From contig MFNK01000003.1 in assembly GCA_001782045.1 (NCBI GenBank), positions 269,049-333,048 on the forward strand: a stretch of 64,000 nucleotides of DNA, in the 5' to 3' direction. Positions 1 through 64,000 of this stretch are shown here, piece after piece. This DNA comes from Candidatus Levybacteria bacterium RIFCSPHIGHO2_01_FULL_36_15b. GTDB taxonomy: Bacteria > Patescibacteriota > Microgenomatia > Levybacterales > UBA12049. Position 1 is the first letter of the stretch. Every line of letters begins with the position of its first letter. The translations under genes were made by a program, and so were the position numbers. The notes under the pieces are model-generated. The model did no database searches. It was not told the DNA's origin and saw nothing but the letters and a program-made list of their open reading frames with translations.

Positions 1-1819
1 AATCGGGATGATACTTTTCTGAAAAGTTTAGATAAAACGGTTCAGTTTTTTTGTCAAGAGTAATTGAATAATGAGAAGTATTATTGGTAGTGAAATTTGA
101 TTTCTTAAATGTGCCTTCATTATGCAGGCTTTCTTTTTCTGGTGTCATATAAATAAGGGGTCTTAAGTTATTATTTCTAAAAACTGCAATGCTTTCAGTA
201 TCAATATTCACTTGTTCTAAATAATCTACAGTGCTCAAATACTCTCTTAAACTATCCCAGGATTTTGCACTTATGTCTGAGTCTGCGTGTTCATTACTCT
301 TCAGAGTTATAACTACGTACCCATAAGAGCCTAGGGATAGCAATTTCTTTCCTATTTCAGATGCAAAAAGAGTTTTAAGCTTCTCTCCTTCAACGTTAGA
401 AGAATCCAAATCTATAGATTTATCAAGGTCCTCTATTGATACTTTCCAGTTTTTTAATGTCGCGACATTTGCCGAAATTACTGGAGTTTTATTACTCGAT
501 ATATCCCAGCGATGATCCATATTTATCCAGAACACCCTTGAATATTCATCTTGCCCTGTTAAAAAAGTATTCAGTTTTTCAACATCGGAAGGAACAGTTT
601 TCGGAACAAACACAGTTCCTATAGAACCTGTCAAAAATGGAACGGTATTCCATAGCGGCAACAAAACTATTAAAAATATAATTATGTATTTTGCAAATTT
701 ATGGTTTTCTAAATAATTAAACAGCCAAAGGGCAAAATAGCCTATCAATACCGAATAGCTCAACACAATTAAAAAATAAAACTTACCTGCTTCCCTAAAG
801 GCACTGAATCCCGGTATATAATCGTAAAATAAATTATAGATTTGTCCAAAAGGAGCACTATCTTGTTTTGCCAAAAAAATTCCAACTAATGCAAGTAGGC
901 CGAAGAAAAAAACTTGCTTATTTCTTCTACCAACTATTAATCCTAAGAATGCAACAATAGGAAATAACCAGAAATGTATTAGAATTGGCTGGACTACAAA
1001 CCAGGTTGTTTCTATTCCTGTCCAAAATGGATAAAAAAGAGAACCAACATTTTGAATATTAAAAAAATTACCTTCTATGATGGGTCTATTTAAAAATTCA
1101 TTGTTTGCAAGAGTGCCAGTTGTAAGATTAGGAATTATCCAATAAATATTCAGTATTAATAAGAGGATGAAAACAGAAAAAAATAGAGACAAATTTTTCT
1201 TGAGTTGAGTCCGCCAATTTTTTTCCAGAAAAAACTGATTGTAGAAAAAGTAAAGTAAAATAACTCCACTTACTATATAAAAAGTTCTAAAATCAACGGA
1301 TCCAGACGCAAACAATAAAAGTGTTGTAATCGGTATAAATAGTTTTTTCTTAGTTTCAAGCAAATAAATAAAAGAAAGAAAAGCAAAAGTACAACAAATA
1401 AATCCTAAAGGCAAAAATACGTGGCCCTGAGTTAATATTGAAAGAAAGTAAGTATTGTATGTGAAAATCAGTGACCCAACAAATCCTGCAATATTAGAAT
1501 TTGTAATTTTTCTTGTCAGCAAAAATCCCGCAATAGTACCTAGTATTGCGATTGGCCAGAATATTAAAAACTTCTCGGCAATATTTCCATCAAACCCTAA
1601 CTGTCCAAATAAACCGTATAGAAATCTAAAAGGATATTCCCATAACGTTACCCCCCCTTTCCAAAAGGAAGGGAAAATAAAATCCTTAATTGCGGCATTC
1701 GAACGGAAAACCCAGTCAGCATAAGAAAAGACAGAGAATGAAAACCATTCTTTATACACGATAATAGAAATAATCAACAGAAACTCAAGGGGGAGAAATT
1801 TCAATAATAATTTTTTCAC
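1..1819 (-). CDS. Partial (C-terminus off the left edge) paralog of the ~730-aa polytopic membrane protein family A, probably a GT-C-like glycosyltransferase with a C-terminal extracytoplasmic domain
   Basis: Manual minus-strand translation from a GTG/TTG start near 1819 gives ...KKLLLKFLPLEFLLIISIIVYKEWFSFSVFSYADWVFRSNAAIKDFIFPSFWKGGVTLWEYPFRFLYGLFGQLGFDG.... The frame stays open wherever I checked down to position 1. The product parallels 2813-4993 and 14826-17048 (shared ...FxAFREA.KFY... and ...EPFYLNFSES... segments). It is absent from the ORF track only because no stop falls inside the window. Confidence 0.6.
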   Translation of the reverse strand, partial: MKKLLLKFLPLEFLLIISIIVYKEWFSFSVFSYADWVFRSNAAIKDFIFPSFWKGGVTLWEYPFRFLYGLFGQLGFDGNIAEKFLIFWPIAILGTIAGFLLTRKITNSNIAGFVGSLIFTYNTYFLSILTQGHVFLPLGFICCTFAFLSFIYLLETKKKLFIPITTLLLFASGSVDFRTFYIVSGVILLYFFYNQFFLEKNWRTQLKKNLSLFFSVFILLLILNIYWIIPNLTTGTLANNEFLNRPIIEGNFFNIQNVGSLFYPFWTGIETTWFVVQPILIHFWLFPIVAFLGLIVGRRNKQVFFFGLLALVGIFLAKQDSAPFGQIYNLFYDYIPGFSAFREAGKFYFLIVLSYSVLIGYFALWLFNYLENHKFAKYIIIFLIVLLPLWNTVPFLTGSIGTVFVPKTVPSDVEKLNTFLTGQDEYSRVFWINMDHRWDISSNKTPVISANVATLKNWKVSIEDLDKSIDLDSSNVEGEKLKTLFASEIGKKLLSLGSYGYVVITLKSNEHADSDISAKSWDSLREYLSTVDYLEQVNIDTESIAVFRNNNLRPLIYMTPEKESLHNEGTFKKSNFTTNNTSHYSITLDKKTEPFYLNFSEKYHPD

Positions 1820-1845
1820 TTTTTTTTCAAAGACTATTACGTCTT

Positions 1846-2715
1846 CTAGGAGTTTTTATTTTTAAACTTTAAGTCAAATAGTTGGTAAATTACTCCAGCG
1901 ACCAACACAAAAAAGGCTATTACTGTAAGGTCCATAGAGAGCTGCGTTTTTTTTAGGTAATATACAATTGCTGCTAAGTTAATTATTAAAATTCCAAAGA
2001 TAATAATTAATGCTGACATGTTCTTTTTTGCCCAGCTTAAATTAAAAATTTTTAATTGATTTAAACCAAGATTAATTAAAAATAAGGAAAGAATTATAAA
2101 ATTAACATAAATTCCAGTTCCTATTAAGGTTGGGAAGCCTAACTCTATCTTTTCAATTTTTTCCTCCATTATATAACCTACTAGATTAGAGGGATTTGAA
2201 AACAGATAACTTTTAGGATATTGGTATAAAACTGCGCCCAAGGGTTCTACAGAACTAATACCGATTGAATGTTCCGGTTTCCCATCCAAAGACTCAACTT
2301 CAAAGATATAGGTTTTTGCTTTAGAATTAGAGATAACAGGAAAGCCAAAAGGGAAAAGCATATTAGGTTGAAACTGGCCTGTTGTGTATGCGCTTTCATA
2401 ATACCAATCTTTGGCTCCTTCTTCTTTAATCCTGAAAACAACACTATCCGGATTGATTCTCTGGAAGTTGTAAAAACGAATAGAAACCTGTCCCAAAAAA
2501 TCGTTAGTTGCAATAAAGCTACCTTGAAGCTTCTCACCTTTTATTAGTTCTCCGTAGTCAACGTTCTCAACCTGAAAGTTGCCCGGAGCCTTGGTTGTTA
2601 CAGAAAAAGCTTCTTCCCCTAAGTTGGTTTGAACAACAGTTAAATTAGATGCACTGTAAATATAAACAGCAGTCAAAAATATGAAAAATAATAAGAGTGT
2701 AATTTTTTTTATCAT
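1846..2715 (-). CDS. Hypothetical exported, membrane-anchored protein (N-terminal signal anchor, ~200-aa extracytoplasmic domain, 3 C-terminal TM helices)
   Basis: 289-aa ORF. It has a hydrophobic N-terminus (LLLFFIFLTAVYIY) and a hydrophobic C-terminal third. The stop at 1846-1848 was verified. It sits between two family-A membrane genes. Confidence 0.55.
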   Translation of the reverse strand: MIKKITLLLFFIFLTAVYIYSASNLTVVQTNLGEEAFSVTTKAPGNFQVENVDYGELIKGEKLQGSFIATNDFLGQVSIRFYNFQRINPDSVVFRIKEEGAKDWYYESAYTTGQFQPNMLFPFGFPVISNSKAKTYIFEVESLDGKPEHSIGISSVEPLGAVLYQYPKSYLFSNPSNLVGYIMEEKIEKIELGFPTLIGTGIYVNFIILSLFLINLGLNQLKIFNLSWAKKNMSALIIIFGILIINLAAIVYYLKKTQLSMDLTVIAFFVLVAGVIYQLFDLKFKNKNS

Positions 2716-2812
2716 GGTTCTTTCTTATAAAAATATAAAGATGAGTCCAATATTATTACTGTTAAGACAGCATCATTATTATAAAGCTTTTTACCTGAAA
2801 TGAAATAGTTCT

Positions 2813-4993
2813 TCACTCATCTTTCCTCTTCTTAATATTCATTACACCGTAATAAGACAGATATCCAGTGACTGCCAGTAAAGTAGTAAGACTCACTATT
2901 CCACCAAGATAGAGGTATAACTGAGGTTTAAAATAAACCGTCGCTTCGATATTATAACTGCCATCAGAATTTTGCTCGCAAGCTATTTGCTTGCAAATAG
3001 ATATGGGACTTAAGAGAAATGAATTAAGGGTAGCATCATTTTCAAAATGATTGCTGTCTGGAATTTGAATCATGGAGTCTTTATGTTCGGAAACTGTGAG
3101 AACTTTCCACCATGCAAAGTCTCCTACGTAAACTGTCCAATCGGGATGGTAACTTTCGGAGAAATTTAAGTAAAAAGGTTCTTTAACATTTTTTAAACTC
3201 ACAGAATATTGTGTGGGATGAACAAACTCATATGAAACCTTTTCAAAAGGAATTTCTTTTCTGATTGTTTCCTTCTCTTGTGTTATGTATAGATGGGGCA
3301 TAAAGTTCTCATTTTCATAAACAGCTAAGTCTTTCGTTCCTATATCTATTTTCTTAAGCCAAGTAATCTTATTCAGACTGTTTATGTAGTACTGTCTGGG
3401 TTCCCCGTAGTGTACAAAAAAGTCATCATCATTAGCCTTATCTTGGATTGGAACATAAACATATCTTATCGAAGACAATTTAAACAAATTTGGAGTATTT
3501 TTATAATTCAAAAAAGATAAAGTTTGCTGGGCTTGATTTGAATTATCATCTGATAAGAAGCTATTAAATAGATTCTTCCACTCAATATTTACAATATCAA
3601 TCAAGCTAATTTCCGGGTGAATATTTGTAAAGAAAGTCCACTTTGAAACTTTAGGTATCCAAAGAGTTCTAAAATAATCTGATTGTTTATTTATAAAATC
3701 TTTATTAACTATATAATCTTTTGGTATCGTGCGTGTGACAAAGAGGGTTCCTATCTCCCCTGTGATCAAAGGTTTCGTATTCCATAAAAATATTGCAATG
3801 ATTAGAATCGTAAGAAAATATTTTCCATAAACACTCATTCTAGTTTTTTTCCAATTCTTCCATAACCATGCCACAAAACCGGTAATCAGTACAGAATAAC
3901 CCAGAGCTGTAAGGGGATAAAACTTACTTGCTTCCCTAAAAGCATCAAATCCTGGCAAATGCAAATAAAGCCACAAATACAAACCTGGAAAAGGGGCTCC
4001 TGATTGTTTTGTTAGTAGAATACCCAAAAGAGCAAGTAAACCAAAAAATATTACAATTTTATTCTTTCTATTTAGATATAATCCCAAAAATGCAACAATA
4101 GGTATCAACCAATAATAAATAGGGATTTGTTGAGGATTAAATACTGCAGGTAAAGAACCTGACCAGAATGATTGGTAAAGCGTAATTGAATATAAAATGT
4201 TTGAAAATCCATCACCGAATAAACCTCTATGGAAGAGATCACTATTTGTTAAAGACCCCGAATGGGAAAGTCCCATTATCCAATAAGAACTAAGGAGAAA
4301 AGCGATTATTGCGGGTACCAGACCGACAGTAAATTTGTGAATTAAATGCCGTAATTGTTTTTTATTATTAATAAATAGTAAGTAGTAAATAAAATACATA
4401 GATAATATAATTCCCATTACATATCCCGCCCTAGTCTCATAAGAAATTATGATAAATAAAGATAGGGCTGTGAGCAATATATAAACTAATTTTTCTCTAT
4501 CTAGACTCTCTATGTAAAAAAATATTACTAGAGGAAACAAGGCAAAAGCTGCCATTAAGGTTAAGGTTCCAGTCTGCAAAATAAGAAAATACGTATTGAA
4601 ACTATAAATCAGAATACCTGTAACTACTGCGGCCTTATTCTTAAATAATTTATTAAGAAGAAAATATGAAGAAATTGGAGATAAAATTACAGCCGGCCAA
4701 AAATGAATGAGTCTTTCCGACAAAGCATAACTTAAGCCAAAATACTTTGAGAGTATTCCATATAACGCGTACGTTGGTGCTTGACTAACATCTACAATTA
4801 CACGACCAAAAGAAGCATCTCCTAACCATAGTGTGAAATAATATAAACGAAGACTGCTCATGGTTTCTTCAAAGAAAAAAATCCAATCTCCGCTCGTTAA
4901 AATTTCCAGGTTCAAGAACCAAGTGTGGTATACCACCATATAGATGACTATTAAAAAAATCATCCAGGACAAATGTTTTATCTTGTTAAACAT
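2813..4993 (-). CDS. Family A polytopic membrane protein (726 aa): N-terminal ~12-TM domain plus ~300-aa C-terminal extracytoplasmic domain and a terminal TM; putative GT-C-like glycosyltransferase
   Basis: Long hydrophobic N-terminal half and a hydrophilic C-terminal domain ending in the TM LYLGGIVSLTTLLAVTGYL. Paralogous to 14826-17048 and to partial 1-1819, with nucleotide-level similarity (e.g. aaacttac(c/t)tgcttccctaaa). Confidence 0.8.
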   Translation of the reverse strand: MFNKIKHLSWMIFLIVIYMVVYHTWFLNLEILTSGDWIFFFEETMSSLRLYYFTLWLGDASFGRVIVDVSQAPTYALYGILSKYFGLSYALSERLIHFWPAVILSPISSYFLLNKLFKNKAAVVTGILIYSFNTYFLILQTGTLTLMAAFALFPLVIFFYIESLDREKLVYILLTALSLFIIISYETRAGYVMGIILSMYFIYYLLFINNKKQLRHLIHKFTVGLVPAIIAFLLSSYWIMGLSHSGSLTNSDLFHRGLFGDGFSNILYSITLYQSFWSGSLPAVFNPQQIPIYYWLIPIVAFLGLYLNRKNKIVIFFGLLALLGILLTKQSGAPFPGLYLWLYLHLPGFDAFREASKFYPLTALGYSVLITGFVAWLWKNWKKTRMSVYGKYFLTILIIAIFLWNTKPLITGEIGTLFVTRTIPKDYIVNKDFINKQSDYFRTLWIPKVSKWTFFTNIHPEISLIDIVNIEWKNLFNSFLSDDNSNQAQQTLSFLNYKNTPNLFKLSSIRYVYVPIQDKANDDDFFVHYGEPRQYYINSLNKITWLKKIDIGTKDLAVYENENFMPHLYITQEKETIRKEIPFEKVSYEFVHPTQYSVSLKNVKEPFYLNFSESYHPDWTVYVGDFAWWKVLTVSEHKDSMIQIPDSNHFENDATLNSFLLSPISICKQIACEQNSDGSYNIEATVYFKPQLYLYLGGIVSLTTLLAVTGYLSYYGVMNIKKRKDE

Positions 4994-5021
4994 ATAGGTT
5001 TAGCTAAATTTGAATTTATAT

Positions 5022-6212
5022 CTAGTTTACTCTCGCAATATCAGATAAGACTTTATGAAGACGCTTATATATTCTTCCTGGGTCGAATCTAGCCTCGGTA
5101 ATTTCTTTAATCAATTCTACTTTAAAAATACCCTTATTTCTTGAAATTTGGATTATCTTTTTTGCAAATTCCTTATTACTACTGACAAGAAATCCCGTTT
5201 TATTCTGCTCGATTATATCACGAGGACCTGCGGGCATATTAAACGCAATTACGGGCAATCCTGCCGCCTGAGCCTCCAGAACACTATATGAAAACGTTTC
5301 CCACTTACTAGTACAGATAAATAAATCATTTTCTTTATAAATACTCGGCATGTATCTATGCTCTACGGATCCCATATAATTCACGTTATTCCATCTCTCA
5401 GCTGACTTAATAATTTTCTCTCTAAGAACCTTACTTCCGTCACCAATAATATTAAAAATAAACTGATTTTCATATCCTCTTAAATTAAGATAGTCAATCA
5501 CGGACAATAAGTCAGGAATTCCTTTCCCTTCTGCAAGTCTACCGACCCATAGAATATTGAGTTTTTTCTTATCCCAATTATGGTTAAACTTACTGTTTCT
5601 TCTAGTATTATTTGTTTTAAAATCTAAGGCATTATAAATCTTAACTATGTTCTTAGCGGGCATTAACCTTCTAAGATATTGCTCATCAGAACTGTTAAGC
5701 ACGTGAAACGCCTTAACATCTGATGTTAAAAATCTGTAAATGAAACCGCTATAGAGAAAATTATGCAGTTTCGATTGTAAAGATTTTGTTTCCGGGTAAT
5801 AAAAAGGTGTATGACAACCAAATATAACTGGAGGTAAATTTTCATATCCAACTAGGAATTTTAAAATAAAGGCTTCCAGAACTTCATTTTTGCTGTAAAT
5901 TACATCATATTCCTGAAGCTTCTTTCGAAGTGATCTTATAGAATCTACTTTAAAATAACCAGCGTCGCCTAAATTTTCCTCGATGTTCTTTTTGCTCTCT
6001 TTATAAATAAGACTCATGTCCATTTTTGATACAAAAGATAAATAGAATATATGAGTCAATCTCATGATTGTTAAGGCGAACTTATCATCCATGGTGACAA
6101 CGTCTGCTTTGACCGAAGGTAATTTAGATAAATTAGATGAGGTTTCGATAAAATACTTCGCAAGTCCTCCACCATGCTCTAGAAAAAATACAGTAAAAAA
6201 GGCTACTTTCAT
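5022..6212 (-). CDS. Glycosyltransferase family 4 (GT-B fold)
   Basis: GRLAEGKGIPDLL... and the E-x7-E region ...TFSYSVLEAQAAGLPVIAFNMPAGPRDII. Confidence 0.8.
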   Translation of the reverse strand: MKVAFFTVFFLEHGGGLAKYFIETSSNLSKLPSVKADVVTMDDKFALTIMRLTHIFYLSFVSKMDMSLIYKESKKNIEENLGDAGYFKVDSIRSLRKKLQEYDVIYSKNEVLEAFILKFLVGYENLPPVIFGCHTPFYYPETKSLQSKLHNFLYSGFIYRFLTSDVKAFHVLNSSDEQYLRRLMPAKNIVKIYNALDFKTNNTRRNSKFNHNWDKKKLNILWVGRLAEGKGIPDLLSVIDYLNLRGYENQFIFNIIGDGSKVLREKIIKSAERWNNVNYMGSVEHRYMPSIYKENDLFICTSKWETFSYSVLEAQAAGLPVIAFNMPAGPRDIIEQNKTGFLVSSNKEFAKKIIQISRNKGIFKVELIKEITEARFDPGRIYKRLHKVLSDIARVN

Positions 6213-6291
6213 CTTGCGTTTAGATTGGAGATTGTAAGTTTTGTATGTATAATAAGCTTAATTATATATTGAGAGTCAACGCAAGACAATA

Positions 6292-7284
6292 ATGATAAAC
6301 CAGCATATTACAATATTCATTCCAACATACAATAACGAGACAACTATTTTAGATACCCTACAAAGCATAGAAAGACAGAAAACAAATCAGATTCGTAAAA
6401 TAATCATTATCGATGATGGGTCAACTGATCAAACTATAGATCTTATTAATAATCATATTAAAACTTCTCACATTGAATTCAATTTTATCAAGAACACCAA
6501 ACCAACAGGATTGTCTAGAAAATATAATAAGGCAATTGATTTAGTTAAAACAGAGTTATTGATAATAATGCACGCTGATATTGTAATAGAGAGAAATAAT
6601 GCTATAGAAAAATATTATAAAATTATGGAAAACGAAAGCAATGTTGCGGCCATAAGTAAGATTAGACATAGATTCGAAGACTGGAAAAAATTTACTTTTT
6701 GGGAAAAATGTGAATTCGATAGATTCCTCATGTCTCAAAGGCATTTTCTTGCTGCCAAATTTGATATTTATAGAGTTTCTGCTCTTAAAAAAGTCGGTAA
6801 GTTTGATGCAGAAAAATATTACGCGGGAGGAGAGGATGCTGATTTGTGGTTAAAACTAGAGAAATTAGGAAACATCATAAAATCAGAAAACGTGTATATA
6901 CATAAACAATCTTTCGCTAAAGATTATTCTCTTTTTAGATTAATTTATAGAAGTGCAAGATATGCAGAAGCGGCAGGGGCAGTACTTAAAAACCATTACA
7001 GTCAATATAGTCTTATAGATCTAATGTTACTTTTCTTCAGAGAATTTCTAACTTTATTTTTCGTAATTGGACTTGTCATCTATTTATTATTTGAAATATC
7101 TCTATTGCTAATTGCAGCAATATTTTTATTTATATTGTTTTCTTTTGCAAACACGAAAAATACTTATTTATATTCTGGTATGAACCCAAGAATTTTAATT
7201 TTACCTTTCGTCAATGTTTGCTTAATCTTTGTAAGCAATTTTTTTGTTCTCAGAGGGTTCATAAGGGGTAAAGAAGTTTTATAA
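6292..7284 (+). CDS. Glycosyltransferase family 2 with C-terminal transmembrane segments
   Basis: N-terminal IFIPTYNNETTILDTLQSI...IIIIDDGSTDQT (GT-A DxD region). The C-terminal ~80 aa are hydrophobic. Confidence 0.8.
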   Translation: MINQHITIFIPTYNNETTILDTLQSIERQKTNQIRKIIIIDDGSTDQTIDLINNHIKTSHIEFNFIKNTKPTGLSRKYNKAIDLVKTELLIIMHADIVIERNNAIEKYYKIMENESNVAAISKIRHRFEDWKKFTFWEKCEFDRFLMSQRHFLAAKFDIYRVSALKKVGKFDAEKYYAGGEDADLWLKLEKLGNIIKSENVYIHKQSFAKDYSLFRLIYRSARYAEAAGAVLKNHYSQYSLIDLMLLFFREFLTLFFVIGLVIYLLFEISLLLIAAIFLFILFSFANTKNTYLYSGMNPRILILPFVNVCLIFVSNFFVLRGFIRGKEVL

Positions 7285-7315
7285 GTCCAATTGCAAAGGC
7301 TTCAAATGTTGTTCA

Positions 7316-8167
7316 CTATAATGTATTTTCCTTCAAAAATCTTCTTAGTCCGTCCTCCCATCTTGGTAAAACAATACCCATCTCCCTGGCCTTCGTATTT
7401 TTTAAAGGTGAGAATAATGGCGGCTTAGATGGCCTGTCAAAATCTTTTAAACTTATTGGAATTATGTTTATTCCATCTACATCGGAAAGTGCAAAAGCTT
7501 TTTTTGCCAACTGTAGCCTAGAAGCCATACCCTCGTTAACTAAGTGATAAAGTCCGAATTCATCAGATAATAATAATTCCTTAATAGCAGCAGCAAGATC
7601 TAGGGAATATGTAGGTGAGCTTATTTCATCTTTAACTATTCGAATTTGCTTGAGTTCCTTAGCTTTGCTAAATATTACATAAAGAAAATTGCGGCTCCAT
7701 TTACTGTATAACCAAGAAGTTCTAATGATAAAGTATTTTTTTAAATTCTCTTTTATGATATTTTCGGCGTGAAATTTTGTTTTACCCGCAATCGTTATTG
7801 GATTTGCCTTATCTTTTTCGATGTAAGCAGACTTCTTTTTGCCATCAAATACCTCGTTAGTACTTACAAAAAGAAGTGGAATGTCAAATTTTTTACATAC
7901 CTCCACAATATTTCTTGTTCCCTCTACGTTAATTCTATATGCTAGATCAGGATCTCTCGCGCAGTCATCGGCTCGAGTTAAAGAGGCAAAATGAAAAATC
8001 TTTCTAGGCTTAATTTTCGAGATTATCTTTGATACAAGATTTTTGTCTGTTACATCAAGCTCACTTTTAGTGGCCAAATAAAGTTCTCTTTTGGGGTATA
8101 CATCTAACATCGATTTTGCCAGTTGTCCATTACCTCCTGTTACCAATATGAGATTATTTAATTCCAT
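7316..8167 (-). CDS. RmlD-family NAD(P)H-dependent 4-keto-6-deoxy-sugar-nucleotide reductase (dTDP-4-dehydrorhamnose reductase-like)
   Basis: 283 aa. LILVTGGNGQLAK (Rossmann), AGKTKFHAE (YxxxK-like), IIRTSWLYS, GLYHLVNEG and LPRWEDGLRRFL align with RmlD. Confidence 0.75.
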   Translation of the reverse strand: MELNNLILVTGGNGQLAKSMLDVYPKRELYLATKSELDVTDKNLVSKIISKIKPRKIFHFASLTRADDCARDPDLAYRINVEGTRNIVEVCKKFDIPLLFVSTNEVFDGKKKSAYIEKDKANPITIAGKTKFHAENIIKENLKKYFIIRTSWLYSKWSRNFLYVIFSKAKELKQIRIVKDEISSPTYSLDLAAAIKELLLSDEFGLYHLVNEGMASRLQLAKKAFALSDVDGINIIPISLKDFDRPSKPPLFSPLKNTKAREMGIVLPRWEDGLRRFLKENTL

Positions 8168-8275
8168 TAAATTTTTGAAAAAGTATTAAACTTGTGTACA
8201 TATTATCATTTTTTATACATCTATTCTACATTCGTAGGTATTTCACTTTTTAAAAAAACATGATATATTTGCAAA

Positions 8276-9355
8276 ATGGCGGCAAAGAGAGCATTAATTA
8301 CAGGAGTTACAGGGCAGGATGGCTCATACATGGCAGAACTTCTTCTGGAAAAAGGCTACAAAGTATACGGTCTTCAGAGACACGCAAGTTATCCAAATAC
8401 ATCACGTATAGACCATTTACTTAATAATGCTAAATTTCCAAATTTCCAAACTGCCTTTGGCGATCTTTCCGATAGCGCAAACATTGCTGCAATTATTGAC
8501 AAGGCGGAGCCCGATGAAATTTATAATCTTGGAGCGCTTAGTCATGTCGGAGTTAGTTTTACAATGCCCGAGTATACAGTGGATGTTACAGGATTAGGGG
8601 CACTACGTATCTTAGAAGCCATACACCAGTTAAAGGCACCAACTAAATTTTATCAAGCTGGATCATCAGAAATGTTTGGAGCCGTTGAAAAACAGACGTT
8701 TCAGAACGAAAATACTCCATTTAATCCTCAATCTCCATATGCTATGTCAAAAGTTCTTGCTTTTCATACAACTCGGATATATAGAAAAAGCTACAATATT
8801 TTCGCAGCCAATGGAATTCTTTTTAATCACGAATCACCGCGACGGGGGGTATCTTTTGTTACACGGAAAATAACATTGGGTTTATCCCGAGTGAAGCTAG
8901 GACTGCAGGATGTACTTATGCTTGGTAACTTAAATGCTAAAAGAGATTGGGGATACTCAAGGGATTATGTTGAAGGAATTCATAAAATATTAAATTACAA
9001 AACGGCAGATGATTTCATCCTGGCAACTGGTGAGACACATACTGTACGTGAGTTTGTTGAGAGTGTTGCCAAGCAATTGGGATTTGATTTGGCGTGGAAA
9101 GGAAAGGGCCTAAAGGAAAAAGGCATTGATCGTAAGACTGGGAAAAAAATTATAGGCATAGATCCGGTCCACTTTCGTCCTGCAGAAGTAGATTATCTTC
9201 TCGGCGACTCATCAAAAGCAAGAAAGCTCCTTGGCTGGAAACCTAAAGTTAATTTCCAACAATTAGTTGAAATCATGATCAAGCATGATTATGATCTTAT
9301 GAAAAAAAATTTGGGAAAGGGACATAAATTAGTAACTAGACACCGTTTTTATTAA
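8276..9355 (+). CDS. gmd: GDP-mannose 4,6-dehydratase
   Basis: ALITGVTGQDGSYMAELLLEKGYKVYG, GSSEMFG, SPYAMSK, ILFNHESPRRG, FVTRKIT and DPVHFRPAEVDYLLGD are near-identical in pattern to bacterial Gmd. Confidence 0.95.
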   Translation: MAAKRALITGVTGQDGSYMAELLLEKGYKVYGLQRHASYPNTSRIDHLLNNAKFPNFQTAFGDLSDSANIAAIIDKAEPDEIYNLGALSHVGVSFTMPEYTVDVTGLGALRILEAIHQLKAPTKFYQAGSSEMFGAVEKQTFQNENTPFNPQSPYAMSKVLAFHTTRIYRKSYNIFAANGILFNHESPRRGVSFVTRKITLGLSRVKLGLQDVLMLGNLNAKRDWGYSRDYVEGIHKILNYKTADDFILATGETHTVREFVESVAKQLGFDLAWKGKGLKEKGIDRKTGKKIIGIDPVHFRPAEVDYLLGDSSKARKLLGWKPKVNFQQLVEIMIKHDYDLMKKNLGKGHKLVTRHRFY

Positions 9356-9380
9356 ACACAACTAACTAAATTCACATAAT

Positions 9381-9761
9381 GTGGAAAAAATAGCATATAA
9401 AAATAACTTAATAGCTCTTCGGCTAAAAAAAATTAAAAATGGAGTAATGTCTTTTACTGAACCAAGCGAGCCGATACAGCTTGTAACTCATAAAAGGTCC
9501 TTGGGAGAATACACAAAGGCGCACCTTCATTCACCCAAGAAACGTACTACGAATAAACTGCAGGAGTGCTTAGTTCTTATAAAGGGAAAGATAAAAATTG
9601 ACTTATATAATAGTGAGAAAAAATACTTCAAGTCTATTTTCATATCAGCAGGAGAAGCTGTTATATTCGTTAGTGGAGGACATGGTGTGCATATACTCGA
9701 GGACAGCGAAATTATAGAGATTAAGAATGGCCCTTTTATCGAAGATAAGGTTTTAATTTAA
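9381..9761 (+). CDS. Small cupin-fold protein, WxcM/FdtA-like sugar-nucleotide ketoisomerase/epimerase-like
   Basis: 126 aa with a His-x-His region (KAHLHSP) and C-terminal ...GGHGVHILEDSEIIEIKNGPF. Paralog of 18191-18589. Confidence 0.5.
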   Translation: MEKIAYKNNLIALRLKKIKNGVMSFTEPSEPIQLVTHKRSLGEYTKAHLHSPKKRTTNKLQECLVLIKGKIKIDLYNSEKKYFKSIFISAGEAVIFVSGGHGVHILEDSEIIEIKNGPFIEDKVLI

Positions 9762-9775
9762 ATTAAAACAATATT

Positions 9776-10435
9776 ATGAAAATTCTGGTTTTTGGAGGGG
9801 GAAGCGATCTTGCACAACAAATATATACCATGCAGAGGAACACTATCCTTGTGGAGCATGATGCCTGCGATATAAGTAGACCCAAGTCTGTGAAGAAGTT
9901 TATTCAAGCTCATAAGCCTGAAGTAGTAATAAATTGTGCTGGTTTGGTACAATCAGGATTAGTCAAGCAGCAAGATTTCGAGGATTGGAAAAATCAAGTT
10001 TTCACTAATTTAATTGGTAGTTTTAACATAGCTCAAGCAGCCACTAATAATGACGTAAAAACAATTATTTTAGTTGGCTCAGTTACGGGCTTATATGGAA
10101 AACCCAAATACAGCGCCTACTCAGCTGCAAAAGCCGGTGTCATTTCACTTGTCCAGTCTCTAGGTATGGAAGGAATTAACGCATATTGTGTCTCACCTGC
10201 TCGCATAGATACAAAGATGCGAAATAAAGAATTTCCCAACGAAGACAAGAGAAGCAGACTAACAACTCACGATGTGGCTAAGGTTATATTTGACTGCATT
10301 AATGGTAAATATAGGGCCGGAGATAATGTAATTATACTAAAACGGAAGTTCAGAAAGATTACCAGGGTTGACAGTGGACAGCCTTGGAAAGAATACCTAA
10401 ACATTAAACCTTACGAAACAGCTAAAACAATATAA
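9776..10435 (+). CDS. Short-chain dehydrogenase/reductase (SDR), probable sugar-nucleotide ketoreductase
   Basis: MKILVFGGGSDLAQQI (Rossmann), YSAYSAAKAG (YxxxK). Confidence 0.7.
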   Translation: MKILVFGGGSDLAQQIYTMQRNTILVEHDACDISRPKSVKKFIQAHKPEVVINCAGLVQSGLVKQQDFEDWKNQVFTNLIGSFNIAQAATNNDVKTIILVGSVTGLYGKPKYSAYSAAKAGVISLVQSLGMEGINAYCVSPARIDTKMRNKEFPNEDKRSRLTTHDVAKVIFDCINGKYRAGDNVIILKRKFRKITRVDSGQPWKEYLNIKPYETAKTI

Positions 10436-10483
10436 TATTTGAGAAATTTCTTAAAAAGAAATATAATCAAACCTTAATTCCTT

Positions 10484-11710
10484 ATGTTGGCAAAAAAATG
10501 CATTGTCTGCAGTAAATCAAATTTAACAAGAGTGATTGAGCTAGGTTTTCATCCATTAGCTGACACTTTCCTCAAAAAAGAACAACTATTGACTCCCCTA
10601 AGTACGTATCCACTCAACTGCTTACTCTGCAAAAACTGTGGACATTTACAGAATGAATACTTTACCTCAAGAGAAGAAAGATATATAGAAAGTAATTATA
10701 GCTATACATCTTTCAATTCAGAAACGGCAATAAAACATTGGATTGAGTTTTTCAATAATGTAAGTAAATATACTAACTTAAGCACTTCCGATCACGTAAT
10801 AGAATTCGGCTCAAACGACGGACATTTGCTTTCACATTTCAAAAAGAAAGGCGTTAAGGTGACTGGCATTGACCCTTCCCCCATTATGACCAGCCAGGCA
10901 AGAAAAATAGGCGTTGACTCAATAGCGGGGTTTGTAGGAAAAGATACAATCTCAACTGCTATAAAAATTAAAGGTAAAGCAAAAATAATCATGGGAAATA
11001 ACGTTCTGAATCATATTGAAAATTTAAAATCAGCCATGGACGGAGTAGTACAAGGCCTAAAGAAAGATGGCTATTTTGTTTTTGAAGTACCATCTTTAAA
11101 AGATACTTTAGAAAAATACTTGTTTGATATGATATTTCATGAGCATGTTTCTACGTTTAGCGTGCGCTCGGCAGATACGATGCTTAAAAGATACGGGCTT
11201 TACATTACGCATGTTGAGTACATAAACTACCATGGTGGCTCGCTAAGATTCATTTCTAGTCTAAATTCATCAGACTATAATTTCTCTCTTGTAAGTAAAT
11301 TTATTGAAGCGGAAGAGAAAGCAAAAATATTCAAACCAGAAACGTATACCAAGTTTATGGCAAAAATAGCTAAAGACCGGAATGATGTTTTGGCAAAGAT
11401 ATATAGCCTTAAGAAGCAGGGTAAAAAAATAGCCGCCGTTGGGGCTGGCGCAAGAAGTAATACGCTCCTAAACTTCTATAGACTCGATAAATATTCAGTC
11501 GAATTTGTTACAGACGCTTCAATGCATAAGATTGGAAAGTATACCCCCGGATCTTTTTTACTTATAAAAGATGACACTAGCCTTAAGAAAGAAAATATCG
11601 ACGTGGTTTTAATAACCGCTTGGAATATTGGTAAATATTTAACTCAGAAAATAAAGAATATAAATGATAAACTAGAAGTTATTGTCCCTGGAGAAAAAGA
11701 ACTATTGTGA
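10484..11710 (+). CDS. NDP-hexose C-methyltransferase-like (TylC3/NovU-type: Zn-ribbon + class I SAM MTase + C-methyltransferase C-terminal domain)
   Basis: N-terminal CIVCSKS...CKNCGHLQ zinc-ribbon-like Cys pairs and the SAM motif VIEFGSNDGHLL. Its 408-aa length is typical of sugar C3-methyltransferases. Confidence 0.65.
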   Translation: MLAKKCIVCSKSNLTRVIELGFHPLADTFLKKEQLLTPLSTYPLNCLLCKNCGHLQNEYFTSREERYIESNYSYTSFNSETAIKHWIEFFNNVSKYTNLSTSDHVIEFGSNDGHLLSHFKKKGVKVTGIDPSPIMTSQARKIGVDSIAGFVGKDTISTAIKIKGKAKIIMGNNVLNHIENLKSAMDGVVQGLKKDGYFVFEVPSLKDTLEKYLFDMIFHEHVSTFSVRSADTMLKRYGLYITHVEYINYHGGSLRFISSLNSSDYNFSLVSKFIEAEEKAKIFKPETYTKFMAKIAKDRNDVLAKIYSLKKQGKKIAAVGAGARSNTLLNFYRLDKYSVEFVTDASMHKIGKYTPGSFLLIKDDTSLKKENIDVVLITAWNIGKYLTQKIKNINDKLEVIVPGEKELL

Positions 11711-12141
11711 AGAAAACTAAAATTAAAATAGCTACGGAAGATGATCGAGGTAATATCTCTGATATTTTTTATAACCATCCGATTGATCACGTGGCAATTA
11801 TCCGTTCAAAGAAGGGAACATTCCGCGGAGACCACTATCATAAATTCACTACCCAGCATATATACATGGTGAAGGGGAGTCTAAGGTATTATTTTCGAAA
11901 AGTAGACGAAGATAATAGCAAGGTAAGAAGCACTATTATCCACGAGGGAGAACTAGTAACAACTGTCCCCAACGAAATACATGCTCTCGAAATGATTGAA
12001 GATAATCAATTCATAGCTTTTTCAGAAGGCAAGAGAGGCGGAGATGATTATGAATCAGATACTTTTCGGGTCTCTCCATCTATAATGAAAAACTACAGAA
12101 AAATTCACCCTACTGGCTCTGCAGGAAGACCTAAAAAATAG
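11707..12141 (+). CDS. FdtA/QdtA-like cupin (NDP-4-keto-6-deoxyhexose 3,4-ketoisomerase-like)
   Basis: 144 aa with the R-G-x-H-x-H motif (FRGDHYHKF) of FdtA-type isomerases. Confidence 0.6.
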   Translation: MKKTKIKIATEDDRGNISDIFYNHPIDHVAIIRSKKGTFRGDHYHKFTTQHIYMVKGSLRYYFRKVDEDNSKVRSTIIHEGELVTTVPNEIHALEMIEDNQFIAFSEGKRGGDDYESDTFRVSPSIMKNYRKIHPTGSAGRPKK

Positions 12142-12164
12142 ATAGAGACTATTTTCTGAAAAAC

Positions 12165-13292
12165 CTATCCCCTTTCCAGAAATTTAAACTTTCCTTGGTA
12201 ATAATTCTCATAATAAAAATGCCGATTGAACCTCTTTACGCCTTTAATGTAGCCTAGATAATTCATCTTAATATTTTTTACGGCATTAGTTAGAGAAGGT
12301 TGAGTCCTTTCAACTATTTCTCCTGCTTTATATTCTTGGATATAAGAAGCGATGCTTGGTATATTAGACATGATAACTGGCAAGCCTAGTTCCAAATACG
12401 TCTTGACTTTACCTGGATCAGTGTAATAAGTAACGTTTGAAGGATTATCCTCATAGAGTGCTATTCCTATCTGACACTGTCTAGATATATCAATTAACTC
12501 ATCTTCTGAAAAAAATCTATTTGGAAAGTATACCCGATCCTCTATCTTAAGTTTTTTTATTACTGTCATATATTTTGAAAATAAATTTTTCTCACATACT
12601 CCAATTATCTTTAATTTATATTCTCTGTTGTCTTTTAAGAAATCAAAAAATAATTCAAGACCCTGAGACGGCTTTATTAATCCTATAAATAGAATATTAA
12701 GTCCTTCCCTTTTTAAAGTTCGCTTAATTTCTTTTGGGTTAACCCCCAACATAACCGTCTTACGATTCATATTGCTTAAAACCTGTCCATTTAGAATTTT
12801 ATTAATCATATTACTTGCATAACAGGAATATGACACCCTGTCGTGATAAAATTTTTTTAGCCTCTCGAATAAAAGAATGAATATATTATTTCCCGGAAAA
12901 TAATCCCCTACCCAATAAACGAAATCAATATTTCTCCAAAAATTTTGCATTGTGGTTCCAAAAAAAAATACCGGATGAAAAACCACTGCAAAAAAACGTT
13001 CTTTTCTGGTATAGTATTTCCTTAGTGCTTTAAGATATTCGAGATACCATACTAAATAGTATAAAAAAACATTTTGAGATAAAATGAATGGCTTTTCTTC
13101 AATAAGTTCTCCGTATTTGTATAGCCTTACTGTATTATCTTTATTTTTTACTCTTGGCATTACGATAAATACGACAAGTTTCTCTGTGTGTGCGATAAAA
13201 TACTCAAGCGTGTTGCCTATGAATTGATGACTAGATTGAAGGAAAATATTTTTGTATCTAAAAATTGGTTTATCTTTTTTATTATCCGGCAT
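12165..13292 (-). CDS. GT-B fold glycosyltransferase (GT4/GT1-like)
   Basis: C-terminal ...DISRQCQIGIALYEDNPSNVTYYTDPGKVKTYLELGLPVIMSN... resembles the donor-binding domain of family 1/4 glycosyltransferases. Confidence 0.6.
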   Translation of the reverse strand: MPDNKKDKPIFRYKNIFLQSSHQFIGNTLEYFIAHTEKLVVFIVMPRVKNKDNTVRLYKYGELIEEKPFILSQNVFLYYLVWYLEYLKALRKYYTRKERFFAVVFHPVFFFGTTMQNFWRNIDFVYWVGDYFPGNNIFILLFERLKKFYHDRVSYSCYASNMINKILNGQVLSNMNRKTVMLGVNPKEIKRTLKREGLNILFIGLIKPSQGLELFFDFLKDNREYKLKIIGVCEKNLFSKYMTVIKKLKIEDRVYFPNRFFSEDELIDISRQCQIGIALYEDNPSNVTYYTDPGKVKTYLELGLPVIMSNIPSIASYIQEYKAGEIVERTQPSLTNAVKNIKMNYLGYIKGVKRFNRHFYYENYYQGKFKFLERG

Positions 13293-13297
13293 AAAAT

Positions 13298-13996
13298 TTA
13301 AGTATTTACTTTCTTATATTTAATAAAAATCCCCATAAAACCCTTTTTATTTGAATCATACTCCAATATTTCTTTATTAATTAAATTTCTACTAAAGAAT
13401 GGTCCCCTTCTGAATAACCATTTAGATGTATACAGATTTAAAAGACTTATTAACGTCCATATACCACCTTTTACAAATACCTCTTCTACTTGAAAATTGC
13501 TCTTCATTCCCAAATTTATAAGCTTCTCTGAGGTATAGTGCCTATGGCCAATTAACCACCAAGCGGGGTCTAAATACTTAGATAAAATTGAATCGTAGGG
13601 AGTAGACAAATAAAACTTCCCATTCTTTTTCAAAACGCGATTTACTTCTCTGAACATTCTATTTTCTGAATTATTTGGAATGTGCTCTATTACTTCCCAA
13701 GCAACAACAGTATCAAAATATTTATCTTTAAATGGTAGTTTTAATGCTCCACCGATTTTAAAAATTGCTCTATTATCTTTAATTGTTTTAGCAGCTTTTA
13801 AATCTTTTTTTGTTATCTCTATTCCGGTTATTTCCTTTACTCCTCTATTTAATGCATTCAACTCAAACCAACCAAAGCCACAACCTATGTCTAACACTTT
13901 TTTGTTCTGTATATCCGAATCATTAACAAAATTTATACTTTGCCTCAGTCTGGCATTTAATTCTAACACCGGCTTTTCATTCAAAATATTTTTCAT
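13298..13996 (-). CDS. Class I SAM-dependent methyltransferase
   Basis: VLDIGCGFGWF (motif I), ...KKNGKFYLSTP (motif post-II). Confidence 0.75.
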   Translation of the reverse strand: MKNILNEKPVLELNARLRQSINFVNDSDIQNKKVLDIGCGFGWFELNALNRGVKEITGIEITKKDLKAAKTIKDNRAIFKIGGALKLPFKDKYFDTVVAWEVIEHIPNNSENRMFREVNRVLKKNGKFYLSTPYDSILSKYLDPAWWLIGHRHYTSEKLINLGMKSNFQVEEVFVKGGIWTLISLLNLYTSKWLFRRGPFFSRNLINKEILEYDSNKKGFMGIFIKYKKVNT

Positions 13997-14826
13997 TTTC
14001 TTAGAATATAACCTATACCACCTACTGCAAATTCACACGTTTTCATAAATAACATTCCGATTCCGAGAAGTGGATTTGAGAATAGTTTACTGGGATTGGA
14101 GAAAAATAACTCATATCTTTTAATCAAACTCAGTTGTTGTTTTGTTTTTAAATTGTTTATTTTTTTAGAGGAATAACTATTTAACTGTTTAGAGTAATAC
14201 ATTTTCTTACTTAAAAGAGTCCCAAGAGATAGATTTCCTTCATTATGATTTATATAGCTTTTTATCCTTCCCAGTTGGTATTTTTTTTCAACTCTCTGGC
14301 TTAAATCCCAATCTTCTCCGCTAACCAAGCTGTCATCATATCCACCAGATTCGTTAAAAACATTTTTTGGGAAAAACCTAGCTGCCTCTAGCCAACCCAC
14401 CCCTTCATAGAAACTTCGCTCCAGAGCCTTGCATTGTGCCCAAAAACCTTTTCCAAAAGATTTTTCAGGAATAATTATACCTCCAATTTTTCGATCTGCA
14501 TTTTTTATTCTTTGTTCTTTGATGATTTTTACACAATCCTGTGCAACCCTTGGTGTTAATTCCATATCGCTATCTATGAAAAGTAGATGTTCGCCTTTTG
14601 CCTTTGATGCACCGAAGTTTCTCTGTACGCTTCTTTCCGGACCTTTATTAAAAACTAGTTTTGTGTACTTCTTTGCAATTTCTTTCGTTTTATCAGTAGA
14701 ATAATTATCAACAACTATTATTTCAATATTGTCATATGTCTGGTTCTTTATACTTTTAATACAAGCATCCAAAAAAACAGCAGAATTTTTTGTTGGAACA
14801 ATAATAGATAGTAAAGGATTTATCAT
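13993..14826 (-). CDS. Glycosyltransferase family 2
   Basis: LLSIIVPTKNSAVFLDACIKSIKNQTYDNIEIIVVDNYSTDKT and a FIDSDME acidic motif. The start overlaps the upstream stop by 1 nt (TAATG). Confidence 0.8.
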   Translation of the reverse strand: MINPLLSIIVPTKNSAVFLDACIKSIKNQTYDNIEIIVVDNYSTDKTKEIAKKYTKLVFNKGPERSVQRNFGASKAKGEHLLFIDSDMELTPRVAQDCVKIIKEQRIKNADRKIGGIIIPEKSFGKGFWAQCKALERSFYEGVGWLEAARFFPKNVFNESGGYDDSLVSGEDWDLSQRVEKKYQLGRIKSYINHNEGNLSLGTLLSKKMYYSKQLNSYSSKKINNLKTKQQLSLIKRYELFFSNPSKLFSNPLLGIGMLFMKTCEFAVGGIGYILRK

Positions 14827-17048
14827 TATTTTCCTATTATTTTAAATTTTAATCGCTTTGCACGAAATACTATTTTCAAAATATAGACAATCAGATAAAT
14901 AAACACTCCTATAAAAGTCGCCAGGGATATATACGTTCCAATATTTACTAGGTCTTGAGGTATATAGTAAAGTCTTAGATTAAAGTTTATACTTCCATCT
15001 GTATTTTTAGTGTAAGATTCTGTACTGTAATTTTTTATAATGTCTGTGGGGTTGATATAAAAAACATTAAATTGCATGTCTGTTTGCAAATGATCTTTGT
15101 CAGAGAGTTGATGCTTGCCTTCTAATTCCAAAGCCCAATCTTTCGCATAGGTATTATTAAAATTAAGGTACAGCGGTTTGTTTATATTTTTTATTTCTAT
15201 TGTGTATTCTGCAGCATTTATATACTTATAATCTACAACTTTATATGGAACTTTTTTATAAACAGTTTCCATTTCTTCTGTAATGTATATAAGAGGTTTA
15301 TAATTAAAATTTTCATATGCTACCATATCTTTTGTCCCAATATCTATTCTTTTAATAAAGTTTAAATTATCAAAAAAGTTAATAATAAAAGGACGATCGT
15401 TTATGCTTGTACCCAGAAACATATCGTCATCAGGAGTATCTTTATATTGTGGTGGGATAACAATATATTTCGTGCTAGTTATATCTAAAAAATTGTCGGA
15501 AAAACTTTGATTTAGTACTTCAAAATTCCAGGGTAGATCGGGAGCTACTTTAGTGGTGTTATATACATGTTCCTTATATTTAGGATTTTTTTTGAATTCC
15601 AAATACCACGCATAAGCATCGTAGTATATTACATAGCGTGGATGAAGATTGTCAAAATAGCTCCACTTGCTAAGCGCAGGAAACCATAATGTTCTAGAAA
15701 ATTGAGTATCATTTTCTAAGATCTCTGCCAAAATTTTGTAATCAGCTGGAAGACTGATGGTATTAAATAATCTCCCGATTTCTCCAGTGAAAAGAGGTTT
15801 TGCATTCCAAATAAAAACACTTGCTATTACAACAAGAATTAAATAACGAGCATAGAAGAAGTAGTTTCTACTTACTTTGATCTGCATTAGTGATTTTACA
15901 AAAGCTCCAATCAATACGCTATAACCAAGCGCTACTAGCATATAGAATTTGCTTGCCTCTCTATACGCATTAAAACCCGGAAAATGATTGTAAAGCCAAA
16001 GATATAAATGTGGAAAGGGGTTGTCCTCCTGTTTTGCCAGTAAAATTCCCAATGCCGCTATGAAAGCAAAAAACCAGACTTTTTTATTTCTATAGTTAAA
16101 TATCAGTCCGAGTGCTGCTATATTTGGTATTAACCAAAAATAGAATGGGATTTGTTGTACGGTAAATACCTTTAGGGATTCCCCTGTCCAGTAAGGATGA
16201 AAGAGCGTTACAGCATGCGAAAGATAGAAAAAATGACTTCCAAATAACGCACGGTCGAATGCCACATTATGGAATAAAGTATCAGAAAGATAAAAAGGCA
16301 TTATCCAGAAGGAGTTCAAAAGAAACATGACTACAAAAGGGATGATTCCAAACATCAAAGTAGAAAAAATTCGTTTAAAGTTACGGTTTTTTATATTTGA
16401 AAAAACCTTATAAACAACATAAAAGAGCATTATCCACAGTACTATATATAGTATTCTGAAATCGTAGGAACCTGCTATAAAGCCCACTAAGCCCACAATT
16501 AGGCTTAAAATCAATTTCTTATTATCGATGCTCTTTATGAATAAATAGAGGATTAAAGGGGTGAATCCATAAGCTACGGCCCATTGAGCTGTGCCTGTCT
16601 GTAAAACAAGTGCAGGCACATTATAACCATATACTAATGCACCAACAATAGCGGCAGTCTTATTTTTCAATAGATATGATATGAGCATAAAACTTCCAAT
16701 GAGAGACAGTATCGCCATGGGAACGAGATATACTAACTTAGAAGCAATTATTGTACTTTGGAAAAAAGTACAGAGACTACCATACATTAAACTGAGAGAT
16801 GGGTACATCGAAAGAACGAAGTTTATCCTACCAAAGCCGGAACCACTTGTGTCTAAGGTCCAAGCGCTAGGAGATGAATAGATATCTCTACAAGTATTAA
16901 TAAACCAACTGAATTGGGAGGTATCCCCGGAGGAAAAAATTTCATTCATGAAAATCCACCTCCAGTGTGTAATTAACGCTATAAGGACAAGAATCATTAC
17001 TGGATAATATTTTTTTATTATATGCACCATATAGATTACGATGTTCAA
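14826..17048 (-). CDS. Family A polytopic membrane protein (740 aa), paralog of 2813-4993
   Basis: Same architecture and shared segments (FNAYREASKFY, IDIGTKDMVAYENFNYKPLIYITEE, PLYLNFNNTY...). Confidence 0.8.
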   Translation of the reverse strand: MNIVIYMVHIIKKYYPVMILVLIALITHWRWIFMNEIFSSGDTSQFSWFINTCRDIYSSPSAWTLDTSGSGFGRINFVLSMYPSLSLMYGSLCTFFQSTIIASKLVYLVPMAILSLIGSFMLISYLLKNKTAAIVGALVYGYNVPALVLQTGTAQWAVAYGFTPLILYLFIKSIDNKKLILSLIVGLVGFIAGSYDFRILYIVLWIMLFYVVYKVFSNIKNRNFKRIFSTLMFGIIPFVVMFLLNSFWIMPFYLSDTLFHNVAFDRALFGSHFFYLSHAVTLFHPYWTGESLKVFTVQQIPFYFWLIPNIAALGLIFNYRNKKVWFFAFIAALGILLAKQEDNPFPHLYLWLYNHFPGFNAYREASKFYMLVALGYSVLIGAFVKSLMQIKVSRNYFFYARYLILVVIASVFIWNAKPLFTGEIGRLFNTISLPADYKILAEILENDTQFSRTLWFPALSKWSYFDNLHPRYVIYYDAYAWYLEFKKNPKYKEHVYNTTKVAPDLPWNFEVLNQSFSDNFLDITSTKYIVIPPQYKDTPDDDMFLGTSINDRPFIINFFDNLNFIKRIDIGTKDMVAYENFNYKPLIYITEEMETVYKKVPYKVVDYKYINAAEYTIEIKNINKPLYLNFNNTYAKDWALELEGKHQLSDKDHLQTDMQFNVFYINPTDIIKNYSTESYTKNTDGSINFNLRLYYIPQDLVNIGTYISLATFIGVFIYLIVYILKIVFRAKRLKFKIIGK

Positions 17049-17210
17049 TTAATCATTTTATATTAAAATAGTCAATAACACGATAAGGCATCAATTACCT
17101 TTATTAGGTTAATCATTAGTATACTAAAGAAAAAAGGATTTATCTTGGGCTAAAGGCTCATTTTATATTTACTGTACACAATGGAAAAATATCAACTACT
17201 CCAATTCTTA

Positions 17211-17239
17211 TTGACTTGCCAAGTTAAGCTCAATATAAT
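17211..17239 (+). promoter_or_regulatory. Sigma-70-type promoter, TTGACT-N17-TATAAT, upstream of the fcl operon
   Basis: TTGACT at 17211-17216, a 17-nt spacer and TATAAT at 17234-17239, about 25 nt upstream of the ATG at 17265. It lies in the largest intergenic region of the window (17049-17264). Confidence 0.5.
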
Positions 17240-17264
17240 TTAGTGAGCAAAAAGGTATAATTTT

Positions 17265-18194
17265 ATGAAAATATTAGTTGCTGGCGGAACCGGATTCCTG
17301 GGACTCCACGTTGTAAATAGATTAAAGAAGGAGAATTTACCCTTTATAACTGCTTCTCTTTCTCAAGGTATCGATTTTAGAAATTATAAGCAGACGGAAA
17401 AATTCTTTAAAGAAAATAAAATAGATACTGTGATATATTGCGCTGCTTTTGTGGGAGGAATTTCCTATGGCTATGAGAAACCGGCAGAGAGCTATTACAA
17501 CAATATCCTGATGGCTACGAATTTAATAGAACTCTCCAGAATATATAAAGTTAAAAGGTTTATAAATCCTATCTCAAATTGCTCGTATCCAGGACACCTA
17601 ACGAAAAAACTCAAGGAAGAGTTATGGTGGGATGGACCACTTCATGAGTCTGTACTGGCCTACGGAATTGCTAGAAAAGCAAGTTGGGTACAGACTTGGG
17701 CATATAACAAGCAATATGGTATGGATTTTATTAATCTGATACTACCCAATATGTATGGACCTTCGGATCACTTCGACGAAAAAAAGTCTCATGTAATAGG
17801 TGCACTAATAATGAAGATGTGTGACGCAAAGGCAGAAGGTAGGAAAGATGTAATTGTCTGGGGTAGCGGAAAACCGATCCGAGAGTGGTTATACGTAAAA
17901 GACGCTGTGACGGTTATCTTAAAATCTATATCAATAACCCCAACTATAGAGCCAATAAATATTGGGATAGGCGAAGGTATTTCTGTAAGAGCACTCGCCG
18001 AATTAATTAAAGATATTGTGGGCTATAAAGGGAAGCTAGTTTACGATCCTACTAAGCCAGATGGGGCGCCCTATAAAATAATGGACAACAAAAGGATGAT
18101 TAAGCATTTTATGGGCTGGATTCCGCCCACTAAATTGAGAGATGGGATAGAAGAAACTGTTGAATGGTATTTGAATAATAAAAAGAAAGCATGA
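17265..18194 (+). CDS. fcl: GDP-L-fucose synthase (GDP-4-keto-6-deoxy-D-mannose 3,5-epimerase/4-reductase)
   Basis: MKILVAGGTGFLG, NMYGPSDHF, SHVIGALI, VIVWGSGKPIREWLYVKD and KPDGAPYKIMD all align with E. coli Fcl. Confidence 0.85.
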   Translation: MKILVAGGTGFLGLHVVNRLKKENLPFITASLSQGIDFRNYKQTEKFFKENKIDTVIYCAAFVGGISYGYEKPAESYYNNILMATNLIELSRIYKVKRFINPISNCSYPGHLTKKLKEELWWDGPLHESVLAYGIARKASWVQTWAYNKQYGMDFINLILPNMYGPSDHFDEKKSHVIGALIMKMCDAKAEGRKDVIVWGSGKPIREWLYVKDAVTVILKSISITPTIEPINIGIGEGISVRALAELIKDIVGYKGKLVYDPTKPDGAPYKIMDNKRMIKHFMGWIPPTKLRDGIEETVEWYLNNKKKA

Positions 18195-18589
18195 ATATAA
18201 TTAAAGGTGGGAAATTGTTTGCAATCATTCATAAGAAAGAGGATTGGAAAGAAGAATTAAACTTTCTCACTCCAAATGACATGTTTTGTCAAGTTGGAAC
18301 ATGGTGGTATCAAAAGAATAAACATCTTAAGGCACATAAGCATATTTATAATCCTCGTAAAGCTTCAATGACTCAGGAATGTGTGATCGTTATTGTTGGC
18401 AAAATTAAAGCTACAATTTTCGATAACAATGATAAAATTATTCATACGGATATACTTACAGCAGGAGACTTACTTGTTTGCTTCGAGGGAGGCCACAGCT
18501 ACGACATTTTGGAAGATGATACAAAAGTTATTGAATGCAAGAATGGACCATTCGTTTCTGTGGAAAAAGATAAGGTAACAATTGAATGA
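18191..18589 (+). CDS. Small cupin-fold protein, paralog of 9381-9761 (WxcM/FdtA-like)
   Basis: 132 aa with KAHKHIY (H-x-H) and ...EGGHSYDILEDDTKVIECKNGPF. Translationally coupled (ATGA overlap) to fcl. Confidence 0.5.
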   Translation: MNIIKGGKLFAIIHKKEDWKEELNFLTPNDMFCQVGTWWYQKNKHLKAHKHIYNPRKASMTQECVIVIVGKIKATIFDNNDKIIHTDILTAGDLLVCFEGGHSYDILEDDTKVIECKNGPFVSVEKDKVTIE

Positions 18590-19308
18590 TTTCAAATATA
18601 GTTTTATTTTCAGATAGAGAAGATGTTAAGCACTGCATCGCTTATTTAAGAAAAAAGGGAGTGCCTATTCTATATATAGTTTCCAACAAATTAAAAGACA
18701 GCAATTATAATTTAGAGATTAGAAAGAATATTGTAGATAGAGATTATAAAAATTCAATCTTAATATCATATTACTACGGAAGTTTAATAGAGAAAAAAAT
18801 TTTTAATCGTTTTAAGGTAGCAATCAATTTCCACCCCGCACCCCTCCCTTTATATAGAGGAGTTAAATGCGGTGTTCATGCAATACTAAACGAAGAAAAA
18901 AAATTTGGTGTCTCTTGTCACATCATTACTGAAAGATTTGATGATGGTGAAATTTTGGGCAAACTAGAGTTTCCAATAGATGATATTGAAACAGGATATT
19001 CAATTAATATAAAAAGCAGAAAGAAACTATATGATTTATTTAAAAGATACATAAATAAATATATATTTGGGGAAAATGTAAATATGTATGAAATACTAGA
19101 TAATATTAGTTATAATTTATCATCTCCAACTTATTTTTCTGGAAAAGATTTTGAAAAACTAAAATGTTTGGATGGAATTAATCCTTATTCTGTTTATGCA
19201 AAAAAAATAATAAGAGCTATGTGGCATCCTAAGTACATGGACACTTATTATACAAATAAAAAAAAGGAGAAAATCTATCTTTCACATACACCAGCTGAGG
19301 TGAGCTAA
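18586..19308 (+). CDS. Formyltransferase-domain protein, probable sugar N-formyltransferase
   Basis: INFHPAPLPLYRG (the N-x-H...HPS/A-LP-x-YRG N10-formyl-THF motif of Fmt/PurN/ArnA), followed by an Asp (DDGEI) at the expected spacing. Confidence 0.65.
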   Translation: MISNIVLFSDREDVKHCIAYLRKKGVPILYIVSNKLKDSNYNLEIRKNIVDRDYKNSILISYYYGSLIEKKIFNRFKVAINFHPAPLPLYRGVKCGVHAILNEEKKFGVSCHIITERFDDGEILGKLEFPIDDIETGYSINIKSRKKLYDLFKRYINKYIFGENVNMYEILDNISYNLSSPTYFSGKDFEKLKCLDGINPYSVYAKKIIRAMWHPKYMDTYYTNKKKEKIYLSHTPAEVS

Positions 19309-19310
19309 AT

Positions 19311-20417
19311 ATGAAAAACAAGAACAACAAGAAAATTGACTTTATACCTCAAATGGAACCCTCTTTTGATGAAAATGAAACTAATCAATTAATAAAGTAC
19401 ATGAGAGGAGGGGGATGGGTCACAGAGTTCAAAAAAACCCAGGAGTTTTCAGAAATGGTGCGCGACTATACAAAGTCAAAGTTCTGTTCTATCGTGTCCA
19501 ACGGCACTGTAAGCTTATATATAGCACTTATGGCATGCGGAGTAAGAAAGGGGGACGAAGTTATTGTTCCTGATTACACTATGATTGCAAGTCCAAATGC
19601 AATAGTTCTTGCTGGAGCAAAACCAGTTTTTTGCGATATAGAAAAAGCGACACTTTGTTTAGATTTTGAGCTATTTAAAAAACTCGTCAATCCTAAAACG
19701 AAGGCTGTAATGCTGGTAACAGTAAATGGAAGATACCCAACAAAATATATGGATATAGTTAACTTTTGTAAAGAAAATAAAATATTCTTAATAGAAGACG
19801 CAGCGCAATCATTTGGATCATTTTATAAGAAGAAACATCTTGGAACGTTTGGAGATATTGGAAGTTATTCATTCAGTGCTCCAAAAATAATAACTACCGG
19901 GCAAGGAGGAGCCTTAGTTACAGACAATCCTGAACTTTATGAAAAAATAAGAAAGATCAGGGATTTTGGACGAGAAAATCCAGGCAATGACCATTATCTT
20001 ACTCTTGGCTGGAATTTTAAATTTACTGATCTCCAAGCTGTCATAGGAATAGAACAACTAAAAAAAATGAAATTCAGAGTAAAAAGAAAAAAAGAGATAT
20101 ATAAATTATATACAAAATTATTGAGGAACAATAATAAGATTGAACTTATACCAACAAATCTTGAGGATACATCACCATGGTTTAACGATATTCTTGTGGA
20201 GAAAAGGACTGAATTAATAGAATTTTTAAAAATGAGTAATATAGGGACTCGGGAATTTTATCCAGCACTTCATTCAACCCCGGTATATAATATAAGAAAA
20301 GAGTTCCCGATTACTGAAATGGTTGCCAGAAAAGGCCTATGGCTACCATCCTCTGTCAAATTAACGGACGAAGATATAGCGTACATCTGTTCTAAGATAA
20401 ATGAATTTTATAAATAA
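19311..20417 (+). CDS. DegT/DnrJ/EryC1/StrS-family PLP-dependent sugar aminotransferase
   Basis: ...SAPKIITTGQGGALVTDNPELYEKIRKIRDFGRE... (PLP-lysine region). Length is 368 aa. Confidence 0.85.
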   Translation: MKNKNNKKIDFIPQMEPSFDENETNQLIKYMRGGGWVTEFKKTQEFSEMVRDYTKSKFCSIVSNGTVSLYIALMACGVRKGDEVIVPDYTMIASPNAIVLAGAKPVFCDIEKATLCLDFELFKKLVNPKTKAVMLVTVNGRYPTKYMDIVNFCKENKIFLIEDAAQSFGSFYKKKHLGTFGDIGSYSFSAPKIITTGQGGALVTDNPELYEKIRKIRDFGRENPGNDHYLTLGWNFKFTDLQAVIGIEQLKKMKFRVKRKKEIYKLYTKLLRNNNKIELIPTNLEDTSPWFNDILVEKRTELIEFLKMSNIGTREFYPALHSTPVYNIRKEFPITEMVARKGLWLPSSVKLTDEDIAYICSKINEFYK

Positions 20418-20424
20418 TATTTAG

Positions 20425-21207
20425 ATGAATACAAAATATGCAATTTTAATTTTATCTTCCGATAAATATCGTGATTTATGGGTTCCTTTTTTTGAACTTT
20501 TTTGGAAGAACTGGCCAAGTTGTCCATTTAATGTTTACTTGGGCAGTAATTCTCACGCTTTCTATCACAAGAGAGTAAAAAATATATTAACGGGAAAGGA
20601 CATTAATTGGTCTACAAGTTATAAAAAGATATTAAAACAGATTCCTGAAAAATATATTTTTGTTTTATTGGAAGATTCAATTATTACAAGCAAGATAGAT
20701 ACTGCTTTGTTCATAAAGTGCTTTAATTTTGCTGAGAGCAATGAAATAAACCATCTAAATTTTACCTCTTTACCTAGTTCTGCAATTACCTCCAAAAATC
20801 CAAAATTTATACCTGTAAAAAGATTCATACCATATAGAGTCCACGTTATTGGTTTCTGGAAAAAAGATTATCTATATGACCTTCTTCTCGAAGGAGAAAA
20901 TCCTTGGAGCTTTGAAATTATGGGCTCATATAGATCTTCCTACGATGACGGATTTTATTCTACCAAGTATCCTATTTATTCATCTATACACTTAGTTAAG
21001 AAGAATAAATGGATCCAGAATGGCTTACAATACTGTAAAGATAACGCAATAGGGATCGATATTTCTAAGAGGAAAAGCTTATCTATGTTCGAGCAACTTT
21101 TGTATAATCTCCATGAATATTATTTCAAATTTATTTATTTTCATTTTGATTGGAAAATTCGAGTGGGATTTATGAATATATTAAGAAGAGCACTGTTAAG
21201 TTACTAA
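20425..21207 (+). CDS. Hypothetical protein, possibly a nucleotide-diphospho-sugar transferase-fold enzyme
   Basis: 260 aa. ILILSSDKYRDLW...FVLLEDSII (acidic DxD-like motif). No confident family assignment. Confidence 0.5.
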   Translation: MNTKYAILILSSDKYRDLWVPFFELFWKNWPSCPFNVYLGSNSHAFYHKRVKNILTGKDINWSTSYKKILKQIPEKYIFVLLEDSIITSKIDTALFIKCFNFAESNEINHLNFTSLPSSAITSKNPKFIPVKRFIPYRVHVIGFWKKDYLYDLLLEGENPWSFEIMGSYRSSYDDGFYSTKYPIYSSIHLVKKNKWIQNGLQYCKDNAIGIDISKRKSLSMFEQLLYNLHEYYFKFIYFHFDWKIRVGFMNILRRALLSY

Positions 21208-21896
21208 TTATAATTTTTTAATGTCCAGTTTTCCCAAACAAAAGGAAATTGATAAGATAAACTATGTGTTTCTTTAAGTTCATTTTGGATCTTACTCGCT
21301 CGTAGTTCGGCATTAGGAACAAAAGTGTGAAACTGAACTTGTATATTTTTAAACCTCTTTATAAGACCTGCCTCAAGCAGATACTCGAGTAGTTCATATT
21401 CTCCTCCTTCAATATTTATCTTGATGAGATCGACTTGCTTTATTTCGTAATCCTTCATAAATTGCTTAATGCTAACTACTTTGGATTTAACCAATTCCCC
21501 TGATTTTCCAAATTCTGATGTTTCATTGTCTGACATTCGCAAGTAGATATTTCGTTTTTTACCCGACAGACCATAAGGAAAAACTTTAACATTTTTAGAG
21601 CCTCGGAATCTAACTTCTATTTTTTCTACATATTCTTTAACCGGTTCAAAGATATAGATATTACAGTGATATTTTTTTAGGATGGTTTCAGACCAAATAC
21701 CCTTATATCCTCCAAGATCAAAAACTATTGAGTTTTTTTTTAAATGATAGTTTATCCATAAGGTATTGTCTCCATCAATGAGCTTCCATTGTAATACAAC
21801 TAAAGAATGTGGAGAAAGAAAAGTTTTACCACATATTAATAAAAATGGAATAAAAATTTTAGGTATTTTAGCTAGGAACTTATTTATCATATTCAC
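21204..21896 (-). CDS. FkbM-family SAM-dependent methyltransferase
   Basis: FDLGGYKGIWSE...IYIFEPVKEY...KINIEGGEYELLEYL (FkbM-domain pattern). Confidence 0.65.
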   Translation of the reverse strand: MNMINKFLAKIPKIFIPFLLICGKTFLSPHSLVVLQWKLIDGDNTLWINYHLKKNSIVFDLGGYKGIWSETILKKYHCNIYIFEPVKEYVEKIEVRFRGSKNVKVFPYGLSGKKRNIYLRMSDNETSEFGKSGELVKSKVVSIKQFMKDYEIKQVDLIKINIEGGEYELLEYLLEAGLIKRFKNIQVQFHTFVPNAELRASKIQNELKETHSLSYQFPFVWENWTLKNYN

Positions 21897-21931
21897 GGAT
21901 TGTTTACTACATTTTTTGCATGCACATTATC

Positions 21932-22804
21932 TCATATATATTTATTGCTTCTTAAGAAGTTATAAAACCAAATTCTAATTCGAGATGGAAATATCCAAAG
22001 CGTAACGAATTGTATTAAGTTATAAAGAAAATCAAAAAAGGTAAAATGATATTTGTATTTTTTAAGAGCATTTAATCTGATTTTTAATGTTAAAATCTCT
22101 ATTGCTTTTAAGTCTGCATGACTACTGGACTCTGCATTAAACCTATATTTCAATAGTGGTTTTGATATGCTAGCAAATTCATATTTACTTCCTATTTCAA
22201 ACCATAGATCAATATCTTCACAAGGATAAATTCCTAGTTTATATCCTCCAAACTCCTTAAACACAGATTTCCTAATCATTATTGCAGGATGAGCAAATGG
22301 ACTATATCTAAACCAAATTTTCTTAAGCTCCTTAGAATCAGTTGGATAATCTCTCTTCAGTATCACCGTATCATGCTCGTCGATTATAATTATATTTGAA
22401 CCCACTACGGCTACTTTCGGATTTTTCATAAGCAATTTGTATTGAAGTTCTAATCTCTGAGGATGAGCTAGGTCATCTATATCCATTCTCGCGATATAGT
22501 TCGCCCGCGCAGAGCCTATGCCGATATTTAAAGACTGTGCAATTTTAAGGTTAGTGTTATTTTTGATTATTTTTATTCTTGGATCTCTTTTTTGAAAATT
22601 TTTTATTATTTCTAATGTTTTGTCTGTTGATGCATCATCAATAATGATTAACTCAAAGTTTTTAAATGTTTGATCTAAAACGCTTTGTATGGATTTGGTA
22701 GCAAATTTTTCCGCGTTATACGCTGGCATAACAACGGATATTAAGGGTTTTCTCGTCATATTTCTGTAAAATATCTGATAATAGCTTCGTGTAATTTTCT
22801 CCAC
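21932..22804 (-). CDS. Glycosyltransferase family 2
   Basis: LISVVMPAYNAEKFATKSIQSVLDQTFKNFELIIIDDASTDKT. The real start is probably the internal Met at ~22759 (MTRKPLISVV), which gives a 4-nt overlap with the upstream gene instead of 49 nt. Confidence 0.8.
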   Translation of the reverse strand: MEKITRSYYQIFYRNMTRKPLISVVMPAYNAEKFATKSIQSVLDQTFKNFELIIIDDASTDKTLEIIKNFQKRDPRIKIIKNNTNLKIAQSLNIGIGSARANYIARMDIDDLAHPQRLELQYKLLMKNPKVAVVGSNIIIIDEHDTVILKRDYPTDSKELKKIWFRYSPFAHPAIMIRKSVFKEFGGYKLGIYPCEDIDLWFEIGSKYEFASISKPLLKYRFNAESSSHADLKAIEILTLKIRLNALKKYKYHFTFFDFLYNLIQFVTLWIFPSRIRIWFYNFLRSNKYI

Positions 22805-23835
22805 CCTGGCTTTAAATTGGAATTTATTATTAGAGGCTTTTTAATTTTTCTTAAACATTCATATATAGCATGAGGGGTTTTATCTACTATCAGATTATTT
22901 GCTGACGAGTTTAATGCACTATCTCTCAGGCCTGCTGAATCATACGCCACCACTTGTGTTCCGGCATAGTTTGCTTCAGGAACGATCATTCCCCAACCTT
23001 CCCTACTTGATGGAACAAGTAAAATCCAAGCTCGTGACATTTCTAAAAATTTTTTACTCTCTGAAACATAACCCAGAAACTTAACATATTTTTTTATTCC
23101 AAGACTTGACACTTTATCTCTAAGTTTTTGCTCGAATTCATCTGTACCTCTCCCAATTATCCTGAGATACCATTTTTTATCAGAATTAGAATTCAATAAA
23201 GCGATCGTTTCTATAGCATCTTTTATTCCTTTTACCTCGGCGAGTCTGCCCACGAATAGCGCTGTAGGTGTGAAGTATTTTTTTTGCTTATTTATTTCCT
23301 CAGGTGCATCAAACCCCATAGGTAATATCTTAATTTTTTCACTTCTTACTCCAAGGGCTATCAAATCCCTCTTAGTAGACTCTGATATTGTTAAAATCGT
23401 GTTTAACCCATAGATTTTAAACATAATATGTTTCTCTATAAATTTACCTATGTTACTTGTAGGAAAAGATAACATTTCATCCCAGATGTTTTTTGCGACC
23501 TCACAAATAACAGTAGTTTTCTTGATACCTAATGCGAATATAGGAGAATAGTAGCCTGTACCATGTATGCAGTCTATTATTAAATCTACCTTACCAAACT
23601 TACCCGCCCAGAGGAAGATTGGCCAAAGAAGAAAATGAGTGAATCTGTTTCCATAACGAATAATTTCTATTTTTCCAAACTGGCCACCTGACGATAAATT
23701 TTCTTCTCTCATTGAGTACCACTTAACTTTGTCTCCTTTTTTAATGAAGGGGGCGAGTATCTGTAGATTCAATTTTTCAGCTCCCCCTGATAAGGAATTT
23801 AGCGGATCACGCCAGTTGAGAATCAAAATATTCAT
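22756..23835 (-). CDS. Glycosyltransferase family 4
   Basis: GRLAEVKGIKDAIETI... and SSREGWGMIVPEANYAGTQVVAYDSAGLRDS (E-x7-E). Confidence 0.8.
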   Translation of the reverse strand: MNILILNWRDPLNSLSGGAEKLNLQILAPFIKKGDKVKWYSMREENLSSGGQFGKIEIIRYGNRFTHFLLWPIFLWAGKFGKVDLIIDCIHGTGYYSPIFALGIKKTTVICEVAKNIWDEMLSFPTSNIGKFIEKHIMFKIYGLNTILTISESTKRDLIALGVRSEKIKILPMGFDAPEEINKQKKYFTPTALFVGRLAEVKGIKDAIETIALLNSNSDKKWYLRIIGRGTDEFEQKLRDKVSSLGIKKYVKFLGYVSESKKFLEMSRAWILLVPSSREGWGMIVPEANYAGTQVVAYDSAGLRDSALNSSANNLIVDKTPHAIYECLRKIKKPLIINSNLKPGWRKLHEAIIRYFTEI

Positions 23836-24584
23836 TTCTTATCGTAATATCTTAAGATTTTCAAACGATAGAAAACTGCCATTGTATCCCAGAGCATCCA
23901 AAAAATAACACGCCAGAAAGAAGACGAGGTGATACTAGATATGTTTTTAAAATTAATTCTGACCGGAGCTTCAAAAATTCTGTGGTAGCCTAATTTATAA
24001 GCAACCGCTAATACCTCTATGTCAAAAGCGAATTTCTTGACAACAATTCTTTTAAAAACATCTTTGGCTGCTTTTTTTCTAAAGATTTTTAAACCGACCT
24101 GTGTATCTTTTATACCAAAACCGAAAAGAAACTGAGTTAAGCTTCTATAGCCCCAGGATAGAATTTTGCGCCATAGAGGATAGTTAACTTTTGATTCGGG
24201 ATGTAATTTACTTCCAATTACAATATCTGCCTTATTCCAGTCCATAATGTCTAACATTAAGGAAATTTGAGTAGGATCCAAATCCCCTCCTGCATCTATA
24301 AATCCAATTACGTCCCCCGTTGCCCTTTCAACCCCTTTTTTAATAGCAAAACCCTTCCCTTCATTTTTTTCATATCCCAAAGCAACAACCTCAATATTTT
24401 TGAGCTTGGATAACTTTTGCATTGTTTTGTCTAAATAACCATCCACCACAACAATTAATTCGTGTTTTAGGGGAAGCGCAGAAAGAGCTTTATCAAGATT
24501 TTTTACATCCTTTGCGATAGTTTTTTCTTGTTTATATGCCGGAACAACTAATGAAATGGAATTTGCTCTCATTAATAAATGCAA
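23832..24584 (-). CDS. GT2 polyprenol-phosphate-sugar synthase-like (DPM1/GtrB/ArnC-like)
   Basis: ISLVVPAYKQEKTIAKDV...LIVVVDGYLDKT, ...FGIKDTQVGLKIFRK. The 250-aa length is typical of Dpm1-like enzymes. Confidence 0.7.
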   Translation of the reverse strand: MHLLMRANSISLVVPAYKQEKTIAKDVKNLDKALSALPLKHELIVVVDGYLDKTMQKLSKLKNIEVVALGYEKNEGKGFAIKKGVERATGDVIGFIDAGGDLDPTQISLMLDIMDWNKADIVIGSKLHPESKVNYPLWRKILSWGYRSLTQFLFGFGIKDTQVGLKIFRKKAAKDVFKRIVVKKFAFDIEVLAVAYKLGYHRIFEAPVRINFKNISSITSSSFWRVIFWMLWDTMAVFYRLKILRYYDKK

Positions 24585-24596
24585 AGTTATTTTAAC

Positions 24597-25853
24597 TTAT
24601 ATTCCAAACTTTTTGAAGTAGTAGGAAAGAAGCGCTATTAATAATATCGATGAGGAAAAAATTGAAACATAAATGATTTGATAGAAATCAGCATGATATA
24701 AATAAATGAAAACTATCTGAAGAATAGCTACGGGTATAACTAGCAACCAAATTTTAGTCTGGTTAAAAGAAAGAAAAAGGTTTACACATACATTAACCAT
24801 GCTAAATATAGTTAAGAATAATCCGAAAAGACCAAGAAATTTAGCTATTTCTAAATATTCTCTGCCTCCTAAAAATAGAGTTATCACAAACTGAGGGTAT
24901 AGATAATAAAACGTAGTGATAAGCGCTGCCGGAAGAAAAACTAAAACAAGAGCAAGATAAAATAGTCTTTTATAACTAGCTCCAATAGCATGTCTTTTAA
25001 TTAGAAGTGGAAACAAAACTGAGGGAATTGGCATGGTAAAGTAGAATATCACTTTTCCAATTAGAGATAATCCAGCATAAAAACCTGCTTGCTTTGCTTC
25101 AAATAGATGTCTTACAAGAATTACATCAATGGAGGTAAACGATGTGAGAAACAACATAGTAAAAAAAGCCGGAACCGAATAAGATAAAATCTCTTTTTTA
25201 GGGAGGTTTATGCTTTGATTAAACTTTAAATTTATAAATGATCGCAATGGAAAAAATGAGATAAGAAATGAACCTAATGTCATAAAAAATATTGCAATCA
25301 AACCGGAATAAGCCTTAAATCCTAAATAAACAAGTAGTACACCTGCGGCAAGTTTTATGATACTAGAAACAACAGCAATTACAGATATTAATGGGAATTT
25401 TAATAAACTTTGAAGAAAAGATTGATTAAGACTACTTAAATAGACGATTGAAACAATTGCTCCTACCACAACCAAATACCAGATGCTATCCAATTTTAGA
25501 AATAATGAGATTGGAAAGGTTAATGCGCAGAAAATCGCAAACAAAGTGATTGAAAAAATCAGTAAAAATTTTGCACACAGATTATAAAACGAGGAAAATT
25601 TATCCAACTTTCCTTGTGCATAATAATCCGTTGCAAATTTTACAATAATTGTACTAATTGAGCCTGCCGGAATAAGTGCTAAGGAAATAATTGCAAGAAG
25701 ACTTGCAAATATTCCATAATCGGTCACTGACAAATTGCGTGCCAGAAAAAGGTTAAGAAGAAATGCCAAGAAATTCCCCGCCATCCCCCCTAAAAATAAA
25801 TAAAATGAACCTTTTATCAGGTCATGGCGTAGTAGCTTTGTTAATAAATTCAT
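24597..25853 (-). CDS. Wzx-like oligosaccharide/polysaccharide flippase (MOP superfamily)
   Basis: 418 aa, ~12 predicted TM. N-terminal LIKGSFYLFLGGMAGNFLAFLLNLFLARNLSVTDYGIFA is typical of Polysacc_synt family proteins. Confidence 0.7.
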   Translation of the reverse strand: MNLLTKLLRHDLIKGSFYLFLGGMAGNFLAFLLNLFLARNLSVTDYGIFASLLAIISLALIPAGSISTIIVKFATDYYAQGKLDKFSSFYNLCAKFLLIFSITLFAIFCALTFPISLFLKLDSIWYLVVVGAIVSIVYLSSLNQSFLQSLLKFPLISVIAVVSSIIKLAAGVLLVYLGFKAYSGLIAIFFMTLGSFLISFFPLRSFINLKFNQSINLPKKEILSYSVPAFFTMLFLTSFTSIDVILVRHLFEAKQAGFYAGLSLIGKVIFYFTMPIPSVLFPLLIKRHAIGASYKRLFYLALVLVFLPAALITTFYYLYPQFVITLFLGGREYLEIAKFLGLFGLFLTIFSMVNVCVNLFLSFNQTKIWLLVIPVAILQIVFIYLYHADFYQIIYVSIFSSSILLIALLSYYFKKFGI

Positions 25854-26902
25854 ACACTTTTATAAACATCGATTGTTTCCTGTGCGGTTTTTTTCCAAGA
25901 AAAACGCTTTACATTTTCTAAGCCTTTCTCCTGAAACTCTTTTTGTAGTTTTTCGTCTTCAAAGACCTCTTTAATTCCTTCAGCCATTTTTTCGTAATTA
26001 AATGGGTCAATATAATAAACACTGTTTCCGCCAACTTCTAAGAGAGATGCTTCTTTTGTTGTAATAACCGGAGAACCACATGCCTGTGCTTCAAGAACTG
26101 GGAGTCCGAAACCTTCATAGAATGATGGCAGTATAGAAACTGTAGCGGTATTATAAAGAGACACTAAATCTTCCTGGGTTACAAAACCAAGAACAGTAAT
26201 AAGATTTGAATTTTCAGTTTTAAATTCGTCGATTTGTTGATGTACACGAACGAGATCCCTATTCCATAAGTTAGTTTTATCGAACTCAGAGACAAAAGCC
26301 TTACCAACCAAAACAAGCGGTATGTTCGCGGCTTTAATCGCATTAAGAAGTCTTGGAAGATTTTTATTTGGGGTCACATCACCAACATACAATACAAACT
26401 TCTCAGGTAGATTATACTTTTTCCTAACTTCCATTTTCCATTTTCCACCTTCAAGAACTCTAAACTCTTCCCCCGCGGCTAAGTAGACAACGTTTACCTT
26501 ATTTTCTTTCGCCCCAACATACTTAAGAATGTCGCCCTTGGAATTTTTGGAATCTGTTATTATTGCATTCGCTTGCTTTAGAGAAAATCTTTGCATCTGC
26601 CATTTAAGCTGACCTTTAAAACCTCTTGGAAAAAGATTGGGAAAAACTATTGGAGTTAAATCGTGGACTGTAACAACTGTTTTATATCTTTTGTATAAAG
26701 GAAGCGCAAGAAAAAACGGTTCGAAATAAGGAAAATGTACCAAATCTACTTTGTTAGGTAATTTATCTCCCGTATTAAAAAATATGTATTCATTTTCCGG
26801 AAAGTAATTAACTAAGGAGCTCTTAAGATGTTCTAAATAAAACCCAACTCCTCTAACTTTATGACCTGTTTGTAGCGGTGAAACATCGATTGCAACTTTC
26901 AT
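25850..26902 (-). CDS. Glycosyltransferase family 4
   Basis: ...SFYEGFGLPVLEAQACGSPVITTKEASLLEVGG. Confidence 0.8.
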   Translation of the reverse strand: MKVAIDVSPLQTGHKVRGVGFYLEHLKSSLVNYFPENEYIFFNTGDKLPNKVDLVHFPYFEPFFLALPLYKRYKTVVTVHDLTPIVFPNLFPRGFKGQLKWQMQRFSLKQANAIITDSKNSKGDILKYVGAKENKVNVVYLAAGEEFRVLEGGKWKMEVRKKYNLPEKFVLYVGDVTPNKNLPRLLNAIKAANIPLVLVGKAFVSEFDKTNLWNRDLVRVHQQIDEFKTENSNLITVLGFVTQEDLVSLYNTATVSILPSFYEGFGLPVLEAQACGSPVITTKEASLLEVGGNSVYYIDPFNYEKMAEGIKEVFEDEKLQKEFQEKGLENVKRFSWKKTAQETIDVYKSV

Positions 26903-28041
26903 AAGTATCTTTTGAGTTTTGGAAATTTAAAAACTAAAAACTCATAAACTCCGTATGTTGCAATTATATATAAAACAGGGATCAGAATTACAAAATATCT
27001 AGCGCTTGCATCGCCTAAGCTCATTAAAATTAAATAACTTAAAGACCAAACAAGCAATATCTCTATTTCTAGCTTTGTATTTCTTGCTATAAAACTTCTC
27101 ATCAGAGTTAAAAAAGATATCACAGTTATGAGAGGCCAAGTGATGAACCATTGAGGATCGTATGCAATTGCATTTCCGTTGTACCATTTATTAATAAGCA
27201 AAAGTGGCCAAATAGTAAATGGCTGTCTTAAATGCCCAGTGTTGTAAAGAAAAATCCATTTTTGAATTCCCAAAAATTTGTTTAATGGGTAACCATCTAA
27301 TAGTACTTTCAAATAAGTTGAATATAAGAATAATACTGCCACTGGTAGGCTGATTATTAGTTGTTTAAGCCTCATATAATCTTTATGTATCAAAAGTGGA
27401 ATTACTAAGGCAACTATAATTGCCGCTCCACTTCCGAAAAATTTTGTTGATATAAAAGCGCCTAAAAATACAGCAGATAAAAAAATATTAAAAAAACTAT
27501 TTCTTGTAATTCTTGCTCTATTAAAAAAATAAAAAATTAACAGCAAGAAAGATAGCTGCATCAAATCTAATAAGGGCGTATAAATCAATTGATTCTTAAA
27601 AATTGGTTCAAAACTAAACAAGAGAGGTGGCAAAGAGGCAATTAAGGAATTTCCGAAAATTTGTTTCCCAACAAGATACATGAGAAACAATGACAGAAGG
27701 GAAAATAAAAATATAACAACGTTTGGATTATTAAAAATAAGAATTGAAGCTCCAATTAAATATTTGCCAAGTGGCGGTGCTTCTGGGTTCGTAATTATGG
27801 GACTTTCTCCTTTAATCAATGCTCCTGCGGAATATGAATATAAATAAAAATCCTTTATAAAATTTCCATGTTTATTCTTATAAACAGAGTCGTAGACCAT
27901 TTTTTTCAGATCAGAGAAGTTATGCCAATAATTGAACGTATATAAATCTTTGTGCGAGTAAACTACAGAAAAAACGTTATAAAAAATCAGCGCAATAAGA
28001 ATAATTTTGATATATTTTAAATTTTTGAGTGCCATTTCCAT
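26899..28041 (-). CDS. Polytopic membrane protein, GT39/PMT_2-like lipid-carrier-dependent glycosyltransferase (divergent)
   Basis: 380 aa with ~10 TM and a first-loop region YSAGALIKGESPIITNPEAPPLGKYLIGASI resembling ArnT/PMT_2 proteins. Confidence 0.55.
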   Translation of the reverse strand: MEMALKNLKYIKIILIALIFYNVFSVVYSHKDLYTFNYWHNFSDLKKMVYDSVYKNKHGNFIKDFYLYSYSAGALIKGESPIITNPEAPPLGKYLIGASILIFNNPNVVIFLFSLLSLFLMYLVGKQIFGNSLIASLPPLLFSFEPIFKNQLIYTPLLDLMQLSFLLLIFYFFNRARITRNSFFNIFLSAVFLGAFISTKFFGSGAAIIVALVIPLLIHKDYMRLKQLIISLPVAVLFLYSTYLKVLLDGYPLNKFLGIQKWIFLYNTGHLRQPFTIWPLLLINKWYNGNAIAYDPQWFITWPLITVISFLTLMRSFIARNTKLEIEILLVWSLSYLILMSLGDASARYFVILIPVLYIIATYGVYEFLVFKFPKLKRYL

Positions 28042-28982
28042 GCGCTTTCAATAATTGTTTTAAGATCTGAATTTATTGGATTAAAACCTAAAATATTTTT
28101 TGCTTTTGTATTGTCTGCAAAGATTTGTGGTGGATCGCCAAATCTTCTATCTTTATATGCAATTTGCAAATCCTTTTCGCTCACCTTTTTTACCATTTCT
28201 AAAACTCCTAGGTTAGAATATCCCTTTCCTGCTCCAAGATTAAAACTATCGCTTGTGTTTTTATCCTTAAGATACGAAAGTGCCTGTAAATGAGCCTCTG
28301 CCAAATCTAAAACGTGGATATAATCCCTAATACAAGTGCCATCAGGTGTTGGATAGTCCTTGCCAAAGAGCGTAAAGGGTTTGTTTTCAAGAATAGCGAT
28401 TATTGCGTTTGGAATAATATGGGTTTCAGCTTCATGGTTTTCCCCCATTGAGCCATCCAAAGCTGCTCCCGCAGCATTAAAATAGCGAAGATTAATGTGT
28501 TTGATATTGTAAATTTTATCGTACCAGAACAAAACTTTCTCAAACATTAACTTAGACTGTCCATAAACACTTTCCGGCTTCTTAGACTCATCCTCGCTCA
28601 CCGGTATTTTCTTCGGTGTACCATATATAGAGCATGTAGATGAAAAAACAAAGTGAGAAGTTTTTCCTTTCATCGCATCAAGCAGGTTAAGACCACCCTG
28701 GATGTTATTCTCAAAATACTTTTCGGGTTTTTCCATTGACTCTCCTGCTAAAGCATAAGCGGCAAAGTGAATTACAGCATCGAATTTGTTTTCGGAAAAT
28801 ATTTTTTTGACAAATTCTTTGTCTAATAGGTTTCCTTCGTAAAGCTTAACTTCCTGTGGAACAACCTCCCTGTGCCCAACTTCTAAACTATCCAAGACAA
28901 TAGGCTCGTCTCCGTTTTCGATGAGTCGCTTTACCATGAAACTTCCGATGTAACCTGCTCCTCCTGTTACTAATATCTTCAT
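28017..28982 (-). CDS. galE: UDP-glucose 4-epimerase
   Basis: MKILVTGGAGYIGSFMVKRL, YGQSKLMFE, RYFNAAGA, GTCIRDYIHVLDLAEAH and FNLGAGKGYS align with GalE. Confidence 0.9.
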   Translation of the reverse strand: MKILVTGGAGYIGSFMVKRLIENGDEPIVLDSLEVGHREVVPQEVKLYEGNLLDKEFVKKIFSENKFDAVIHFAAYALAGESMEKPEKYFENNIQGGLNLLDAMKGKTSHFVFSSTCSIYGTPKKIPVSEDESKKPESVYGQSKLMFEKVLFWYDKIYNIKHINLRYFNAAGAALDGSMGENHEAETHIIPNAIIAILENKPFTLFGKDYPTPDGTCIRDYIHVLDLAEAHLQALSYLKDKNTSDSFNLGAGKGYSNLGVLEMVKKVSEKDLQIAYKDRRFGDPPQIFADNTKAKNILGFNPINSDLKTIIESAWKWHSKI

Positions 28983-28996
28983 TCTTCTATTTTACC

Positions 28997-30550
28997 TTAT
29001 CTGAAAATTAAATTCTGGAAATAATTTGGATCTACTTCTAATTTATCCTTGGAAAGATCTATTTTCTCAACAACTATACCACTGTCAAATCTTTTAAAAG
29101 TTGCGGGCTCCGCTTGCGTTCTAATTACGTTTTCCTTCCAGAATAAATGAGCATTATCATCATTCTGACGGGGCGGATACATTATTAAATACGTGTTCTG
29201 TGATTTTCTATTCTCGAGCTGGTTTAACCTATTTTCTTTTGAGAAATACCAAATTAGGTAATCCATATTATAGGTTAAAATACCCGGTGAATATACAAAG
29301 TATCCCGCGTCTTTTCGTTTAGAATCATTAATAACCCACTCGGCAACCTCTTTCTGATTTATGTAAGTTCCATTGCTTACTGATTTATATTCTTGATTTT
29401 GAAGATATACAGTACTGAGATAATTCAAAGGCGCTATGACTGCAATTAAAAGAAAGGCTAAAACTAGGAAACGAAGAAAAGGAATTTTCCAAATGATTTT
29501 TATTGATAAGCTTACGATAAAAGAAAAAATTACAGCAATTGGAAGAAGATAGTGGGACCACAAAGGGAAAGGGTAAATTATGTAAAAACCAAAGATCAAG
29601 ACAGGAGAGAACAAAAGAAAAATAAACTCTTTATCCAACTTTTGAATTCTTGAGCTTCTAATTTTTTTGGTTAAAAAGAATAATGCAGAGAAAATAATAG
29701 AAACCAATAATATTTCTGAAATTATATTTTTTTCATATAAAGGCGAGAAAAAACTATCCCACAAAGCATTTGCCCTATCACCCACCCTAAATATAATATC
29801 TGAATACTGTTCGTAACCGGGAAGTGGTTTATGTGTATTTGTGAATAATTTAAATACAGAAGAAGTCATTAAAAACTGATGCCTTAAGTCGAAAAGAATA
29901 AAAGTAGATACTGCCAATACCGCGCTTAGAAAGCCTAAAAATAAATATTTGATTCTTGGAATTCTTCCTGCAAAAAGAAAAGCTAAAATAGTTACCGGCA
30001 GAAGAAGGACAGAAAATGCAGACTCAAACTGAAAACCCAGTCCTATTGAAAAGAGTGCAAGTATAAAATATTTTTCCTCCCCTCTGATAAATTTAACTAT
30101 TGAAAGAAGATATAAAAGAAACACAATGGGAAGTACTTGAGCGTTAGTAGTAATTTGAGTAGATGCAATAAGCTCACCTGATATGGTAAGAAAAAAAGCA
30201 ACAAGCAGTCCTAGCCAGTTGTTATACAGCTTCCATCCTACAATAAAACCGGCTGCAACAATTCCTAGATTTACCAAAAGGAAAAGCGGAATGAGGGTAA
30301 GGAAAGGATTTCCTCCAGACAAGATAAAGAATGGAACTATAAAATATATCCATAACACCCCATGAAATAAGCCTCCGAAGCCCGTACGTCCTCCTATAAG
30401 AGTTAAATCGTGGTCCACTGCAATTGACTTAGCAATAAGCAAATCCCTTGCCTGGTCTACCAAATAAAAAAAATCTCCGTTCAATAACATATTTGACCTT
30501 AGCAAAAAAGCAATCAAAAGAATTGCTATGAATAAAAGGAGGGTCTTCAT
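28997..30550 (-). CDS. Family B polytopic membrane glycosyltransferase (ArnT/GT83-like with DQARD loop motif)
   Basis: 517 aa. The first extracytoplasmic loop ...FYLVDQARDLLIAKSIAVDHDLTLIGGRTGFGGLFHGVLWIYF aligns with the ArnT DEARYAEIAREML...KPPL region. Confidence 0.7.
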   Translation of the reverse strand: MKTLLLFIAILLIAFLLRSNMLLNGDFFYLVDQARDLLIAKSIAVDHDLTLIGGRTGFGGLFHGVLWIYFIVPFFILSGGNPFLTLIPLFLLVNLGIVAAGFIVGWKLYNNWLGLLVAFFLTISGELIASTQITTNAQVLPIVFLLYLLSIVKFIRGEEKYFILALFSIGLGFQFESAFSVLLLPVTILAFLFAGRIPRIKYLFLGFLSAVLAVSTFILFDLRHQFLMTSSVFKLFTNTHKPLPGYEQYSDIIFRVGDRANALWDSFFSPLYEKNIISEILLVSIIFSALFFLTKKIRSSRIQKLDKEFIFLLFSPVLIFGFYIIYPFPLWSHYLLPIAVIFSFIVSLSIKIIWKIPFLRFLVLAFLLIAVIAPLNYLSTVYLQNQEYKSVSNGTYINQKEVAEWVINDSKRKDAGYFVYSPGILTYNMDYLIWYFSKENRLNQLENRKSQNTYLIMYPPRQNDDNAHLFWKENVIRTQAEPATFKRFDSGIVVEKIDLSKDKLEVDPNYFQNLIFR

Positions 30551-32859
30551 TTGTTAAGATTTATTTTTTCAATTAAGTATTTTTGCAATGAAAAAGTGGA
30601 TTTCAGTTGGTATTTATTGAGCCAGCCTACCAAATCGTCATAAACCGTGGGTTGATTAACGTTAATCCATATTTTTTTGTCTTTTTCAAAATCTTGGCTT
30701 TTAACGCTACCCAAATCAACAAGCAAAAAAACTTCTTTATTTACCGCCGGAAGTCTTTCTTTGGAACAACCATCTTCTTCTATGCAGCTAAAACCTATTT
30801 TTTTGCCGTTGACGTCTGATATTCCCCTAAAACTCATTATTAAACTTAAGCCCATGCTTTGACCATAAAATTTATAAGTATAATCGTATAAAGAAAATTT
30901 TGTGTTAGGAAATTTTTTTGTTAAATTGTTAATAACTTTTTCATATCCAAATCTCGGACTCGGATAATTAATTACAATAAGTATATAAGTCACACTAAAC
31001 AGAATTATTAGAGCCATAGATAAAACAACAAAGGCTTTGGACAGTCTTATGTTTAAATTCCAAATTTTATATAAAACAAAAGAACTAAAAATTAATATAA
31101 AAGGCAATAAGTAAATTAAATATCCCTCACTTCTTTCAGCTCTATAAAATCTGTTTATAAAAACAAATAATAAGAATATAAAACCCAATACTAATAATTG
31201 TGCAGATACTTTCTTTTTGAATGCATAAAAAAGAAAAAAAACGGAACTTGTAAAAAATAGAACCAGTCCTAATACTGGAAGTCGTCCTACAACAAACGAC
31301 CAATATGCAGGAAAGTCCTGAAATAAATAAAGCTTCCAGCTATTTGGAACATAAATTCTCCCTACTCCGATTAAAAAGTAATCTAAAATATTTAATGTGT
31401 TTGCAAAGCCCTGTTGGCTATCCCAATAAATTATTGGCAAAGACGCAATGAAAAATCCTGTCAAGGAAAAGAATAATGCTTTAACCTTGTCTTTAACTGA
31501 TAAACTAGTTATGAAGAAAAGAGCAAGAAAGAATACAAGAAGATTAATTGATTGATAATGCATACTTAAGGCAACTCCAACTGATAACCCCATTAAAAAT
31601 GAGTAGATGTGATTTTTTTTCTTCCAAAGCAGTAAAAAACAAATAATTGAAAGTGCAGAAAAAGTAGCTACAAAAGTATGCTGACCCAGGCTTAAAGATC
31701 TAACTACAAGTTGAGGGGAAAAAGCTGCCAAAATACCCATTATTATTGAAAACTTTTCATCAATCAAAATTTTGCCCAAATACATTAACAAAACTACTGT
31801 AATAATGCTTGTTATTTCCATCATTACCCATGGAGCTCCTATAAAAAAGGGCAAAGCCAGATAAGAAAGCATTATAAACCAGTAAAATATAGGACCAAAA
31901 ACAAATGGACCTGCGCTGCTAAAAGACCCTGTCAGGGGCAGCTCAAGGCGTTTTATTGACTCTAGAGCGATGATTGCATCTCTACTATCGTCTCCGCCAA
32001 GCCCCCATCGCAAAGGAAAGTTCCAGAGCCTTAAAATTGATGCAATTATGATAATTACTGCCGCCAAGAATTTGTAAGTACCAACGTATTTTATGTATGA
32101 GACTGGAAATCGGAGAGCTGAAACAAAACTGAATAAAAATCCTTGCCACCCATCCATAAACCCCTTGTGTCTAAAATATGTCGTAAAAAACCAGTGAGCA
32201 GGTCTGACTAGCAAATACATAAAACCGTAGAAAGTTTTCTGTAAAAAGTTCTTTGTTTTTTGTTCTTCTTTTATTTGGTGGGAATAAAAATTGTTATAGA
32301 AATTCCATTTTTTTAAGTAATGCGAAAAATTTTTATAAGGATAATGAAGTAGCGCTGATTTTAAATACCCTACTTTTCCATCTATTACTGCCTGTTCGTG
32401 AACATCTTTTTGTGGCAGTTTTCCTTTACCATTTCTATATAGACGAATTGTATAATCAGGGTATTGTCCGCCTTTCATTAAAAATCTTCCCAAAAACCAG
32501 TTTTTTCTGGGCATCCAGTAGCCATTGATTTGCTGATGGTTGATTGTTGATGGTTGATGGTTAAGAATGCTCTTTATCTCCTGCGCCAATTCGGGAGACA
32601 CTTGTTCATCCGCATCCATTTGTAACACCCAATCCGACGTTGCAATATCAATTGCCATTTGTTTATTTATATGGAAGTTTTCTTTATTAGTGGTTATTTT
32701 TACTTTAGCCCCGTATTTTTTTGCTATTTCCACCGTTTTATCCGTTGAGGCTCCATCAACTATTATTATTTCATCGGCAATATCTTTAAAACTTTCTATG
32801 CACGAAGCAAGATTTTTTTCTTCGTTAAAAGTTGCTAAAACTACAGATAGAGTTTTCAT
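30547..32859 (-). CDS. Fusion protein: N-terminal GT2 (WaaE/KdtX-like) domain + C-terminal family B GT-C-like membrane domain (770 aa)
   Basis: N-terminus LSVVLATFNEEKNLASCIESFKDIADEIIIVDGASTDKTVEIAKKYGAKV...QMDADEQVS. After ~aa 250, 11+ TM helices with ...GGDDSRDAIIALESIKRLELPLTGSFSSAGPFVFGPIFYW (the family B loop motif). Confidence 0.75.
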   Translation of the reverse strand: MKTLSVVLATFNEEKNLASCIESFKDIADEIIIVDGASTDKTVEIAKKYGAKVKITTNKENFHINKQMAIDIATSDWVLQMDADEQVSPELAQEIKSILNHQPSTINHQQINGYWMPRKNWFLGRFLMKGGQYPDYTIRLYRNGKGKLPQKDVHEQAVIDGKVGYLKSALLHYPYKNFSHYLKKWNFYNNFYSHQIKEEQKTKNFLQKTFYGFMYLLVRPAHWFFTTYFRHKGFMDGWQGFLFSFVSALRFPVSYIKYVGTYKFLAAVIIIIASILRLWNFPLRWGLGGDDSRDAIIALESIKRLELPLTGSFSSAGPFVFGPIFYWFIMLSYLALPFFIGAPWVMMEITSIITVVLLMYLGKILIDEKFSIIMGILAAFSPQLVVRSLSLGQHTFVATFSALSIICFLLLWKKKNHIYSFLMGLSVGVALSMHYQSINLLVFFLALFFITSLSVKDKVKALFFSLTGFFIASLPIIYWDSQQGFANTLNILDYFLIGVGRIYVPNSWKLYLFQDFPAYWSFVVGRLPVLGLVLFFTSSVFFLFYAFKKKVSAQLLVLGFIFLLFVFINRFYRAERSEGYLIYLLPFILIFSSFVLYKIWNLNIRLSKAFVVLSMALIILFSVTYILIVINYPSPRFGYEKVINNLTKKFPNTKFSLYDYTYKFYGQSMGLSLIMSFRGISDVNGKKIGFSCIEEDGCSKERLPAVNKEVFLLVDLGSVKSQDFEKDKKIWINVNQPTVYDDLVGWLNKYQLKSTFSLQKYLIEKINLNK
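32534..32561. repeat. Heptanucleotide tandem repeat (TGATGGT)x4, one imperfect unit, inside the coding sequence of 30547-32859
   Basis: tgatggt tgattgt tgatggt tgatggt (28 bp). It encodes ...STINHQQINGYW... on the minus strand. Confidence 0.7.
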
Positions 32860-34508
32860 TATTTATCCTTGCTGTAGGTAGTATAACATGTGAACCTTGG
32901 ATTGACCTTTATGATACTTTTAATTGAATCTATTTCTTTTTTACCCAAGCCTTGGGTGTCTTTGAAGGTACTTAAATCCTGGTTTAAAATACGCTTTTGT
33001 ACAATAAGATCAGTATATTTCTTCTCTTCAATGAGGCTTGATGTATTATCTTCCATGTATATAAATACCGGTTTTATGAAATCTGAAATGCCAGCATTCG
33101 GCTCTAAAATAATAAATCTCAATGGCACGTGATTTTTATCATACGGAAGATTATTAGAGTCTACTACCTGTTCTTGACCTGCCCAATACGGAACATAACC
33201 ATATGTGTTTTTGCCATATGTACTATATAAATATGACCAGAGCACGTTAATATATAACGGATTTGTCAAAGCGCATATACTAAATGGCTTACCTTCAGCA
33301 GAGATGTATGTGTAATCAATTAAATTCTTCTCATCTTTTAATGTAAAATTTTGAATACTTAAAAGCTTTATTGCTTTAAAATTATCTGAAACAAACAAGT
33401 ACATATTAGAAACAAAAACAATAAGAATCCCCAGTATTAGGATGATATTTTTGGCAGATTTGATATTTACAAGTACATAGGCGGCAAGTATTGATAGTGG
33501 AGCAAAAAAAGTTGTATTTATTAATTGAGTCTCATGAACCCCGCTGAATGTCAAAAATAGTGGAGCTGTTGCGAACAGCCAAATGAAAAAAAAGATTTTA
33601 GTTTTAGACACCTTAATTTTAATCCAGGAAAATATTGAAAAAGATATAAACAATGCAAATGCAATTGTTGTGTCAAAGGCAAGAAGTGAATAGCGGATAG
33701 CCTGTGATATTTTAACTATATACCTATTTATTCCTCCAATTAAATCAAAGGTTTGCTTGTGGGATAGCACATAATTAAGCAACGATTTTGTCATCATAAA
33801 ATTCCATTTTAATTCTGCAATTAAATACGGCGAAAAGAGGGCAAACAGTAAGACAAAATTTAACAATAATATCCTTAAGCCTATCTTTGGTTTAAAAATC
33901 AAAAAATAAACGATGTAGAAAATTAGCTGATAAAATAGGTAAAAATTTGTCTGGACACTTAATGCAAAACCGATTACCGAGATTGTTAAGCCAATGTTTT
34001 TCTTTTGGAAAATAAATATTGCAAGCCCGATAAAAAACAATAACGATGCTATTCCCATAGGGGATGCATTAGATATAAATTTTGAGAAATTTATCTGCTC
34101 ATAAGAAACTGCCCAGAAAAAAGCAGCAAGCAATCCCACTCTCTTATCATTAAATAAAATGATGCTCGTAAAATATATTAAAAATATTGCGCTGATATTG
34201 ATAAGTGACAAAAATATTGCAGGAAAATTTGGATTAAATCCGCCTATTAAATAAACTATTGCTAGAACGTAGTAAGATAAAACTCCATGAAACACACCCG
34301 GTATATCAGATTCCTGTCCTAATAACTTAAAATTCTTAAGGTTAACAATGTCTAACATTCTTTGTGCATCTCTCGCTTGATCGTAACCAAAAGTAAAATT
34401 ATCCCAGATATTAAATAGCCTTAAGCACGCTCCAAAGGAAAATATTAACAAGAGGATAAATAGCGGATTTTGAAACAATTTCTTTATAAATTTTAAATTA
34501 ATTTTCAT
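32859..34508 (-). CDS. Family B polytopic membrane glycosyltransferase (ArnT-like, DQARD motif)
   Basis: ...FGYDQARDAQRMLDIVNLKNFKLLGQESDIPGVFHGVLSYY.... 549 aa, ~13 TM. Confidence 0.7.
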   Translation of the reverse strand: MKINLKFIKKLFQNPLFILLLIFSFGACLRLFNIWDNFTFGYDQARDAQRMLDIVNLKNFKLLGQESDIPGVFHGVLSYYVLAIVYLIGGFNPNFPAIFLSLINISAIFLIYFTSIILFNDKRVGLLAAFFWAVSYEQINFSKFISNASPMGIASLLFFIGLAIFIFQKKNIGLTISVIGFALSVQTNFYLFYQLIFYIVYFLIFKPKIGLRILLLNFVLLFALFSPYLIAELKWNFMMTKSLLNYVLSHKQTFDLIGGINRYIVKISQAIRYSLLAFDTTIAFALFISFSIFSWIKIKVSKTKIFFFIWLFATAPLFLTFSGVHETQLINTTFFAPLSILAAYVLVNIKSAKNIILILGILIVFVSNMYLFVSDNFKAIKLLSIQNFTLKDEKNLIDYTYISAEGKPFSICALTNPLYINVLWSYLYSTYGKNTYGYVPYWAGQEQVVDSNNLPYDKNHVPLRFIILEPNAGISDFIKPVFIYMEDNTSSLIEEKKYTDLIVQKRILNQDLSTFKDTQGLGKKEIDSIKSIIKVNPRFTCYTTYSKDK

Positions 34509-34510
34509 TT

Positions 34511-36151
34511 CTATTTTATTTTCCTAACTTTTGAATATATAAAAAGTGAAAAGATAGAAATCAAAGATAATAGAGATATTATATTCGATATCATTCTTAA
34601 TTTTGTTTCCTCAAATCTTGCAACGGTTTCATAGCTACCCTTATTTAGAAAGAAAGTCATAATTCCTTGATAATCTTTATTTTGGAAATAAACTTCAACA
34701 GGTAAATTATTTGCTGTTATTTTCCAGCCGGGAAAGTACAGCGTATTTTCCCTAAAAAGTGTTTTTGCATCTACTTTAATTTGATATTTGTGATATGTAG
34801 AACTTCTTTCAATCTCCTCAATTTCGGCATACCCATCTATAATTTCTAAATGGGCACTGGGCCGATGCTCCATAAATCTTACCGACCAAATTGGAGCACT
34901 TTCTCCTGTGTCCGTTGTGCTTTCATAAATCCCGGTATAAAAACTTTCGCTTTTTTCCTGATAAGCTTTTGGCTTAGCATAGTTAATGCTAATTAATAAA
35001 ATAATAATGATGGCGGAGATAGAAACCAGTTTGACGTTAATTTTTTTATTTAGTGAGTCTAGAAGTAATGCTCCTAATACAGATGTAGTAAAAAGCACCA
35101 TAGCTAAAAATCTCCAAGGGAATTGAAAATTCTGAAGAATAATTATTTTCGACCAAATAAAATTAGAAACCGGAAGCATAATAAAAATTGAAAATATACT
35201 AAAAGCAATTAAAATAAGTGCGAGATAAAATTTGTACTTATCTTTTTTACCAAAAATTAGTACTAAAGGAGAAAGAAGTAATGAAATCCAGGATAAAGGC
35301 CCAAATTGTAAAGTAAATTGTCCTGTAATTCCATAACTCCACGGTCCATAAATTAATTGTTCAAAATTAACAAACCTATTTATATATGTACCTGCGGTTA
35401 CAATGTCTCTTAATGTATATTTACCCTCTAAAAGTGCCGGTATCCAAAAAAATGCTGATAGCGCAAGACCAAGAATTATTAAAAAGACAAGATTAATAAT
35501 TAATGTTTTTTTGTATTTAGATAGGTAGATTAATAATAAGGAGTAAAGCAATATAAAAGGCATCAGTATAAGGCTTATGGCGTTATGAGACAGGATTAAA
35601 AAGGATAAAGAAAAGCTTCCAAGGATAAAATATTTTAAATCCTGATTTTTATACAACCTGTATATAAAAAAGAGAGTTAATGGAATAAATGGAAATGCAA
35701 GATTTTCTCCTACATCACCTCTTACATAAAGATCAACAAACCTATATGGTGCATACGTAAATAAAACTGCTCCAAACAAAGCGGCGTATTTAGAAGTAAA
35801 TTCTCTAAGCCATAAATACATAAAAGGCAAAGACAAAAACATTCCTAGGCCCATAACGATTTTTGTAGAATTTACAAATGAAAATCCTAGAAAATGGAAA
35901 AGAGAGGCAATATAAGAAGGCAAGGGATATAAAAACATTAAAATTGGATGCCCATATCCCCAATTTAAATTAGAAGCCCATCGTGGAATTAAGCTTCCTT
36001 GTTCAAGGTTTAAATAGAAATTGGCAATTCGTGCAACATGATCCTGTCCATCGTGGGTTATGGGAAAACCCGAAGGAAGTAGGGCAAGGATTGGAAACAA
36101 AGAAAGGAATATTAAAAGTATTTTGAAATGGTGTTTTACTAAGAAATTCAT
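34511..36151 (-). CDS. Family C polytopic membrane protein (HDG...RW...GYGHP motif), putative GT-C-like glycosyltransferase
   Basis: ...GFPITHDGQDHVARIANFYLNLEQGSLIPRWASNLNWGYGHPILMFLYPLPSY...YAPYRFVDLYVRGDVGE.... Paralog of 53762-55429 and 55417-57054. Confidence 0.7.
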   Translation of the reverse strand: MNFLVKHHFKILLIFLSLFPILALLPSGFPITHDGQDHVARIANFYLNLEQGSLIPRWASNLNWGYGHPILMFLYPLPSYIASLFHFLGFSFVNSTKIVMGLGMFLSLPFMYLWLREFTSKYAALFGAVLFTYAPYRFVDLYVRGDVGENLAFPFIPLTLFFIYRLYKNQDLKYFILGSFSLSFLILSHNAISLILMPFILLYSLLLIYLSKYKKTLIINLVFLIILGLALSAFFWIPALLEGKYTLRDIVTAGTYINRFVNFEQLIYGPWSYGITGQFTLQFGPLSWISLLLSPLVLIFGKKDKYKFYLALILIAFSIFSIFIMLPVSNFIWSKIIILQNFQFPWRFLAMVLFTTSVLGALLLDSLNKKINVKLVSISAIIIILLISINYAKPKAYQEKSESFYTGIYESTTDTGESAPIWSVRFMEHRPSAHLEIIDGYAEIEEIERSSTYHKYQIKVDAKTLFRENTLYFPGWKITANNLPVEVYFQNKDYQGIMTFFLNKGSYETVARFEETKLRMISNIISLLSLISIFSLFIYSKVRKIK

Positions 36152-37677
36152 TGTTCAATTCTTGTTTGTATAACTACTCCACTAGGCAATGTGTAAGACT
36201 TGATTATTTTCCCATTTTTTTCTCTATCCCTAAGCCACCATTTTGGCCTATCCTCGTAACCCGGATCTGGCTCTATTATAAAAAAAGAATATGTAGCATC
36301 CTTAGTTTCTTCAGTTGGAAGATATTTATATTTTTTTTCTCCATACCACATAAATAAATATCTATACGTGTAATCAAAAACTGGGGGAGTATATGCTACA
36401 AATTTAAAATCCTTGCCGTTTGCTTCTTTATAGACGTAATCAACCACTGCAAGCTGATTCCTATACACAGATGCATTACCTATAAATTGTGGGCTCATGA
36501 ATGACTTTAGTTGTCGTATTGGATCGAAATTAATAATAAATAATAACGACACGGCTAAAATGATTAAATATTGATATTTTTCTTGCTTTGGAATCATAAA
36601 AAGCGCTAGCGTAAATAATAAAATATAAATAACCGGAAGTCCTACGAGATAATGTGGCCACAAAGCTCTGCCAAACGAAATTGTTCCAATAAAGAAAACA
36701 ATAAGAATAGTAAAGAGTGTGATCATAAATTTTTTAAAAATTTCACTTGATCTTTTATAAAATAAAATTGCAGATATAACTGTGAAAACAATGAATACCC
36801 AAGCAAGTATTTGGTTATTAAAGGTAAGTGAGGAAGCATACATATCAACAAAGGAATTAACCCTATTTTCTACAAGTTGAGTAAAGGTAATTGGGTCTTC
36901 TATCGTATTCTTGCTTGTAATAAATGTTATTAAAGATTTGCTCATCTGAAAACCGTGTTTTATTTCAAAAAAAATTCTTGGAGAAGCAATTAAAATCATT
37001 CCTAATGCAAATGAAAATATTTGTTTGATTTTGATTTTTTTATAAAGAAGGAAAAAGAGTGACAGTATGGTACCAATTGTAAATAGAATACCCCAAAGGA
37101 TTTCTATATCTATATTTAATGCAAGCAAGATCCCAAGAAAAAAGAAATATCTTAAATCTTTTTTTTCAAATTTATAGATTTTATATAAGCAATAAAGCGT
37201 TAACATAACAAATAAAGGCGCTATGTTAGGATTCCAAATCTGAACAGATAATGAAACTAAAACAGGAGAAACGCTAACGAATGCGGCAAGCCCCAAGCCT
37301 AAAAAAATTCCATCTATTTTTTTTCCTAAAATGTAAGAGACAATAATGGATGCAACGCCTACTATAGCCATTATTAAAGCAATTCCAGCGGGATCGCCTC
37401 TAAAAATAATGAAAAATGGAACGAGCATGTAGTACCACCAAGGACCATAAAATACTCCTGGAATTCCGGTCGTTGCGCCTATAAACATTAGATCATGGTT
37501 TACTACAATATTCTGCAATGCGAGCATGTCGCGCCCTACGTCATATGTAAACGCAAAAGAATTAGTTAGTACTCCTTGAAGCCTTAAAAAAGAACCAACA
37601 ATAACTAAAAGAAATAAAATTACCAGTTCTTTTTTAAAAATAATTTTTTTAAAGTCCATAAGCTTAGGTACCTGCAA
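36148..37677 (-). CDS. Family B polytopic membrane glycosyltransferase (ArnT-like; DVGRD variant)
   Basis: ...FAFTYDVGRDMLALQNIVVNHDLMFIGATTGIPGVFYGPWWYY.... 509 aa. Confidence 0.7.
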   Translation of the reverse strand: MQVPKLMDFKKIIFKKELVILFLLVIVGSFLRLQGVLTNSFAFTYDVGRDMLALQNIVVNHDLMFIGATTGIPGVFYGPWWYYMLVPFFIIFRGDPAGIALIMAIVGVASIIVSYILGKKIDGIFLGLGLAAFVSVSPVLVSLSVQIWNPNIAPLFVMLTLYCLYKIYKFEKKDLRYFFFLGILLALNIDIEILWGILFTIGTILSLFFLLYKKIKIKQIFSFALGMILIASPRIFFEIKHGFQMSKSLITFITSKNTIEDPITFTQLVENRVNSFVDMYASSLTFNNQILAWVFIVFTVISAILFYKRSSEIFKKFMITLFTILIVFFIGTISFGRALWPHYLVGLPVIYILLFTLALFMIPKQEKYQYLIILAVSLLFIINFDPIRQLKSFMSPQFIGNASVYRNQLAVVDYVYKEANGKDFKFVAYTPPVFDYTYRYLFMWYGEKKYKYLPTEETKDATYSFFIIEPDPGYEDRPKWWLRDREKNGKIIKSYTLPSGVVIQTRIEQ

Positions 37678-39331
37678 CTCTAATTACCGGCGTGCCGTCG
37701 AGGTTATAAATAGTTTTTATTTCAGTGCCACTTGGAATCTCATCAGTATTCCCTATTAAAAGAGTATTAGGCATTTTAGAATCAGAAGACCAATCAATTG
37801 GCCTAAACTCATACTTACCAAAAGAATGGTGAGCTGCGTATCCACCGGCGCTATTTTGACCTATCTTTTGATACTGTTCTGGTGGGTACTTTAAATAAAA
37901 TAAAAAGAACATATATGATTTATCCATCGGCTGATCGTCCGATACAATTATTTTATCGTATTTAGTATCTAAAGCCATAGCAATGTCAACTGCCTCCTTA
38001 TAGCCATATTGCCAGTAAAAGGAGGAATAGTAATTCTGTTGAGCAAAATACTGATTAAGATAAAACATGAAATTAAACATAGCAAGCAACGCAAAGGCAC
38101 CGGTAAATAAAAGATAGGGAATTTTTCTTAAGTCTTTGCCTTTAGACCAAATTAGTAAATTTAGTGCACCAAGTGCTGCAATTATTTGCCACGTGGGTAA
38201 GAAATTAAGCGTTCTTACAGCATGAGGAACCTCGGTTGTAACTGATGCAGGCAATGGAGCGAGTAGAACCCAAGAAAAAAGAATTAGCTTTGTTTTAACA
38301 TCGATTTTTCCAAATAATAAGAAGTAAATACCAATTAAAATGAGCGGCAATTCAAATAAATACAGCATTCCCATATTTGGTGCATGATGTCTTGCAATAT
38401 CGCCTTTTAAAAATAGCCAGTTTGGGTCAAAATGTGAGATATATCCTGACACCATAGTTTTTGCATAAACTATTCTTCTGTTATCCAGGATTAAGCCTAA
38501 TTTATCATTGCGAGCCTTATCTTCCTCAAGTCTTTGAATATTATTTTTTAAAAGCTCCGTTTGATATGAAAAAATACTTGTTCCTGTAACCCGCAAAAGA
38601 GCGGCGCTGTTGGTAAAAATATAAAAAACCATAGGAAACACTAATAGTAATCCCAATAAAAACGATGAAGATAGATATTTTTTGCTAATAGAAAATAGTT
38701 TTTTCCTATAAATTAAGATAAGTGCTAAAACCAAAAGTGGAGTGAAGACCTTTTCACTTTGATATGCATAAATAGAAAAAGCTGCAAAAGATGCTGCCAG
38801 CATTAAAAATTTAGGTTTTTGTAGACCTTTAATAAAAAATAGTACTGTTAGAATATTTAATACGGCTCCGACATTTGCTTCAAATCCTACCCTTGAAAAT
38901 TGCAAAGACCATGGAGAAATAGCCATTAGCATTGCCGATATCAATGCTGTAATTTCTAATTTCCAATTTCCAATTTCCAATGAGGTCCTCAATAGTTCCT
39001 TAACTAAGAAATAGACGGCAATTACGGAAATAATTCCAAAAATTGCCGATGGAAACCTAACTGCGAAAGTATTTAGACCAAAAATTAAGACTGATGGAAT
39101 CGTAAGATATGTATATAATGCGGGTTTATAATCGTCAAACGATCTTAAAACAACTGGTAAAAACTTTCCATATTCGTCTTTTCCTGTTTGAATTATCGAA
39201 TAAGCATTGTATGCCAACGCTGCCTCGTCCCAATCAGGCGAGGGAGGAATATCTCCAAGTTGCCAAATTCTTAAAACCCCAGCAAGGATTAATATTGCTG
39301 ACAAAATAATTAATACTAGTTTTCTATTCAT
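37664..39331 (-). CDS. Glycosyltransferase family 39-like (PMT/ArnT superfamily; PMT_2-type) membrane protein
   Basis: ...LRIWQLGDIPPSPDWDEAALAYNAYSIIQTGKDEYGKFLPVVLRSFDDYKPALYTYLTIPSV...RFPSAIFG.... The DE motif in loop 1 is the hallmark of PMT/ArnT. Confidence 0.8.
   Translation of the reverse strand: MNRKLVLIILSAILILAGVLRIWQLGDIPPSPDWDEAALAYNAYSIIQTGKDEYGKFLPVVLRSFDDYKPALYTYLTIPSVLIFGLNTFAVRFPSAIFGIISVIAVYFLVKELLRTSLEIGNWKLEITALISAMLMAISPWSLQFSRVGFEANVGAVLNILTVLFFIKGLQKPKFLMLAASFAAFSIYAYQSEKVFTPLLVLALILIYRKKLFSISKKYLSSSFLLGLLLVFPMVFYIFTNSAALLRVTGTSIFSYQTELLKNNIQRLEEDKARNDKLGLILDNRRIVYAKTMVSGYISHFDPNWLFLKGDIARHHAPNMGMLYLFELPLILIGIYFLLFGKIDVKTKLILFSWVLLAPLPASVTTEVPHAVRTLNFLPTWQIIAALGALNLLIWSKGKDLRKIPYLLFTGAFALLAMFNFMFYLNQYFAQQNYYSSFYWQYGYKEAVDIAMALDTKYDKIIVSDDQPMDKSYMFFLFYLKYPPEQYQKIGQNSAGGYAAHHSFGKYEFRPIDWSSDSKMPNTLLIGNTDEIPSGTEIKTIYNLDGTPVIRVAGT
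38951..38978. repeat. Heptanucleotide tandem repeat (AATTTCC)x4, first unit imperfect, inside the coding sequence of 37664-39331
   Basis: aatttct aatttcc aatttcc aatttcc (28 bp). It encodes ...SLEIGNWKLEITAL... on the minus strand. Confidence 0.7.
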
Positions 39332-40950
39332 CTTGTATATGCTACCAAAGCCGGTACTCCGTTAAGTAAATAGAAAGTTTTTAAAATAGTAATATCTTCC
39401 GGTAATTTGTATGGAGTATTAATATACAGAACTTTACTAGAAGAACCGCGAGAATAATCATAGTTTTCCGGAAACAAATACTTTCCTACCTTTTCCACTT
39501 TTACAAATCCAAAAGCTTCTCTTTTAATTTTTGAGCTATTTCTAAATTCTTCTGGGCTTGATTTATTATAAAAAAGGTAATAAATATAAGGCCTGCCAAG
39601 GGCAGTGGTAACTTGGATATAGTCATAGTTTTTTTCTACAGACTTAACATAATCAACTGACTGTTTATAACCGAATTGCCATTCTCCAGAGTATGCCTTA
39701 GGATAATGCGCATAATAGTAGTGTGAAAAGTAAGCTACATTAACAAACAACAATGCAAACAATACCCCATAAACTGCTTTTTTATATCTATTAATCATTT
39801 CAAACACGCTTACGAATCCAAAAGCAGCTATTATTTGGAAAGCAGGAAGAGTCGTTTCTATTCTTAAAGCATGAGGGGTTTCTCTTGCAGTTGCTGCAGG
39901 AAGTATGCCTATTAAAATCCATAATGGTATGATCCACCAATTTCCCTCTCTTTTTCTAAATAACAAAAATATTCCACCCACAAAGAAGATAATGTCCCAA
40001 ATATACATTTGCCCTACTTCTTGTGTAGAAAATTTTGGATTTCCGTCTCCTTTTATAAATAGAAAACTAGGCGACAAGTTATCAAGGTAATGCTTTGCAA
40101 AATCTAATGAATATAAAACTCTTCTATTATTGAGTAACTTAGACCATAAGGCGTTATTATCATTTTCAATTTGCTGATTAGCTTTTTTAACAATTTCAGG
40201 ATTACTAAAGATATTTACCTCTTTAAAACGCAATGATGCCTGAGGAGTAAGAAGAAATGGGATTAAGGGCAACAATATTAAAAGTCCAATGATAAAAGAT
40301 AAAAAAACTTGCTTTTTGTCTTGCCAAAGCACTTTTCTAAAAACAATTGCAAGTAATATAACCAAAAGCGGTGCGACTATCCTTGAAGTATTAAACGTAT
40401 GCATTGATAGCGCAAAAGAAACTGCTGAAATGATTAAATACCATTTTTTATCCTGCACTCCTGATAAAAATGCCCATATTCCCAAAACTATGAAAAAAGA
40501 GGCAACATTTGCCTCAAATGCGCCTCTTGAAAGCAAAATATGCCACGGAGAAACAGCAAGAAACAATGACGAAACCAATGCTATTAATTCTGCGTTTCTA
40601 GATTTAGAAAAAATTCTTTTAACTAAAAAATACGTTAGAAGCACAGTCAAAACACCAAAAAAAGCAGAAGGAAATCTGGTAGCAAATTCATTTAGGCCAA
40701 ATATTTTAATTGGAATTACATCTAAATAGGCATACATTACGGGCTTAAAATCACCGAATGACTCAAAATAATCAACAGGTAAAAATCTACCAAACTCATC
40801 CTTACCGTCAATCCCTAAGGAATAAGCATTGTATCCCCAAGCCGCTTCATCCCACGTAAGTGAAGGAGGGTTAGAGCTTAGTTGATAAAACCTTAAAAGC
40901 ATAGCTATGACAATGATTAAGCCTAAAATAATAAATTTATATTTTTTCAT
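39328..40950 (-). CDS. Glycosyltransferase family 39-like (PMT_2-type) membrane protein, tandem paralog
   Basis: ...LRFYQLSSNPPSLTWDEAAWGYNAYSLGIDGKDEFGRFLPVDYFESFGDFKPVMYAYL...RFPSAFFG.... Confidence 0.8.
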   Translation of the reverse strand: MKKYKFIILGLIIVIAMLLRFYQLSSNPPSLTWDEAAWGYNAYSLGIDGKDEFGRFLPVDYFESFGDFKPVMYAYLDVIPIKIFGLNEFATRFPSAFFGVLTVLLTYFLVKRIFSKSRNAELIALVSSLFLAVSPWHILLSRGAFEANVASFFIVLGIWAFLSGVQDKKWYLIISAVSFALSMHTFNTSRIVAPLLVILLAIVFRKVLWQDKKQVFLSFIIGLLILLPLIPFLLTPQASLRFKEVNIFSNPEIVKKANQQIENDNNALWSKLLNNRRVLYSLDFAKHYLDNLSPSFLFIKGDGNPKFSTQEVGQMYIWDIIFFVGGIFLLFRKREGNWWIIPLWILIGILPAATARETPHALRIETTLPAFQIIAAFGFVSVFEMINRYKKAVYGVLFALLFVNVAYFSHYYYAHYPKAYSGEWQFGYKQSVDYVKSVEKNYDYIQVTTALGRPYIYYLFYNKSSPEEFRNSSKIKREAFGFVKVEKVGKYLFPENYDYSRGSSSKVLYINTPYKLPEDITILKTFYLLNGVPALVAYTR

Positions 40951-41531
40951 TTTTCTGCTTTAAACCACATATTAAATCCTAATTCAAAATACCCGCTTTT
41001 TATATTCTTAAATCCGGTGTTTTGAACCATATCTATTATTGTTTTTCTACTATGATGGCTTTTGTGATCATGAATTTCTTCCTCAGATATTAAATTAAAT
41101 TTTGACATCTGATGTAAAAGTTTGTCAGACCATGGAGGCGGAGTGGTAATTATAAAAATACCGTTCTTTTTTAAGATTCTGTATATTTCATTTAAAACAA
41201 GTGGAATTTTCTCTTGATCTATATGTTCAAAAACAGCCAGCATTGTTATTGCATCAAAAAAATTTTCTTTGAAAGGAATTGGCTTTTGCGAAATATTGGA
41301 TTTTATTAATTTTATCCCGTCGATATTTATATTTGAAAGGGAGGGGTCGATCCCATATTTGTCTTTGAATTCTGTTTTTGTTAAGAAGTAAGGATAAAAA
41401 CCACATCCGACATCCAAAATTCTTCCCGTTCGATATCTGTTAGGTATTAAATAGTTAGCTTTTTGAGCTCTTTTTTTAGAGAGAAAGTGTTCAAGAATCC
41501 CTGAACCTCGGGTAACTTGGCCATTGGTCAT
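40947..41531 (-). CDS. Class I SAM-dependent methyltransferase
   Basis: ILDVGCGFYPYFL, LKKNGIFIITTP. Confidence 0.75.
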   Translation of the reverse strand: MTNGQVTRGSGILEHFLSKKRAQKANYLIPNRYRTGRILDVGCGFYPYFLTKTEFKDKYGIDPSLSNINIDGIKLIKSNISQKPIPFKENFFDAITMLAVFEHIDQEKIPLVLNEIYRILKKNGIFIITTPPPWSDKLLHQMSKFNLISEEEIHDHKSHHSRKTIIDMVQNTGFKNIKSGYFELGFNMWFKAEK

Positions 41532-41533
41532 AT

Positions 41534-42244
41534 TTAATCTGTGAATCTATATTTAAAAAGGTACCAGATTGCTTTGCTTCCGTCCTTTACTGCGCTTATC
41601 TTCTTTCCTTCTTCATATCCCCGCGGTTTAACCTCTATTGGAAGTTCCATAATTTTATATCCTCTTTTTAATAGCTTTGCAGTAATTTCCGGTTCAAACT
41701 CAAACCCCTTAGCATTCATTCTTACACCGTTAAGAGCAACTTTTGGAAAAAGCTTGTAGCAGGTTTCCATATCTGTTATCCATTGACCATACAAGATGCT
41801 TGTAACTAGGCTTAGGAATCTGTTTCCAAAATAATGTAGCAAAAACCTAAAAGTTTTCTCTTCTCCTGCAAGACGAGGGAGTCTTTTTATTCTCGTTCCA
41901 TAAACTACTTTTGATTTTTTTTCTAATATTGGTTTTATTAACTGCCTGATAAACTTTGGATCGTATTCCAAATCGGCATCTTGAATAATTATGTATTCCC
42001 CGGTTGAGTTTTTAATACCTGCAAGAACTGCAGCTCCTTTTCCCTGGTTTTTATCTTGCAATATGGTTTTAAAAGATTTTGATTGAAGTTTATTTAATTT
42101 TTCCCGCGTTTCATCTGTTGAGCCATCATCAACTACTATAATTTCTTTTTCAACTCCAGGAATTTTTTCGTTGATAACTTTTTTTAGAATTTCTTCTACA
42201 GTTTTTCCTTCGTTATAAACAGGAATAATTATAGATAATTTCAT
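41534..42244 (-). CDS. GT2 polyprenol-phosphate-sugar synthase (DPM1/GtrB-like)
   Basis: MKLSIIIPVYNEGKTVEEILKKV...IIVVDDGSTDETREKL, ...DADLEYDP..., ...ITDMETCYKLFPK. 236 aa, no TM. Confidence 0.8.
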   Translation of the reverse strand: MKLSIIIPVYNEGKTVEEILKKVINEKIPGVEKEIIVVDDGSTDETREKLNKLQSKSFKTILQDKNQGKGAAVLAGIKNSTGEYIIIQDADLEYDPKFIRQLIKPILEKKSKVVYGTRIKRLPRLAGEEKTFRFLLHYFGNRFLSLVTSILYGQWITDMETCYKLFPKVALNGVRMNAKGFEFEPEITAKLLKRGYKIMELPIEVKPRGYEEGKKISAVKDGSKAIWYLFKYRFTD

Positions 42245-43161
42245 TGATACTTCCTTACCACTTGTTGATCGGATAATTTGAAAATTTTAAGATTGGCATT
42301 TCTAGATTTTATAATTTTGGGCAGCATTTTTAAAGCATTAAAAAAACCTAAATTAAAAGCAGTATCCAGGTTTAGTATCGCTTTAATGAAGTGATAAGGG
42401 AGCCATAAAAAATGCTCCAGCATTAATTTAGAATCGGTTAAGTTGGTCCACGCAAATATAAATTGATTTCTGTAGGCTGTGGCCTTAACTTTGAAGGGGG
42501 AAAAGTTTCTCTTTATAGTTCCCTTTTCGTGCTCGTGAAAAACAACGCTTTCTTTTTCAAAAAGAACATCATATCCTGCTTTTTGTGCGCGATAAGACAA
42601 ATCTATATCTTCCCAATAAAAAGGTGTGTAAAGCTCGTTAAGTCCCCCTAGCTGGTCCCAAAGAGACTTTCTGAAAGCCCCACTTCCTCCACTTACCCAT
42701 AAGGTATCGCTTTTATCTACCTCTCCCCTTTTGTGAACCAAAAATCCCCTTTTCCAGGTTCCTTCCCCTCTTCCTCGCAATACTATTGTATTTTCCTCAA
42801 CGCTTTTATCCATACATCCGACTGCAAATACCTTCTCGCTTTTAAAATGATCAAGAAGGGGCTTAAGAAATCCAGACTGCGGATATACATCATTATTTAA
42901 TAGAATTAAAATTTCTCCTGTTGCGTTTTTTGCCCCTTTATTTACTGTTATCGAAAATCCTAGGTTCCTATCGTTTTTTAATAGCTTAACTTGGGAAAAA
43001 TTGCTTACCACTTTAACTGATTGGTCTGTTGATCCATCATCCACTACTATTATTTCCGCATTGCCTTCTTTGTAGTTTTCAAGTTCTTTAACAAGCTTAG
43101 GTAAATTTTTCGACAATAAATTTTGTCCCTGGTAATTTGGAATAATAATGCTTAAATTCAT
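42241..43161 (-). CDS. Glycosyltransferase family 2
   Basis: LSIIIPNYQGQNLLSKNLPKLV...EIIVVDDGSTDQS, LLNNDV, YWEDIDLSYRAQKAGY. Confidence 0.8.
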   Translation of the reverse strand: MNLSIIIPNYQGQNLLSKNLPKLVKELENYKEGNAEIIVVDDGSTDQSVKVVSNFSQVKLLKNDRNLGFSITVNKGAKNATGEILILLNNDVYPQSGFLKPLLDHFKSEKVFAVGCMDKSVEENTIVLRGRGEGTWKRGFLVHKRGEVDKSDTLWVSGGSGAFRKSLWDQLGGLNELYTPFYWEDIDLSYRAQKAGYDVLFEKESVVFHEHEKGTIKRNFSPFKVKATAYRNQFIFAWTNLTDSKLMLEHFLWLPYHFIKAILNLDTAFNLGFFNALKMLPKIIKSRNANLKIFKLSDQQVVRKYQ

Positions 43162-43162
43162 A

Positions 43163-45412
43163 TTAAAAAAGAGTGTTTTTGAAAATTATCTTATGATTTC
43201 CCTTTGGAACAATTATTCCCCTAAAATTATAATCGGTCAAGTAAATTCGAGTTGGCACACTATCTATTTCAGCTTTCCACGTAGGATAAAAACTGTCAGT
43301 TAAGACTAAATACCCTTCATTCTCGTTTCTAGTTGATATAACTATTCTATTTTCACTGTATTCATCGATAACAACTTTGCCAACGCTCCAGTTTTTGGAA
43401 AGACTTTGTGAAGCTTCTTCAATAACCGCCCTTTGCTTAAAAGGATAATCATCAAACATTAAGTTAATTGCCTCATTTTTATCACGAGCAACTGTGGTTT
43501 TTCCTACAAAAAATGCTCTATCTATTACACGCGAATTATTGTAAATTTTTGTTTGTCCCTCCTGATAAACTTTTTCTAAATACGGCTCATTTATATCCTC
43601 CAAGCTTAAGATATATTTGACTCCGAGTAGATCAATTAATGGTGACTTGAAGTTTTGAGGCGTAATAATCCTATTGAACCCAAAAGGAGGTTCTATATTT
43701 GGCTCATTCCTTCCAAGTGCTGCCATAAGCTCAGCATATCTTCGTAGATACAAAGGGTCATAACCATCCAGAGTTTGAATTTTGTAATAAGTGGCAAAGT
43801 TAGGCGGAAAAATTTCTGCACTTGTAGACATAAAACGATAATTATTTAAATTCTCTTGTAAAAAGTTAGTTGTTTTTGTACTTGGAAATAAATATTTACT
43901 TTCCGCAAAGGTTGTATATTTCCAACCGAATCTGAAAAGGTCAAATAAAGTAATAACGACAATTATAATAAATAAAGTCTGAATAGCTTTCTTATTTTCT
44001 GATATTTTCTTAATAAATAACGTCACCATTAAAACTGACGATATAAATAGAAACAAAACCGTAGGTAACATTAAATTTCTTTTGGAAACGGCTAAATTTT
44101 CAGCTGTTATAAAGTCCTTTCCAAAAACTGGAGTAAAAGCCCAAAGAGAAGAAAATAGTATGAAAATAAATGATATTATAAAAATTATTTTTTTCTTTTC
44201 TTTGGTTTTTATAAAATAATCAACTCCAATAGCTGCAAGAACGCTTAAGCAAAAATCGATTACAAACATAAGTCTTGTTGGTTGCGAAGTAGAGATAAAA
44301 GGTATAGAAAATTTATAGGGTATTTTGGCAATAATACTCGGGTAAGCAAAAATAAATGCTACCAGTAAAATAAACCAAAAGAAAGCTGTGGTTTTATCTT
44401 TTTTAAATATTGAGAATAAAGCCATTATTAAGGGGAGTATTCCTACGTATCCGACAAACTCACCATAATTAAATTCCCCAAAATAATTAAGCGTTGCGGG
44501 GTTGCCAAAAAAATCAGGTGATAGGAATTGTACGAGATTTTGCCAAGGTACAAACCAACCAGCTATATTCCAATTAACTTGATCAATTGCTCTGGCAGAA
44601 TTTTCTATAAACTGTAACGTCGGAAGCCACTGTGGCAATGCAATAATTGTGATGGTCAAAAGGTAACCAATAAATAACAAAATAATTCTCGTACTTCTAC
44701 CGTTTTCAATCCATCTAAAGATAAAGTATGCAAGAGATACAGCAAACACATATGAAAATATTTGAAGGTGCCCAGCAAAAAAAGAGAAAAGGCTTGCAGT
44801 TGCCAATACTAACCACCAAATTGAGAACCTATTAAGATTTTTTAGAATTTTATCGATAGACAATAGCATCAAAGGAAGCCAAAGCGCAGTATGTAAAATA
44901 TTTCCCCATTCAAGCCAGGCAATAGCAAACCCAGAGAATGCGAAAGTAACTGAACCAAAATACGAAGCTATTTTGCTCATTCCTAAATTTCTTAGGAAAT
45001 AAAATAGGAAAAAACAAGCAAGCAGAGGCTGCAAAAATATAAGTAAGGACCAGGATGAAGAGAAAGGAAATATTAAGAATAGAATATTTAAAGGGTAGAA
45101 TGCTCCGGATTGGAAGTTTGCCAAAAGCGGTGTTCCGGAAAAGCTATACGGGTTCCAAAGAGGAAGCTGAAGTTTTTTCTCTAAATCTAGCACCAAATTT
45201 TTCCATGAAATTTGTTGCCTAACTGGATCTGTTATCAAAAAATTTTTAAAAGGAATTCCTCTGGGATAATCTTTCGCATAAAAATCCAAATAGGGATGAT
45301 ACAAACCGACTATAGTATCAGTAGGTATAGGCAATAAACCTTTAAACAGAAATTGCCAAAAGAAAATTGTGACAGTTGCTAAAATTAATAAACCTGGCAA
45401 AAATCTATTCAT
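43163..45412 (-). CDS. YfhO-family-like GT-C membrane glycosyltransferase (749 aa)
   Basis: N-terminal ...LPLWNPYSFSGTPLLANFQSGAFYPLNILFL... matches the conserved YfhO N-terminal motif. ~13 TM plus an extracytoplasmic C-terminal domain. Paralog of 46697-49051 and 60335-62722. Confidence 0.7.
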   Translation of the reverse strand: MNRFLPGLLILATVTIFFWQFLFKGLLPIPTDTIVGLYHPYLDFYAKDYPRGIPFKNFLITDPVRQQISWKNLVLDLEKKLQLPLWNPYSFSGTPLLANFQSGAFYPLNILFLIFPFSSSWSLLIFLQPLLACFFLFYFLRNLGMSKIASYFGSVTFAFSGFAIAWLEWGNILHTALWLPLMLLSIDKILKNLNRFSIWWLVLATASLFSFFAGHLQIFSYVFAVSLAYFIFRWIENGRSTRIILLFIGYLLTITIIALPQWLPTLQFIENSARAIDQVNWNIAGWFVPWQNLVQFLSPDFFGNPATLNYFGEFNYGEFVGYVGILPLIMALFSIFKKDKTTAFFWFILLVAFIFAYPSIIAKIPYKFSIPFISTSQPTRLMFVIDFCLSVLAAIGVDYFIKTKEKKKIIFIISFIFILFSSLWAFTPVFGKDFITAENLAVSKRNLMLPTVLFLFISSVLMVTLFIKKISENKKAIQTLFIIIVVITLFDLFRFGWKYTTFAESKYLFPSTKTTNFLQENLNNYRFMSTSAEIFPPNFATYYKIQTLDGYDPLYLRRYAELMAALGRNEPNIEPPFGFNRIITPQNFKSPLIDLLGVKYILSLEDINEPYLEKVYQEGQTKIYNNSRVIDRAFFVGKTTVARDKNEAINLMFDDYPFKQRAVIEEASQSLSKNWSVGKVVIDEYSENRIVISTRNENEGYLVLTDSFYPTWKAEIDSVPTRIYLTDYNFRGIIVPKGNHKIIFKNTLF

Positions 45413-46476
45413 TCTAAAATAATTTCTTTTAATTCTCTACAAAATCTTTCGCCTGCAAAATATTCCGCTCTTTTCTTTGCTGCAATAGATAATATATTTA
45501 ACTTTCTTTCATTTTTAGCTAATTCAATAGTTTTTTTCTTTAACTCTTCAATTGAGTTCCAAAGATAACCGTTTTCTCCATCTGTTATTATTTCTTTTTG
45601 TCCACCAGCATTAATTACAACGGGTACACATCCTGCTCCCATTGCCTCAACAGTTGATATGCCAAAATGCTCGGCAAATTCGGGATGTAAATTTAAATCT
45701 TCTCCAAAACCTGTTGCGTGCCAATATATTTTAGCTTTTGAGTAAATATCCCAAAGCTCGTCATTGCTTTTATTCACCAAAAATTCAATCGGATAACCAT
45801 TTGCAATTTCTTTGATCTTATTAAAATTTTCCTCGTCCGCACTATTAAGACCAACACATAAAACAAATTTCCAGTCTTTAAAACCTCCGTCAATCATTTC
45901 TTTAAAAGACTGTACCATCATGCCTTGTCTTTTATAATCTTCGTTGTTTACCCTTGCGTCTCTAAACCTCCCCACATGGAGAATATAATTTTCCTTCTTT
46001 TCCAGTCTTGCCTTAATTTCAATAGACGGATAAAGCACTTTACTTTGAATTCCAAGCTCTTTGTCCGCGAAGCTTTTTGTAAACGTTGAATTGCAAAAAA
46101 CTGCATTTATTCGTTTGAGCTTTAAACTACTTAATAAATTTGTCCTTACATTAGGAAGCGGTTGTTGAATATGTATAAATGTTTTGTTTGATAGGGTTAC
46201 GGGGATACTTCCATCGGAAAGGAAAATTATAATATCAAATTTTTTAGTTTCAATAATCTTTTGAATAAAACTGAATTTCGAGGAAAAAATATTTTTGTAG
46301 AAATTGACTTTCGATAGATCTATTGAAAATCTCCTCGTCAAGTTCTTAAACACTTCTTGGTCGTCCCAAAATACATAAACTTCATTATCTTTAGAAAGAC
46401 AAGATGCCAATGTCATCATGTATTTTTCTCCTCCACCAATATCGTCCAAATAAGGATCGAAAATTCCTATTCTCAT
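45409..46476 (-). CDS. Glycosyltransferase family 4
   Basis: ...AEHFGISTVEAMGAGCVPVVINAGGQKEIITDGENGYLW. Confidence 0.8.
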   Translation of the reverse strand: MRIGIFDPYLDDIGGGEKYMMTLASCLSKDNEVYVFWDDQEVFKNLTRRFSIDLSKVNFYKNIFSSKFSFIQKIIETKKFDIIIFLSDGSIPVTLSNKTFIHIQQPLPNVRTNLLSSLKLKRINAVFCNSTFTKSFADKELGIQSKVLYPSIEIKARLEKKENYILHVGRFRDARVNNEDYKRQGMMVQSFKEMIDGGFKDWKFVLCVGLNSADEENFNKIKEIANGYPIEFLVNKSNDELWDIYSKAKIYWHATGFGEDLNLHPEFAEHFGISTVEAMGAGCVPVVINAGGQKEIITDGENGYLWNSIEELKKKTIELAKNERKLNILSIAAKKRAEYFAGERFCRELKEIILE

Positions 46477-46537
46477 AGACTAATTCTATCAACTTTCAAT
46501 TTTTATTGCATAAAACTAAGACCTTCTCTATAATTAA

Positions 46538-46771
46538 GTGGTGAATAATTTTCTAATTCCGCAAATTCCCTCATTGCTTCTTTTTGCAGCTTTCCTTTGG
46601 ACTTTGCTTTGGAAAGGCATAGCACTATGGAGAGCCGCCAACTTAAAACAAAAGAATTGGTTTATAGCAATTCTTGTTTTAAACACGTTAGGAATTCTAG
46701 AGCTTGTTTACTTGTTTTATTTTGCTAAAAAAAGGCTTACCATACAAGAACTTAAATTTTGGGAAAAATAA
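46538..46771 (+). CDS. Possible small 2-TM membrane protein (77 aa, GTG start), PLDc_N-like pattern
   Basis: Two hydrophobic helices (LLLFAAFLWTLLW / WFIAILVLNTLGILELVYLFYF). Its 3' end overlaps the convergent gene 46697-49051 by 75 nt, which lowers confidence. Confidence 0.3.
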   Translation: MVNNFLIPQIPSLLLFAAFLWTLLWKGIALWRAANLKQKNWFIAILVLNTLGILELVYLFYFAKKRLTIQELKFWEK

Positions 46772-49051
46772 CATTAAAATAAAACCTAGGCCTGCAAGAA
46801 AAAGTCCTAAAACAAAAGATTTAGGAAAATAATTAAACTCTATTAAATGTTCTCCTTTTGGAATAGATACTGCTCGGAACGTAAAATCACTTCGTAATAT
46901 TTCTATTTCCTTCCCATCTACAAATGCCTCCCAACCAGGGTAGAAAGGGTCTGATATGAAAAGCAAGGAATTTCCATCAGTGTTAGTTTTTATCTTTATC
47001 TTATTGGACGTATAGGTAAGTAAATTAAGTTCTCCTTTTTTAAAATTTGGTTCACTTTGGGGATCTTTTTCTAAAACGACTGTTTCTCTCAAGTTTAAAT
47101 CCTTTGTAAACATCTCGTTTAGGATTTCTTGGGAGTTTGTTTTGACAGAATATTTATCAAGAAGAAAGGCCTTAGGATAAGCTTTAATGTTCTCATAGAT
47201 TTGATAAGCTACATCATCATAAGTTAATTTAAAACTATCTGGATAATTCCAAAAAGGATACTCCCAAACAGCATTACCATCTGATTTCTTGTGAATTAAA
47301 TAATTAACTCCCAATAAGTTTAATCCCTCATCTGAATTCAGTCCGTTTTTGGGAAATGCCACGACTGAACGAGCTGCAGGCGTTAAGTCACCATTATTTA
47401 GAGACGATATGAATTCTCCGTACCTTCTATTGTATACAGCGTCATATCCTCCTATTGTCGGTACTTTATAGACTACCGAGGCTTCTGCGCCAAAATTTGC
47501 TAACGCACGATCTTTATTCTGAATTTTAGCCAACTCACTTGAAACTTGTACATTTGGATAAAAATGGCTCTTGAGAGCAAATGGCTGCCATTTAGTCGCA
47601 AATCTAAGCATATCTAATGCTGTAAGAAGAATAAGTATAAATAGAATAATATTTATTCGCCTTGTGAGTTTACTAAAAATTATAAATAAACCGATTGTGC
47701 CTAAAAACGCTACAAAAATAAGCGTAGGTAGGATTAGATTTTGCCTAGCAATAACGGATTTTTCCAAACCTAGTACTTTTAAAAACACTATTAGCCACAG
47801 AGTTATAAAAATTATTGAGATAAGTGGTAAAAAGAGTTTCAATTTTTTTAACACTTTCTCTCTTAAATCCTTTTCCAGTTTTTCATAACCAAAAGCCGCA
47901 AGAACTGCGGCCGAAAAACTAAATAAAACTATTACTCTTGAAGCAGCGCTGGTTGATAATACAGGAATTTTAAGCAATACAACTAAATTTAAAAGTGGTG
48001 TTTGAAAAGAAAGAAATATTGCAATTAATGAGGAGACTAGGAAAAAAAATATTTTTTTGTTTTTTACGTAAAATAGACTATATATAGCAAGGAGTATTGG
48101 AACAAGTCCTAAAAAGGCATTCCATTCGGCATAATGCCCATACCAGTCGTTTCTTGTAACCGGATTGCCAAAGAAGTCTGGAGCAAAAAAAGTTGCAACA
48201 TAGCTCCACGGTATTACTTCAGCTTTTTGAAAGATAGAACTTCTTAAGCTTTGAGTATATGCTTCGACAGATGGCAAAACCTGAGGCAATGTAAGTAAGG
48301 CTCCAAAAGTTAAATAAGCAAAACAGAAAAAGGTTAATTGCTTATCTCTTGTTTCATAAAGCTTAAATAATAAATAAATAACTATAAAAAAAAGAAAATA
48401 TAAACTGATCTGAAAATGTCCGCTGAAAAAAGACAAAGGAAAAGTGAGCGATAGCATAAACAAATACTTAAATTCTCTTTCACTATAATATTTCTCTATA
48501 AAAAAAAGGGCGAGCGGTAAAAAAAGTATTGCATATCCAAGCGTTGCATAACCCATCCATGAGGTAATGAAGCCGCAAAACATAAAAGACACTGCTCCTA
48601 TTAAAGATGATTGATTTCCTAATTTAAGATTTTTTAAAAAAACAAACATAAAAGTTCCTGCAAGAAGCGGCTGGAGTAAAACTAAAATACTCCATGCATC
48701 TACAAAAGGGAGTAAAAGGAATAATAAATTAAACGGTGAAAGTACTGCTGATTGATAATTGGCAAGATGTACCGTCCCGGAAAAACTATAAGGATTCCAG
48801 AGCGGAATTTCACCACTTTTTAATGTATCTATAGTAAACATTTTCCACGGGACAATCTGACCTATAACATCGGGCATAGCATTGTTTTTTACAGGTCCTG
48901 CAAAACCGGGATAAGCATTCCATGGAGAAAAGAAATTAACAAGATAATCTGAAGCAAAAGGAATTTTATTTTGAACAAAATAGGGAGCAGAAAAGATTAG
49001 CCATATAAAAAAAATAAATAGCAGTGGCCAAAATTTATTTAATAATTTCAT
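46697..49051 (-). CDS. YfhO-family-like GT-C membrane glycosyltransferase (784 aa)
   Basis: ...IPLWNPYSFSGTVHLANYQSAVLSPFNLLFL..., with a C-terminal TM LGLFLAGLGFILMLFF. Confidence 0.7.
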   Translation of the reverse strand: MKLLNKFWPLLFIFFIWLIFSAPYFVQNKIPFASDYLVNFFSPWNAYPGFAGPVKNNAMPDVIGQIVPWKMFTIDTLKSGEIPLWNPYSFSGTVHLANYQSAVLSPFNLLFLLLPFVDAWSILVLLQPLLAGTFMFVFLKNLKLGNQSSLIGAVSFMFCGFITSWMGYATLGYAILFLPLALFFIEKYYSEREFKYLFMLSLTFPLSFFSGHFQISLYFLFFIVIYLLFKLYETRDKQLTFFCFAYLTFGALLTLPQVLPSVEAYTQSLRSSIFQKAEVIPWSYVATFFAPDFFGNPVTRNDWYGHYAEWNAFLGLVPILLAIYSLFYVKNKKIFFFLVSSLIAIFLSFQTPLLNLVVLLKIPVLSTSAASRVIVLFSFSAAVLAAFGYEKLEKDLREKVLKKLKLFLPLISIIFITLWLIVFLKVLGLEKSVIARQNLILPTLIFVAFLGTIGLFIIFSKLTRRINIILFILILLTALDMLRFATKWQPFALKSHFYPNVQVSSELAKIQNKDRALANFGAEASVVYKVPTIGGYDAVYNRRYGEFISSLNNGDLTPAARSVVAFPKNGLNSDEGLNLLGVNYLIHKKSDGNAVWEYPFWNYPDSFKLTYDDVAYQIYENIKAYPKAFLLDKYSVKTNSQEILNEMFTKDLNLRETVVLEKDPQSEPNFKKGELNLLTYTSNKIKIKTNTDGNSLLFISDPFYPGWEAFVDGKEIEILRSDFTFRAVSIPKGEHLIEFNYFPKSFVLGLFLAGLGFILMLFFPKFKFLYGKPFFSKIKQVNKL

Positions 49052-49787
49052 TTTTTTTATTTTGAAATTCCCAAAGTTTTGCGTATGTTATAAAAATACT
49101 AAAAGCTTGATAAATACTTTCTATTAGTCCTGTGCCCCTTGCCTTATATCCACCTTGCAATATGTAAGAATTGACAAAAGCAGACAACATAACTCTTGGG
49201 AATCTCCACCAACTCATTTTAGGATGATTAGCCCTTAAACGTAACTCTGCTTCAATACTAGACCAAGCAGCAGTTTTTTCAACCATTGATTCCAAGTTTT
49301 TATGAGTTTTATGTATTAAGAAACCATCAAAAATTGCAGTTTTACCCTCAACTATTGGTGTTTCGTGGATTTTACCCTCCCATCTTTTTAAATTGCCTTT
49401 TCTAAAAAGTCTTAACATCTTTTCTATATAGGGCCATTCATAATTTCCTAAATAAAAGTTTTTCCTTCTTAGATAATAAGCGCTAATGTTGTCATTTTTA
49501 ACGGCTTTGAGAATTTCACCCTTTAAAACTTCATCGCATCTTTCATCAGCATCAATATACAAAACCCAATCAAAACTCGCATGTTTAAGCCCAAAATTGC
49601 GACTCTCTGAAAAGTTAACTGTGGAGTCAATAAATACTTTTGCTCCTAAGCTTTCTGCTATTTTCTCTGTATTATCTGTTGAGCCGTTATCTACTACGAT
49701 AATTTCATCACAAAAAGATAAGTTATCAATGCAATCCCTTATATTATCTATTTCATTCTTTGCAAGAATAATCGCTGAAATTTTCAT
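49035..49787 (-). CDS. Glycosyltransferase family 2 (WaaE/KdtX-like)
   Basis: MKISAIILAKNEIDNIRDCIDNLSFCDEIIVVDNGSTDNTEKIAESLGAKV...IDADER. Confidence 0.8.
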   Translation of the reverse strand: MKISAIILAKNEIDNIRDCIDNLSFCDEIIVVDNGSTDNTEKIAESLGAKVFIDSTVNFSESRNFGLKHASFDWVLYIDADERCDEVLKGEILKAVKNDNISAYYLRRKNFYLGNYEWPYIEKMLRLFRKGNLKRWEGKIHETPIVEGKTAIFDGFLIHKTHKNLESMVEKTAAWSSIEAELRLRANHPKMSWWRFPRVMLSAFVNSYILQGGYKARGTGLIESIYQAFSIFITYAKLWEFQNKKNEIIK

Positions 49788-50692
49788 CTTTTATAACTAC
49801 CCTTACCTAGTATTCGCAAATAATAATCCCGCACGCCAATCTTTTGCCATTTCCTTCCTTCGTACAAAAGCCGTATGCTTTCTTTCAATAATGCCAACTT
49901 GGAGTAAAAAGGTCCATATTTGATACCGAATATCAGTCTATTGCGTGTTATGTAATAATCTTGCAGTTCCGAGCCGGAACCCCCGGTGGCCGCAGCATTT
50001 TTATGCCATAATTTTGCAGCAGGTTCAAATTGAATTTTAAATCCTTTAATTTTTGATCTGATACTAAAATCTGCATCTTCATAGTAGAGAAAATACCTAT
50101 CATCCAAAAGTCCCACATTTTCAAAAACTTCTTTTTTGATCATCATGCAGCAACCTGTAGCTATTTCAGTTTCGCTAGTTTTAGAGTATTTATTGCTATC
50201 TACTTCATCGACTCCAGTATGTTTTCCTAAAATATTTTTCCAGTCTATTTCTCCTCCCGCATACCAAATAATTTTTCCTTTATCTTTTTCGCTGTATCTT
50301 TCTTTGTGATATTCAAAACCTTTAGCAAAATATATTTTAGGAACCACTATTCCTACATCGCTTTTGAAAGCTTTCAGCATATTTGTAATTAAATCCTTAT
50401 CTACTTGTGTATCGTTGTTTAAAATAACGATATAATCAGCACCATTCTGCAGGGAATATTTGATTCCAATGTTGTGCCCTCCACTAAACCCTAAGTTTTG
50501 ATTACTCCTTATAATCTTTAGTTTAAATTCTTTAAGGCTTTCCCGAGAGACAAATGGTTCTACTGAGGCATTATCAATAACTACCACATTAAGCTCTATG
50601 TCTTTTCTATCTAACTTTCTAATACTCTCAAGACATTCAAGGGTAGATTCATTATCATTAAATGTAAGCAGAGAAATAAAAACTTTGCTCAT
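49784..50692 (-). CDS. Glycosyltransferase family 2 (WbbL/rhamnosyltransferase-like subgroup)
   Basis: ...VVIDNASVEP..., NQNLGFSGGHNIG, ILNNDT, YFLYYEDADFSIRSKIKGF. Confidence 0.8.
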   Translation of the reverse strand: MSKVFISLLTFNDNESTLECLESIRKLDRKDIELNVVVIDNASVEPFVSRESLKEFKLKIIRSNQNLGFSGGHNIGIKYSLQNGADYIVILNNDTQVDKDLITNMLKAFKSDVGIVVPKIYFAKGFEYHKERYSEKDKGKIIWYAGGEIDWKNILGKHTGVDEVDSNKYSKTSETEIATGCCMMIKKEVFENVGLLDDRYFLYYEDADFSIRSKIKGFKIQFEPAAKLWHKNAAATGGSGSELQDYYITRNRLIFGIKYGPFYSKLALLKESIRLLYEGRKWQKIGVRDYYLRILGKGSYKR

Positions 50693-51604
50693 CTAGATTT
50701 TTATCTTTCCTCTTATTTTTTCAATATTTTTTTTGAAGGGATTTTTAATATTTTCCAATTTTTCTTTTCTTATCCAGTAATTTATATCCCGCCCATTTCT
50801 TTTGAATTCATCTTCAACTTCGGATAAAAAGTTTTCACCATTGCGCTCTACAAACCCTTTCTTTTCCCAAATAAACGCAAAAACTAAAAAATGATAAAAA
50901 GCCATCAAAAAAGACAACATTAATCCATGAAAACCGTCTTTATATCCTTTTCTCGAAAAAAACCACTTAAGAAAATCGTCAACTGGAAAGCGAATTGCAT
51001 CATAATATGAGAATTTGTATCCGTTCTTGATATATTCTTCTGCCTCATTTGGAGCATATATCATAATTTTATTTACAAACTGAGCAATAGATTCATAGTT
51101 ATGGTGAATTATGTAGCTGGATAATTTTTCCGTGTGTCCTCCTAGCTTAAGATCTTCATGAACATGCTTGCTTTCATATTTTCCTTTTCCTTTCTTGAAT
51201 AACCTCAATTGATAGTCAGGATACCATCCAGTATTTTCGCTTATCCACTTTCCAAACATAAAGTTTTTTCTTGGTATCCAATAGCCAGATGCGTCTTTTG
51301 AGTTCTTAATCACAGATTTTATTTCTTCTGCAAGCTCACTTGACACTTCTTCGTCAGCGTCTAGGCTTAATATCCAATCATTAGATACTTTATCAAAGCC
51401 GAAGTTTTTTTGAATATCTATATTTTGAGGATCGTTTTTTTGACTATAAACTTTGTCCGTATATTTTTTTGCAATTTTAAATGTATTGTCAACCGATTGA
51501 TTATCAACGAAGATAATTTCATCGACAAACTTTAAGGACCTAAGACATCTATCTATATTTTTTTCTTCATTGTATGCGCTTACGACTGCCGAAATTTTTG
51601 GCAT
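50693..51604 (-). CDS. Glycosyltransferase family 2 (WaaE/KdtX-like)
   Basis: MPKISAVVSAYNEEKNIDRCLRSLKFVDEIIFVDNQSVDNTFKIAKKY...LDADEEVS. Confidence 0.8.
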   Translation of the reverse strand: MPKISAVVSAYNEEKNIDRCLRSLKFVDEIIFVDNQSVDNTFKIAKKYTDKVYSQKNDPQNIDIQKNFGFDKVSNDWILSLDADEEVSSELAEEIKSVIKNSKDASGYWIPRKNFMFGKWISENTGWYPDYQLRLFKKGKGKYESKHVHEDLKLGGHTEKLSSYIIHHNYESIAQFVNKIMIYAPNEAEEYIKNGYKFSYYDAIRFPVDDFLKWFFSRKGYKDGFHGLMLSFLMAFYHFLVFAFIWEKKGFVERNGENFLSEVEDEFKRNGRDINYWIRKEKLENIKNPFKKNIEKIRGKIKI

Positions 51605-51607
51605 ATT

Positions 51608-53062
51608 CTAACTCCTTAGGTTTTCTCTTATAAGTAATAAATCGGTTTTTAAACGTTCTTTTCCTATAATATATACTGTAAAAAAGTATATCACAGCTCC
51701 GATTACAATGACCGAAATTAAGCCAAGTAAATTAACCGAAATAAAAGGACTTATTAGGTAAACAGCAATTCCCATAAGAATTGATCCGAAAATTGGATAA
51801 GAAATCGCACTTGCTACATTAAATTTAATTTGTCTTTTTGTTATATAAATAACTAAAACTACTGAAACTGAAATTATCGCAGAAGCAATTGCAACTCCAT
51901 TAAAACCAAATAGTACAATTAGTAGTGGCGTTAAAACCCAAGTTGATAAGGTCCAAAATACCATAAGATATAGGGTGGTTTTAATTTTGCCTATTGCATT
52001 CAAAGCATTCGTAAGCGGCGTAGAGATAGAAGATAAACTTGCGTTTATAGAAAAAAATAAAAGAGACAAAAGCGCAGGCTCCCATTTGCTGTACCTTGGA
52101 ATGAGATCAATAAAATATGGGGATAAAACCACCAGTCCCACAAGCGAGGGAAAAATAAGGAAACTTGCTGCGAATATTGATTTTTCTATTGCTTTTGAAA
52201 GAATCTCTTTTTCATTCTGAAGTCTTGAAAAAGAAGGAAAAGTTATTCTTATAACATTATCCATTACTAATCTTAAAGGCATTAAAGACCACTTTTGCGC
52301 AAACCCAATATAGCCTACTTGTGAAAAAGGAAGTATTTTGCCCAAAAAAGCTATAAACAAATCATCTTTTATTAAGGCGAGCAAGCTATTAAGCTGGAAT
52401 GGAACCCCAAAGGTTAAGAGTTTTTTTGCACTATCTTTTGAAAATCCAATACCAACTCGCCAGGGACTTATTATATATATTGTAATAAGTCCTGAAATTC
52501 CCCGAGCCAGAACTGCAAAACTAAAGCTTGAAATTCCGAATCCATTAATTGCCAAAATCACAACTGTAATATTAAAAAATAAAGCTTCTACTAATTGAGG
52601 CACTACCAGTTTTGTAAAATTTAATTCCCTCTCTAATATTATCGATGGTATGGTTTTAAGGGAAGAAAGAAAAAACGATACGGCAAGAGCTTGGAAGAGA
52701 AATACCCCGTCTTGTCCTAAATTATAAAACCTTCCAATACTGCTCGAGAAAAAAAGTGCTAATGCAACAAGTGATAAAACGAGAATCTGTTGGATGGTGA
52801 AAGTAGTCTTTAAATCATCATCTGTTATATTTTCTTTTTTTTGTATCAGAGCAGCTGCAAGTCCAACATCAGAAAAATACGAAAGAAAAGCAATGATAGC
52901 CGAAACAATAAAAAACACCCCAAAAATTGAAGGAGCCAGAAAAATTGTAAGTAAAAAATTAGCAGAAAAATTTACAACTTGTATAAAAAACGTTCTTGAA
53001 GTAAGTGCTATTATTCCACGAACTGATTTCTGCTTAATTGTGGCTATATCAACTTCTTGCAT
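51608..53062 (-). CDS. Wzx/MurJ-like (MOP superfamily) polysaccharide flippase
   Basis: 484 aa, ~14 TM. ...SVRGIIALTSRTFFIQVVNFSANFLLTIFLAPSIFGVFFIVSAIIAFLSYFSDVGLAAALIQK... is typical of Polysacc_synt proteins. Confidence 0.7.
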   Translation of the reverse strand: MQEVDIATIKQKSVRGIIALTSRTFFIQVVNFSANFLLTIFLAPSIFGVFFIVSAIIAFLSYFSDVGLAAALIQKKENITDDDLKTTFTIQQILVLSLVALALFFSSSIGRFYNLGQDGVFLFQALAVSFFLSSLKTIPSIILERELNFTKLVVPQLVEALFFNITVVILAINGFGISSFSFAVLARGISGLITIYIISPWRVGIGFSKDSAKKLLTFGVPFQLNSLLALIKDDLFIAFLGKILPFSQVGYIGFAQKWSLMPLRLVMDNVIRITFPSFSRLQNEKEILSKAIEKSIFAASFLIFPSLVGLVVLSPYFIDLIPRYSKWEPALLSLLFFSINASLSSISTPLTNALNAIGKIKTTLYLMVFWTLSTWVLTPLLIVLFGFNGVAIASAIISVSVVLVIYITKRQIKFNVASAISYPIFGSILMGIAVYLISPFISVNLLGLISVIVIGAVIYFFTVYIIGKERLKTDLLLIRENLRS

Positions 53063-53765
53063 GATTAAAATTCAAATCTTTCCATAACGTCAAACTTTCC
53101 TTTATTGCCCTAAGAATTACCCGTAAGTTTCCCCCGCTTTGATCTCCATAAATACGTGGATAATGATGAACTTCAACTTCTAGAATTTTTAATTTTGCTT
53201 TTCTTGCCCTGGCTAAAATTTCCGTGGTTATCATAGCTCCTTCGGATGAAAGAGGAAGAATTTTATTTACTGCTTCTTTCTTAAATAGCTTAAATCCACA
53301 ATCTATATCTTTAAACCTAAATCCAAAAAATATATAGTCCCAAATCTTAAGTAGCAACATTAATAAGTGTCTAAATGGATGATCATGTCTTTTTTTCCTG
53401 AAACCTACTACTATGTCAGCGTTGTCTATTTTTTCCATAAATTTTGATATTTCCGAAAAATCAAACTGCCCATCACCGTCATTAAAAACAATATGATTGT
53501 ATCTTGATCTTTTTAACCCGGTTTTTAAAGCAGCTCCATATCCCCTGTTTTCTCCATGAGCAACCGTAATAAGTCTATTGTCTCTTTCTGATATTTTTTT
53601 CATAAGTTCTAGCGTATTGTCAGAAGATCCATCATCCACCATTATAATTTCCCATTTTTTTGCTATTTTATTAGCAACGGGAATTGCCTTATTTATAACT
53701 CTTTCCAAATTTTCTTCCTCGTTCCAAAAGGGGAAAAAGATTGATAATTCCTCAAATCTGCTCAT
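53049..53765 (-). CDS. GT2 polyprenol-phosphate-sugar synthase (DPM1/GtrB-like)
   Basis: LSIFFPFWNEEENLERVI...IIMVDDGSSDNT...HGENRGYGAALKTG, ...DIDCGFKLFKK. Confidence 0.75.
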   Translation of the reverse strand: MSRFEELSIFFPFWNEEENLERVINKAIPVANKIAKKWEIIMVDDGSSDNTLELMKKISERDNRLITVAHGENRGYGAALKTGLKRSRYNHIVFNDGDGQFDFSEISKFMEKIDNADIVVGFRKKRHDHPFRHLLMLLLKIWDYIFFGFRFKDIDCGFKLFKKEAVNKILPLSSEGAMITTEILARARKAKLKILEVEVHHYPRIYGDQSGGNLRVILRAIKESLTLWKDLNFNHARS

Positions 53766-55429
53766 CTGGGTCTTTTTATTATACCAAGAGCAAGGAGCAC
53801 AATGCCAGATATGCTTAAAATATTACCAATTGTCTCAGTTTTTGTTTCTTTATAAGCAAACACTAGATTATTTTTTCCTGGTACAAGTTGTACGCTTGTG
53901 CCCTTAGTAGCTTCTTTTGTACTTACTTCTCTTCCGTTTAGATATGCTCTCCATGCCGGAAAATATGCCAAGGGGACAACAACGTTTGTCTTTTGAACAG
54001 TTCTTAGATTTAATTCTATTCTGTTAGTTTTTTTACTATAGCTTTCCAATCTAATGTTGTTATTTTCTACTGATTTCAAATTTGCTATTTGAGATATGTT
54101 TTTGGGTTTCATAAATTTCTTTGGCATGTATTCGCTAGTTATTTTAGAAATATCCCAATTCAAAGCATTTTTCGACACATAATCAGATGAATCTTTAGCA
54201 AGAATTGTTTGGGGAGAAAAGAATTTAAAATTTAGAAAAACTACTGCGATACAAGCTGAAAAAATAACTATCATATATATTCTAGGATTAATATATTGTT
54301 TTAATAATAAAAATAAACCACCGCTAAGGAAGGACACAGAAAAAGACGCTATCAATAAAAATCTCCAAGGATACTGAATATATTCCATTGCAGGTAAACT
54401 ATCCCAAATAAATTGAGACGCCGAAAGCATTAGAAATACACTTAAGAGTAAAAATGATAAAAACAATGTTACTATTTGAATTGTGTCTTTCTCCAAAACT
54501 TTAAAATTTCTTTTTAGAAGTAAAAAGAGAGTGGCAAGTATAGATAATACGGAAGCTAATATATGATATTTACCTATCATAAAGGAAATACCATCGATGC
54601 ATCCTTTTGCTGAACCGCCAAATCCCCATTGACTTGTCCAAAACTGCGATAAGCATACGAAATGATCTCTAAAATTTGCTCCTCCGCCAACTTGAGACAC
54701 AACATTTGTATAATTCATTTCTAAAATAGCCGGGAGCGAGTAAAATGAAGAAAGTAAAACTCCTAATCCTAAAGCTATAAATAAATTAGCTCTATTTTTG
54801 TTTTTTATAAAAAGAAAAATAGAAAACAGTAAGTAGAAAGGGGTAATTATAAAAGCAGTTAAATTGTGGGAAATAATAACAAGTGCAAAAAAAAGTGCCA
54901 CAAGAAATACATGTTTATATAAATTTTCCTTGTATATTTTATAAAGACCCAAAAAAACAAGAGGAACAAATCCATAGGCATAAAATTCCGCAACGTCTCC
55001 CCTGACGTAAATATTTACTGCATGATATGGGGCATATAAATAAAGCAACCCGGCGACAAGGCCCGCAGGCCTTCCAAAAAACTCTTTAGCCAATAAATAC
55101 ATAGAAATTCCTGCCAGTATAATGCCAATAATCATCATCGCTTTTGTGGCGTCAAGAGGATTTAAGCCCAATAAGTTAATTACTGCTCCAGTATAGTAAG
55201 CAAATGGTGCATAAAAATTAAATATTGGATAGCCGTACCCAAAACCCAAATCTGCGCTCCATCTTACGGGCACCATTCCATCTTTTAGGGCACTTGCCAT
55301 TTCAAAAACCCTAGAGGGTTGCGTATCGTCATGCATTGGGAAAAATCCGTTTAATAAAAGTGGTCTTATTGCAAAAAAAGATAAGATTATTATTAAAAAG
55401 AATGGAAATAGTTTTTTTAATGATTCCAT
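53762..55429 (-). CDS. Family C polytopic membrane protein (HDD...RW...GYGYPIFNFY), putative GT-C-like glycosyltransferase
   Basis: ...FFPMHDDTQPSRVFEMASALKDGMVPVRWSADLGFGYGYPIFNFYAPFAYY...YAPYHAVNIYVRGDVAEF.... Confidence 0.7.
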   Translation of the reverse strand: MESLKKLFPFFLIIILSFFAIRPLLLNGFFPMHDDTQPSRVFEMASALKDGMVPVRWSADLGFGYGYPIFNFYAPFAYYTGAVINLLGLNPLDATKAMMIIGIILAGISMYLLAKEFFGRPAGLVAGLLYLYAPYHAVNIYVRGDVAEFYAYGFVPLVFLGLYKIYKENLYKHVFLVALFFALVIISHNLTAFIITPFYLLFSIFLFIKNKNRANLFIALGLGVLLSSFYSLPAILEMNYTNVVSQVGGGANFRDHFVCLSQFWTSQWGFGGSAKGCIDGISFMIGKYHILASVLSILATLFLLLKRNFKVLEKDTIQIVTLFLSFLLLSVFLMLSASQFIWDSLPAMEYIQYPWRFLLIASFSVSFLSGGLFLLLKQYINPRIYMIVIFSACIAVVFLNFKFFSPQTILAKDSSDYVSKNALNWDISKITSEYMPKKFMKPKNISQIANLKSVENNNIRLESYSKKTNRIELNLRTVQKTNVVVPLAYFPAWRAYLNGREVSTKEATKGTSVQLVPGKNNLVFAYKETKTETIGNILSISGIVLLALGIIKRPR

Positions 55430-57054
55430 ATTTTTTTTCTATATACCCAAAATAAAATCGTAGTTACTATAAATGAAATTATTGAAATAAAATTACTTAA
55501 GCTTCTTAAAGGAGTTTCTTCAAAGCGTAAGCTTACATCGTTACTGCCCTTGTTTAATCTTAACCTTATTACTCCTCTTGGGTTATCATAGTCTATTTTA
55601 GTGCTTATTCCATTAACGTAAGCATTCCAACCTGGATAATATATCAAATTCACCTGAACCGTTCTTTCTTTTTCTAGAAATGTGCTAAAGCTGATTTTAT
55701 TTGCAAGCGTTTGTGATAATATTATTTTTTCATTTCCGTCTAAAATTTCTACTTTCTCGCTCGCCTGTTGTCTAGGCATTGTTTTTACCCATAAGGGCAT
55801 TAGCTCATTTGAAGATGTAGTAGTCGCTTGATTTGTAGTATAAAATGAGTCTTCCCTTACTATAATAGATTGCGGCTTTGCATGTGGAATAACCAATACA
55901 AATGCAAAGATTGCAAGAAATATAGACATTGCAATAAATCTTTTATCAATTGTTGTCAAATATCCAGCGAGCAGGCTTATCAAGAAAGTAATTACTGCAA
56001 GAAGTGTCCAAGGATAATTTATTTCAGAAATCAGTGGCACGTTAGACCATATAACTGAAGAGAAGGAAAATAAAAGTATAGAAATAGCTAAAGTCGATAA
56101 AATTAAATAAATTGCAATTCGCGAGTCTCTGCTATTGAATCTGAAAAGAACTAAGAAAAAAACCGTGATAAAAACTAAAATATAGGGTAGTCCTATTTGA
56201 TAACCGAAGCCGTTAATATCGGTTGGCGTACCATATCCCCACTTTGGAGTAATTAAATCCGAAAGGCTTACAAAATACTGGCTTCTGTCTGCAATTGGAA
56301 CCTTAGAAAGTAATATTAAATTTTTTTCAGCAAAAGCCGGTATCCAGAAAAATGCGGCAAGGCAAAGGGAAAGAACAATAGAAAATATAAGATTTAATAA
56401 AAATGAAATATTTTTTTTGAAAATTGCAAAAAACGAAACTAACAATAATACTAACCCAAAAAGAACTGCCATAATGTTATGCATTAGCATTAATAAACAG
56501 TAAAGAATTCCAAATATAAGAATGTCTGGAATAGAATTTGGTTTTTCATAAATTTTCTTTATCCAAAGCAGAATGAGCGGAAAAAGAACAAATGACAAAG
56601 ACTCACCAAGTGAGCCTCTAACATATAAATCCACTATGTGATATGGAATATATATATAAAGAGTTGCGCATATAAACCCCGCTAAGTTATTTTTCCAAAG
56701 ATTTTTTGCCAAAAAAAACATTGAAAGAAACGATAAAACTACACTTAATGCAAAGAGAATTTTTATACTTGTAATAAATCCAAGCTTAAGAAAAACAAAA
56801 ACCAGTCCTAAATAATAAGGAAGTGGATATGTAAAGTTAAAAAGTGGATAACCGTATTGAAAATTTAGATAAGTACTATAACGCGCCGGAATCTCGAACG
56901 ACTTAAATTCCCTATACATTTCTGAAAGCCTTACAACTGCCCACTCTCCATCGTGTGTGGGAAAATAACCAGATTTAAAATAAGGCAGTATAAGAGGCAG
57001 ACTTATTACAAAGGATATTAGTAAAATTACAACAATATTTTTGAATTGCTTCAT
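55417..57054 (-). CDS. Family C polytopic membrane protein, tandem paralog
   Basis: ...YFPTHDGEWAVVRLSEMYREFKSFEIPARYSTYLNFQYGYPLFNFTYPLPYY...YIPYHIVDLYVRGSLGES.... Confidence 0.7.
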   Translation of the reverse strand: MKQFKNIVVILLISFVISLPLILPYFKSGYFPTHDGEWAVVRLSEMYREFKSFEIPARYSTYLNFQYGYPLFNFTYPLPYYLGLVFVFLKLGFITSIKILFALSVVLSFLSMFFLAKNLWKNNLAGFICATLYIYIPYHIVDLYVRGSLGESLSFVLFPLILLWIKKIYEKPNSIPDILIFGILYCLLMLMHNIMAVLFGLVLLLVSFFAIFKKNISFLLNLIFSIVLSLCLAAFFWIPAFAEKNLILLSKVPIADRSQYFVSLSDLITPKWGYGTPTDINGFGYQIGLPYILVFITVFFLVLFRFNSRDSRIAIYLILSTLAISILLFSFSSVIWSNVPLISEINYPWTLLAVITFLISLLAGYLTTIDKRFIAMSIFLAIFAFVLVIPHAKPQSIIVREDSFYTTNQATTTSSNELMPLWVKTMPRQQASEKVEILDGNEKIILSQTLANKISFSTFLEKERTVQVNLIYYPGWNAYVNGISTKIDYDNPRGVIRLRLNKGSNDVSLRFEETPLRSLSNFISIISFIVTTILFWVYRKKIWNH

Positions 57055-58700
57055 GTACCAACTATTCTAAACGCAACGCTGCCGTCTAAGAAGTAAATAG
57101 TTTTAATAAGTCCGGGTGCGTTTTCTGGAATCTCATTGGGACTGCCTATTAAAAGAGTGTTTTTAAGCTGACTATCCTGACTATAGTTTATTTTTCTGAA
57201 TTCATATTTACCGATAACCCTTCTCATCCTCTCAACTTGTCCGCTACCTTGATAGTTCCAATTTTTTTGATACCAAGAAGGTTCAATTTTATTATGGAAT
57301 AGATAGTAAATATATGGCTGGTCATAAATGTAAGTAAAAAGAATTTTGCTGTATTTATTTTCAACTGACTTAGCTTCTAAAACTGCTTCTTTGTTTCCAT
57401 ATTGCCACCAATGACTTATCTGGCGAGGAGTATGGACATAATACTGATGGAGATAATAAGCAAAGTTAATAACGAAAAGTCCGGCAGTTATTACAAGAAG
57501 AATTTTGTATTTGTAATTATTTCTATTTAAGAAAAAATAGTACACGCCAAGTGCTGTAAATATAGAGAATGCCGGTGCCATGGCAATAGCTCGTACTGGA
57601 TGCGGCGTACCTGTACTAACTGCTGAAGACAAAGGTGCAATTAAAAATAGAACCAAAATCAATAATGATTTTTTAGTTCTATCCCTAAAAATAAAATATA
57701 TTCCAAATATAATAAAGGGCAATTCCCATAGGTATTGCATTCCCATGTTTACTGCATGGTGTTGTCCACCGCCATCTCCATTAAAAAATAAAAAATCAGG
57801 ATTCCAATGATCAAAATACCCCTTTGCAAGAGCTAAGAAATAGACAACTCTTCTGTTGTCTAGAATCGCGCCTATTTTGTCACTGCGAGAATAATCGTAT
57901 TCAAGCCTCTTTATCGAAGGATTTATTGTTTCACCTGTGGCAAAAATTGATACCATAGAAAGCCTAGAACCGGATCCACCGATTGATATAAAGCTTGAGT
58001 AAACCGGCAGAGAAATAATTAAGCCGAAAAGAAGTGAAACAAGATAGTATTTTTTGTTAACGAGTATATCTTTCCAAAAAAGAAGCGTAAAGGCGGCAAT
58101 GAAAAGAGGCGTAATCAAAACAAAACTATGGTAGGAATATATGCTTAAAACAAAAGAGATTGCCGCAAGAATTGCCAGCCATTTCGCTTTTAAACTTTTA
58201 AGAAGCAATAAAAATGCCAATAGAAAAAAGAATATCCCTGCATTACCTTCAAACGCAGCTCTAGAAAATTGCAAACTCCAAGGGGAAACTCCCCAAAAAA
58301 ATGCAGCTAATATTGCCAATATCTCTTTTTTGTTTTTTTCTAATTTAGAAAAAATTTCTTTTGTTAAGAAGTAAATTGTAATAACTGACAAAAATCCCAA
58401 GATCGCTGAGGGAAGTCTAACTCCCATTTCACTCAAGCCGAATAAGGCAATGCTGGGTACTGAAAGATAAATATAGGCAGGTGGTTTATAATCGCCAAAG
58501 GATCTAATTGATAATGGAAGTTTATTTCCATATTCATCGGCTCCAGTCTTAAGAATCGAATATGCATTATATCCGATGCTCGCCTCATCCCAATCTAAAG
58601 AAGGAGGATTTACTCCTAAATTATAAAATCTTAGAAAAAAAGCGAGTAAAAACACAAACGTTAAAATAATCAAATATATATTTTTTTTAAATAGATACAT
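57051..58700 (-). CDS. Glycosyltransferase family 39-like (PMT_2-type) membrane protein
   Basis: ...LRFYNLGVNPPSLDWDEASIGYNAYSILKTGADEYGNKLPLSIRSFGDYKPPAYIYL...RLPSAILG.... Confidence 0.8.
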   Translation of the reverse strand: MYLFKKNIYLIILTFVFLLAFFLRFYNLGVNPPSLDWDEASIGYNAYSILKTGADEYGNKLPLSIRSFGDYKPPAYIYLSVPSIALFGLSEMGVRLPSAILGFLSVITIYFLTKEIFSKLEKNKKEILAILAAFFWGVSPWSLQFSRAAFEGNAGIFFFLLAFLLLLKSLKAKWLAILAAISFVLSIYSYHSFVLITPLFIAAFTLLFWKDILVNKKYYLVSLLFGLIISLPVYSSFISIGGSGSRLSMVSIFATGETINPSIKRLEYDYSRSDKIGAILDNRRVVYFLALAKGYFDHWNPDFLFFNGDGGGQHHAVNMGMQYLWELPFIIFGIYFIFRDRTKKSLLILVLFLIAPLSSAVSTGTPHPVRAIAMAPAFSIFTALGVYYFFLNRNNYKYKILLVITAGLFVINFAYYLHQYYVHTPRQISHWWQYGNKEAVLEAKSVENKYSKILFTYIYDQPYIYYLFHNKIEPSWYQKNWNYQGSGQVERMRRVIGKYEFRKINYSQDSQLKNTLLIGSPNEIPENAPGLIKTIYFLDGSVAFRIVGT

Positions 58701-60396
58701 ATATTATCCTAAAGGCCCTTGTACCATCTTTCCTATATAGATTCGTGTGCTTTAAAAGGTTCAAGCCTTTATAATCCTTACAGTTTCCACTGTCGATAAT
58801 AATCGTATTTTTTGCTATGGGAATTGACGGGTCAAGATTATACGAGGGACATTCCGAATTCGCAAAATAAAACTTTCCAAACCCCTTACCAGGCTTATCT
58901 TTTGGAGAACCTTCTTTTTGATATTGTACTGGATCATACTGCATATAGAATAAAACCAGCGGATATATTCCACCGAAAGATTTACTAATAATAATCCCAT
59001 TTGTATTTAAGTAATTATCCTTAACAATTTTCATCATTTTGTCGAAACCTTCGTATCTGTACCAATTTCTATGGACCTGAGTTTGGATAAAATATTGATG
59101 TAAAAAATAGGAAAAATTATAAAGTAGGAAAATTGCAAAAATTGCAATAAATAATTTAGATAATTTTCCTGGATACTTCTCAATAATCTTAACAAAGCCA
59201 AGCGCTACAATAAGGCCAATTATAGGAAACATTACAATCGCTCTTTGTAGGTTTGGAACATCATCAACAGTAATTGCAGCAACAACTGGAGCAATTAAAA
59301 GCCACACAAGAGGCAGTTTGTGAAAGATATCTTTTGAGAGAAGTAAGTAAAAAATACCTACAATAATAAATGGAAGTTCAACTAAATATAGCAAGCCCAT
59401 GCCCGGCACCTTATACCAATTGGGCCAACCTCCCTGAATAAATAAAAACTGCCCTGAAAAATATTCTAGATAATTTGAAACAAACGCTATGGAATAATTC
59501 GTTATCTTATTATGCGTAAACCTTGTAATAAGTTGCGAGATGTTTTGATTTCCATCTTCGCGAATTTGCTCATCCAAAATAAGCTGTGTTCCTGGTGCAT
59601 TAAAAATATTTACCTGAGAAAATCTTCCTGTTCCTCCTTTAATTAGAAATACGAGCGAAAAAGAGATCAAAGAGACGACTAAAAATGAAAAAATTAAAGA
59701 CATCTTAACGTTTTTTGAAAACTTACCCCAAACGGGAAAAAGAAAAAGTATAAAACATAAGAATAGTAGAGGTACAAAAACTCTTGGCGTATGGTAAAAG
59801 AAAAAGCTAAGCGAAAGAGATATTGCTCCGGCAAAAAAATAAATCGGGCTTCTCTTTTGTATCCCCGCTATTACAAGAGCAAACCCAGAAATTATCCAAA
59901 ATAGCGAAACTATTGTCTCAGCGCTAGCGCGAGACAATACAATACTCCATGGAGCCATAGTCACCAAAATTGCAGCAAGTAAACTTACTCTTTTGTTCTT
60001 AAATAAAAGCTGGGAAAAAAAATAGATAGGCAAAATCATTAATATTCCAAATAATGCCCCTGGTAATCTTGTAGCAAATTCATTTAGTCCTAAAATTTTT
60101 ATTGGCAATATTGTCAAATAATGATATCCAGATGGCCTGTTGTCGCCGAACATGTCTATATACAGCGGCAGACTATTGTTATTTTCATCTTTCCCTGTAA
60201 GCAGGAGGGAATAAGCGTTGTATCCCAAAGAAGCCTCGTCGATGTGAAAACCGAGAGGAACAGAACCTAAGTCATATAATCTTAAAAACGACGCAAATAA
60301 TAAAATGATTCCAAGAATTAACCAAGTTTTTAAATTATTTTTTGATAATTGAATTCTTCCTAGCATAAGCAAATCTAACATTATTATATCCCACAA
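58687..60396 (-). CDS. Glycosyltransferase family 39-like (PMT_2-type) membrane protein, tandem paralog
   Basis: ...LRLYDLGSVPLGFHIDEASLGYNAYSLLLTGKDENNNSLPLYIDMFGDNRPSGYHYL...RLPGALFG.... The annotated start overlaps the upstream gene by 62 nt. The true start is probably an internal Met/Leu near ~60366. Confidence 0.75.
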   Translation of the reverse strand: MWDIIMLDLLMLGRIQLSKNNLKTWLILGIILLFASFLRLYDLGSVPLGFHIDEASLGYNAYSLLLTGKDENNNSLPLYIDMFGDNRPSGYHYLTILPIKILGLNEFATRLPGALFGILMILPIYFFSQLLFKNKRVSLLAAILVTMAPWSIVLSRASAETIVSLFWIISGFALVIAGIQKRSPIYFFAGAISLSLSFFFYHTPRVFVPLLFLCFILFLFPVWGKFSKNVKMSLIFSFLVVSLISFSLVFLIKGGTGRFSQVNIFNAPGTQLILDEQIREDGNQNISQLITRFTHNKITNYSIAFVSNYLEYFSGQFLFIQGGWPNWYKVPGMGLLYLVELPFIIVGIFYLLLSKDIFHKLPLVWLLIAPVVAAITVDDVPNLQRAIVMFPIIGLIVALGFVKIIEKYPGKLSKLFIAIFAIFLLYNFSYFLHQYFIQTQVHRNWYRYEGFDKMMKIVKDNYLNTNGIIISKSFGGIYPLVLFYMQYDPVQYQKEGSPKDKPGKGFGKFYFANSECPSYNLDPSIPIAKNTIIIDSGNCKDYKGLNLLKHTNLYRKDGTRAFRIIYVSI

Positions 60397-62722
60397 AAGA
60401 CACTAAAAATATAAGAGATAATGCACTGATGCCAAGCCCTAACTTAAAACTTTTGGGATTATAATAAAATTCTACTTTATGATTCCCCTTTGGGATTTCA
60501 ACGGCTCTAAAAGAATAATTGGCAATAAGAATTTCTTTTTTATTCCCATCTATTTTTACTTCCCATTCGTTGTAATAATTATCCGATAAGAATAACAGCG
60601 AGGGCTTATCTGCTAAGGCCTGAATGACTATTTTATTTGGAGAATAAGAAACTAAATTAGCTTTTTGAGCCACAGTAAAAGCCGCTTGAAAGCTTGGGCT
60701 TTTCTCTAAGATTAAAGTTTTTCGTAAATCCAAGCTTTTATCATATATTTTTTCCAGTGCTTTATTTTTTGATACAACTATATAATCAGATGTAATAAAA
60801 AATCTTGGCAGTGCGTCTTTATTTTCATAAATTTGCCATGGACTATCTTGCCAAATAAGCGAATATTGATCTTTTGGAAATACTTCTTCGTTAGGTTGCC
60901 AACTATTAGATAGTAGGTTGTCTTTAAAGGTAATATATTTAATTCCTAAAAGATCAAGAAGTTCTTTTCTATAAACATTTTCCCCTAACGATTTTCCGCC
61001 TTGAGAAATATTTACATCAGATCTTGGAATAGTCTTTAGAATTTTTCCGTCCTTTGCCATAGTTACTAACTCCATATACCTTTTTATTATTAAAGGGTCG
61101 TATCCCTCAGCTGAGTAAATTTTTTCATGAGTTTGGAAATTTGTTTCTATATATCCACTTCCATAACCCCAAGATCTATCTATCCCCGAAAGATTTTTTA
61201 TTTCCTTAACTACCTTAGTTTGTGGATAAAAAAATTGAGCTGGAGAAAAAGGAGTTATTTTATTAAAAAAATAAAAAAGGTCAAAAACAATAATTATCAA
61301 AAAAATTGTGGCAATGTTTTTATATTTTCGAAAAGGAATTAACGCTAATAAACTTAAAATAAAAATAGATGATGGTAATATTAAATTCTTTTTAGAGACT
61401 AACAAATCTGAAATCCATGGATATTTTAAATAATAAGGAGCAATAAAAACAAAAATCCATAAAGATAAATATATAAACCCAACGATAACAAGAGGCTTAT
61501 AAACTATTTTTCTTTCTTTTAACCAAATATTTAATCCCATAGCAGATAGGACAGAGGCTGAAAAAGAAAAAAGAAAAATAATTCTTGTGGGAACTCCTGT
61601 ACTTATAAATGGAATATGTAAAGAATTAATGAATAATCCAAAAGGCGTGTTTAATGTAAAAATATAAACAAAAAAAGCCCATGCAAAGAAAAACCAATAT
61701 GGTTTAAATTTTTTCTGAAAAAAAGAAATGAAGATAAAAATTAACGGTAAAACTCCTATATAAGTTACCCTTTCAATATATGTTCCGTTTAACCAATAGT
61801 TTCTAGTTGCTGGATTTCCAAAAAAATCAGGTACAAAGGTAGTTACCGTGTGATACAGGGGAATTAATAAGTTTTTAATAGCATCAATTGAAAAACTACT
61901 TCTTGCAGATTGAGAAAATAAATCAAAAGTAGGAAGCAATTGAAAAGCAGAAAGAAATAAGGGTAAGATGAAAACTGGCAGGTAGTTTAAAACTAGCGTT
62001 AATTTCTTTTTCTCTGAAATTATTTTGTAAATTAAATAAGTAAATGAAAATATAAATACATAAATAGAAACCTGAATATATCCAGCAAGAATTGATAAAG
62101 TAAGAGATAAAATCAATAAAAAGGAAGTTGATATTGTAAGTTTCTTAATATTCTTATCTATTAAGAAAAGTATTATAGGTAACCAAAGGACAGCATGACC
62201 AATAATTCCATATTGGAGCCATACAACCATATACGAGGAAAAAGCAAAAGTGATTGCGCCAAATATAGAGGCAACTTTATAAAGATTATTTTGCCGTAAA
62301 AAAAGAAAAGTAAATATTCCGGCAAGAATTGGCTGAGCAATAATATACATAGCCCAACCTGGAATAATTCCAAATATTAACAGCAATAAATTAAAAGGAT
62401 AAAAAAATCCACTTTGAAAATTGGGCATAAAAGGAGTACCTGAAAAATTATAAGGATTCCATAACGGAATCTGCCAGGTTGCCAGGCTATTTATTGCAAA
62501 TTCTTTCCAAGGAAAAGTCATTCTAATAATGTCAAAACCCTGACCCTTATTGGGTACGCCGCCAGGAGCAATTCCAAAATAAGAGTTTGAACTATATGGA
62601 GAATATTCTCCAACTAAAAGATCTCCAGGAAAAGGGATATATCCTTTAAAAAGGGGGTGGAAAAAAAGAATTACTATAAATCCTATTAGGATATAAGGCC
62701 AAAGCTTTTTAAGCTTCTTCAT
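60335..62722 (-). CDS. YfhO-family-like GT-C membrane glycosyltransferase (795 aa)
   Basis: ...IPLWNPYNFSGTPFMPNFQSGFFYPFNLLLL..., with a C-terminal TM LGLGISALSLIFLVSFVGY. Confidence 0.7.
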   Translation of the reverse strand: MKKLKKLWPYILIGFIVILFFHPLFKGYIPFPGDLLVGEYSPYSSNSYFGIAPGGVPNKGQGFDIIRMTFPWKEFAINSLATWQIPLWNPYNFSGTPFMPNFQSGFFYPFNLLLLIFGIIPGWAMYIIAQPILAGIFTFLFLRQNNLYKVASIFGAITFAFSSYMVVWLQYGIIGHAVLWLPIILFLIDKNIKKLTISTSFLLILSLTLSILAGYIQVSIYVFIFSFTYLIYKIISEKKKLTLVLNYLPVFILPLFLSAFQLLPTFDLFSQSARSSFSIDAIKNLLIPLYHTVTTFVPDFFGNPATRNYWLNGTYIERVTYIGVLPLIFIFISFFQKKFKPYWFFFAWAFFVYIFTLNTPFGLFINSLHIPFISTGVPTRIIFLFSFSASVLSAMGLNIWLKERKIVYKPLVIVGFIYLSLWIFVFIAPYYLKYPWISDLLVSKKNLILPSSIFILSLLALIPFRKYKNIATIFLIIIVFDLFYFFNKITPFSPAQFFYPQTKVVKEIKNLSGIDRSWGYGSGYIETNFQTHEKIYSAEGYDPLIIKRYMELVTMAKDGKILKTIPRSDVNISQGGKSLGENVYRKELLDLLGIKYITFKDNLLSNSWQPNEEVFPKDQYSLIWQDSPWQIYENKDALPRFFITSDYIVVSKNKALEKIYDKSLDLRKTLILEKSPSFQAAFTVAQKANLVSYSPNKIVIQALADKPSLLFLSDNYYNEWEVKIDGNKKEILIANYSFRAVEIPKGNHKVEFYYNPKSFKLGLGISALSLIFLVSFVGYNNVRFAYARKNSIIKK

Positions 62723-62724
62723 TT

Positions 62725-64000
62725 TTAATTTGATATTACCTTGTAAACCCTATAAAACGAGCCCGTATTTCCCTGCTCCACTTGAAAAATTAATTCTAAT
62801 GGAAATTCAGGAGGAATTGGATCATGCTCTTTTTGATAAAAAACATAGTAAGTAGGCATTTTTTTAGCCCTATCTAAAACTTCTTTGGAAATATTATCCA
62901 CTGGCCAGTATCCTTTTATAGTAATATTTTTATTATCTACTAGGTACATTTCAAGAGCAAAAGGCATTAAGCCAAAGGTGCCCTCTGTTGCAATATAAAT
63001 TTTTTCTTTCTTAGCTGCTTTGGAAAAATAATCAATACTTTCTTTCACTCCCCAACCCGCTGCCCAGCTATTAATATATTGACTATTGTCCGCTTTGGCA
63101 ATTCTTGAATTGATAGGGTCATATATAAATTGAATCGAAATAAAAGCCGGAAAGACAAGAAAAAGAATTAATAAGGCTAAGGTTAAATATTGTTTGCTTG
63201 TTTTGTATTTTTTAAATAAAAACTCAATTAGGTAATTTAATCCCAAAGCAGCAAGCGGAATTAGCATTATGCTCATAAAAAATATAAACCGCGGAAAAAT
63301 TACTTTTCCAAAAAGCGCAAGCGCAATAAAAGGAAGTAAAAAATAGATTATGAGTATTAATTTTTCCTTTGCAAAATCCCTAAAATTAATTAAAGAAATA
63401 ATAATTAATACAATGTAGGGAATTTTTAAATATTCGTACAGCCAACTCCAAAGACCATTTAGATTTCCGACGAAAAAGGTAAAAGGATGCTGTAACCATT
63501 CCGAAATCGGATAGACAAAAACAGCATTCTTTGCACTAATCATCTGAAAAAGAGGAGAAAGTCTTAGTACGTTGTAAAGACCATAAGCAATTGCTACGGA
63601 AAAAGCAGATAACAGAGCAAATCGCAATATCTTTTCTTTCCACTTTTTGTCCTTAAAATTAAAAAACAATAAAAAGAACGGTAGGAGATAAATACTAAAA
63701 AAATTTGCGGTTTTTGTTAAAATTCCTCCTCCGATTACAAATCCAAGAGTATAAGCAATTTCAAGTTTTGGCGTCCGTAGTAATAGAATCGATAAATATA
63801 AAGACCAGACAAAAAATGCTGCAACCATGCTATCGTATAGAGCCATTCTGTCTAAAACCACCGCAAGAGGAAAAAATATATAAAGCAAAGATGAGATAAA
63901 TGCAACTTTTTTGTTTTTGAAGAGCTCTAACGTAAGAAACCACAACCCAGCAATTGTAAAAAAGCCTGAAGCCACAGAAACAAGTCTTCCGGCAATTAAA
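62725..64000 (-). CDS. Partial (N-terminus off the right edge) GT39/ArnT-like membrane glycosyltransferase
   Basis: The frame is open to the window end. Translation upstream of the listed GTG start reads ...LIAGRLVSVASGFFTIAGLWFLTLELF..., so the true N-terminus lies beyond 64000. The pattern ...LAVVLDRMALYDSM...GGGILTKTANFF resembles the ArnT/PMT mid-region. Confidence 0.6.
   Translation of the reverse strand, partial: LIAGRLVSVASGFFTIAGLWFLTLELFKNKKVAFISSLLYIFFPLAVVLDRMALYDSMVAAFFVWSLYLSILLLRTPKLEIAYTLGFVIGGGILTKTANFFSIYLLPFFLLFFNFKDKKWKEKILRFALLSAFSVAIAYGLYNVLRLSPLFQMISAKNAVFVYPISEWLQHPFTFFVGNLNGLWSWLYEYLKIPYIVLIIISLINFRDFAKEKLILIIYFLLPFIALALFGKVIFPRFIFFMSIMLIPLAALGLNYLIEFLFKKYKTSKQYLTLALLILFLVFPAFISIQFIYDPINSRIAKADNSQYINSWAAGWGVKESIDYFSKAAKKEKIYIATEGTFGLMPFALEMYLVDNKNITIKGYWPVDNISKEVLDRAKKMPTYYVFYQKEHDPIPPEFPLELIFQVEQGNTGSFYRVYKVISN

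Follow-up and report, generated by a model that had tools for sequence, protein, structure and literature searches.

Gene Organization of the Locus

The locus raises the question of what two pairs of adjacent GT-C glycosyltransferase genes do in a Candidatus Levybacteria bacterium, and whether the two members of a pair work as one enzyme. The window, i.e. the whole stretch of DNA analyzed, comprises 64,000 nucleotides. The four open reading frames were found with exactly the limits assigned to them in a previous sequence-only reading, all on the minus strand:

39328..40950, minus strand: G, GT-C_A glycosyltransferase, first of the core pair (540 aa; PMT_2 56 bits, PMT 43 bits)
37664..39331, minus strand: F, GT-C_A glycosyltransferase, second of the core pair (555 aa; PMT_2 41 bits)
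58687..60396, minus strand: K, divergent member, first of the second pair (569 aa; PMT_2 37 bits)
57051..58700, minus strand: J, second of the second pair (549 aa; passes the PMT_2 cut-off)

The four proteins are 33–43% identical to one another over their full length, and all of them pass the cut-off of PMT_2 (PF13231). J is the sister of the F type (42.5% identity to F), and quartet distances slightly favour the grouping (F,J)|(G,K), as expected after duplication of a two-gene unit. F has one 100% identical Levybacteria protein and orthologs that are 60–70% identical, J has a separate ortholog group (54–90% identity), and the K orthologs are 52–64% identical. The F and G genes overlap by 4 nt. 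K begins with a TTG codon and shares 62 nt with the preceding gene; a more internal true start is therefore probable.

Over about 43 kb, 32 co-directional ORFs follow one another with just one intergenic gap longer than 40 nt, and the four paralogs lie inside this run. Overlaps of a few bases occur between nearly all neighbouring genes of the run and are thus not specific to the pairs. This operon of at least 43 kb leaves no space for an unlisted gene and probably extends past the window edge. The window contains at least 15, possibly 18, GT-C enzymes, and the run also encodes two Wzx flippases, many cytoplasmic glycosyltransferases including GT4 and GT2 enzymes, GalE and nucleotide-sugar enzymes. 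The flippases present are of the MOP family, in place of the GtrA type; no Pfam match to a GtrA-type small flippase was found in the scanned subset of ORFs of at least 100 aa. No acceptor proteins are apparent among the genes near G-F or K-J. Each pair is part of a longer run of GT-C paralogs, G-F-E-D-C-B-A and K-J-I-H, which had been overlooked, as had a third DPM1-like gene. The surrounding genes are as follows, starting with those of the G-F side (module 1):

42241..45412, minus strand: GT2 (306 aa) and the YfhO-family GT-C Y1, forming the upstream portion of module 1 (Pfam)
41534..42244, minus strand: DPM1a, soluble DPMS-like GT2 of module 1 (5MLZ, E 1e-21, residues 1–214)
40947..41531, minus strand: SAM-dependent methyltransferase, between DPM1a and G (Methyltransf_23, E 6e-17)
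28997..37677, minus strand: E, D (PTPS_related), C, B (GT2 and GT-C fusion) and A, the GT-C run downstream in module 1 (Pfam)
28017..28982, minus strand: GalE, UDP-glucose 4-epimerase, end of module 1 (TIGR01179, 392.8 bits; cut-off 262.3)
23832..24584, minus strand: third DPM1-like GT2 (31% identical to DPM1a over full length, E 2.5e-21)
60335..63975, minus strand: Y3 (YfhO GT-C) and L (PMT_2 GT-C, truncated where the window ends), upstream of K (Pfam)
53762..57054, minus strand: H and I, PTPS_related GT-C, between J and DPM1b (PF10131, E 7e-14 and 4e-6)
53049..53765, minus strand: DPM1b, soluble ArnC-like GT2 of module 2 (ArnC structures, E 6e-23, residues 5–217)
51608..53062, minus strand: Wzx1, MOP-family flippase (Polysacc_synt_3, E 1e-47; MOP flippase models), overlapping the end of DPM1b

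A, C and E are linked to one another by blastp.

Fold and Family Assignment

The AlphaFold2 model of F (pLDDT 95.7, pTM 0.94) displays about 11 TM helices and a C-terminal alpha/beta domain, and that of G was obtained with pLDDT 96.8; in both models the C-terminal domain is soluble and has about 110 residues. The best fold matches of F and G were ArnT, AglB, STT3, PglB and ALG9/12, with E values of 1e-8 to 1e-6. For G the first was ArnT (5EZM, E 1.6e-8), while F matched STT3/AglB with E 1e-7 and ArnT with E 1.4e-6. The Pmt proteins ranked below them, with E values of 1e-4 and 7.5e-6 for Pmt4 and from 1e-2 to 1.4e-4 for Pmt1/2, and their alignments were confined to the N-terminal 270 residues or columns, approximately. 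ArnT (5EZM/5F15) gave the best match in terms of mutual coverage, with TM-scores of 0.52–0.55 normalized either way, and its architecture, a TM bundle followed by a small C-terminal periplasmic domain, is that of the F and G models.

The sequence-only reading had assigned the four proteins to the PMT family. The PMT model (PF02366) was matched by G with 43.3 bits (gathering threshold 22.7) and by K with 7.6 bits, while F and J gave no match up to E 10. None of the four matched the PMT_4TMC model (PF16192), which together with PF02366 defines the 11-TM core of the PMTs (PMC12331936), even with the limit set at E 10. No Pfam match was obtained either to the MIR domain, a beta-trefoil of the outer loop that is confined to eukaryotic members and helps PMT heterodimerization in eukaryotes (PMC12331936). 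With these absences, and with PMTs as poorer fold matches than ArnT and STT3/AglB, a strict PMT/GT39 identity was rejected. The paralogs do not fall in the ArnT clade either, a placement that would have spoken against the PMT proposal: the score of G with the NCBIfam ArnT equivalog was 23.5 bits versus a cut-off of 567, and F, J and K gave no match to this model. ArnT is the sole solved sequence relative. In hhalign, the comparison with E. coli ArnT gave a probability of 24.8% over 136 columns. The AglB and PglB family models were not matched, and the STT3_N cut-off was not reached by the four window proteins, while some J orthologs exceed those of PMT_2, PMT and STT3_N. The best named NCBIfam match for F, G and K was Agl23 (TIGR03663), with scores of 40–45 bits versus a cut-off of 126 and over the N-terminal 200 residues only. 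The four proteins belong to a large, uncharacterised, Microgenomates-specific subfamily about equidistant from ArnT, PMT and STT3.

Conserved Residues and Differences Between Paralogs

Alignment confirmed the first-loop signature (W/I)DEA…YNAYS…G.DE…LP…F.D.(K/R)P in the four proteins. It is not a chance resemblance, because in a family alignment of 106 sequences E36, D52 and P59 (F numbering) were invariant and D35, E53 and D67 were at least 90% conserved. When 80 orthologs of G and 81 of F were considered, D35, E36, D52, E53, P59, D67, K69, R92, R147, E151, R247 and R373 were at least 97% conserved in each of the two sets. The D35-E36 pair, located in the model of F directly past TM1, where the first outer loop begins, is present in the four paralogs and at least 99% conserved in orthologs. 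F, G and J retain every catalytic-type residue. The K orthologs keep D35-E36 but depart from F, G and J at six positions where those three show no variation.

The paralogs also differ in the stretch corresponding to F 314–317, which is x-H-H-A in F and J, K-F-S-T in G and W-Y-K-V in K. The fixed differences between G and F in loop 314–318 suggest that each paralog may have a specificity of its own. Just past the last TM helix there is a conserved W-Q-Y-G (WWQYG in J; overall (Y/E/W)WQ(Y/F)G, without Asp). This motif may be likened to the WWDYG of oligosaccharyltransferases.

Lipid-Sugar Synthases

A DPM1-like gene had been proposed to lie near each pair. A GT2 gene is indeed near both, and the first is DPMS-like, but the second is ArnC-like rather than DPM1-like. 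The closest solved relative of DPM1a is the dolichol-phosphate-mannose synthase of Pyrococcus (5MLZ); it also matches the AglJ model (E 1.6e-33) and contains no hydrophobic segment. DPM1b, with ArnC as closest solved relative, is 27% identical to the ArnC of E. coli. In both synthases the match to the solved relative extends across the entire catalytic domain. Both match the PgfS model (E 2e-20). DPM1b had been described as upstream of K-J; in the order of transcription it is downstream, with two other GT-C genes intervening. DPM1a was found within 10 kb of G-F in 46 of 79 loci, and DPM1b was syntenic in the six related contigs (6/6). The occurrence of DPMS-like and ArnC-like GT2s beside GT-C genes supports the logic by which a lipid-phosphate-sugar synthase serves GT-C transferases.

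Conservation of Pairs and Modules

The pairing is real: in all 78 related loci (78/78), which span Levy-, Gottesman-, Woese- and Roizmanbacteria, F has G as its immediate upstream neighbour, and J has K in that place in all six other contigs (6/6). G-F adjacency persists even where the flanking genes vary. The conserved order is Y1, the 306-aa GT2, DPM1a, (methyltransferase), G, F, with the methyltransferase kept between DPM1a and G in several Levybacteria loci. In most loci G-F is followed by orthologs of D and B, and B by GalE. The order L, Y3, K, J, I, H, DPM1b, Wzx1 was kept in 6/6 contigs. The two modules are collinear, each consisting of a YfhO-type GT-C, G or K, F or J, a PTPS_related GT-C, and its own synthase. 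An MptA_B-family gene occurs in the equivalent operon of relatives.

Paired GT-C genes had been considered unusual in bacteria, a view that finds no support in EmbA-EmbB, heterodimers of solved structure (7BVF/7BVC), or in PgfM1/PgfM2, an operon pair of Streptococcus mutans (PMC12041528).

Proposed Function and Alternatives

It seems reasonable to interpret F, G, J and probably K as predicted catalytically competent GT-C_A glycosyltransferases of a two-module assembly line for envelope glycans, a reading that we consider likely on the strength of sequence, fold and synteny. DPM1a and DPM1b would load a sugar onto polyprenyl phosphate at the cytoplasmic face, some flippase would move the lipid-linked sugar across the membrane, and the GT-C enzymes would pass it to acceptors outside through the Asp-Glu of loop 1. 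That two collinear, conserved modules have a synthase each suggests one lipid-linked sugar per module and several acceptor positions. Both modules together would be the assembly line of a conserved envelope glycoconjugate. The four paralogs are most likely polyprenyl-phosphate-sugar-dependent transferases that act outside the cytoplasm; the donor type is inferred, as is the site of action, the latter from topology.

Concerning the acceptor, systems of a GT2 synthase and GT-C enzymes attach sugars to teichoic acids and to polysaccharides of the wall (PMC8035078, PMC11127046), and also O-glycosylate proteins (PMC12041528). Our guess is that a glycan associated with the cell wall or S-layer is somewhat likelier than direct glycosylation of Ser/Thr. 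It stays a guess because protein-glycosylating ArnT-like enzymes are known: an ArnT-like 'GT39' enzyme of about 550 aa, outside actinobacteria, is needed for protein glycosylation in Caldicellulosiruptor (PMC6151902), and the TMTC enzymes, likewise ArnT-like, O-mannosylate proteins (PMC7801869). Likewise, separate or sequential enzymes are our guess for G/F and K/J, in preference to an obligate heterodimer, although a physical complex explains the strict G-F adjacency at least as well as sequential action does.

A bolder reading is doubtful as a whole. In it, G-F and K-J would be obligate heteromeric GT-C enzymes, the bacterial counterpart of Pmt1-Pmt2 or EmbA-EmbB; the pairs would descend from one block (YfhO, partner 1, partner 2, PTPS-type GT-C) that was duplicated in its entirety long ago, with a separate lipid-sugar synthase supplying each copy; K may now be a non-catalytic or donor-handling subunit; and the product would be an essential Microgenomates-specific envelope glycoconjugate taking up several percent of tiny genomes. 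The model of the sequence-only reading, in which Pmt1-Pmt2-like obligate heterodimers O-mannosylate Ser/Thr of secreted proteins with polyprenyl-phosphate-mannose from the adjacent Dpm1-like enzymes, seems unlikely. The conserved adjacent and overlapping genes agree with it, as do the sister relationship of F and J with the slightly favoured quartet, the Asp-Glu motif retained in all members, the kinship of DPM1a to dolichol-phosphate-mannose synthase, the PMT cut-off passed by G and several J orthologs, and the Caldicellulosiruptor precedent. However, PMT_4TMC is absent, as is the MIR domain that aids heterodimerization in eukaryotes, PMT structures are the worse fold matches, DPM1b is ArnC-like, the few-base overlaps are run-wide, and no acceptor proteins are encoded nearby. 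Moreover, the mirror-tree correlation of G and F (0.77) is no better than that of F and D (0.75).

The other alternatives concern the reaction itself. En-bloc transfer, as by STT3/AglB/PglB-like oligosaccharyltransferases or ligases, of a pyrophosphate-linked oligosaccharide that the operon's GT4 and GT2 enzymes would assemble and Wzx would flip, to protein or a wall polymer, would suit the two Wzx flippases and the many cytoplasmic glycosyltransferases, the STT3/AglB matches, which lead the fold list of F and come close to leading that of G, the J orthologs that pass STT3_N, and the W-Q-Y-G motif. This is very unlikely, given the lack of matches to AglB/PglB models, a C-terminal domain of only about 110 residues, the missing Asp of WWD, monophosphate-sugar synthases dedicated to both modules, and 4–5 paralogs per module, unlike the single-copy oligosaccharyltransferases. 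It is hardly probable that one member of each pair, with the divergent K as the best candidate, is an Agl23-like flippase or scramblase handing the polyprenyl-phosphate sugar to its partner. Haloarchaeal Agl23 works with the Agl22 synthase, and the purified protein moves lipid-linked oligosaccharide across the membrane of liposomes (PMC11182771); among named models Agl23 matches F, G and K best, no GtrA-type flippase was found among the window ORFs scanned, and K orthologs have lost six positions otherwise invariant. But the scores are far under the cut-off and N-terminal only, the catalytic-type residues are all retained in F, G and J, as is Asp-Glu in K, and MOP flippases are available. Least probable of all would be ArnT-type enzymes placing an amino or formamido sugar on a membrane glycolipid or lipoglycan anchor. 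ArnT offers the only solved sequence relative and the best mutual fold coverage (TM 0.52–0.55), DPM1b is ArnC-like, and formyltransferase and aminotransferase genes occur at 18.6–20.4 kb. These genes are distant from the paralogs, however, are not ArnA/ArnB equivalogs and resemble a 6-deoxyhexose pathway, with a GDP-mannose dehydratase and a fucose-synthase-like enzyme; the ArnA decarboxylase, the ArnD deformylase and ArnE/F were not detected among the scanned ORFs, and the equivalog score (23.5 versus 567 bits) and the hhalign probability (25% over 136 columns) are low. Lipid A synthesis is not known from this group.

Bacteria of the Candidate Phyla Radiation have genomes of about 1 Mb and presumably live bound to other cells, and their surfaces are almost unstudied. 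An operon of at least 43 kb, rich in GT-C genes and with its core order kept across several candidate phyla, points to an important undescribed envelope glycoconjugate. Through the conserved pairs G-F and K-J, heteromery, lipid-linked sugars and glycosylation targets become concrete questions open to testing. With a protein as acceptor, O-glycosylation dependent on lipid-phosphate sugars would reach into a major bacterial branch that is uncultured; with a polymer, the operon would represent a second large extracytoplasmic GT-C assembly line alongside the mycobacterial one.

Comparison with Known Systems

In the three-component systems (GtrB/CsbB/ArnC GT2, flippase, and YfhO/GtrC/ArnT GT-C), the polyprenyl-phosphate sugar is the product of a GT2, either soluble or membrane-bound, and serves as donor beyond the membrane for a polytopic GT-C that has an acidic motif in loop 1. 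The same is predicted here, and YfhO-family members also occur in the present operon. The differences are that a GtrA-type flippase was not found among the scanned ORFs, that the synthases are devoid of C-terminal TM helices, and that there are 4–5 GT-C enzymes of three families per synthase rather than one. ArnT (GT83) shares the TM bundle with a small C-terminal periplasmic domain, but it has 13 TM helices versus about 11, shows about 12% identity to the paralogs, far under the family cut-off, and belongs to an Arn pathway and lipid A context that was not recognized among the scanned ORFs beyond an ArnC-like GT2.

The PMTs (Pmt1-Pmt2, Pmt4 and actinobacterial Pmt; GT39) have in common with the paralogs the loop-1 Asp-Glu, about 11 TM helices and a monophosphate lipid donor (presumed here), besides the Pfam PMT model, whose cut-off is passed by G and by some orthologs of J. 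In eukaryotes, PMT paralogs function as dimers. The four paralogs described here carry a C-terminal soluble domain in place of PMT_4TMC or MIR. The Emb (EmbC/EmbA/EmbB), Aft and Mpt proteins of mycobacteria also include adjacent GT-C paralogs in a single operon, and that battery uses polyprenyl-phosphate sugars to construct a polymer of the wall extracellularly, comparable to the assembly line proposed here. EmbA-EmbB is a solved heterodimer. However, the Emb chains have about 1,050–1,080 residues versus 540–569, their fold similarity to the paralogs is weaker (E 1e-4 to 1e-3), and the present host is an ultra-small monoderm without known arabinogalactan. Emb proteins carry carbohydrate-binding domains.

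In the streptococcal Pgf and GtrB/PgtC2 systems of protein O-glycosylation, the operon combines a GtrB-like GT2, a 4-epimerase and the GT-C paralogs PgfM1 and PgfM2 (PMC12041528), and the likeness extends to the PgfS matches of both GT2s and to GalE in the operon. But PgfM1/PgfM2 are of the YfhO family while the paralogs are of the PMT_2 family, and the pgf cluster encodes acceptor adhesins, none being apparent near the paralogs. Finally, haloarchaeal Agl22/Agl23 pairs a Dol-P-hexose synthase with a PMT_2-like membrane protein, Agl23 being shorter (about 435 aa), with an assigned flippase activity (PMC11182771), and having a family cut-off far above the scores of the paralogs.

Two pairs of paralogous membrane glycosyltransferases

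The sequence-only reading had placed two tandem pairs of PMT-like proteins with a common loop-1 motif in this region. Four minus-strand ORFs were indeed found at those intervals, and the motif is present in all four:

39328-40950, minus strand: G, ORF of 540 aa
37664-39331, minus strand: F, ORF of 555 aa
58687-60396, minus strand: K, ORF of 569 aa with a TTG start
57051-58700, minus strand: J, ORF of 549 aa

Since the TTG start of K makes a 62-nt overlap with the upstream gene, the true start probably lies further inside the ORF. The pairwise identities (F-J 42.5%, G-J 38.5%, F-G 35%, and K about 33% versus each other member) are those of proteins which, by sequence, form one family. In an alignment of 106 sequences, representatives of 50%-identity clusters, seven residues were invariant (F numbering: R21, E36, D52, P59, Y75, R92 and R373) and six more were at least 90% conserved (D35, E53, D67, R147, E151 and R247); the loop-1 motif is thus under real constraint. 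The family comprises 5,764 50%-identity clusters at E < 1e-30, with proteins publicly annotated as 'glycosyltransferase family 39' or 'ArnT-like'. F has a 100% identical counterpart in Candidatus Levybacteria bacterium RIFCSPLOWO2_01_FULL_36, which places the window in a member of the Microgenomates, part of the Candidate Phyla Radiation.

Conservation of the pairs and of their modules

The conservation of the G-F pair was surveyed in 80 loci from species-representative genomes, retrieved by similarity to F, with ORFs annotated against the window proteome. Upstream sequence is available in 78 loci, and in all 78 the gene just before the F ortholog, on the same strand, was the G ortholog (40–71% identity), with a modal overlap of 4 nt. 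The loci come from Levy-, Gottesman-, Woese- and Roizmanbacteria; what flanks the pair varies and the pair is constant. J has its own ortholog group, and a PMT_2 gene of about 550 aa directly precedes the J ortholog in 6/6 further contigs; blastp, applied to three of these contigs, confirmed it as a K ortholog (52–64% identity). The pairing noticed at the outset is judged meaningful. The context kept around K-J is (GT2), an MptA_B-type GT-C, L (a further GT-C), Y3 (YfhO), K, J, I and H (both PTPS_related), the synthase gene DPM1b, the MOP flippase Wzx1, three GT2 genes and Y2 (YfhO). A single run K-G-F-F' in relatives was considered and rejected, because the K-like genes beside G are only 34–38% identical to K; the true K and J orthologs occur together in a separate conserved module. 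Many of the loci, L007, L009 and L011 among them, come from records titled 'uncultured Gammaproteobacteria bacterium' that carry a Microgenomates-type operon at 45–65% identity; these titles look like placeholder mislabels.

Module 1 runs Y1 (YfhO), GT2, the synthase gene DPM1a, methyltransferase, G, F, E (a further GT-C) and D (PTPS_related), and module 2 runs Y3, K, J, I, H and DPM1b. The two are collinear: YfhO, first family member, second family member, PTPS_related, plus a synthase of their own. F and J are sister types. By the four-group distance sums, (F,J)|(G,K) has a slight advantage, 2.72 versus 2.86–2.89; this is compatible with an old block duplication of the modules but is no proof of one, since distant outgroups do not give a reliable root.

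Family assignment by sequence and fold

The PMT core is defined by PF02366 plus PF16192, and MIR contributes to heterodimerisation in eukaryotes (PMC12331936). The PMT_2 cut-off was passed by F, G, J and K and that of PMT (PF02366) by G only, while PMT_4TMC and MIR gave no match in any of the four, even at E 10. NCBIfam models gave only sub-threshold matches, with 40–45 bits against a cut-off of 126 for Agl23 and, in G only, 23.5 bits against 567 for ArnT. No solved structure was matched by single-sequence search; with profiles the only match was ArnT, a weak one (E 2e-3), and hhalign of the family profile with Escherichia coli ArnT gave a probability of 25% across 136 columns. The PMT_2, PMT and STT3_N cut-offs are all passed by several J orthologs, each time on the same TM2-TM7 stretch.

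High-quality AlphaFold2 models of F and G (pLDDT 95.7 and 96.8; pTM 0.94 for both) predict about 11 TM helices and, C-terminal to them, about 110 residues folded as an alpha/beta domain, a domain layout resembling that of ArnT. In Foldseek searches of the PDB, F retrieved STT3/AglB and ArnT first (E 1e-7 to 1e-6), and G retrieved ArnT (1.6e-8), then AglB, STT3, PglB and ALG9/12, so that STT3/AglB/PglB are also among the top fold matches. The best mutual coverage was with ArnT (TM 0.52–0.55 either way). PMTs ranked further down, with yeast Pmt1, Pmt2 and Pmt4 aligned over only about 270 columns. From sequence and fold evidence together, the family is therefore a distinct GT-C_A branch, about equally far from ArnT, PMT and STT3. 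PMT membership, as first proposed, does not hold in the strict sense; the placement of all four within the ArnT clade, set against it at the outset, is not what was found either, as the four proteins fall equally outside ArnT.

Conserved residues and differences between paralogs

The catalytic-type positions are each at least 97% conserved in 80 G and 81 F orthologs, and neither protein is a pseudoenzyme. Positions at which G and F are fixed for different residues concentrate at F 314-318, a stretch that directly follows a conserved Gly-Asp and precedes TM8 (F, R-H-H-A-P; J, Q-H-H-A-V; G, K-F-S-T-Q; K, W-Y-K-V-P), as would be expected of different acceptor or linkage specificities. K orthologs (in L085-L090) retain Asp-Glu and depart at six positions where the F, G and J types never vary (W34, 188, R285, D311, H370 and W440), and K may have a modified role, altered or non-catalytic. 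A near-invariant W-Q-Y-G(Y) was observed right after the last TM helix (F 439-444; window about 38000-38017, minus strand), as YWQYG in F, EWQFG in G and WWQYG in J; K has lost it. We take it to recall the WWDYG motif of STT3/AglB/PglB.

The synthases

Each pair had been described as lying next to a Dpm1-like synthase, and three relatives were found:

41534-42244: DPM1a, soluble GT2 synthase of module 1
53049-53765: DPM1b, soluble GT2 synthase of module 2
23832-24584: third DPM1-like relative, GT2

DPM1a aligns over its whole length with the Pyrococcus dolichol-phosphate-mannose synthase 5MLZ (E 1e-21) and also matches the AglJ model, and DPM1b aligns with ArnC structures (E 6e-23; 27% identity to E. 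coli ArnC). So, the label is fair for DPM1a, loose for the ArnC-like DPM1b, and incomplete because of the third relative. Both synthases have 236–238 aa and no hydrophobic segment, and amount to the catalytic domain only.

A large glycan operon rich in GT-C enzymes

F, G, J and K make up only a little of the glycan operon around them, which is very large. The minus-strand run from 21204 to the window end contains 32 ORFs of at least 100 aa, most of them overlapping or abutting. Its only gap above 40 nt (46476-46697) has no signal for a promoter or terminator that rises above background. The window cuts this run, because in relatives the operon extends upstream of L: L085 501-3971, L086 560-3982 and L087 537-3968 encode a GT-C of the MptA_B family as well as a fourth GT2 that shares about 30% identity with DPM1b. 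The window itself has genes for 15 or more membrane enzymes of the GT-C type.

GT-C-type membrane enzymes of the window
F/G/J/K family: 4
A/C/E: 3, blastp-linked; E just below the PMT_2 cut-off
B: 1, GT2+PMT_2 fusion
D/H/I: 3, PTPS_related
Y1/Y2/Y3: 3, YfhO
L: 1, PMT_2, cut by the window edge

Three further GT-C enzymes are probable: 26899-28041, with PMT_2 found in an ortholog, and 2813-4993 and 14826-17048 (both minus strand), paralogs of 730–740 aa, 36% identical, with no Pfam match and weak blastp links to PTPS_related and YfhO proteins, which are probably of an undescribed GT-C family. B (30547-32859, minus strand) is a single ORF of 770 aa whose N-terminal part is a GT2 and whose C-terminal part is a PMT_2-type GT-C with about 10 TM helices; its GT2 part is kin of 50693-51604 and 49035-49787, not of the DPM1-like genes. 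Its two parts are separate adjacent genes in L001 and L002, two related loci, and B is a genuine fusion or else the product of a frameshift in the assembly. At L001 377-2470, in a related Levybacteria operon, a 697-aa protein combines a weak PMT_2 match with a PBP_dimer domain, which hints at a link of GT-C enzymes to peptidoglycan synthesis. The battery is modular and unusually expanded; it is conserved across Microgenomates and includes the two paralog pairs, which are conserved too. Our search found no literature on GT-C expansion in Levy- or Gottesmanbacteria.

Mechanism and alternative interpretations

Direct evidence exists for the family, the fold, the residue conservation and the synteny. 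The best-supported reading of the mechanism is that the soluble GT2 synthases would load sugars onto polyprenyl phosphate, the lipid-linked sugars would get to the outer face of the membrane, and the GT-C enzymes of each module would pass them to extracytoplasmic acceptors, with one specificity per paralog; here the class of donor and where the enzymes act are inferred. Three-component systems (PMC8035078, PMC11127046) and streptococcal protein O-glycosylation (PMC12041528) share this logic. The mycobacterial Emb/Aft/Mpt enzymes are alike in this respect. The lipid-sugar-dependent GT-C chemistry originally proposed is judged right. As to the acceptor, we lean to a glycan because many cytoplasmic glycosyltransferases, Wzx flippases and nucleotide-sugar genes lie in the same operon. 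Protein O-glycosylation may apply instead, with precedents in a 556-aa ArnT-like 'GT39' needed for protein glycosylation in Caldicellulosiruptor (PMC6151902) and in the ArnT-like TMTCs, which are protein O-mannosyltransferases (PMC7801869).

The strict adjacency of G and F despite varying neighbours is suggestive of a heterodimer, but it would be expected equally of enzymes acting in sequence, and mirror-tree correlations did not discriminate (r of 0.77 for G-F, 0.75 for F-D and 0.63 for G-D). Nor are paired GT-C paralogs unusual in bacteria, as had been thought: EmbA-EmbB is a solved heterodimer and PgfM1/PgfM2 an operon pair. The quaternary state and the substrates of the two pairs are the questions of interest. 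An oligosaccharyltransferase-like role has some support in the fold matches to STT3/AglB/PglB, the STT3_N matches of J orthologs and the conserved W-Q-Y-G, if its presumed likeness to the OST motif is accepted. Some support exists also for ArnT-like lipid modification and for an Agl23-like flippase role of one partner (PMC11182771), and each of these three alternatives has clear weaknesses.

Sugar-pathway genes

Elsewhere in the window there are genes for GT2 and GT4 transferases, two MOP flippases, GalE, RmlD, a GDP-mannose dehydratase, methyltransferases and a formamido-sugar branch. The latter groups 17265-20417 with 8276-9355 (both plus strand) and consists of a GDP-fucose-synthase-like reductase, a WbuC-type cupin, a formyltransferase and a DegT aminotransferase, with the GDP-mannose 4,6-dehydratase in another place, and it resembles an N-formyl-perosamine-type route more than the Arn pathway. 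The Arn pathway was rejected, as the genes at 17.3–20.4 kb look like a GDP-6-deoxyhexose formamido-sugar route and not like ArnA/ArnB. A three-domain sugar C-methyltransferase (10484-11710, plus strand; Methyltransf_13/23/14) implies that the glycan contains branched or C-methylated sugars.

Follow-up and report, generated by a model that had tools for sequence, protein, structure and literature searches.

A putative polyprenyl-phosphate sugar synthase and a methyltransferase as consistent partners in a conserved, probable glycosylation gene block of Candidatus Levybacteria

In the genome of Candidatus Levybacteria, an uncultivated groundwater bacterium of the CPR (Patescibacteria), three adjoining genes for a YfhO-family GT-C, a GT2 and a short GT2 are very probably part of a machinery by which a sugar is attached to a membrane lipid and carried to the cell surface. 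These genes are a slice of a longer unit rather than a self-contained one, because their neighbors on either side are packed as tightly as the three themselves. The longer unit is a conserved, operon-like block consisting of a GT4, the YfhO, the GT2, the short GT2, a SAM-dependent methyltransferase and then PMT_2-type GT-Cs; of these, the methyltransferase accompanies the short GT2 most consistently. This conserved block of Patescibacteria (Levybacteria) probably serves glycosylation outside the cytoplasmic membrane. Judging from homology, predicted fold and domain fusions, the short GT2 would be a monotopic polyprenyl-phosphate glycosyltransferase without a transmembrane (TM) helix. Conserved adjacency and gene fusion suggest that the methyltransferase acts in the same pathway, with the lipid-linked sugar, or a glycan built from it, as its most likely substrate. 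Two Wzx-like MOP proteins of the same gene array are the candidates for flipping the lipid-linked sugar, which at least one GT-C would then use as donor for decorating an envelope polymer or a surface protein; the candidate users are the upstream YfhO and the downstream PMT_2-type enzymes. GT2_306, the GT2 of 306 aa, would act in this pathway as an ordinary glycosyltransferase in the cytoplasm. The relevant features of the window, which is the whole stretch of 64,000 nucleotides analyzed, are as follows.

23832–24584, minus strand: third short GT2, 250 aa, DPMS-like fold family (PfDPMS 2e-13, residues 4–211)
24597–25853, minus strand: second Wzx-like MOP flippase candidate, 418 aa, 12 TM (Pfam Polysacc_synt_3, Polysacc_synt)
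37664–39331, minus strand: PMT_2-type GT-C, 555 aa, paralog of 39328–40950 (Pfam PMT_2)
39328–40950, minus strand: PMT_2/PMT-type GT-C, 540 aa (Pfam PMT_2 56 bits, PMT 43 bits)
40947–41531, minus strand: class I SAM-dependent methyltransferase, 194 aa (Pfam Methyltransf_23 and Methyltransf_11)
41534–42244, minus strand: short GT2, 236 aa, no TM, putative polyprenyl-phosphate sugar synthase (Pfam Glycos_transf_2 123.9 bits)
42241–43161, minus strand: GT2_306, 306 aa, no TM, generic Leloir-type GT-A (Pfam Glycos_transf_2 94.9 bits; Glyco_tranf_2_3)
43163–45412, minus strand: YfhO-family GT-C (YfhO749), 749 aa, about 10 or more TM (Pfam YfhO 78.1 bits, cut-off 28.5)
45409–46476, minus strand: GT4 (GT-B fold), 355 aa, first gene past a 220-bp gap (Pfam Glycos_transf_1)
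46538–46771, plus strand: DUF5652 small protein with 2 TM, 77 aa (Pfam DUF5652 75.8 bits)
46697–49051, minus strand: second YfhO-family GT-C (YfhO784), 784 aa (Pfam YfhO 119.7 bits)
49035–49787, minus strand: GT2 of GmaR/SunS type, 250 aa, not DPM1-like (PDB GmaR 1.1e-20, SunS 3e-10)
51608–53062, minus strand: Wzx/MOP-family flippase candidate, 484 aa, 11 TM (Pfam Polysacc_synt_3 163 bits)
53049–53765, minus strand: second short GT2, 238 aa, ArnC-like (ArnC 6e-23 over residues 5–217)
53762–57054, minus strand: two PTPS_related/PMT_2-type GT-Cs, 555 and 545 aa (Pfam, TM counts, paralogy)

A preliminary description of this DNA had placed ORFs at 43163–45412, 42241–43161 and 41534–42244, and all three were found exactly there. 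It had listed them from the short GT2 onward; their direct contact was borne out (a 1-bp gap and a 4-bp overlap), but transcription runs from YfhO749 through GT2_306 to the short GT2. The flanking junctions were equally tight, with a 4-bp overlap between the GT4 and YfhO749, a 2-bp gap between the short GT2 and the methyltransferase, and a 4-bp overlap between the methyltransferase and the first PMT_2 GT-C, so that the proposed bounds of a three-gene module do not hold. The most conserved partner of the short GT2, the methyltransferase, had been left out. Junctions of the block in the window were 1–4 bp, and the gene order was kept in the loci of relatives designated L005–L007, L009 and L011, including the position of the GT4. 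The PMT_2 GT-C at 39328–40950 had orthologs downstream with 60–71% identity in L005–L009 and 48% in L011, and the position of its paralog at 37664–39331 was also kept in relatives. Given that a 236-aa protein identical to the short GT2 is deposited for Ca. Levybacteria bacterium RIFCSPLOWO2_01_FULL_36_13 and that the same gene order is found on independent metagenome contigs as well as in relatives at about 70% identity, the focal genes are real and not chance ORFs. The DUF5652 gene, the sole ORF of the window for a small membrane protein, is encoded on the other strand where the block has its one sizeable gap, and L006 and L007 carry it at the same position.

DADLEY is the signature motif of the widespread clade to which the short GT2 belongs, and TM prediction returned zero segments for this protein. 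Its best PDB sequence match was P. furiosus DPMS (5mlz; 1e-21, residues 1–214), and its full-length NCBIfam matches were exclusively polyprenyl-phosphate sugar synthases (AglJ, PpgS and DPhHxTase). None of the NCBIfam equivalog cut-offs was reached, by a wide margin (AglJ 116 vs. 325 bits; PpgS 53 vs. 370 bits), and the PgfS model of 308 positions matched only the N-terminal 139 residues. In a Foldseek search of the PDB with its AF2 model (pLDDT 84), the top 25 matches were all DPMS, ArnC or GtrB, with about 237 aligned columns and TMq of 0.59–0.77 (0.71–0.77 for the best chain per family). By sequence and predicted fold, the short GT2 is closest to these polyprenyl-phosphate glycosyltransferases, in agreement with its initial assignment as a soluble DPM1/GtrB-like protein; Pfam likewise upheld the assignments of GT2_306 as a GT2 and of YfhO749 as a YfhO-like GT-C.

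The conserved residues of the short GT2, which are E12, D40, D89/D91, R118, D158, F181, R208, E212 and K214, correspond to those described for PfDPMS (PMC5526996). Retained among them are D89-A-D91, R118 (R117 of DPMS) and R208/K214 of the acceptor loop, whose motif is common to DPMS and ArnC. The preliminary description had proposed checking for catalytic DxD…Q residues, of which the DxD is present but the Gln, which coordinates the metal in DADLQ, is an invariant Glu in this clade. The DPMS acceptor residues R131 and S135 had no clear counterpart in the alignment, which, like the Glu and the missed NCBIfam cut-offs, speaks against the preferred reading. In the predicted model, a hydrophobic, aromatic helix (residues 132–152) and an aromatic/basic C-terminal helix (residues 218–234) lie where DPMS has its interface helices. 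There is a precedent for a synthase of this kind, as GacI without a TM segment works and binds membranes unaided (10.1101/180810), and multi-component variants of lipid-linked sugar systems have been reviewed (PMC8035078).

Of 83 loci, 12 (from CPR, Woesearchaeota, Anaerolineae, Acidobacteriota and others) had a methyltransferase next to the short GT2 or fused with it. Orthologs of the methyltransferase of the window adjoined the short GT2 in L005–L007, L019 and L075, a related one was directly downstream in L012, L021 and L068, and the two were fused in L045, L051, L066 and L067. Moreover, when the top 150 representatives of the short-GT2 family were surveyed for fusions, 39 were long fusions, and 15 of these 39 (also 15 among the 150) carried a class I methyltransferase domain. 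The pairwise similarity between the methyltransferase of the window and the fused domains was weak (E 0.007), and they were bridged only via L021.

The same 39 long fusions included five with a PMT_2 domain, about 12 with at least four TM segments and one with a GtrA_DPMS_TM domain. All Pfam-detected GT-C fusions were of PMT_2 type and none of YfhO type, and two fused membrane domains, in P0300 and P0263, had homologs among the GT-Cs encoded in this window (E 2.6e-73 and 1e-34, respectively). Among 80 genome loci, a YfhO-like gene was found within 10 kb of a short-GT2 homolog in 12 and any detectable GT-C in 17, including loci of Anaerolineae, Acidobacteriota, bins labeled Heliomicrobium and archaea. 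Against the link, most distant genomes have the homolog in an unrelated gene context, and no GT-C was detectable near it in 63 of the 80 loci. The gene fusions and a neighborhood that recurs in several phyla back a functional link between this GT2 family and GT-Cs, and the reading of a lipid-sugar synthase that feeds GT-C enzymes is well supported. The short GT2 may serve the downstream PMT_2 GT-Cs, of which that at 39328–40950 is a candidate consumer of the lipid-linked sugar, as much as YfhO. Alternatively, the short GT2 might use no lipid acceptor at all and, with the methyltransferase, make a methylated soluble or protein-bound glycoside in the manner of GpgS/GmaR, its adjacency to GT-Cs being coincidental in a large glycan locus. 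Such an activity would suit a protein without a TM segment or counterparts of R131 and S135, GpgS structures appeared among its Foldseek matches from rank 27 with TMq of about 0.7, and most distant homologs have no GT-C neighbor. We nevertheless hold it to be very improbable, given that the top 25 structural and all full-length sequence matches are polyprenyl-phosphate glycosyltransferases, that the acceptor-loop motif is retained and that fusions with polytopic GT-C domains and with GtrA_DPMS_TM occur in the family.

The preliminary description had regarded the three focal genes as a complete analog of CsbB/GtcA/YfhO, which decorates teichoic acids with GlcNAc in Bacillus subtilis, Staphylococcus aureus and Listeria. 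Similar to that system, a YfhO-family GT-C is encoded near a GT2 of the GtrB/DPM1 clade, and the expected donor is a lipid-linked monosaccharide. However, CsbB is anchored by C-terminal TM helices that the short GT2 does not have, the window has neither GtcA (GtrA family) nor any GacJ-like (DUF2304) small membrane protein, and the intervening gene is a third glycosyltransferase. Teichoic acid synthesis is not known in CPR bacteria, and the acceptor must therefore differ. GT2_306 was rejected as a flippase, since a GT-A enzyme without a TM segment cannot be one; its NCBIfam matches (e.g., MftF and EpsD) were all sub-threshold, and its PDB matches spanned the N-terminal half only. CPR relatives keep GT2_306 between YfhO and the short GT2, as a self-contained trio with a short GT2 dedicated to the adjacent YfhO would have it, and such a trio would also fit the recurrence of YfhO-like genes near short-GT2 homologs in other phyla and the known pattern of csbB-yfhO-type gene pairs (PMC8035078). 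Against it stand, besides the missing flippase and TM anchor, the PMT_2 type of the detected GT-C fusions, the tighter partnership with the methyltransferase, and L005, in which a 656-aa gene splits GT2_306 from the short GT2 while the short GT2, the methyltransferase and PMT_2 remain together. A dedicated trio is, thus, unlikely.

No flippase gene adjoins the focal trio, and the Wzx candidates lie elsewhere in the window. The sole contiguous set of synthase, flippase and GT-Cs is at 51608–57054, where the preliminary description had also seen one. Its flippase candidate matched the NCBIfam models for MOP flippase and O-glycosylation Wzx, both sub-threshold; the ArnC-like short GT2 retains its catalytic motifs (DGDGQ; NCBIfam ArnC 85 bits, sub-threshold), and the two GT-C genes overlap each other and the ArnC-like gene. 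A Wzx-like flippase gene is likewise present beside the third short GT2 (together 23832–25853), as had been noted. Of the three proposed donor-generating synthases, those at 41534–42244 and 53049–53765 retain the catalytic motifs, but in that at 23832–24584 these are, on multiple alignment, degraded and mostly lost (E12 to Q, the second Asp D91 to G and the acceptor Arg R117 to K, with neither Arg nor Lys in the acceptor loop).

The remaining GT-Cs of the window include YfhO784, which is 30–35% identical to the other two YfhO paralogs. The GmaR/SunS-type GT2 gene overlaps its start and has paralogs at 50693–51604 and in the N-terminal domain of 30547–32859. YfhO749 has a beta-rich C-terminal domain predicted to be extracytoplasmic. 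It had no NCBIfam match at all, and the closest structural neighbors of its model include the oligosaccharyltransferases STT3B, PglB and AglB. These neighbors would fit a pathway similar to the Agl pathway of Haloferax volcanii (AglJ, AglG/I/E, AglP, AglR, AglS and AglB), the logic of which is documented (PMC3871713). The short GT2 would place the first sugar on polyprenyl phosphate as AglJ does, GT2_306 and the GT4 would lengthen the glycan on that carrier, the methyltransferase would modify it as AglP does, a Wzx-like protein would flip it and YfhO would transfer the whole oligosaccharide to a protein or polymer. Among NCBIfam models, the short GT2 matched AglJ best (116 bits; 133 bits for the homolog in L066), and such a pathway would account for the conservation of an ordinary GT2, a GT4 and a methyltransferase inside the block. 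Moreover, a GT2_306-like gene directly followed the short GT2 in 9 of 80 loci (CPR, Acidimicrobiia and an archaeon; L016, L036, L039, L056, L065 and L078 have such a gene after the short GT2), and a GT4 domain was fused to 4 of the 39 long representatives. However, the characterized enzymes of the YfhO family transfer single sugars, with C55-P-monosaccharides as donors (PMC8035078), the AglJ match falls far short of the equivalog threshold, and the presence of GT2 and GT4 genes is weak evidence, because such genes are common in any glycan cluster. Such a pathway is therefore a possibility that we regard as rather doubtful. The system also differs from that of H. volcanii in its bacterial host, no AglB/STT3 homolog was found in the window, and the hexuronic acid of a tetrasaccharide that AglP methylates may not be the substrate here.

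The Agl logic comprises a DPM1-like GT2 starting a glycan on a monophosphate lipid carrier, extending GT2s, a SAM methyltransferase that modifies the glycan, a Wzx-like flippase factor and GT-C transferases, and similar kinds of protein are encoded here. By analogy, the closest known systems are the archaeal AglJ/AglP logic, GacI/J/K/L and PpgS and MtxS. In mycobacteria, PpgS/Rv3632 and MtxS (Rv0539) are each paired with a GT-C partner and Ppm1 feeds many GT-C mannosyltransferases; coupling of a methyltransferase to these synthases is not known. Like the short GT2, these synthases are short, soluble and DPM1-like; they make polyprenyl-P-sugars for GT-Cs outside the membrane, and one donor can feed many GT-Cs (PMC3485146). 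The window, however, has no Rv3632/GacJ homolog. In Streptococcus pyogenes, GacI/GacJ/GacK/GacL add the GlcNAc side chain of the group A carbohydrate (PMC8035078; 10.1101/180810). GacI is a GtrB-like GT-A without TM that makes C55-P-sugar and is active and membrane-bound alone, the flippase is of Wzx rather than GtrA type, and the final transferase is a PMT_2-type GT-C; the window holds all three kinds of protein. Different from the Gac system, however, the window has no DUF2304 (GacJ) partner, its Wzx candidates do not adjoin the focal genes, its block conserves a methyltransferase and an extra GT2 and GT4, it has many GT-Cs instead of one, and its signature is DADLEY rather than DADLQ. Finally, the Pgf system of Streptococcus mutans (PgfS, PgfM1, PgfM2 and PgfE) glycosylates surface proteins and combines a GtrB-like GT2 with YfhO-like glycosyltransferases of the membrane. 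Two YfhO paralogs of the window matched PgfM1 and PgfM2 with their C-terminal domains, but these NCBIfam matches were short and far below threshold.

The type of system to which the focal genes very probably belong is already known. The consistent pairing of the putative loading enzyme here with a methyltransferase, which the preliminary description had missed, is the addition.

Three open reading frames, all on the minus strand, were found in the region 41534–45412, and their Pfam families agreed with the preliminary description, in which they formed a complete module analogous to CsbB/GtcA/YfhO:

43163–45412, minus strand: YfhO protein, 749 amino acid residues; Pfam YfhO 78.1 bits (cut-off 28.5); about 10 transmembrane segments by hydropathy scan
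42241–43161, minus strand: middle GT2, 306 amino acid residues; Pfam Glycos_transf_2 94.9 bits; 0 transmembrane segments
41534–42244, minus strand: short GT2, 236 amino acid residues; Pfam Glycos_transf_2 123.9 bits; 0 transmembrane segments

On the minus strand, transcription runs from the YfhO gene through the middle GT2 to the short GT2, which corrects the order described previously. The short GT2 had an identical counterpart among the deposited proteins of Candidatus Levybacteria bacterium RIFCSPLOWO2_01_FULL_36_13, and several independent metagenome contigs had the same gene order as the window. In the relatives whose short GT2 was 68–73% identical, the order was a GT2 (250 residues), a YfhO protein (780), a DUF5652 gene on the opposite strand, a GT4 (355), a YfhO protein (750), a GT2 (306), the short GT2 (236), a SAM methyltransferase (~195) and then several PMT_2 GT-Cs. 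The block order was also present in the loci L009 and L011 (53–56% identity), where no methyltransferase match was found downstream of the short GT2. The bins of L009, L010 and L011 are titled 'uncultured Gammaproteobacteria'; they have a long CPR-type gene order and 44–63% protein identity to the window, and are probably taxonomically mislabelled Patescibacteria. Locus L005 had an additional gene for 656 residues between the middle GT2 and the short GT2, and the short GT2, methyltransferase and PMT_2 genes were still contiguous there.

From the GT4 gene (45409–46476) through the first PMT_2 gene (39328–40950), the junctions in the window were 4-bp overlaps or 1–2-bp gaps. The sole break in the block was a 220-bp gap upstream of the GT4 gene, which houses the DUF5652 gene. 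The latter (46538–46771, plus strand) encodes 77 residues with two transmembrane segments, overlaps the 3' end of the YfhO gene at 46697–49051 and occupies the same site in L006 and L007. Given that the neighbouring junctions are equally tight, the three genes first described are a slice of a longer, transcription-unit-like block. Moreover, almost all genes from 21204 to the end of the window are on the minus strand with hardly any spacing. The scan of 40500–47500 was uninformative in this AT-rich genome: neither promoter-like sites (34 observed, 25 expected) nor terminator-like sites (4 observed, 5 expected) were placed informatively. The base composition was uniform (~32% G+C) and no tRNA genes were found in the window; thus, there was no sign of a mobile island.

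The short GT2 belongs to the clade of polyprenyl-phosphate glycosyltransferases. Its top match among solved structures was the dolichyl-phosphate mannose synthase (DPMS) of Pyrococcus furiosus (5mlz; E = 1e-21), with an alignment spanning residues 1–214, which is the entire catalytic domain. ArnC and GtrB came next, with matches restricted to the N-terminal half. The only full-length NCBIfam matches were to polyprenyl-/dolichyl-phosphate sugar synthases (AglJ, PpgS and haloarchaeal Dol-P hexose transferase). Since the scores were far under the equivalog cut-offs (AglJ, 116 of 325 bits; PpgS, 53 of 370; ArnC, 59 of 529; PgfS, 73 of 500), the sugar specificity cannot be inferred from them. In the Foldseek search of the AlphaFold2 model (pLDDT 84, pTM 0.83) against the PDB, the best 25 matches were all DPMS, ArnC or GtrB chains with ~237 aligned columns. 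The TM-scores on the query were 0.71–0.77 for the best chain of each of these families, and TarS, GpgS and other GT2s ranked below.

Comparison with the residue roles in P. furiosus DPMS (PMC5526996) showed that D89-A-D91 of the short GT2 aligned with D89-A-D91 of DPMS and that E12, D40 (D39 in DPMS), D158 (D154) and F181 (F177) were also kept, all of which were invariant in 36 homologs. Equally invariant in the 36 homologs were R118, equivalent to the R117 that positions the acceptor phosphate in DPMS, and the acceptor-loop residues R208, E212 and K214 (R202, E206 and K208; Arg...Gly-Glu/Asp-Ser-Lys). No clear aligned counterpart was found for the phosphate-binding Arg131 and Ser135 of the first DPMS interface helix, whose place is occupied by an invariant G140-N141-R142...S145 in the short GT2 family. 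A non-lipid acceptor for the short GT2 is considered very improbable. Of the catalytic signature expected for a synthase of this kind, the DxD of the GT-A fold, which binds the diphosphate of the nucleotide sugar by way of a metal ion, was kept, but the metal-coordinating Gln two residues past it (DADLQ) was replaced by an invariant Glu93, giving the motif DADLEY, which was present in 110 of the 150 best family representatives. The change is conservative, and Glu93 could still bind metal.

The short GT2 had no hydrophobic segment at threshold and lacked the C-terminal transmembrane anchor of a CsbB-type synthase. In this respect it is similar to human DPM1, GacI and PpgS, which are also without a transmembrane domain. 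Two helices of the model, the hydrophobic and aromatic one at residues 132–152 and the C-terminal aromatic/basic one at residues 218–234, were at the positions of the amphipathic DPMS interface helices, which in DPMS hold the first isoprene units. Their hydrophobic moment was modest, and the model suggests a monotopic association with the membrane. The short GT2 thus represents a distinct, uncharacterised subfamily of the clade without a transmembrane domain.

The protein encoded at 43163–45412 is a YfhO-family GT-C transferase, as is characteristic of CsbB/GtcA/YfhO systems. Its N-terminal module is polytopic and has the GT-C fold, its first extracytoplasmic loop contains a conserved acidic residue, and its last 150 residues were modelled with confidence as a beta-rich domain. 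Similar extracytoplasmic acceptor-binding domains have been suggested for other YfhO proteins (PMC8035078). D32 and D62, right behind the first transmembrane helix, were invariant in the three YfhO paralog groups of the window and in their orthologs, in a loop that was poorly modelled. The catalytic acidic residues of GT-C enzymes are usually found at such a location.

The middle GT2 matched only generic GT2 models, and its matches to solved structures were limited to the N-terminal half; it is a normal cytoplasmic glycosyltransferase. As a soluble, generic GT2 it cannot fill the flippase role of the known three-component systems. The sole small multi-transmembrane ORF found in a search of the 64-kb window for a GtrA- or GacJ-like membrane protein was the DUF5652 protein. 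Thus, as found in the window, the system lacks two defining features of CsbB/GtcA/YfhO, an anchored synthase and a GtrA flippase, and the gene between synthase and YfhO protein encodes a soluble GT2. Although the YfhO-family enzyme itself is present, a literal three-gene CsbB/GtcA/YfhO system, as first proposed, is quite improbable. Overall, what had been observed was confirmed, and its interpretation was supported in part.

The window system would work similarly to the multi-component transmembrane glycosylation systems reviewed previously (PMC8035078). The closest is GacI/J/K/L, with a soluble GtrB-like synthase without transmembrane segments, a Wzx-type flippase and a PMT_2 GT-C, and the mycobacterial PpgS and MtxS systems are also close. 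All three kinds of GacI/GacK/GacL-like proteins were present in the co-directional array of the window, and we infer that they work together. Different from systems in which the DUF2304 activator GacJ/Rv3632 stands beside a GacI-type synthase, no DUF2304 ORF was found in the window, and DUF2304 was absent among the 25 families listed for fusion partners. GacI is active and membrane-bound without GacJ (10.1101/180810). The window system is set apart by a methyltransferase to which it is constantly coupled, by the DADLEY variant of its active site and by the very large number of its GT-Cs. As a mechanism it is familiar, a known type of system in which the set of parts has changed. A literature search on CPR/Patescibacteria with YfhO, GT-C, PMT or ArnT found nothing relevant.

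In the mechanism that we consider most likely, and on the whole probable, the short GT2 would attach one sugar to polyprenyl phosphate on the cytoplasmic side of the membrane, and the methyltransferase would act on the lipid-linked sugar or on a glycan derived from it. A transporter would then flip the lipid-linked sugar, a role proposed for GacK and AglR and for which the array offers its Wzx-like proteins as candidates, and the YfhO and/or PMT_2 GT-Cs would hand the sugar to an envelope acceptor. The block also contains the middle GT2 and the GT4, which in an Agl-like route, the main rival, would extend the sugar on the lipid before flipping, so that a GT-C would transfer the whole glycan; this route is rather unlikely.

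The short GT2 family has a very large membership: with clustering at 50% identity, whole-library phmmer gave 1,709 representatives at E ≤ 1e-30, and the clade was spread over CPR, DPANN, Chloroflexota, Acidobacteriota and others. In most of the 80 genome loci with 42–60% identity (Chloroflexota, Acidimicrobiia, Acidobacteriota, Melainabacteria, Planctomycetota, Woesearchaeota and other groups), the homolog stood amid unrelated genes, as housekeeping donor synthases often do. Within 10 kb of the homolog, 12 of the 80 loci had a YfhO-like gene and 17 had a detectable GT-C of any kind; Pfam together with transmembrane counting picked up further PMT_2 or unassigned polytopic neighbors. No family assignment was obtained for the polytopic neighbors in L021 and L075.

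Among the best 150 family representatives, 39 were long multi-domain proteins. Methyltransferase domains were present in 15 of these fusions, a PMT_2 domain in 5, at least four transmembrane segments outside the GT2 domain in ~12, a GT4 domain in 4 and a GtrA/DPMS transmembrane domain in 1; a YfhO domain was detected in none of the 39. Moreover, the membrane domain of the representative P0300 was homologous to the GT-C half of 30547–32859 in the window (E = 2.6e-73), and that of P0263 to 28997–30550 (E = 1e-34). As the fusion partners (methyltransferase, PMT_2 GT-C and GT4) mirror the neighbors in the window, no other computational evidence argues as strongly for a supply of GT-Cs by the short GT2 and for a place of the methyltransferase in this pathway. 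The fusions to PMT_2 GT-Cs and to the GtrA/DPMS transmembrane domain also indirectly back the putative transfer of sugar to polyprenyl or dolichyl monophosphate. Thus, the proposal of a synthase feeding GT-Cs was supported, but in the absence of YfhO fusions a dedicated pairing with YfhO is less well supported than one with PMT_2-type enzymes. A single donor may also be shared by several GT-Cs; this is known from Listeria and mycobacteria.

A class I SAM methyltransferase adjoined or was fused to the short GT2 in 12 of 83 loci. The type found in the window (40947–41531) was adjacent in L005–L007, L019 (Woesearchaeota) and L075 (Yanofskybacteria), a related type was the next gene in L012, L021 and L068, and in four Acidobacteriota loci the methyltransferase was fused to the C-terminus of the homolog. 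In direct comparison, the similarity of the window methyltransferase to the fused domains was marginal (E = 0.007); the two types are linked by the Pfam families they share, by their equivalent position and by the L021 protein, which matches both. In the furthest-reaching reading, the DADLEY synthases and the SAM methyltransferase would form an obligate pair that makes a methylated sugar on the lipid carrier itself, a new pre-modified donor for GT-Cs to install on the envelope, and in CPR this donor would feed a battery of ~17 GT-Cs building an undescribed major envelope glycan; we regard this as doubtful. In L019, a gene at 3360–3704 between methyltransferase and short GT2 homolog encodes an EamA/TMEM234-like protein of 114 residues with four transmembrane segments. 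It is flanked by a PMT_2 GT-C and a protein with a short STT3/PglB-core match (31.4 bits, residues 249–288). The 114-residue protein is similar to the small flippase subunits of ArnE/ArnF type and is a flippase candidate for the short GT2 family.

Two other short GT2s were found in the window, and the three are mutual closest paralogs:

53049–53765: ArnC-like short GT2; full-length ArnC match, E = 6e-23; DGDGQ and acceptor-loop Arg kept
51608–57054, minus strand: set of two GT-Cs, the ArnC-like short GT2 and a Wzx flippase; overlapping reading frames
23832–24584, minus strand: third short GT2, DPMS-like in sequence, E = 2e-13

The ArnC-like gene overlaps its neighbors on both sides: two PTPS_related/PMT_2-type GT-Cs lie upstream and a Wzx/MOP flippase downstream. 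The set at 51608–57054 is the only contiguous synthase, flippase and GT-C set in the window and fits the term 'complete module' better than the region at 41534–45412. In the multiple alignment, the third short GT2 had E12 changed to Q, D91 to G and R117 to K and was without the acceptor-loop Arg/Lys. Its activity as a canonical synthase is doubtful, and by its residues it may be inactive or have a different chemistry. Of the three donor synthases originally proposed, two are thus well supported, but 23832–24584 has lost most of its catalytic and acceptor-loop residues.

GmaR/SunS-like GT2s were found at 49035–49787, at 50693–51604 and as the N-terminal domain of 30547–32859, paired or fused with GT-Cs; being of this type, 49035–49787 was rejected as a fourth DPM1-like synthase. 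Also rejected, as a classical CsbB/GtrB synthase, was 6292–7284 (plus strand; 330 residues, two C-terminal transmembrane segments), for which the DPMS match was merely 1e-4 and the PDB and NCBIfam matches were to generic GT2s, mostly in the N-terminal half. The protein at 30547–32859 (minus strand, 770 residues) is a GmaR/SunS-type GT2 domain fused to a PMT_2-type GT-C domain. As its GT-C homologs in other organisms (P0300) instead have a DADLEY-type short GT2 domain as fusion partner, two GT-A types occur at the same position before the same GT-C family.

In total, the window had ~17 GT-C-like polytopic genes in five paralog families: three YfhO proteins, a PMT_2 group of four to five, three PTPS_related proteins, a third PMT_2-like group of three plus the 30547–32859 fusion, and a pair of ~730 residues without Pfam match. 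At either end of the window, the ORF continues past the boundary. The GT-C-like genes were found at:

2–1855: GT-C-like
2813–4993: GT-C-like
14826–17048: GT-C-like
28997–40950: GT-C-like
43163–49051: GT-C-like
53762–63975 and beyond: GT-C-like

Pfam detected no priming phosphoglycosyltransferase in the window. The protein at 26899–28041 (minus strand; 380 residues, nine transmembrane segments), without Pfam or NCBIfam match, is possibly a Wzy- or ligase-like polymerase. Genes for nucleotide-sugar supply were found at 7316–11710 and 17265–21207, including Gmd (above its equivalog cut-off), RmlD, an Fcl-like reductase, a WbuC-type cupin, a formyltransferase, a LegC/PseC-like aminotransferase and a sugar C-methyltransferase (Methyltransf_14). 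This set suggests a formamido and/or C-methyl deoxyhexose, and the ArnC-like 53049–53765 would be a natural candidate to load a formamido sugar onto lipid.

CPR/Patescibacteria account for a large uncultivated share of bacterial diversity, and almost nothing is known about the chemistry of their envelopes. At this locus, ~17 GT-C genes within 64 kb point to very extensive extracytoplasmic glycosylation that depends on a lipid carrier. The locus also offers a concrete enzyme pair, the synthase of 236 residues and the methyltransferase of 194 residues, both small, soluble to express and ~70% identical across many CPR lineages, which could show what the sugar is and whether methylation of lipid-linked sugars precedes their export. 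Given that the GT2–methyltransferase pair and the GT-C fusions occur in many phyla, one biochemical characterisation would annotate thousands of genes that currently carry the label 'glycosyltransferase family 2' or, probably in error, 'dolichol-phosphate mannosyltransferase'.

Follow-up and report, generated by a model that had tools for sequence, protein, structure and literature searches.

The window, 64,000 nucleotides from the genome of a Candidatus Levybacteria bacterium, an uncultured groundwater member of the candidate phyla radiation (CPR/Patescibacteria), contains three intact reading frames that encode predicted glycosyltransferases of the YfhO family:

YfhO1, positions 43163 to 45412, minus strand: intact ORF, 749 aa, YfhO-family GT-C without a C-terminal TM anchor
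YfhO2, positions 46697 to 49051, minus strand: intact ORF, 784 aa, YfhO-family GT-C
YfhO3, positions 60335 to 62722, minus strand: intact ORF, 795 aa, YfhO-family GT-C with PMT_2 neighbours

The preliminary description had recognised these three ORFs as YfhO-like and proposed a profile check, which returned significant matches for all of them: against Pfam PF09586 (gathering score 28.5 bits) YfhO1 scored 78.1 bits (E 7e-22), YfhO2 119.7 bits (E 1.9e-34) and YfhO3 106.2 bits (E 2.2e-30). Together with the GT-C fold matches reported below, these scores mark the three proteins as genuine members of the YfhO family of predicted membrane sugar-transferases. They share 30–35% identity pairwise over about 760 residues (BLASTP, E 1e-103 to 2e-128) and are, by this comparison, true paralogs. 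All three carry the N-terminal block (Q/E)(L/I)PLWNPY(S/N)FSGT...N(F/Y)QS...P(L/F)N(I/L)L, which indicates homology and not chance. This block had been called characteristic of the YfhO family; it is indeed common to the three paralogs but it is not conserved in two annotated Bacillales YfhO proteins, and judged by these sequences it is a marker of the present clade and not of the family.

The three paralogs diverged anciently from one another and each belongs to its own separate, conserved orthogroup. YfhO1 orthologs with 41–60% identity were found by a genome-collection scan in 80 species-representative genomes of Levy-, Gottesman- and Roizmanbacteria; YfhO2 has over 1600 homologs, of which the best 120 show 51–78% identity; and YfhO3, which is identical to the NCBI entry 'hypothetical protein A3B38_02255' of Candidatus Levybacteria RIFCSPLOWO2_01_FULL_36, falls in an orthogroup with 45–81% identity. 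The terminal TM helix is uniformly missing from YfhO1 orthologs (79 checked), which together with the separate orthogroups suggests distinct roles for the three proteins. The separate orthogroups appear compatible with distinct specificities, and the earlier proposal that three divergent copies make distinct decorations fits them.

The AF2 model of YfhO2 (pLDDT 88.9, pTM 0.90) has an outside domain that combines alpha/beta and beta-sandwich parts, about 13 TM helices and a final TM helix. Its best Foldseek matches are AftD, STT3, ArnT and PglB, with AglB and DPY19 as further GT-C matches, so that the modelled fold is of the GT-C type. The predicted topology of YfhO1–3 consists of a cytoplasmic N-terminus, about 13 TM helices and a large outside C-terminal domain. 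The first loop is placed outside because YfhO2-like proteins occur with cytoplasmic GT2 domains as N-terminal fusions, and this loop bears an invariant Asp (D61 in YfhO2). In an alignment of 152 sequences D61, G92, P179, R515, W707 and G733 (YfhO2 numbering) are conserved in 99% and R372 in 91%; all seven are also kept in both Bacillales YfhO proteins, and D61, R372 and R515 are putative catalytic-type residues. A low-confidence loop of the model (297–305) falls within an invariant PDFFGNP motif, and the paralogs would share a mobile outside loop with the motif PDFFGNPxTRN. Additionally, an invariant GYD motif directly follows the last core TM helix; it is specific to the clade and missing from the two Bacillales proteins.

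YfhO1 and YfhO2 are embedded in a conserved group of genes:

GT2_306, positions 42241 to 43161, minus strand: soluble GT2 without TM helix, PF00535 E 6.6e-27
GT4_355, positions 45409 to 46476, minus strand: GT4 (GT-B) enzyme, PF00534 E 3.8e-19
DUF5652 gene, positions 46538 to 46771, plus strand: 77 aa, two TM helices, PF18893 E 2.2e-21
GT2_250, positions 49035 to 49787, minus strand: soluble GT2 (PF00535), YfhO2 partner
GT2_302 and GT2_303, positions 49784 to 51604, minus strand: two cytoplasmic GT2s (PF00535) of the conserved core
Wzx484, positions 51608 to 53062, minus strand: MOP/Wzx-type flippase of the conserved core, PF13440 E 1e-47

GT4_355 lies directly upstream of YfhO1 in all 75 of 75 loci and GT2_306 directly downstream of it in 67 of 77. 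GT2_250, which overlaps YfhO2 by 17 nt from the upstream side, adjoins it in 38 of 42 loci, and in other genomes its orthologs form the N-terminal part of fusions with YfhO2-like proteins (P0113 and P0162). The statement that each paralog lies beside a GT4 or GT2 gene is thus correct for YfhO1 and YfhO2 but not for YfhO3, which has PMT_2 GT-C genes on both sides and no adjacent GT2 or GT4. The position of Wzx484 and the order Wzx-GT2_303-GT2_302-GT2_250 are conserved as well, and the whole core, Wzx-GT2-GT2-GT2-(YfhO2)-GT4-YfhO1-GT2-PPS236 (the last a DPM1-like synthase), is found again in about 80 species of Microgenomatia, which represent at least three candidate divisions. The small DUF5652 gene lies antisense inside the sole gap of the gene array; in 33 of 75 related loci it is likewise antisense and immediately upstream of GT4_355.

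The remainder of the window is rich in further outward-facing GT-C genes:

Big726, positions 2813 to 4993, minus strand: 726 aa, Pfam-negative paralog of Big740 with the same topology
Big740, positions 14826 to 17048, minus strand: 740 aa, Pfam-negative divergent YfhO-like GT-C
Seven GT-C genes, positions 28997 to 40950, minus strand: mostly with Pfam matches, including three PMT_2 of groups A/B, one PTPS_related, an unknown protein of 549 aa, a GT2-PMT_2 fusion of 770 aa and a PMT_2 of 517 aa
Four GT-C genes, positions 53762 to 60396, minus strand: two PMT_2 and two PTPS_related (PF13231, PF10131), between YfhO3 and PPS238
PMT_2 GT-C, positions 62725 to 64000 and past the window end, minus strand: PF13231, 505 aa in full

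Big740 gave no match in the Pfam scan, but hhalign relates it to the YfhO profile with a probability of 99.4% (E 3e-21), and its AF2 model (pLDDT 92.2) matches AftD best (Foldseek E 3e-9), then AglB, STT3 and AftA. Big726 is 36% identical to it over 733 aa (BLASTP E 7e-144). With these two divergent homologs the window holds five YfhO-like genes and 17 GT-C genes in total, YfhO1–3 and 14 others, packed in one conserved surface-sugar gene island. The three genes first described are a minority of this set, and the two Pfam-negative homologs had been overlooked. Long relatives of Big740 bear CBM_4_9 or LysM modules, which indicate carbohydrate or cell-wall acceptors for this branch. The 549-aa protein is linked to PMT_2 group B by BLASTP (1e-22). 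The PMT_2 gene cut by the window end is complete (505 aa) in locus L006, where the array starts with GT2 (276 aa), MptA_B GT-C, PMT_2 and YfhO3.

Two soluble enzymes are the candidate sources of lipid-linked sugar:

PPS236, positions 41534 to 42244, minus strand: candidate polyprenyl-phosphate-sugar synthase, DPM1-like, soluble, 236 aa
PPS238, positions 53049 to 53765, minus strand: second candidate polyprenyl-phosphate-sugar synthase, ArnC-like, soluble, 238 aa

PPS236, located two genes downstream of YfhO1 in 45 of 74 loci, matches Pyrococcus dolichol-P-mannose synthase best in the PDB (5mlz, E 1e-21, whole catalytic domain) and the NCBIfam models AglJ, PgfS, ArnC, PpgS and Dol-P-hexose transferase; PPS238 matches ArnC best (E 6e-23, residues 5–217), followed by GtrB and DPMS, and the NCBIfam models ArnC (4e-24), PgfS (2e-20) and PpgS. 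Both are the window's best matches to the GT2 partners in Bacillales GT2-GtrA-YfhO modules, PPS236 being the best of all, and both are likely, from their similarities, to be polyprenyl-phosphate-sugar donor synthases. GT4 enzymes have a GT-B fold, use nucleotide sugars and are not the GT-A partner of the three-component system.

Building on the family, fold, topological logic, conserved residues, synteny and gene fusions documented above, we propose, at about even chances, that YfhO1–3 add sugars outside the membrane from polyprenyl-P-sugar onto a surface glycan made by the locus, in distinct linkages. For the donor, the acceptor and the order of steps we infer the following scheme. PPS236 and PPS238 would load polyprenyl phosphate, on the cytoplasmic side of the membrane, with sugar taken from a nucleotide sugar, as their matches to DPMS and ArnC over full catalytic domains suggest, and a flippase would bring the product across. 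Each YfhO paralog would then pass the lipid-linked sugar to the surface glycan, which most likely is built by the locus's cytoplasmic GT2/GT4 enzymes, linked to lipid or wall, and exported by Wzx; the linkage made would differ from paralog to paralog, and the 14 other GT-C enzymes would act alongside. A glycan made by the locus is suggested by the core order conserved in about 80 species; it is itself conjectural, since the window showed no recognisable priming phosphoglycosyl transferase, Wzy polymerase or LCP ligase. Mechanistic precedent comes from CsbB/GtcA/YfhO and related systems (PMC8035078, PMC5836110). Counting against this scheme, no GtrA/GtcA flippase turned up, either in Pfam scans of the window genes or in phmmer searches that covered the window plus 80 related loci, and PPS236 and PPS238 do not have the C-terminal TM helices of the CsbB/GtrB type.

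Rather unlikely, but the best of the alternatives, is protein O-glycosylation, in which the paralogs would transfer sugar from polyprenyl-P-sugar to Ser/Thr-rich regions of proteins that are secreted or membrane-bound (S-layer, pilins, adhesins), the way streptococcal PgtC2 and PgfM1 do. Besides teichoic acids, YfhO-family enzymes are known to glycosylate Ser/Thr-rich proteins; PgtC2, PgfM1 and PgfM2 act on disordered regions of this kind (PMC12041528). The present locus resembles PgtC2 and the Pgf system (PgfS-PgfM1-PgfE-PgfM2) in combining several YfhO-domain GT-Cs with a GT-A lipid-sugar synthase, PPS236 and PPS238 both matching PgfS at 2e-20, and PMT/PMT_2 genes lie in the same array. The sole NCBIfam matches of YfhO2 and YfhO3 are PgfM1/PgfM2 (E 4.5e-12 and 2.4e-8), although these cover the C-terminal ~100 aa only and are far under the equivalog cut-offs (45 versus 1400 bits). 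The YfhO2 partner GT2_250 has the protein/peptide glycosyltransferases GmaR (1e-20) and SunS/ThuS as its nearest PDB relatives and not DPMS, which fits this reading equally well. On the other hand, the genes have conserved links with a Wzx flippase and five cytoplasmic GTs, as is typical for loci of glycan assembly, and there are many more transferases than in the Pgf system. In a non-systematic look at the window, no Ser/Thr-rich substrate or adhesin gene was noticed.

It is quite improbable that one or more paralogs work like an oligosaccharyltransferase, ligating or polymerising a Wzx-flipped polyprenyl-PP-oligosaccharide in place of the Wzy or ligase seemingly missing from the core, which joins Wzx to five cytoplasmic GTs with no recognisable Wzy, WaaL or LCP. 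Foldseek scores for STT3, PglB and AglB are as high as those for ArnT and AftD, but fold similarity does not separate the donor classes. The GYD motif stands roughly at what we take to be the position of the OST WWDYG motif; the Bacillales YfhO proteins do not have it, and we know of no YfhO-family member with a PP-linked donor. The two DPM1/ArnC-like synthases favour monosaccharide-P-lipid donors, and an unannotated 9-TM protein (26899–28041), which adjoins YfhO2 or GT4 in several loci, could be the Wzy.

Least probable of all is Firmicute-type LTA/WTA modification by three CsbB/GtcA/YfhO-like three-component systems, in line with the Firmicute teichoic-acid role that the preliminary description gave for the family: YfhO of B. 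subtilis, S. aureus and Listeria glycosylates LTA or WTA (PMC8035078, PMC5836110), and family membership and DPM1-like GT2s agree with it, but it is in Candidatus Levybacteria (CPR) MAGs that the exact proteins and best homologs are found, Pfam scans of the listed window genes over ~100 aa gave no TagF/LtaS-type or other teichoic-acid gene, and the literature searched yielded no mention of teichoic acids in Levybacteria. Common to the locus and CsbB-GtcA-YfhO (Bacillus subtilis, Staphylococcus aureus, Listeria monocytogenes) are PF09586, a GT-C architecture whose first outside loop holds an Asp, and a nearby GT2 of the polyprenyl-P-sugar-synthase type. The Levybacteria proteins are, however, only 22–23% identical to Bacillales YfhO; their loop 1 is longer by ~30 aa and their C-terminal domain lacks an insertion of ~150 aa, and their genes share a Wzx-type glycan locus with 14 further GT-C genes instead of forming a two- or three-gene module (as in L091 and L092).

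The proposed addition of sugars to a locus-made glycan has further parallels. In Gtr-type (GtrA-GtrB-Gtr*) periplasmic O-antigen glucosylation and ArnC-ArnT lipid A modification a GT2 likewise makes Und-P-sugar that is flipped and transferred outside by a GT-C; PPS238 is nearest to ArnC and GtrB, and ArnT is among the fold matches of YfhO2. The GT-C families differ, and no ArnE/F-type flippase was recognised; CPR bacteria are not known to have an outer membrane, and LPS would not be the acceptor. Mycobacteria build one envelope glycan outside the membrane with many GT-Cs (AftA-D, EmbA-C, PimE, MptA/B) from polyprenyl-P-monosaccharides supplied by synthases such as Ppm1 and PpgS. AftD is the best structural match of both YfhO2 and Big740, an MptA_B-family gene starts the Levybacteria array and both candidate synthases match PpgS, although the GT-C relation is one of fold only, at 10–12% identity. 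Mycobacterial GT-C genes are scattered over a 4.4-Mb genome, whereas the Levybacteria locus packs 17 into 64 kb of a genome of roughly 0.8–1.1 Mb, as estimated from two Levybacteria records labelled 'chromosome' (762,565 and 1,142,061 bp).

The three large membrane proteins singled out in the preliminary description as YfhO-like GT-C paralogs are encoded as follows:

43163-45412, minus strand: YfhO1, intact ORF of 749 aa
46697-49051, minus strand: YfhO2, intact ORF of 784 aa
60335-62722, minus strand: YfhO3, intact ORF of 795 aa

Each of them passed the check set in the preliminary description, a significant match to the YfhO profile PF09586, whose gathering score is 28.5 bits (YfhO1, 78.1 bits, E 7e-22; YfhO2, 119.7 bits, E 1.9e-34; YfhO3, 106.2 bits, E 2.2e-30), and the same domain is precomputed on every homolog listed for YfhO2 and YfhO3. 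The pairwise identity is 30-35% across almost the full length (E 1e-103 to 2e-128), and it is because of this homology that the N-terminal block PLWNPY(S/N)FSGT...N(F/Y)QS...P(L/F)N(I/L)L is found in all three, as had been described. The block had also been taken for a hallmark of the YfhO family; however, the two annotated YfhO genes that served as the Firmicute comparison set, carried on plasmids of Priestia megaterium and Bacillus thuringiensis, have FWSWKYGLGGD and FYSW-EGGMGL respectively in its place. Since IPLWNPY(S/N)FSGTP...NFQS is at least 90% conserved among 147 close representatives and replaced in these two Bacillales proteins, it is a clade signature and not a family signature. 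A trap is thereby corrected: that a motif is shared by CPR paralogs does not make it a hallmark of the family. Nor does the Firmicute framing fit the host, which belongs to the Microgenomates group of the CPR: the NCBI entry 'hypothetical protein A3B38_02255 [Candidatus Levybacteria bacterium RIFCSPLOWO2_01_FULL_36...]' has the same sequence as YfhO3, and the best homologs carry the names Candidatus Levybacteria / Levyibacteriota or Patescibacteria. Exact copies of YfhO2 and YfhO3 were found on 13-15 contigs from metagenomes, the longest about 280 kb. YfhO membership is already part of the automated annotation for many orthologs (NCBI label 'YfhO family protein'); by themselves the three genes are unremarkable, and their genomic context carries more weight.

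The AF2 model of YfhO2 (pLDDT 88.9, pTM 0.90) comprises about 13 membrane helices (residues 2-488) with a long first loop, an alpha/beta plus beta-sandwich domain (490-742) and a last TM helix at the end; loop 297-305, within the invariant PDFFGNPxTRN motif, is of low confidence. As modelled, YfhO2 has the multi-TM N-terminal domain and the large extracytoplasmic C-terminal domain of the GT-C fold. Its top Foldseek matches in the PDB are GT-C enzymes only (AftD, STT3, ArnT, PglB, AglB and DPY19, E 1e-6 to 1e-3); no solved relative came up when PDB sequences were searched with the YfhO profile, so there is no YfhO structure for comparison. The two Bacillales proteins, both encoded within textbook GT2-GtrA-YfhO modules, are 22-23% identical to the YfhO proteins of the window, and D61, G92, P179, N301, G315, R372, R515, L697, W707 and G733 are kept in both of them and in at least 90% of 152 sequences. 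According to PMC8035078, GT-C enzymes have a modified DxD, a conserved acidic residue, in one of their extracellular loops. D61 (YfhO2 numbering) is invariant in YfhO1-3 and in both Bacillales proteins, is found in 99% of the 152 sequences, and lies in the context [T/P]Dxxx[Q/R] in the first loop following TM1. In two proteins of other Patescibacteria (P0113, 1036 aa, and P0162, 1019 aa) an ortholog of the soluble GT2 of the window called GT2_250 is fused N-terminally to a YfhO2-like protein; as this GT2 is cytoplasmic, the N-terminus would be intracellular and loop 1 extracellular. D61 would then be an acidic loop residue of this kind and, by inference, stands out as the likeliest candidate for the Asp that acts in catalysis or binds metal in the GT-C enzyme.

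Two further genes appear to belong to the same fold group:

14826-17048, minus strand: Big740, membrane protein of 740 aa
2813-4993, minus strand: Big726, membrane protein of 726 aa

Big726 and Big740 are paralogs (36% identical) with the YfhO topology common to both, and neither has a Pfam match or a meaningful NCBIfam match. The AF2 model of Big740 (pLDDT 92.2) gave AftD as best Foldseek match (E 3e-9), with AglB, STT3 and AftA also recovered, and profile-profile alignment with YfhO (hhalign) reached 99.4% probability (E 3e-21, 530 columns); both proteins are thus predicted to be divergent YfhO-like GT-C enzymes. About 135 members of their family were detected, seemingly all CPR-type, of which the longer ones carry CBM_4_9 or LysM modules. 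Current annotation overlooks this family, which is YfhO-like but Pfam-negative.

With Big726 and Big740 included, the window holds five YfhO-like genes among 17 GT-C genes (3 YfhO, 2 YfhO-like, 8 PMT_2, 3 PTPS_related and 1 unassigned), and its ORFs from about 100 aa upwards are, by Pfam and NCBIfam, almost entirely glycan genes. YfhO1-3 are carried by a near-gapless minus-strand array that runs from 21204 to the window end (43 kb), together with the eight PMT_2 genes (one fused to a GT2, one cut by the window end), the three PTPS_related genes and a 549-aa protein linked to PMT_2 by BLASTP only. The GT2-PMT_2 fusion (30547-32859, minus strand) is 770 aa long. The fused GT2s fall into one GT2 subfamily, to which GT2_250, the soluble GT2_303 and the N-domain of the GT2-PMT_2 fusion belong (28-37% identity). 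On sequences that extend past the window (L006, L089), the array opens with the order GT2 - MptA_B-family GT-C - PMT_2 - YfhO3 at a point about 3.5 kb outside the window end, and further GT2, GT4 and acetyltransferase genes and large unknown genes of 692, 623 and 1054 aa lie past the window start. In related genomes (80 Microgenomatia species) a median of 6 GT-C ORFs was found per ~22 kb around YfhO1.

At E<=1e-3, a profile built from YfhO1-3 recovered 69,391 cluster representatives, and scanning a single genome for each species gave at least 527 encoding stretches, of which the best 80, from Levy-, Gottesman- and Roizmanbacteria, made up the synteny set, their ORFs being matched to the window proteins. 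Orthologs of YfhO1 separate clearly from those of YfhO2 (median best/second bit-score ratio 1.9 and 1.75), and YfhO3 forms an orthogroup of its own (45-81% identity), YfhO3-like genes being variable in position. The GT4 gene GT4_355 is immediately upstream of YfhO1 in 75/75 loci, the soluble GT2_306 immediately downstream of it in 67 of 77, and PPS236, a candidate polyprenyl-phosphate-sugar synthase, is the second gene downstream in 45 of 74; GT2_250 adjoins YfhO2 in 38/42. Of the 80 loci, many of them cut short by contig ends, 44-46 have a full-length YfhO2 ORF. The recurring core is (PTPS) - PPS238 - Wzx - GT2_303 - GT2_302 - GT2_250 - (YfhO2) - GT4_355 - YfhO1 - GT2_306 - PPS236 - (methyltransferase) - PMT_2 - PMT_2. 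A terminal TM helix is present in none of 79 YfhO1 orthologs, in 36 of 44 YfhO2 orthologs and in 19 of 20 YfhO3-like proteins; the separable orthogroups, the conserved gene order and this pattern together indicate that the duplications are probably old and the copies functionally distinct. Horizontal acquisition of the locus was discounted in view of the flat GC (30-36%) across the window and the lineage-wide conservation. Many loci, L010, L011 and L013 among them, are of the Patescibacteria type in records titled 'uncultured Gammaproteobacteria bacterium' (TPA_asm binchicken/SRP), titles which look like placeholder or wrong labels.

The candidate donor synthases are:

41534-42244: PPS236, matching Pyrococcus Dol-P-Man synthase (E 1e-21) over the full catalytic domain
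53049-53765: PPS238, matching ArnC best (6e-23), then GtrB and DPMS, over the full catalytic domain

Their NCBIfam matches further include AglJ, PgfS, PpgS and Dol-P-hexose transferase, and no other window proteins match the GT2s that accompany YfhO in the Bacillales modules as well as these two. Both are soluble, have no TM helices and lie 1 to 7 genes from YfhO genes. GT2_250 is closest to GmaR, a flagellin O-GlcNAc transferase, and to the S-glycosyltransferases SunS/ThuS. The GT2 at 6292-7284, which has two C-terminal TM helices, was considered as GtrB/CsbB and rejected, its PDB and NCBIfam matches being generic GT2 and not GtrB/DPMS. GtrA/GtcA (PF04138) is absent from the Pfam scans of the window genes, and phmmer with two Bacillales GtrA queries (E<=1), a search of limited sensitivity, gave no match in the window or the 80 loci; by analogy with gtcA in B. 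subtilis, it could be encoded elsewhere. The only two flippase-like genes in the window both encode Wzx/MOP proteins. NCBIfam gave no match for the proteins of 26899-28041, 1846-2715, 32859-34508 and 20425-21207, and hence no Wzy, ligase or priming transferase can be named. The first of these (minus strand) encodes 380 aa with about 9 TM helices and has no Pfam match; a homolog lies between GT2_250 and YfhO2 or GT4_355 in several related loci, and it is a possible candidate for a Wzy-like polymerase or ligase.

The one gap in the 43-kb array holds a small antisense gene, DUF5652 (46538-46771, plus strand; 77 aa, two TM, PF18893 E 2e-21), which overlaps the YfhO2 3' end by 75 nt; in 33/75 related loci it is likewise antisense and sits immediately upstream of the GT4-YfhO1 unit. 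That it is a missing accessory or flippase component is a pure guess. A promoter/terminator scan of the single 220-bp gap gave nothing above shuffled sequence.

The general GT-C scheme is the best supported mechanism and probably applies: PPS236 and PPS238 would load sugars onto polyprenyl phosphate at the inner membrane face, and after flipping, each YfhO paralog would transfer sugar from the polyprenyl-P-sugar outside the membrane. For the acceptor, we favour, at close to even chances, a surface polysaccharide or lipid-linked glycan of the locus's own making, because the embedding with Wzx and five GTs is conserved and relatives of Big740 carry CBM_4_9/LysM. A serious rival, which we nevertheless hold to be unlikely, is protein O-glycosylation by the YfhO paralogs, as by streptococcal PgtC2/PgfM1 (PMC12041528). 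The GmaR/SunS-like nature of the YfhO2 partner GT2_250 is in its favour, but the best NF047589/NF047590 scores, 44.8 and 33.1 bits, fall far short of the Pgf equivalog cut-offs of 1400 and 1500, the sub-threshold PgfM1/PgfM2 matches span only the C-terminal ~100 aa, and YfhO1 has no match. OST-like en-bloc transfer by YfhO is improbable. Teichoic-acid decoration of the Firmicute type (PMC8035078, PMC5836110) is weaker still for this host.

In a broader, speculative and rather doubtful proposal, the window GT-C enzymes, the five YfhO-like ones included, are part of a lineage-wide set that forms an assembly line outside the membrane, without a GtrA flippase. Its donors would be almost exclusively polyprenyl-phosphate-monosaccharides, and its product the main glycopolymer or glycoprotein coat of the envelope in these ultra-small CPR bacteria. 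Such a line would be comparable to the ER-lumen ALG steps or to mycobacterial arabinogalactan/LAM synthesis. CPR/Patescibacteria live attached to other cells, and to our knowledge their envelopes are almost uncharacterised; the genome is probably around 1 Mb. With 17 outward-facing GT-C enzymes in 64 kb, an island that continues past both window ends and a core order kept across several candidate divisions, the locus is the prime candidate for the synthesis of the Microgenomatia surface coat. What is less ordinary is how densely GT-C genes are packed in so small a CPR genome and how well they are conserved, together with the GT2-YfhO fusion, the missing GtrA and the YfhO-like family without Pfam matches; in the literature searched, no paper was found on any of these, nor anything relevant on YfhO or GT-C enzymes from Patescibacteria, Microgenomates or Levybacteria. 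Experimental handles are offered by the two donor-synthase candidates, the fusion, the invariant D61 and the Pfam-negative family.

Sugar-nucleotide modification genes were also observed in two groups. The first (17265-20417, plus strand) includes:

within 17265-20417, plus strand: epimerase/dehydratase
18191-18589, plus strand: WbuC-like cupin
18586-19308, plus strand: formyltransferase
19311-20417, plus strand: LegC/PseC-like aminotransferase

These four suggest an N-formylated amino-deoxy sugar. The second group (7316-12141) contains a GDP-mannose 4,6-dehydratase (8276-9355) alongside a second WbuC-like cupin, an SDR, a large methyltransferase and an RmlD-like reductase.
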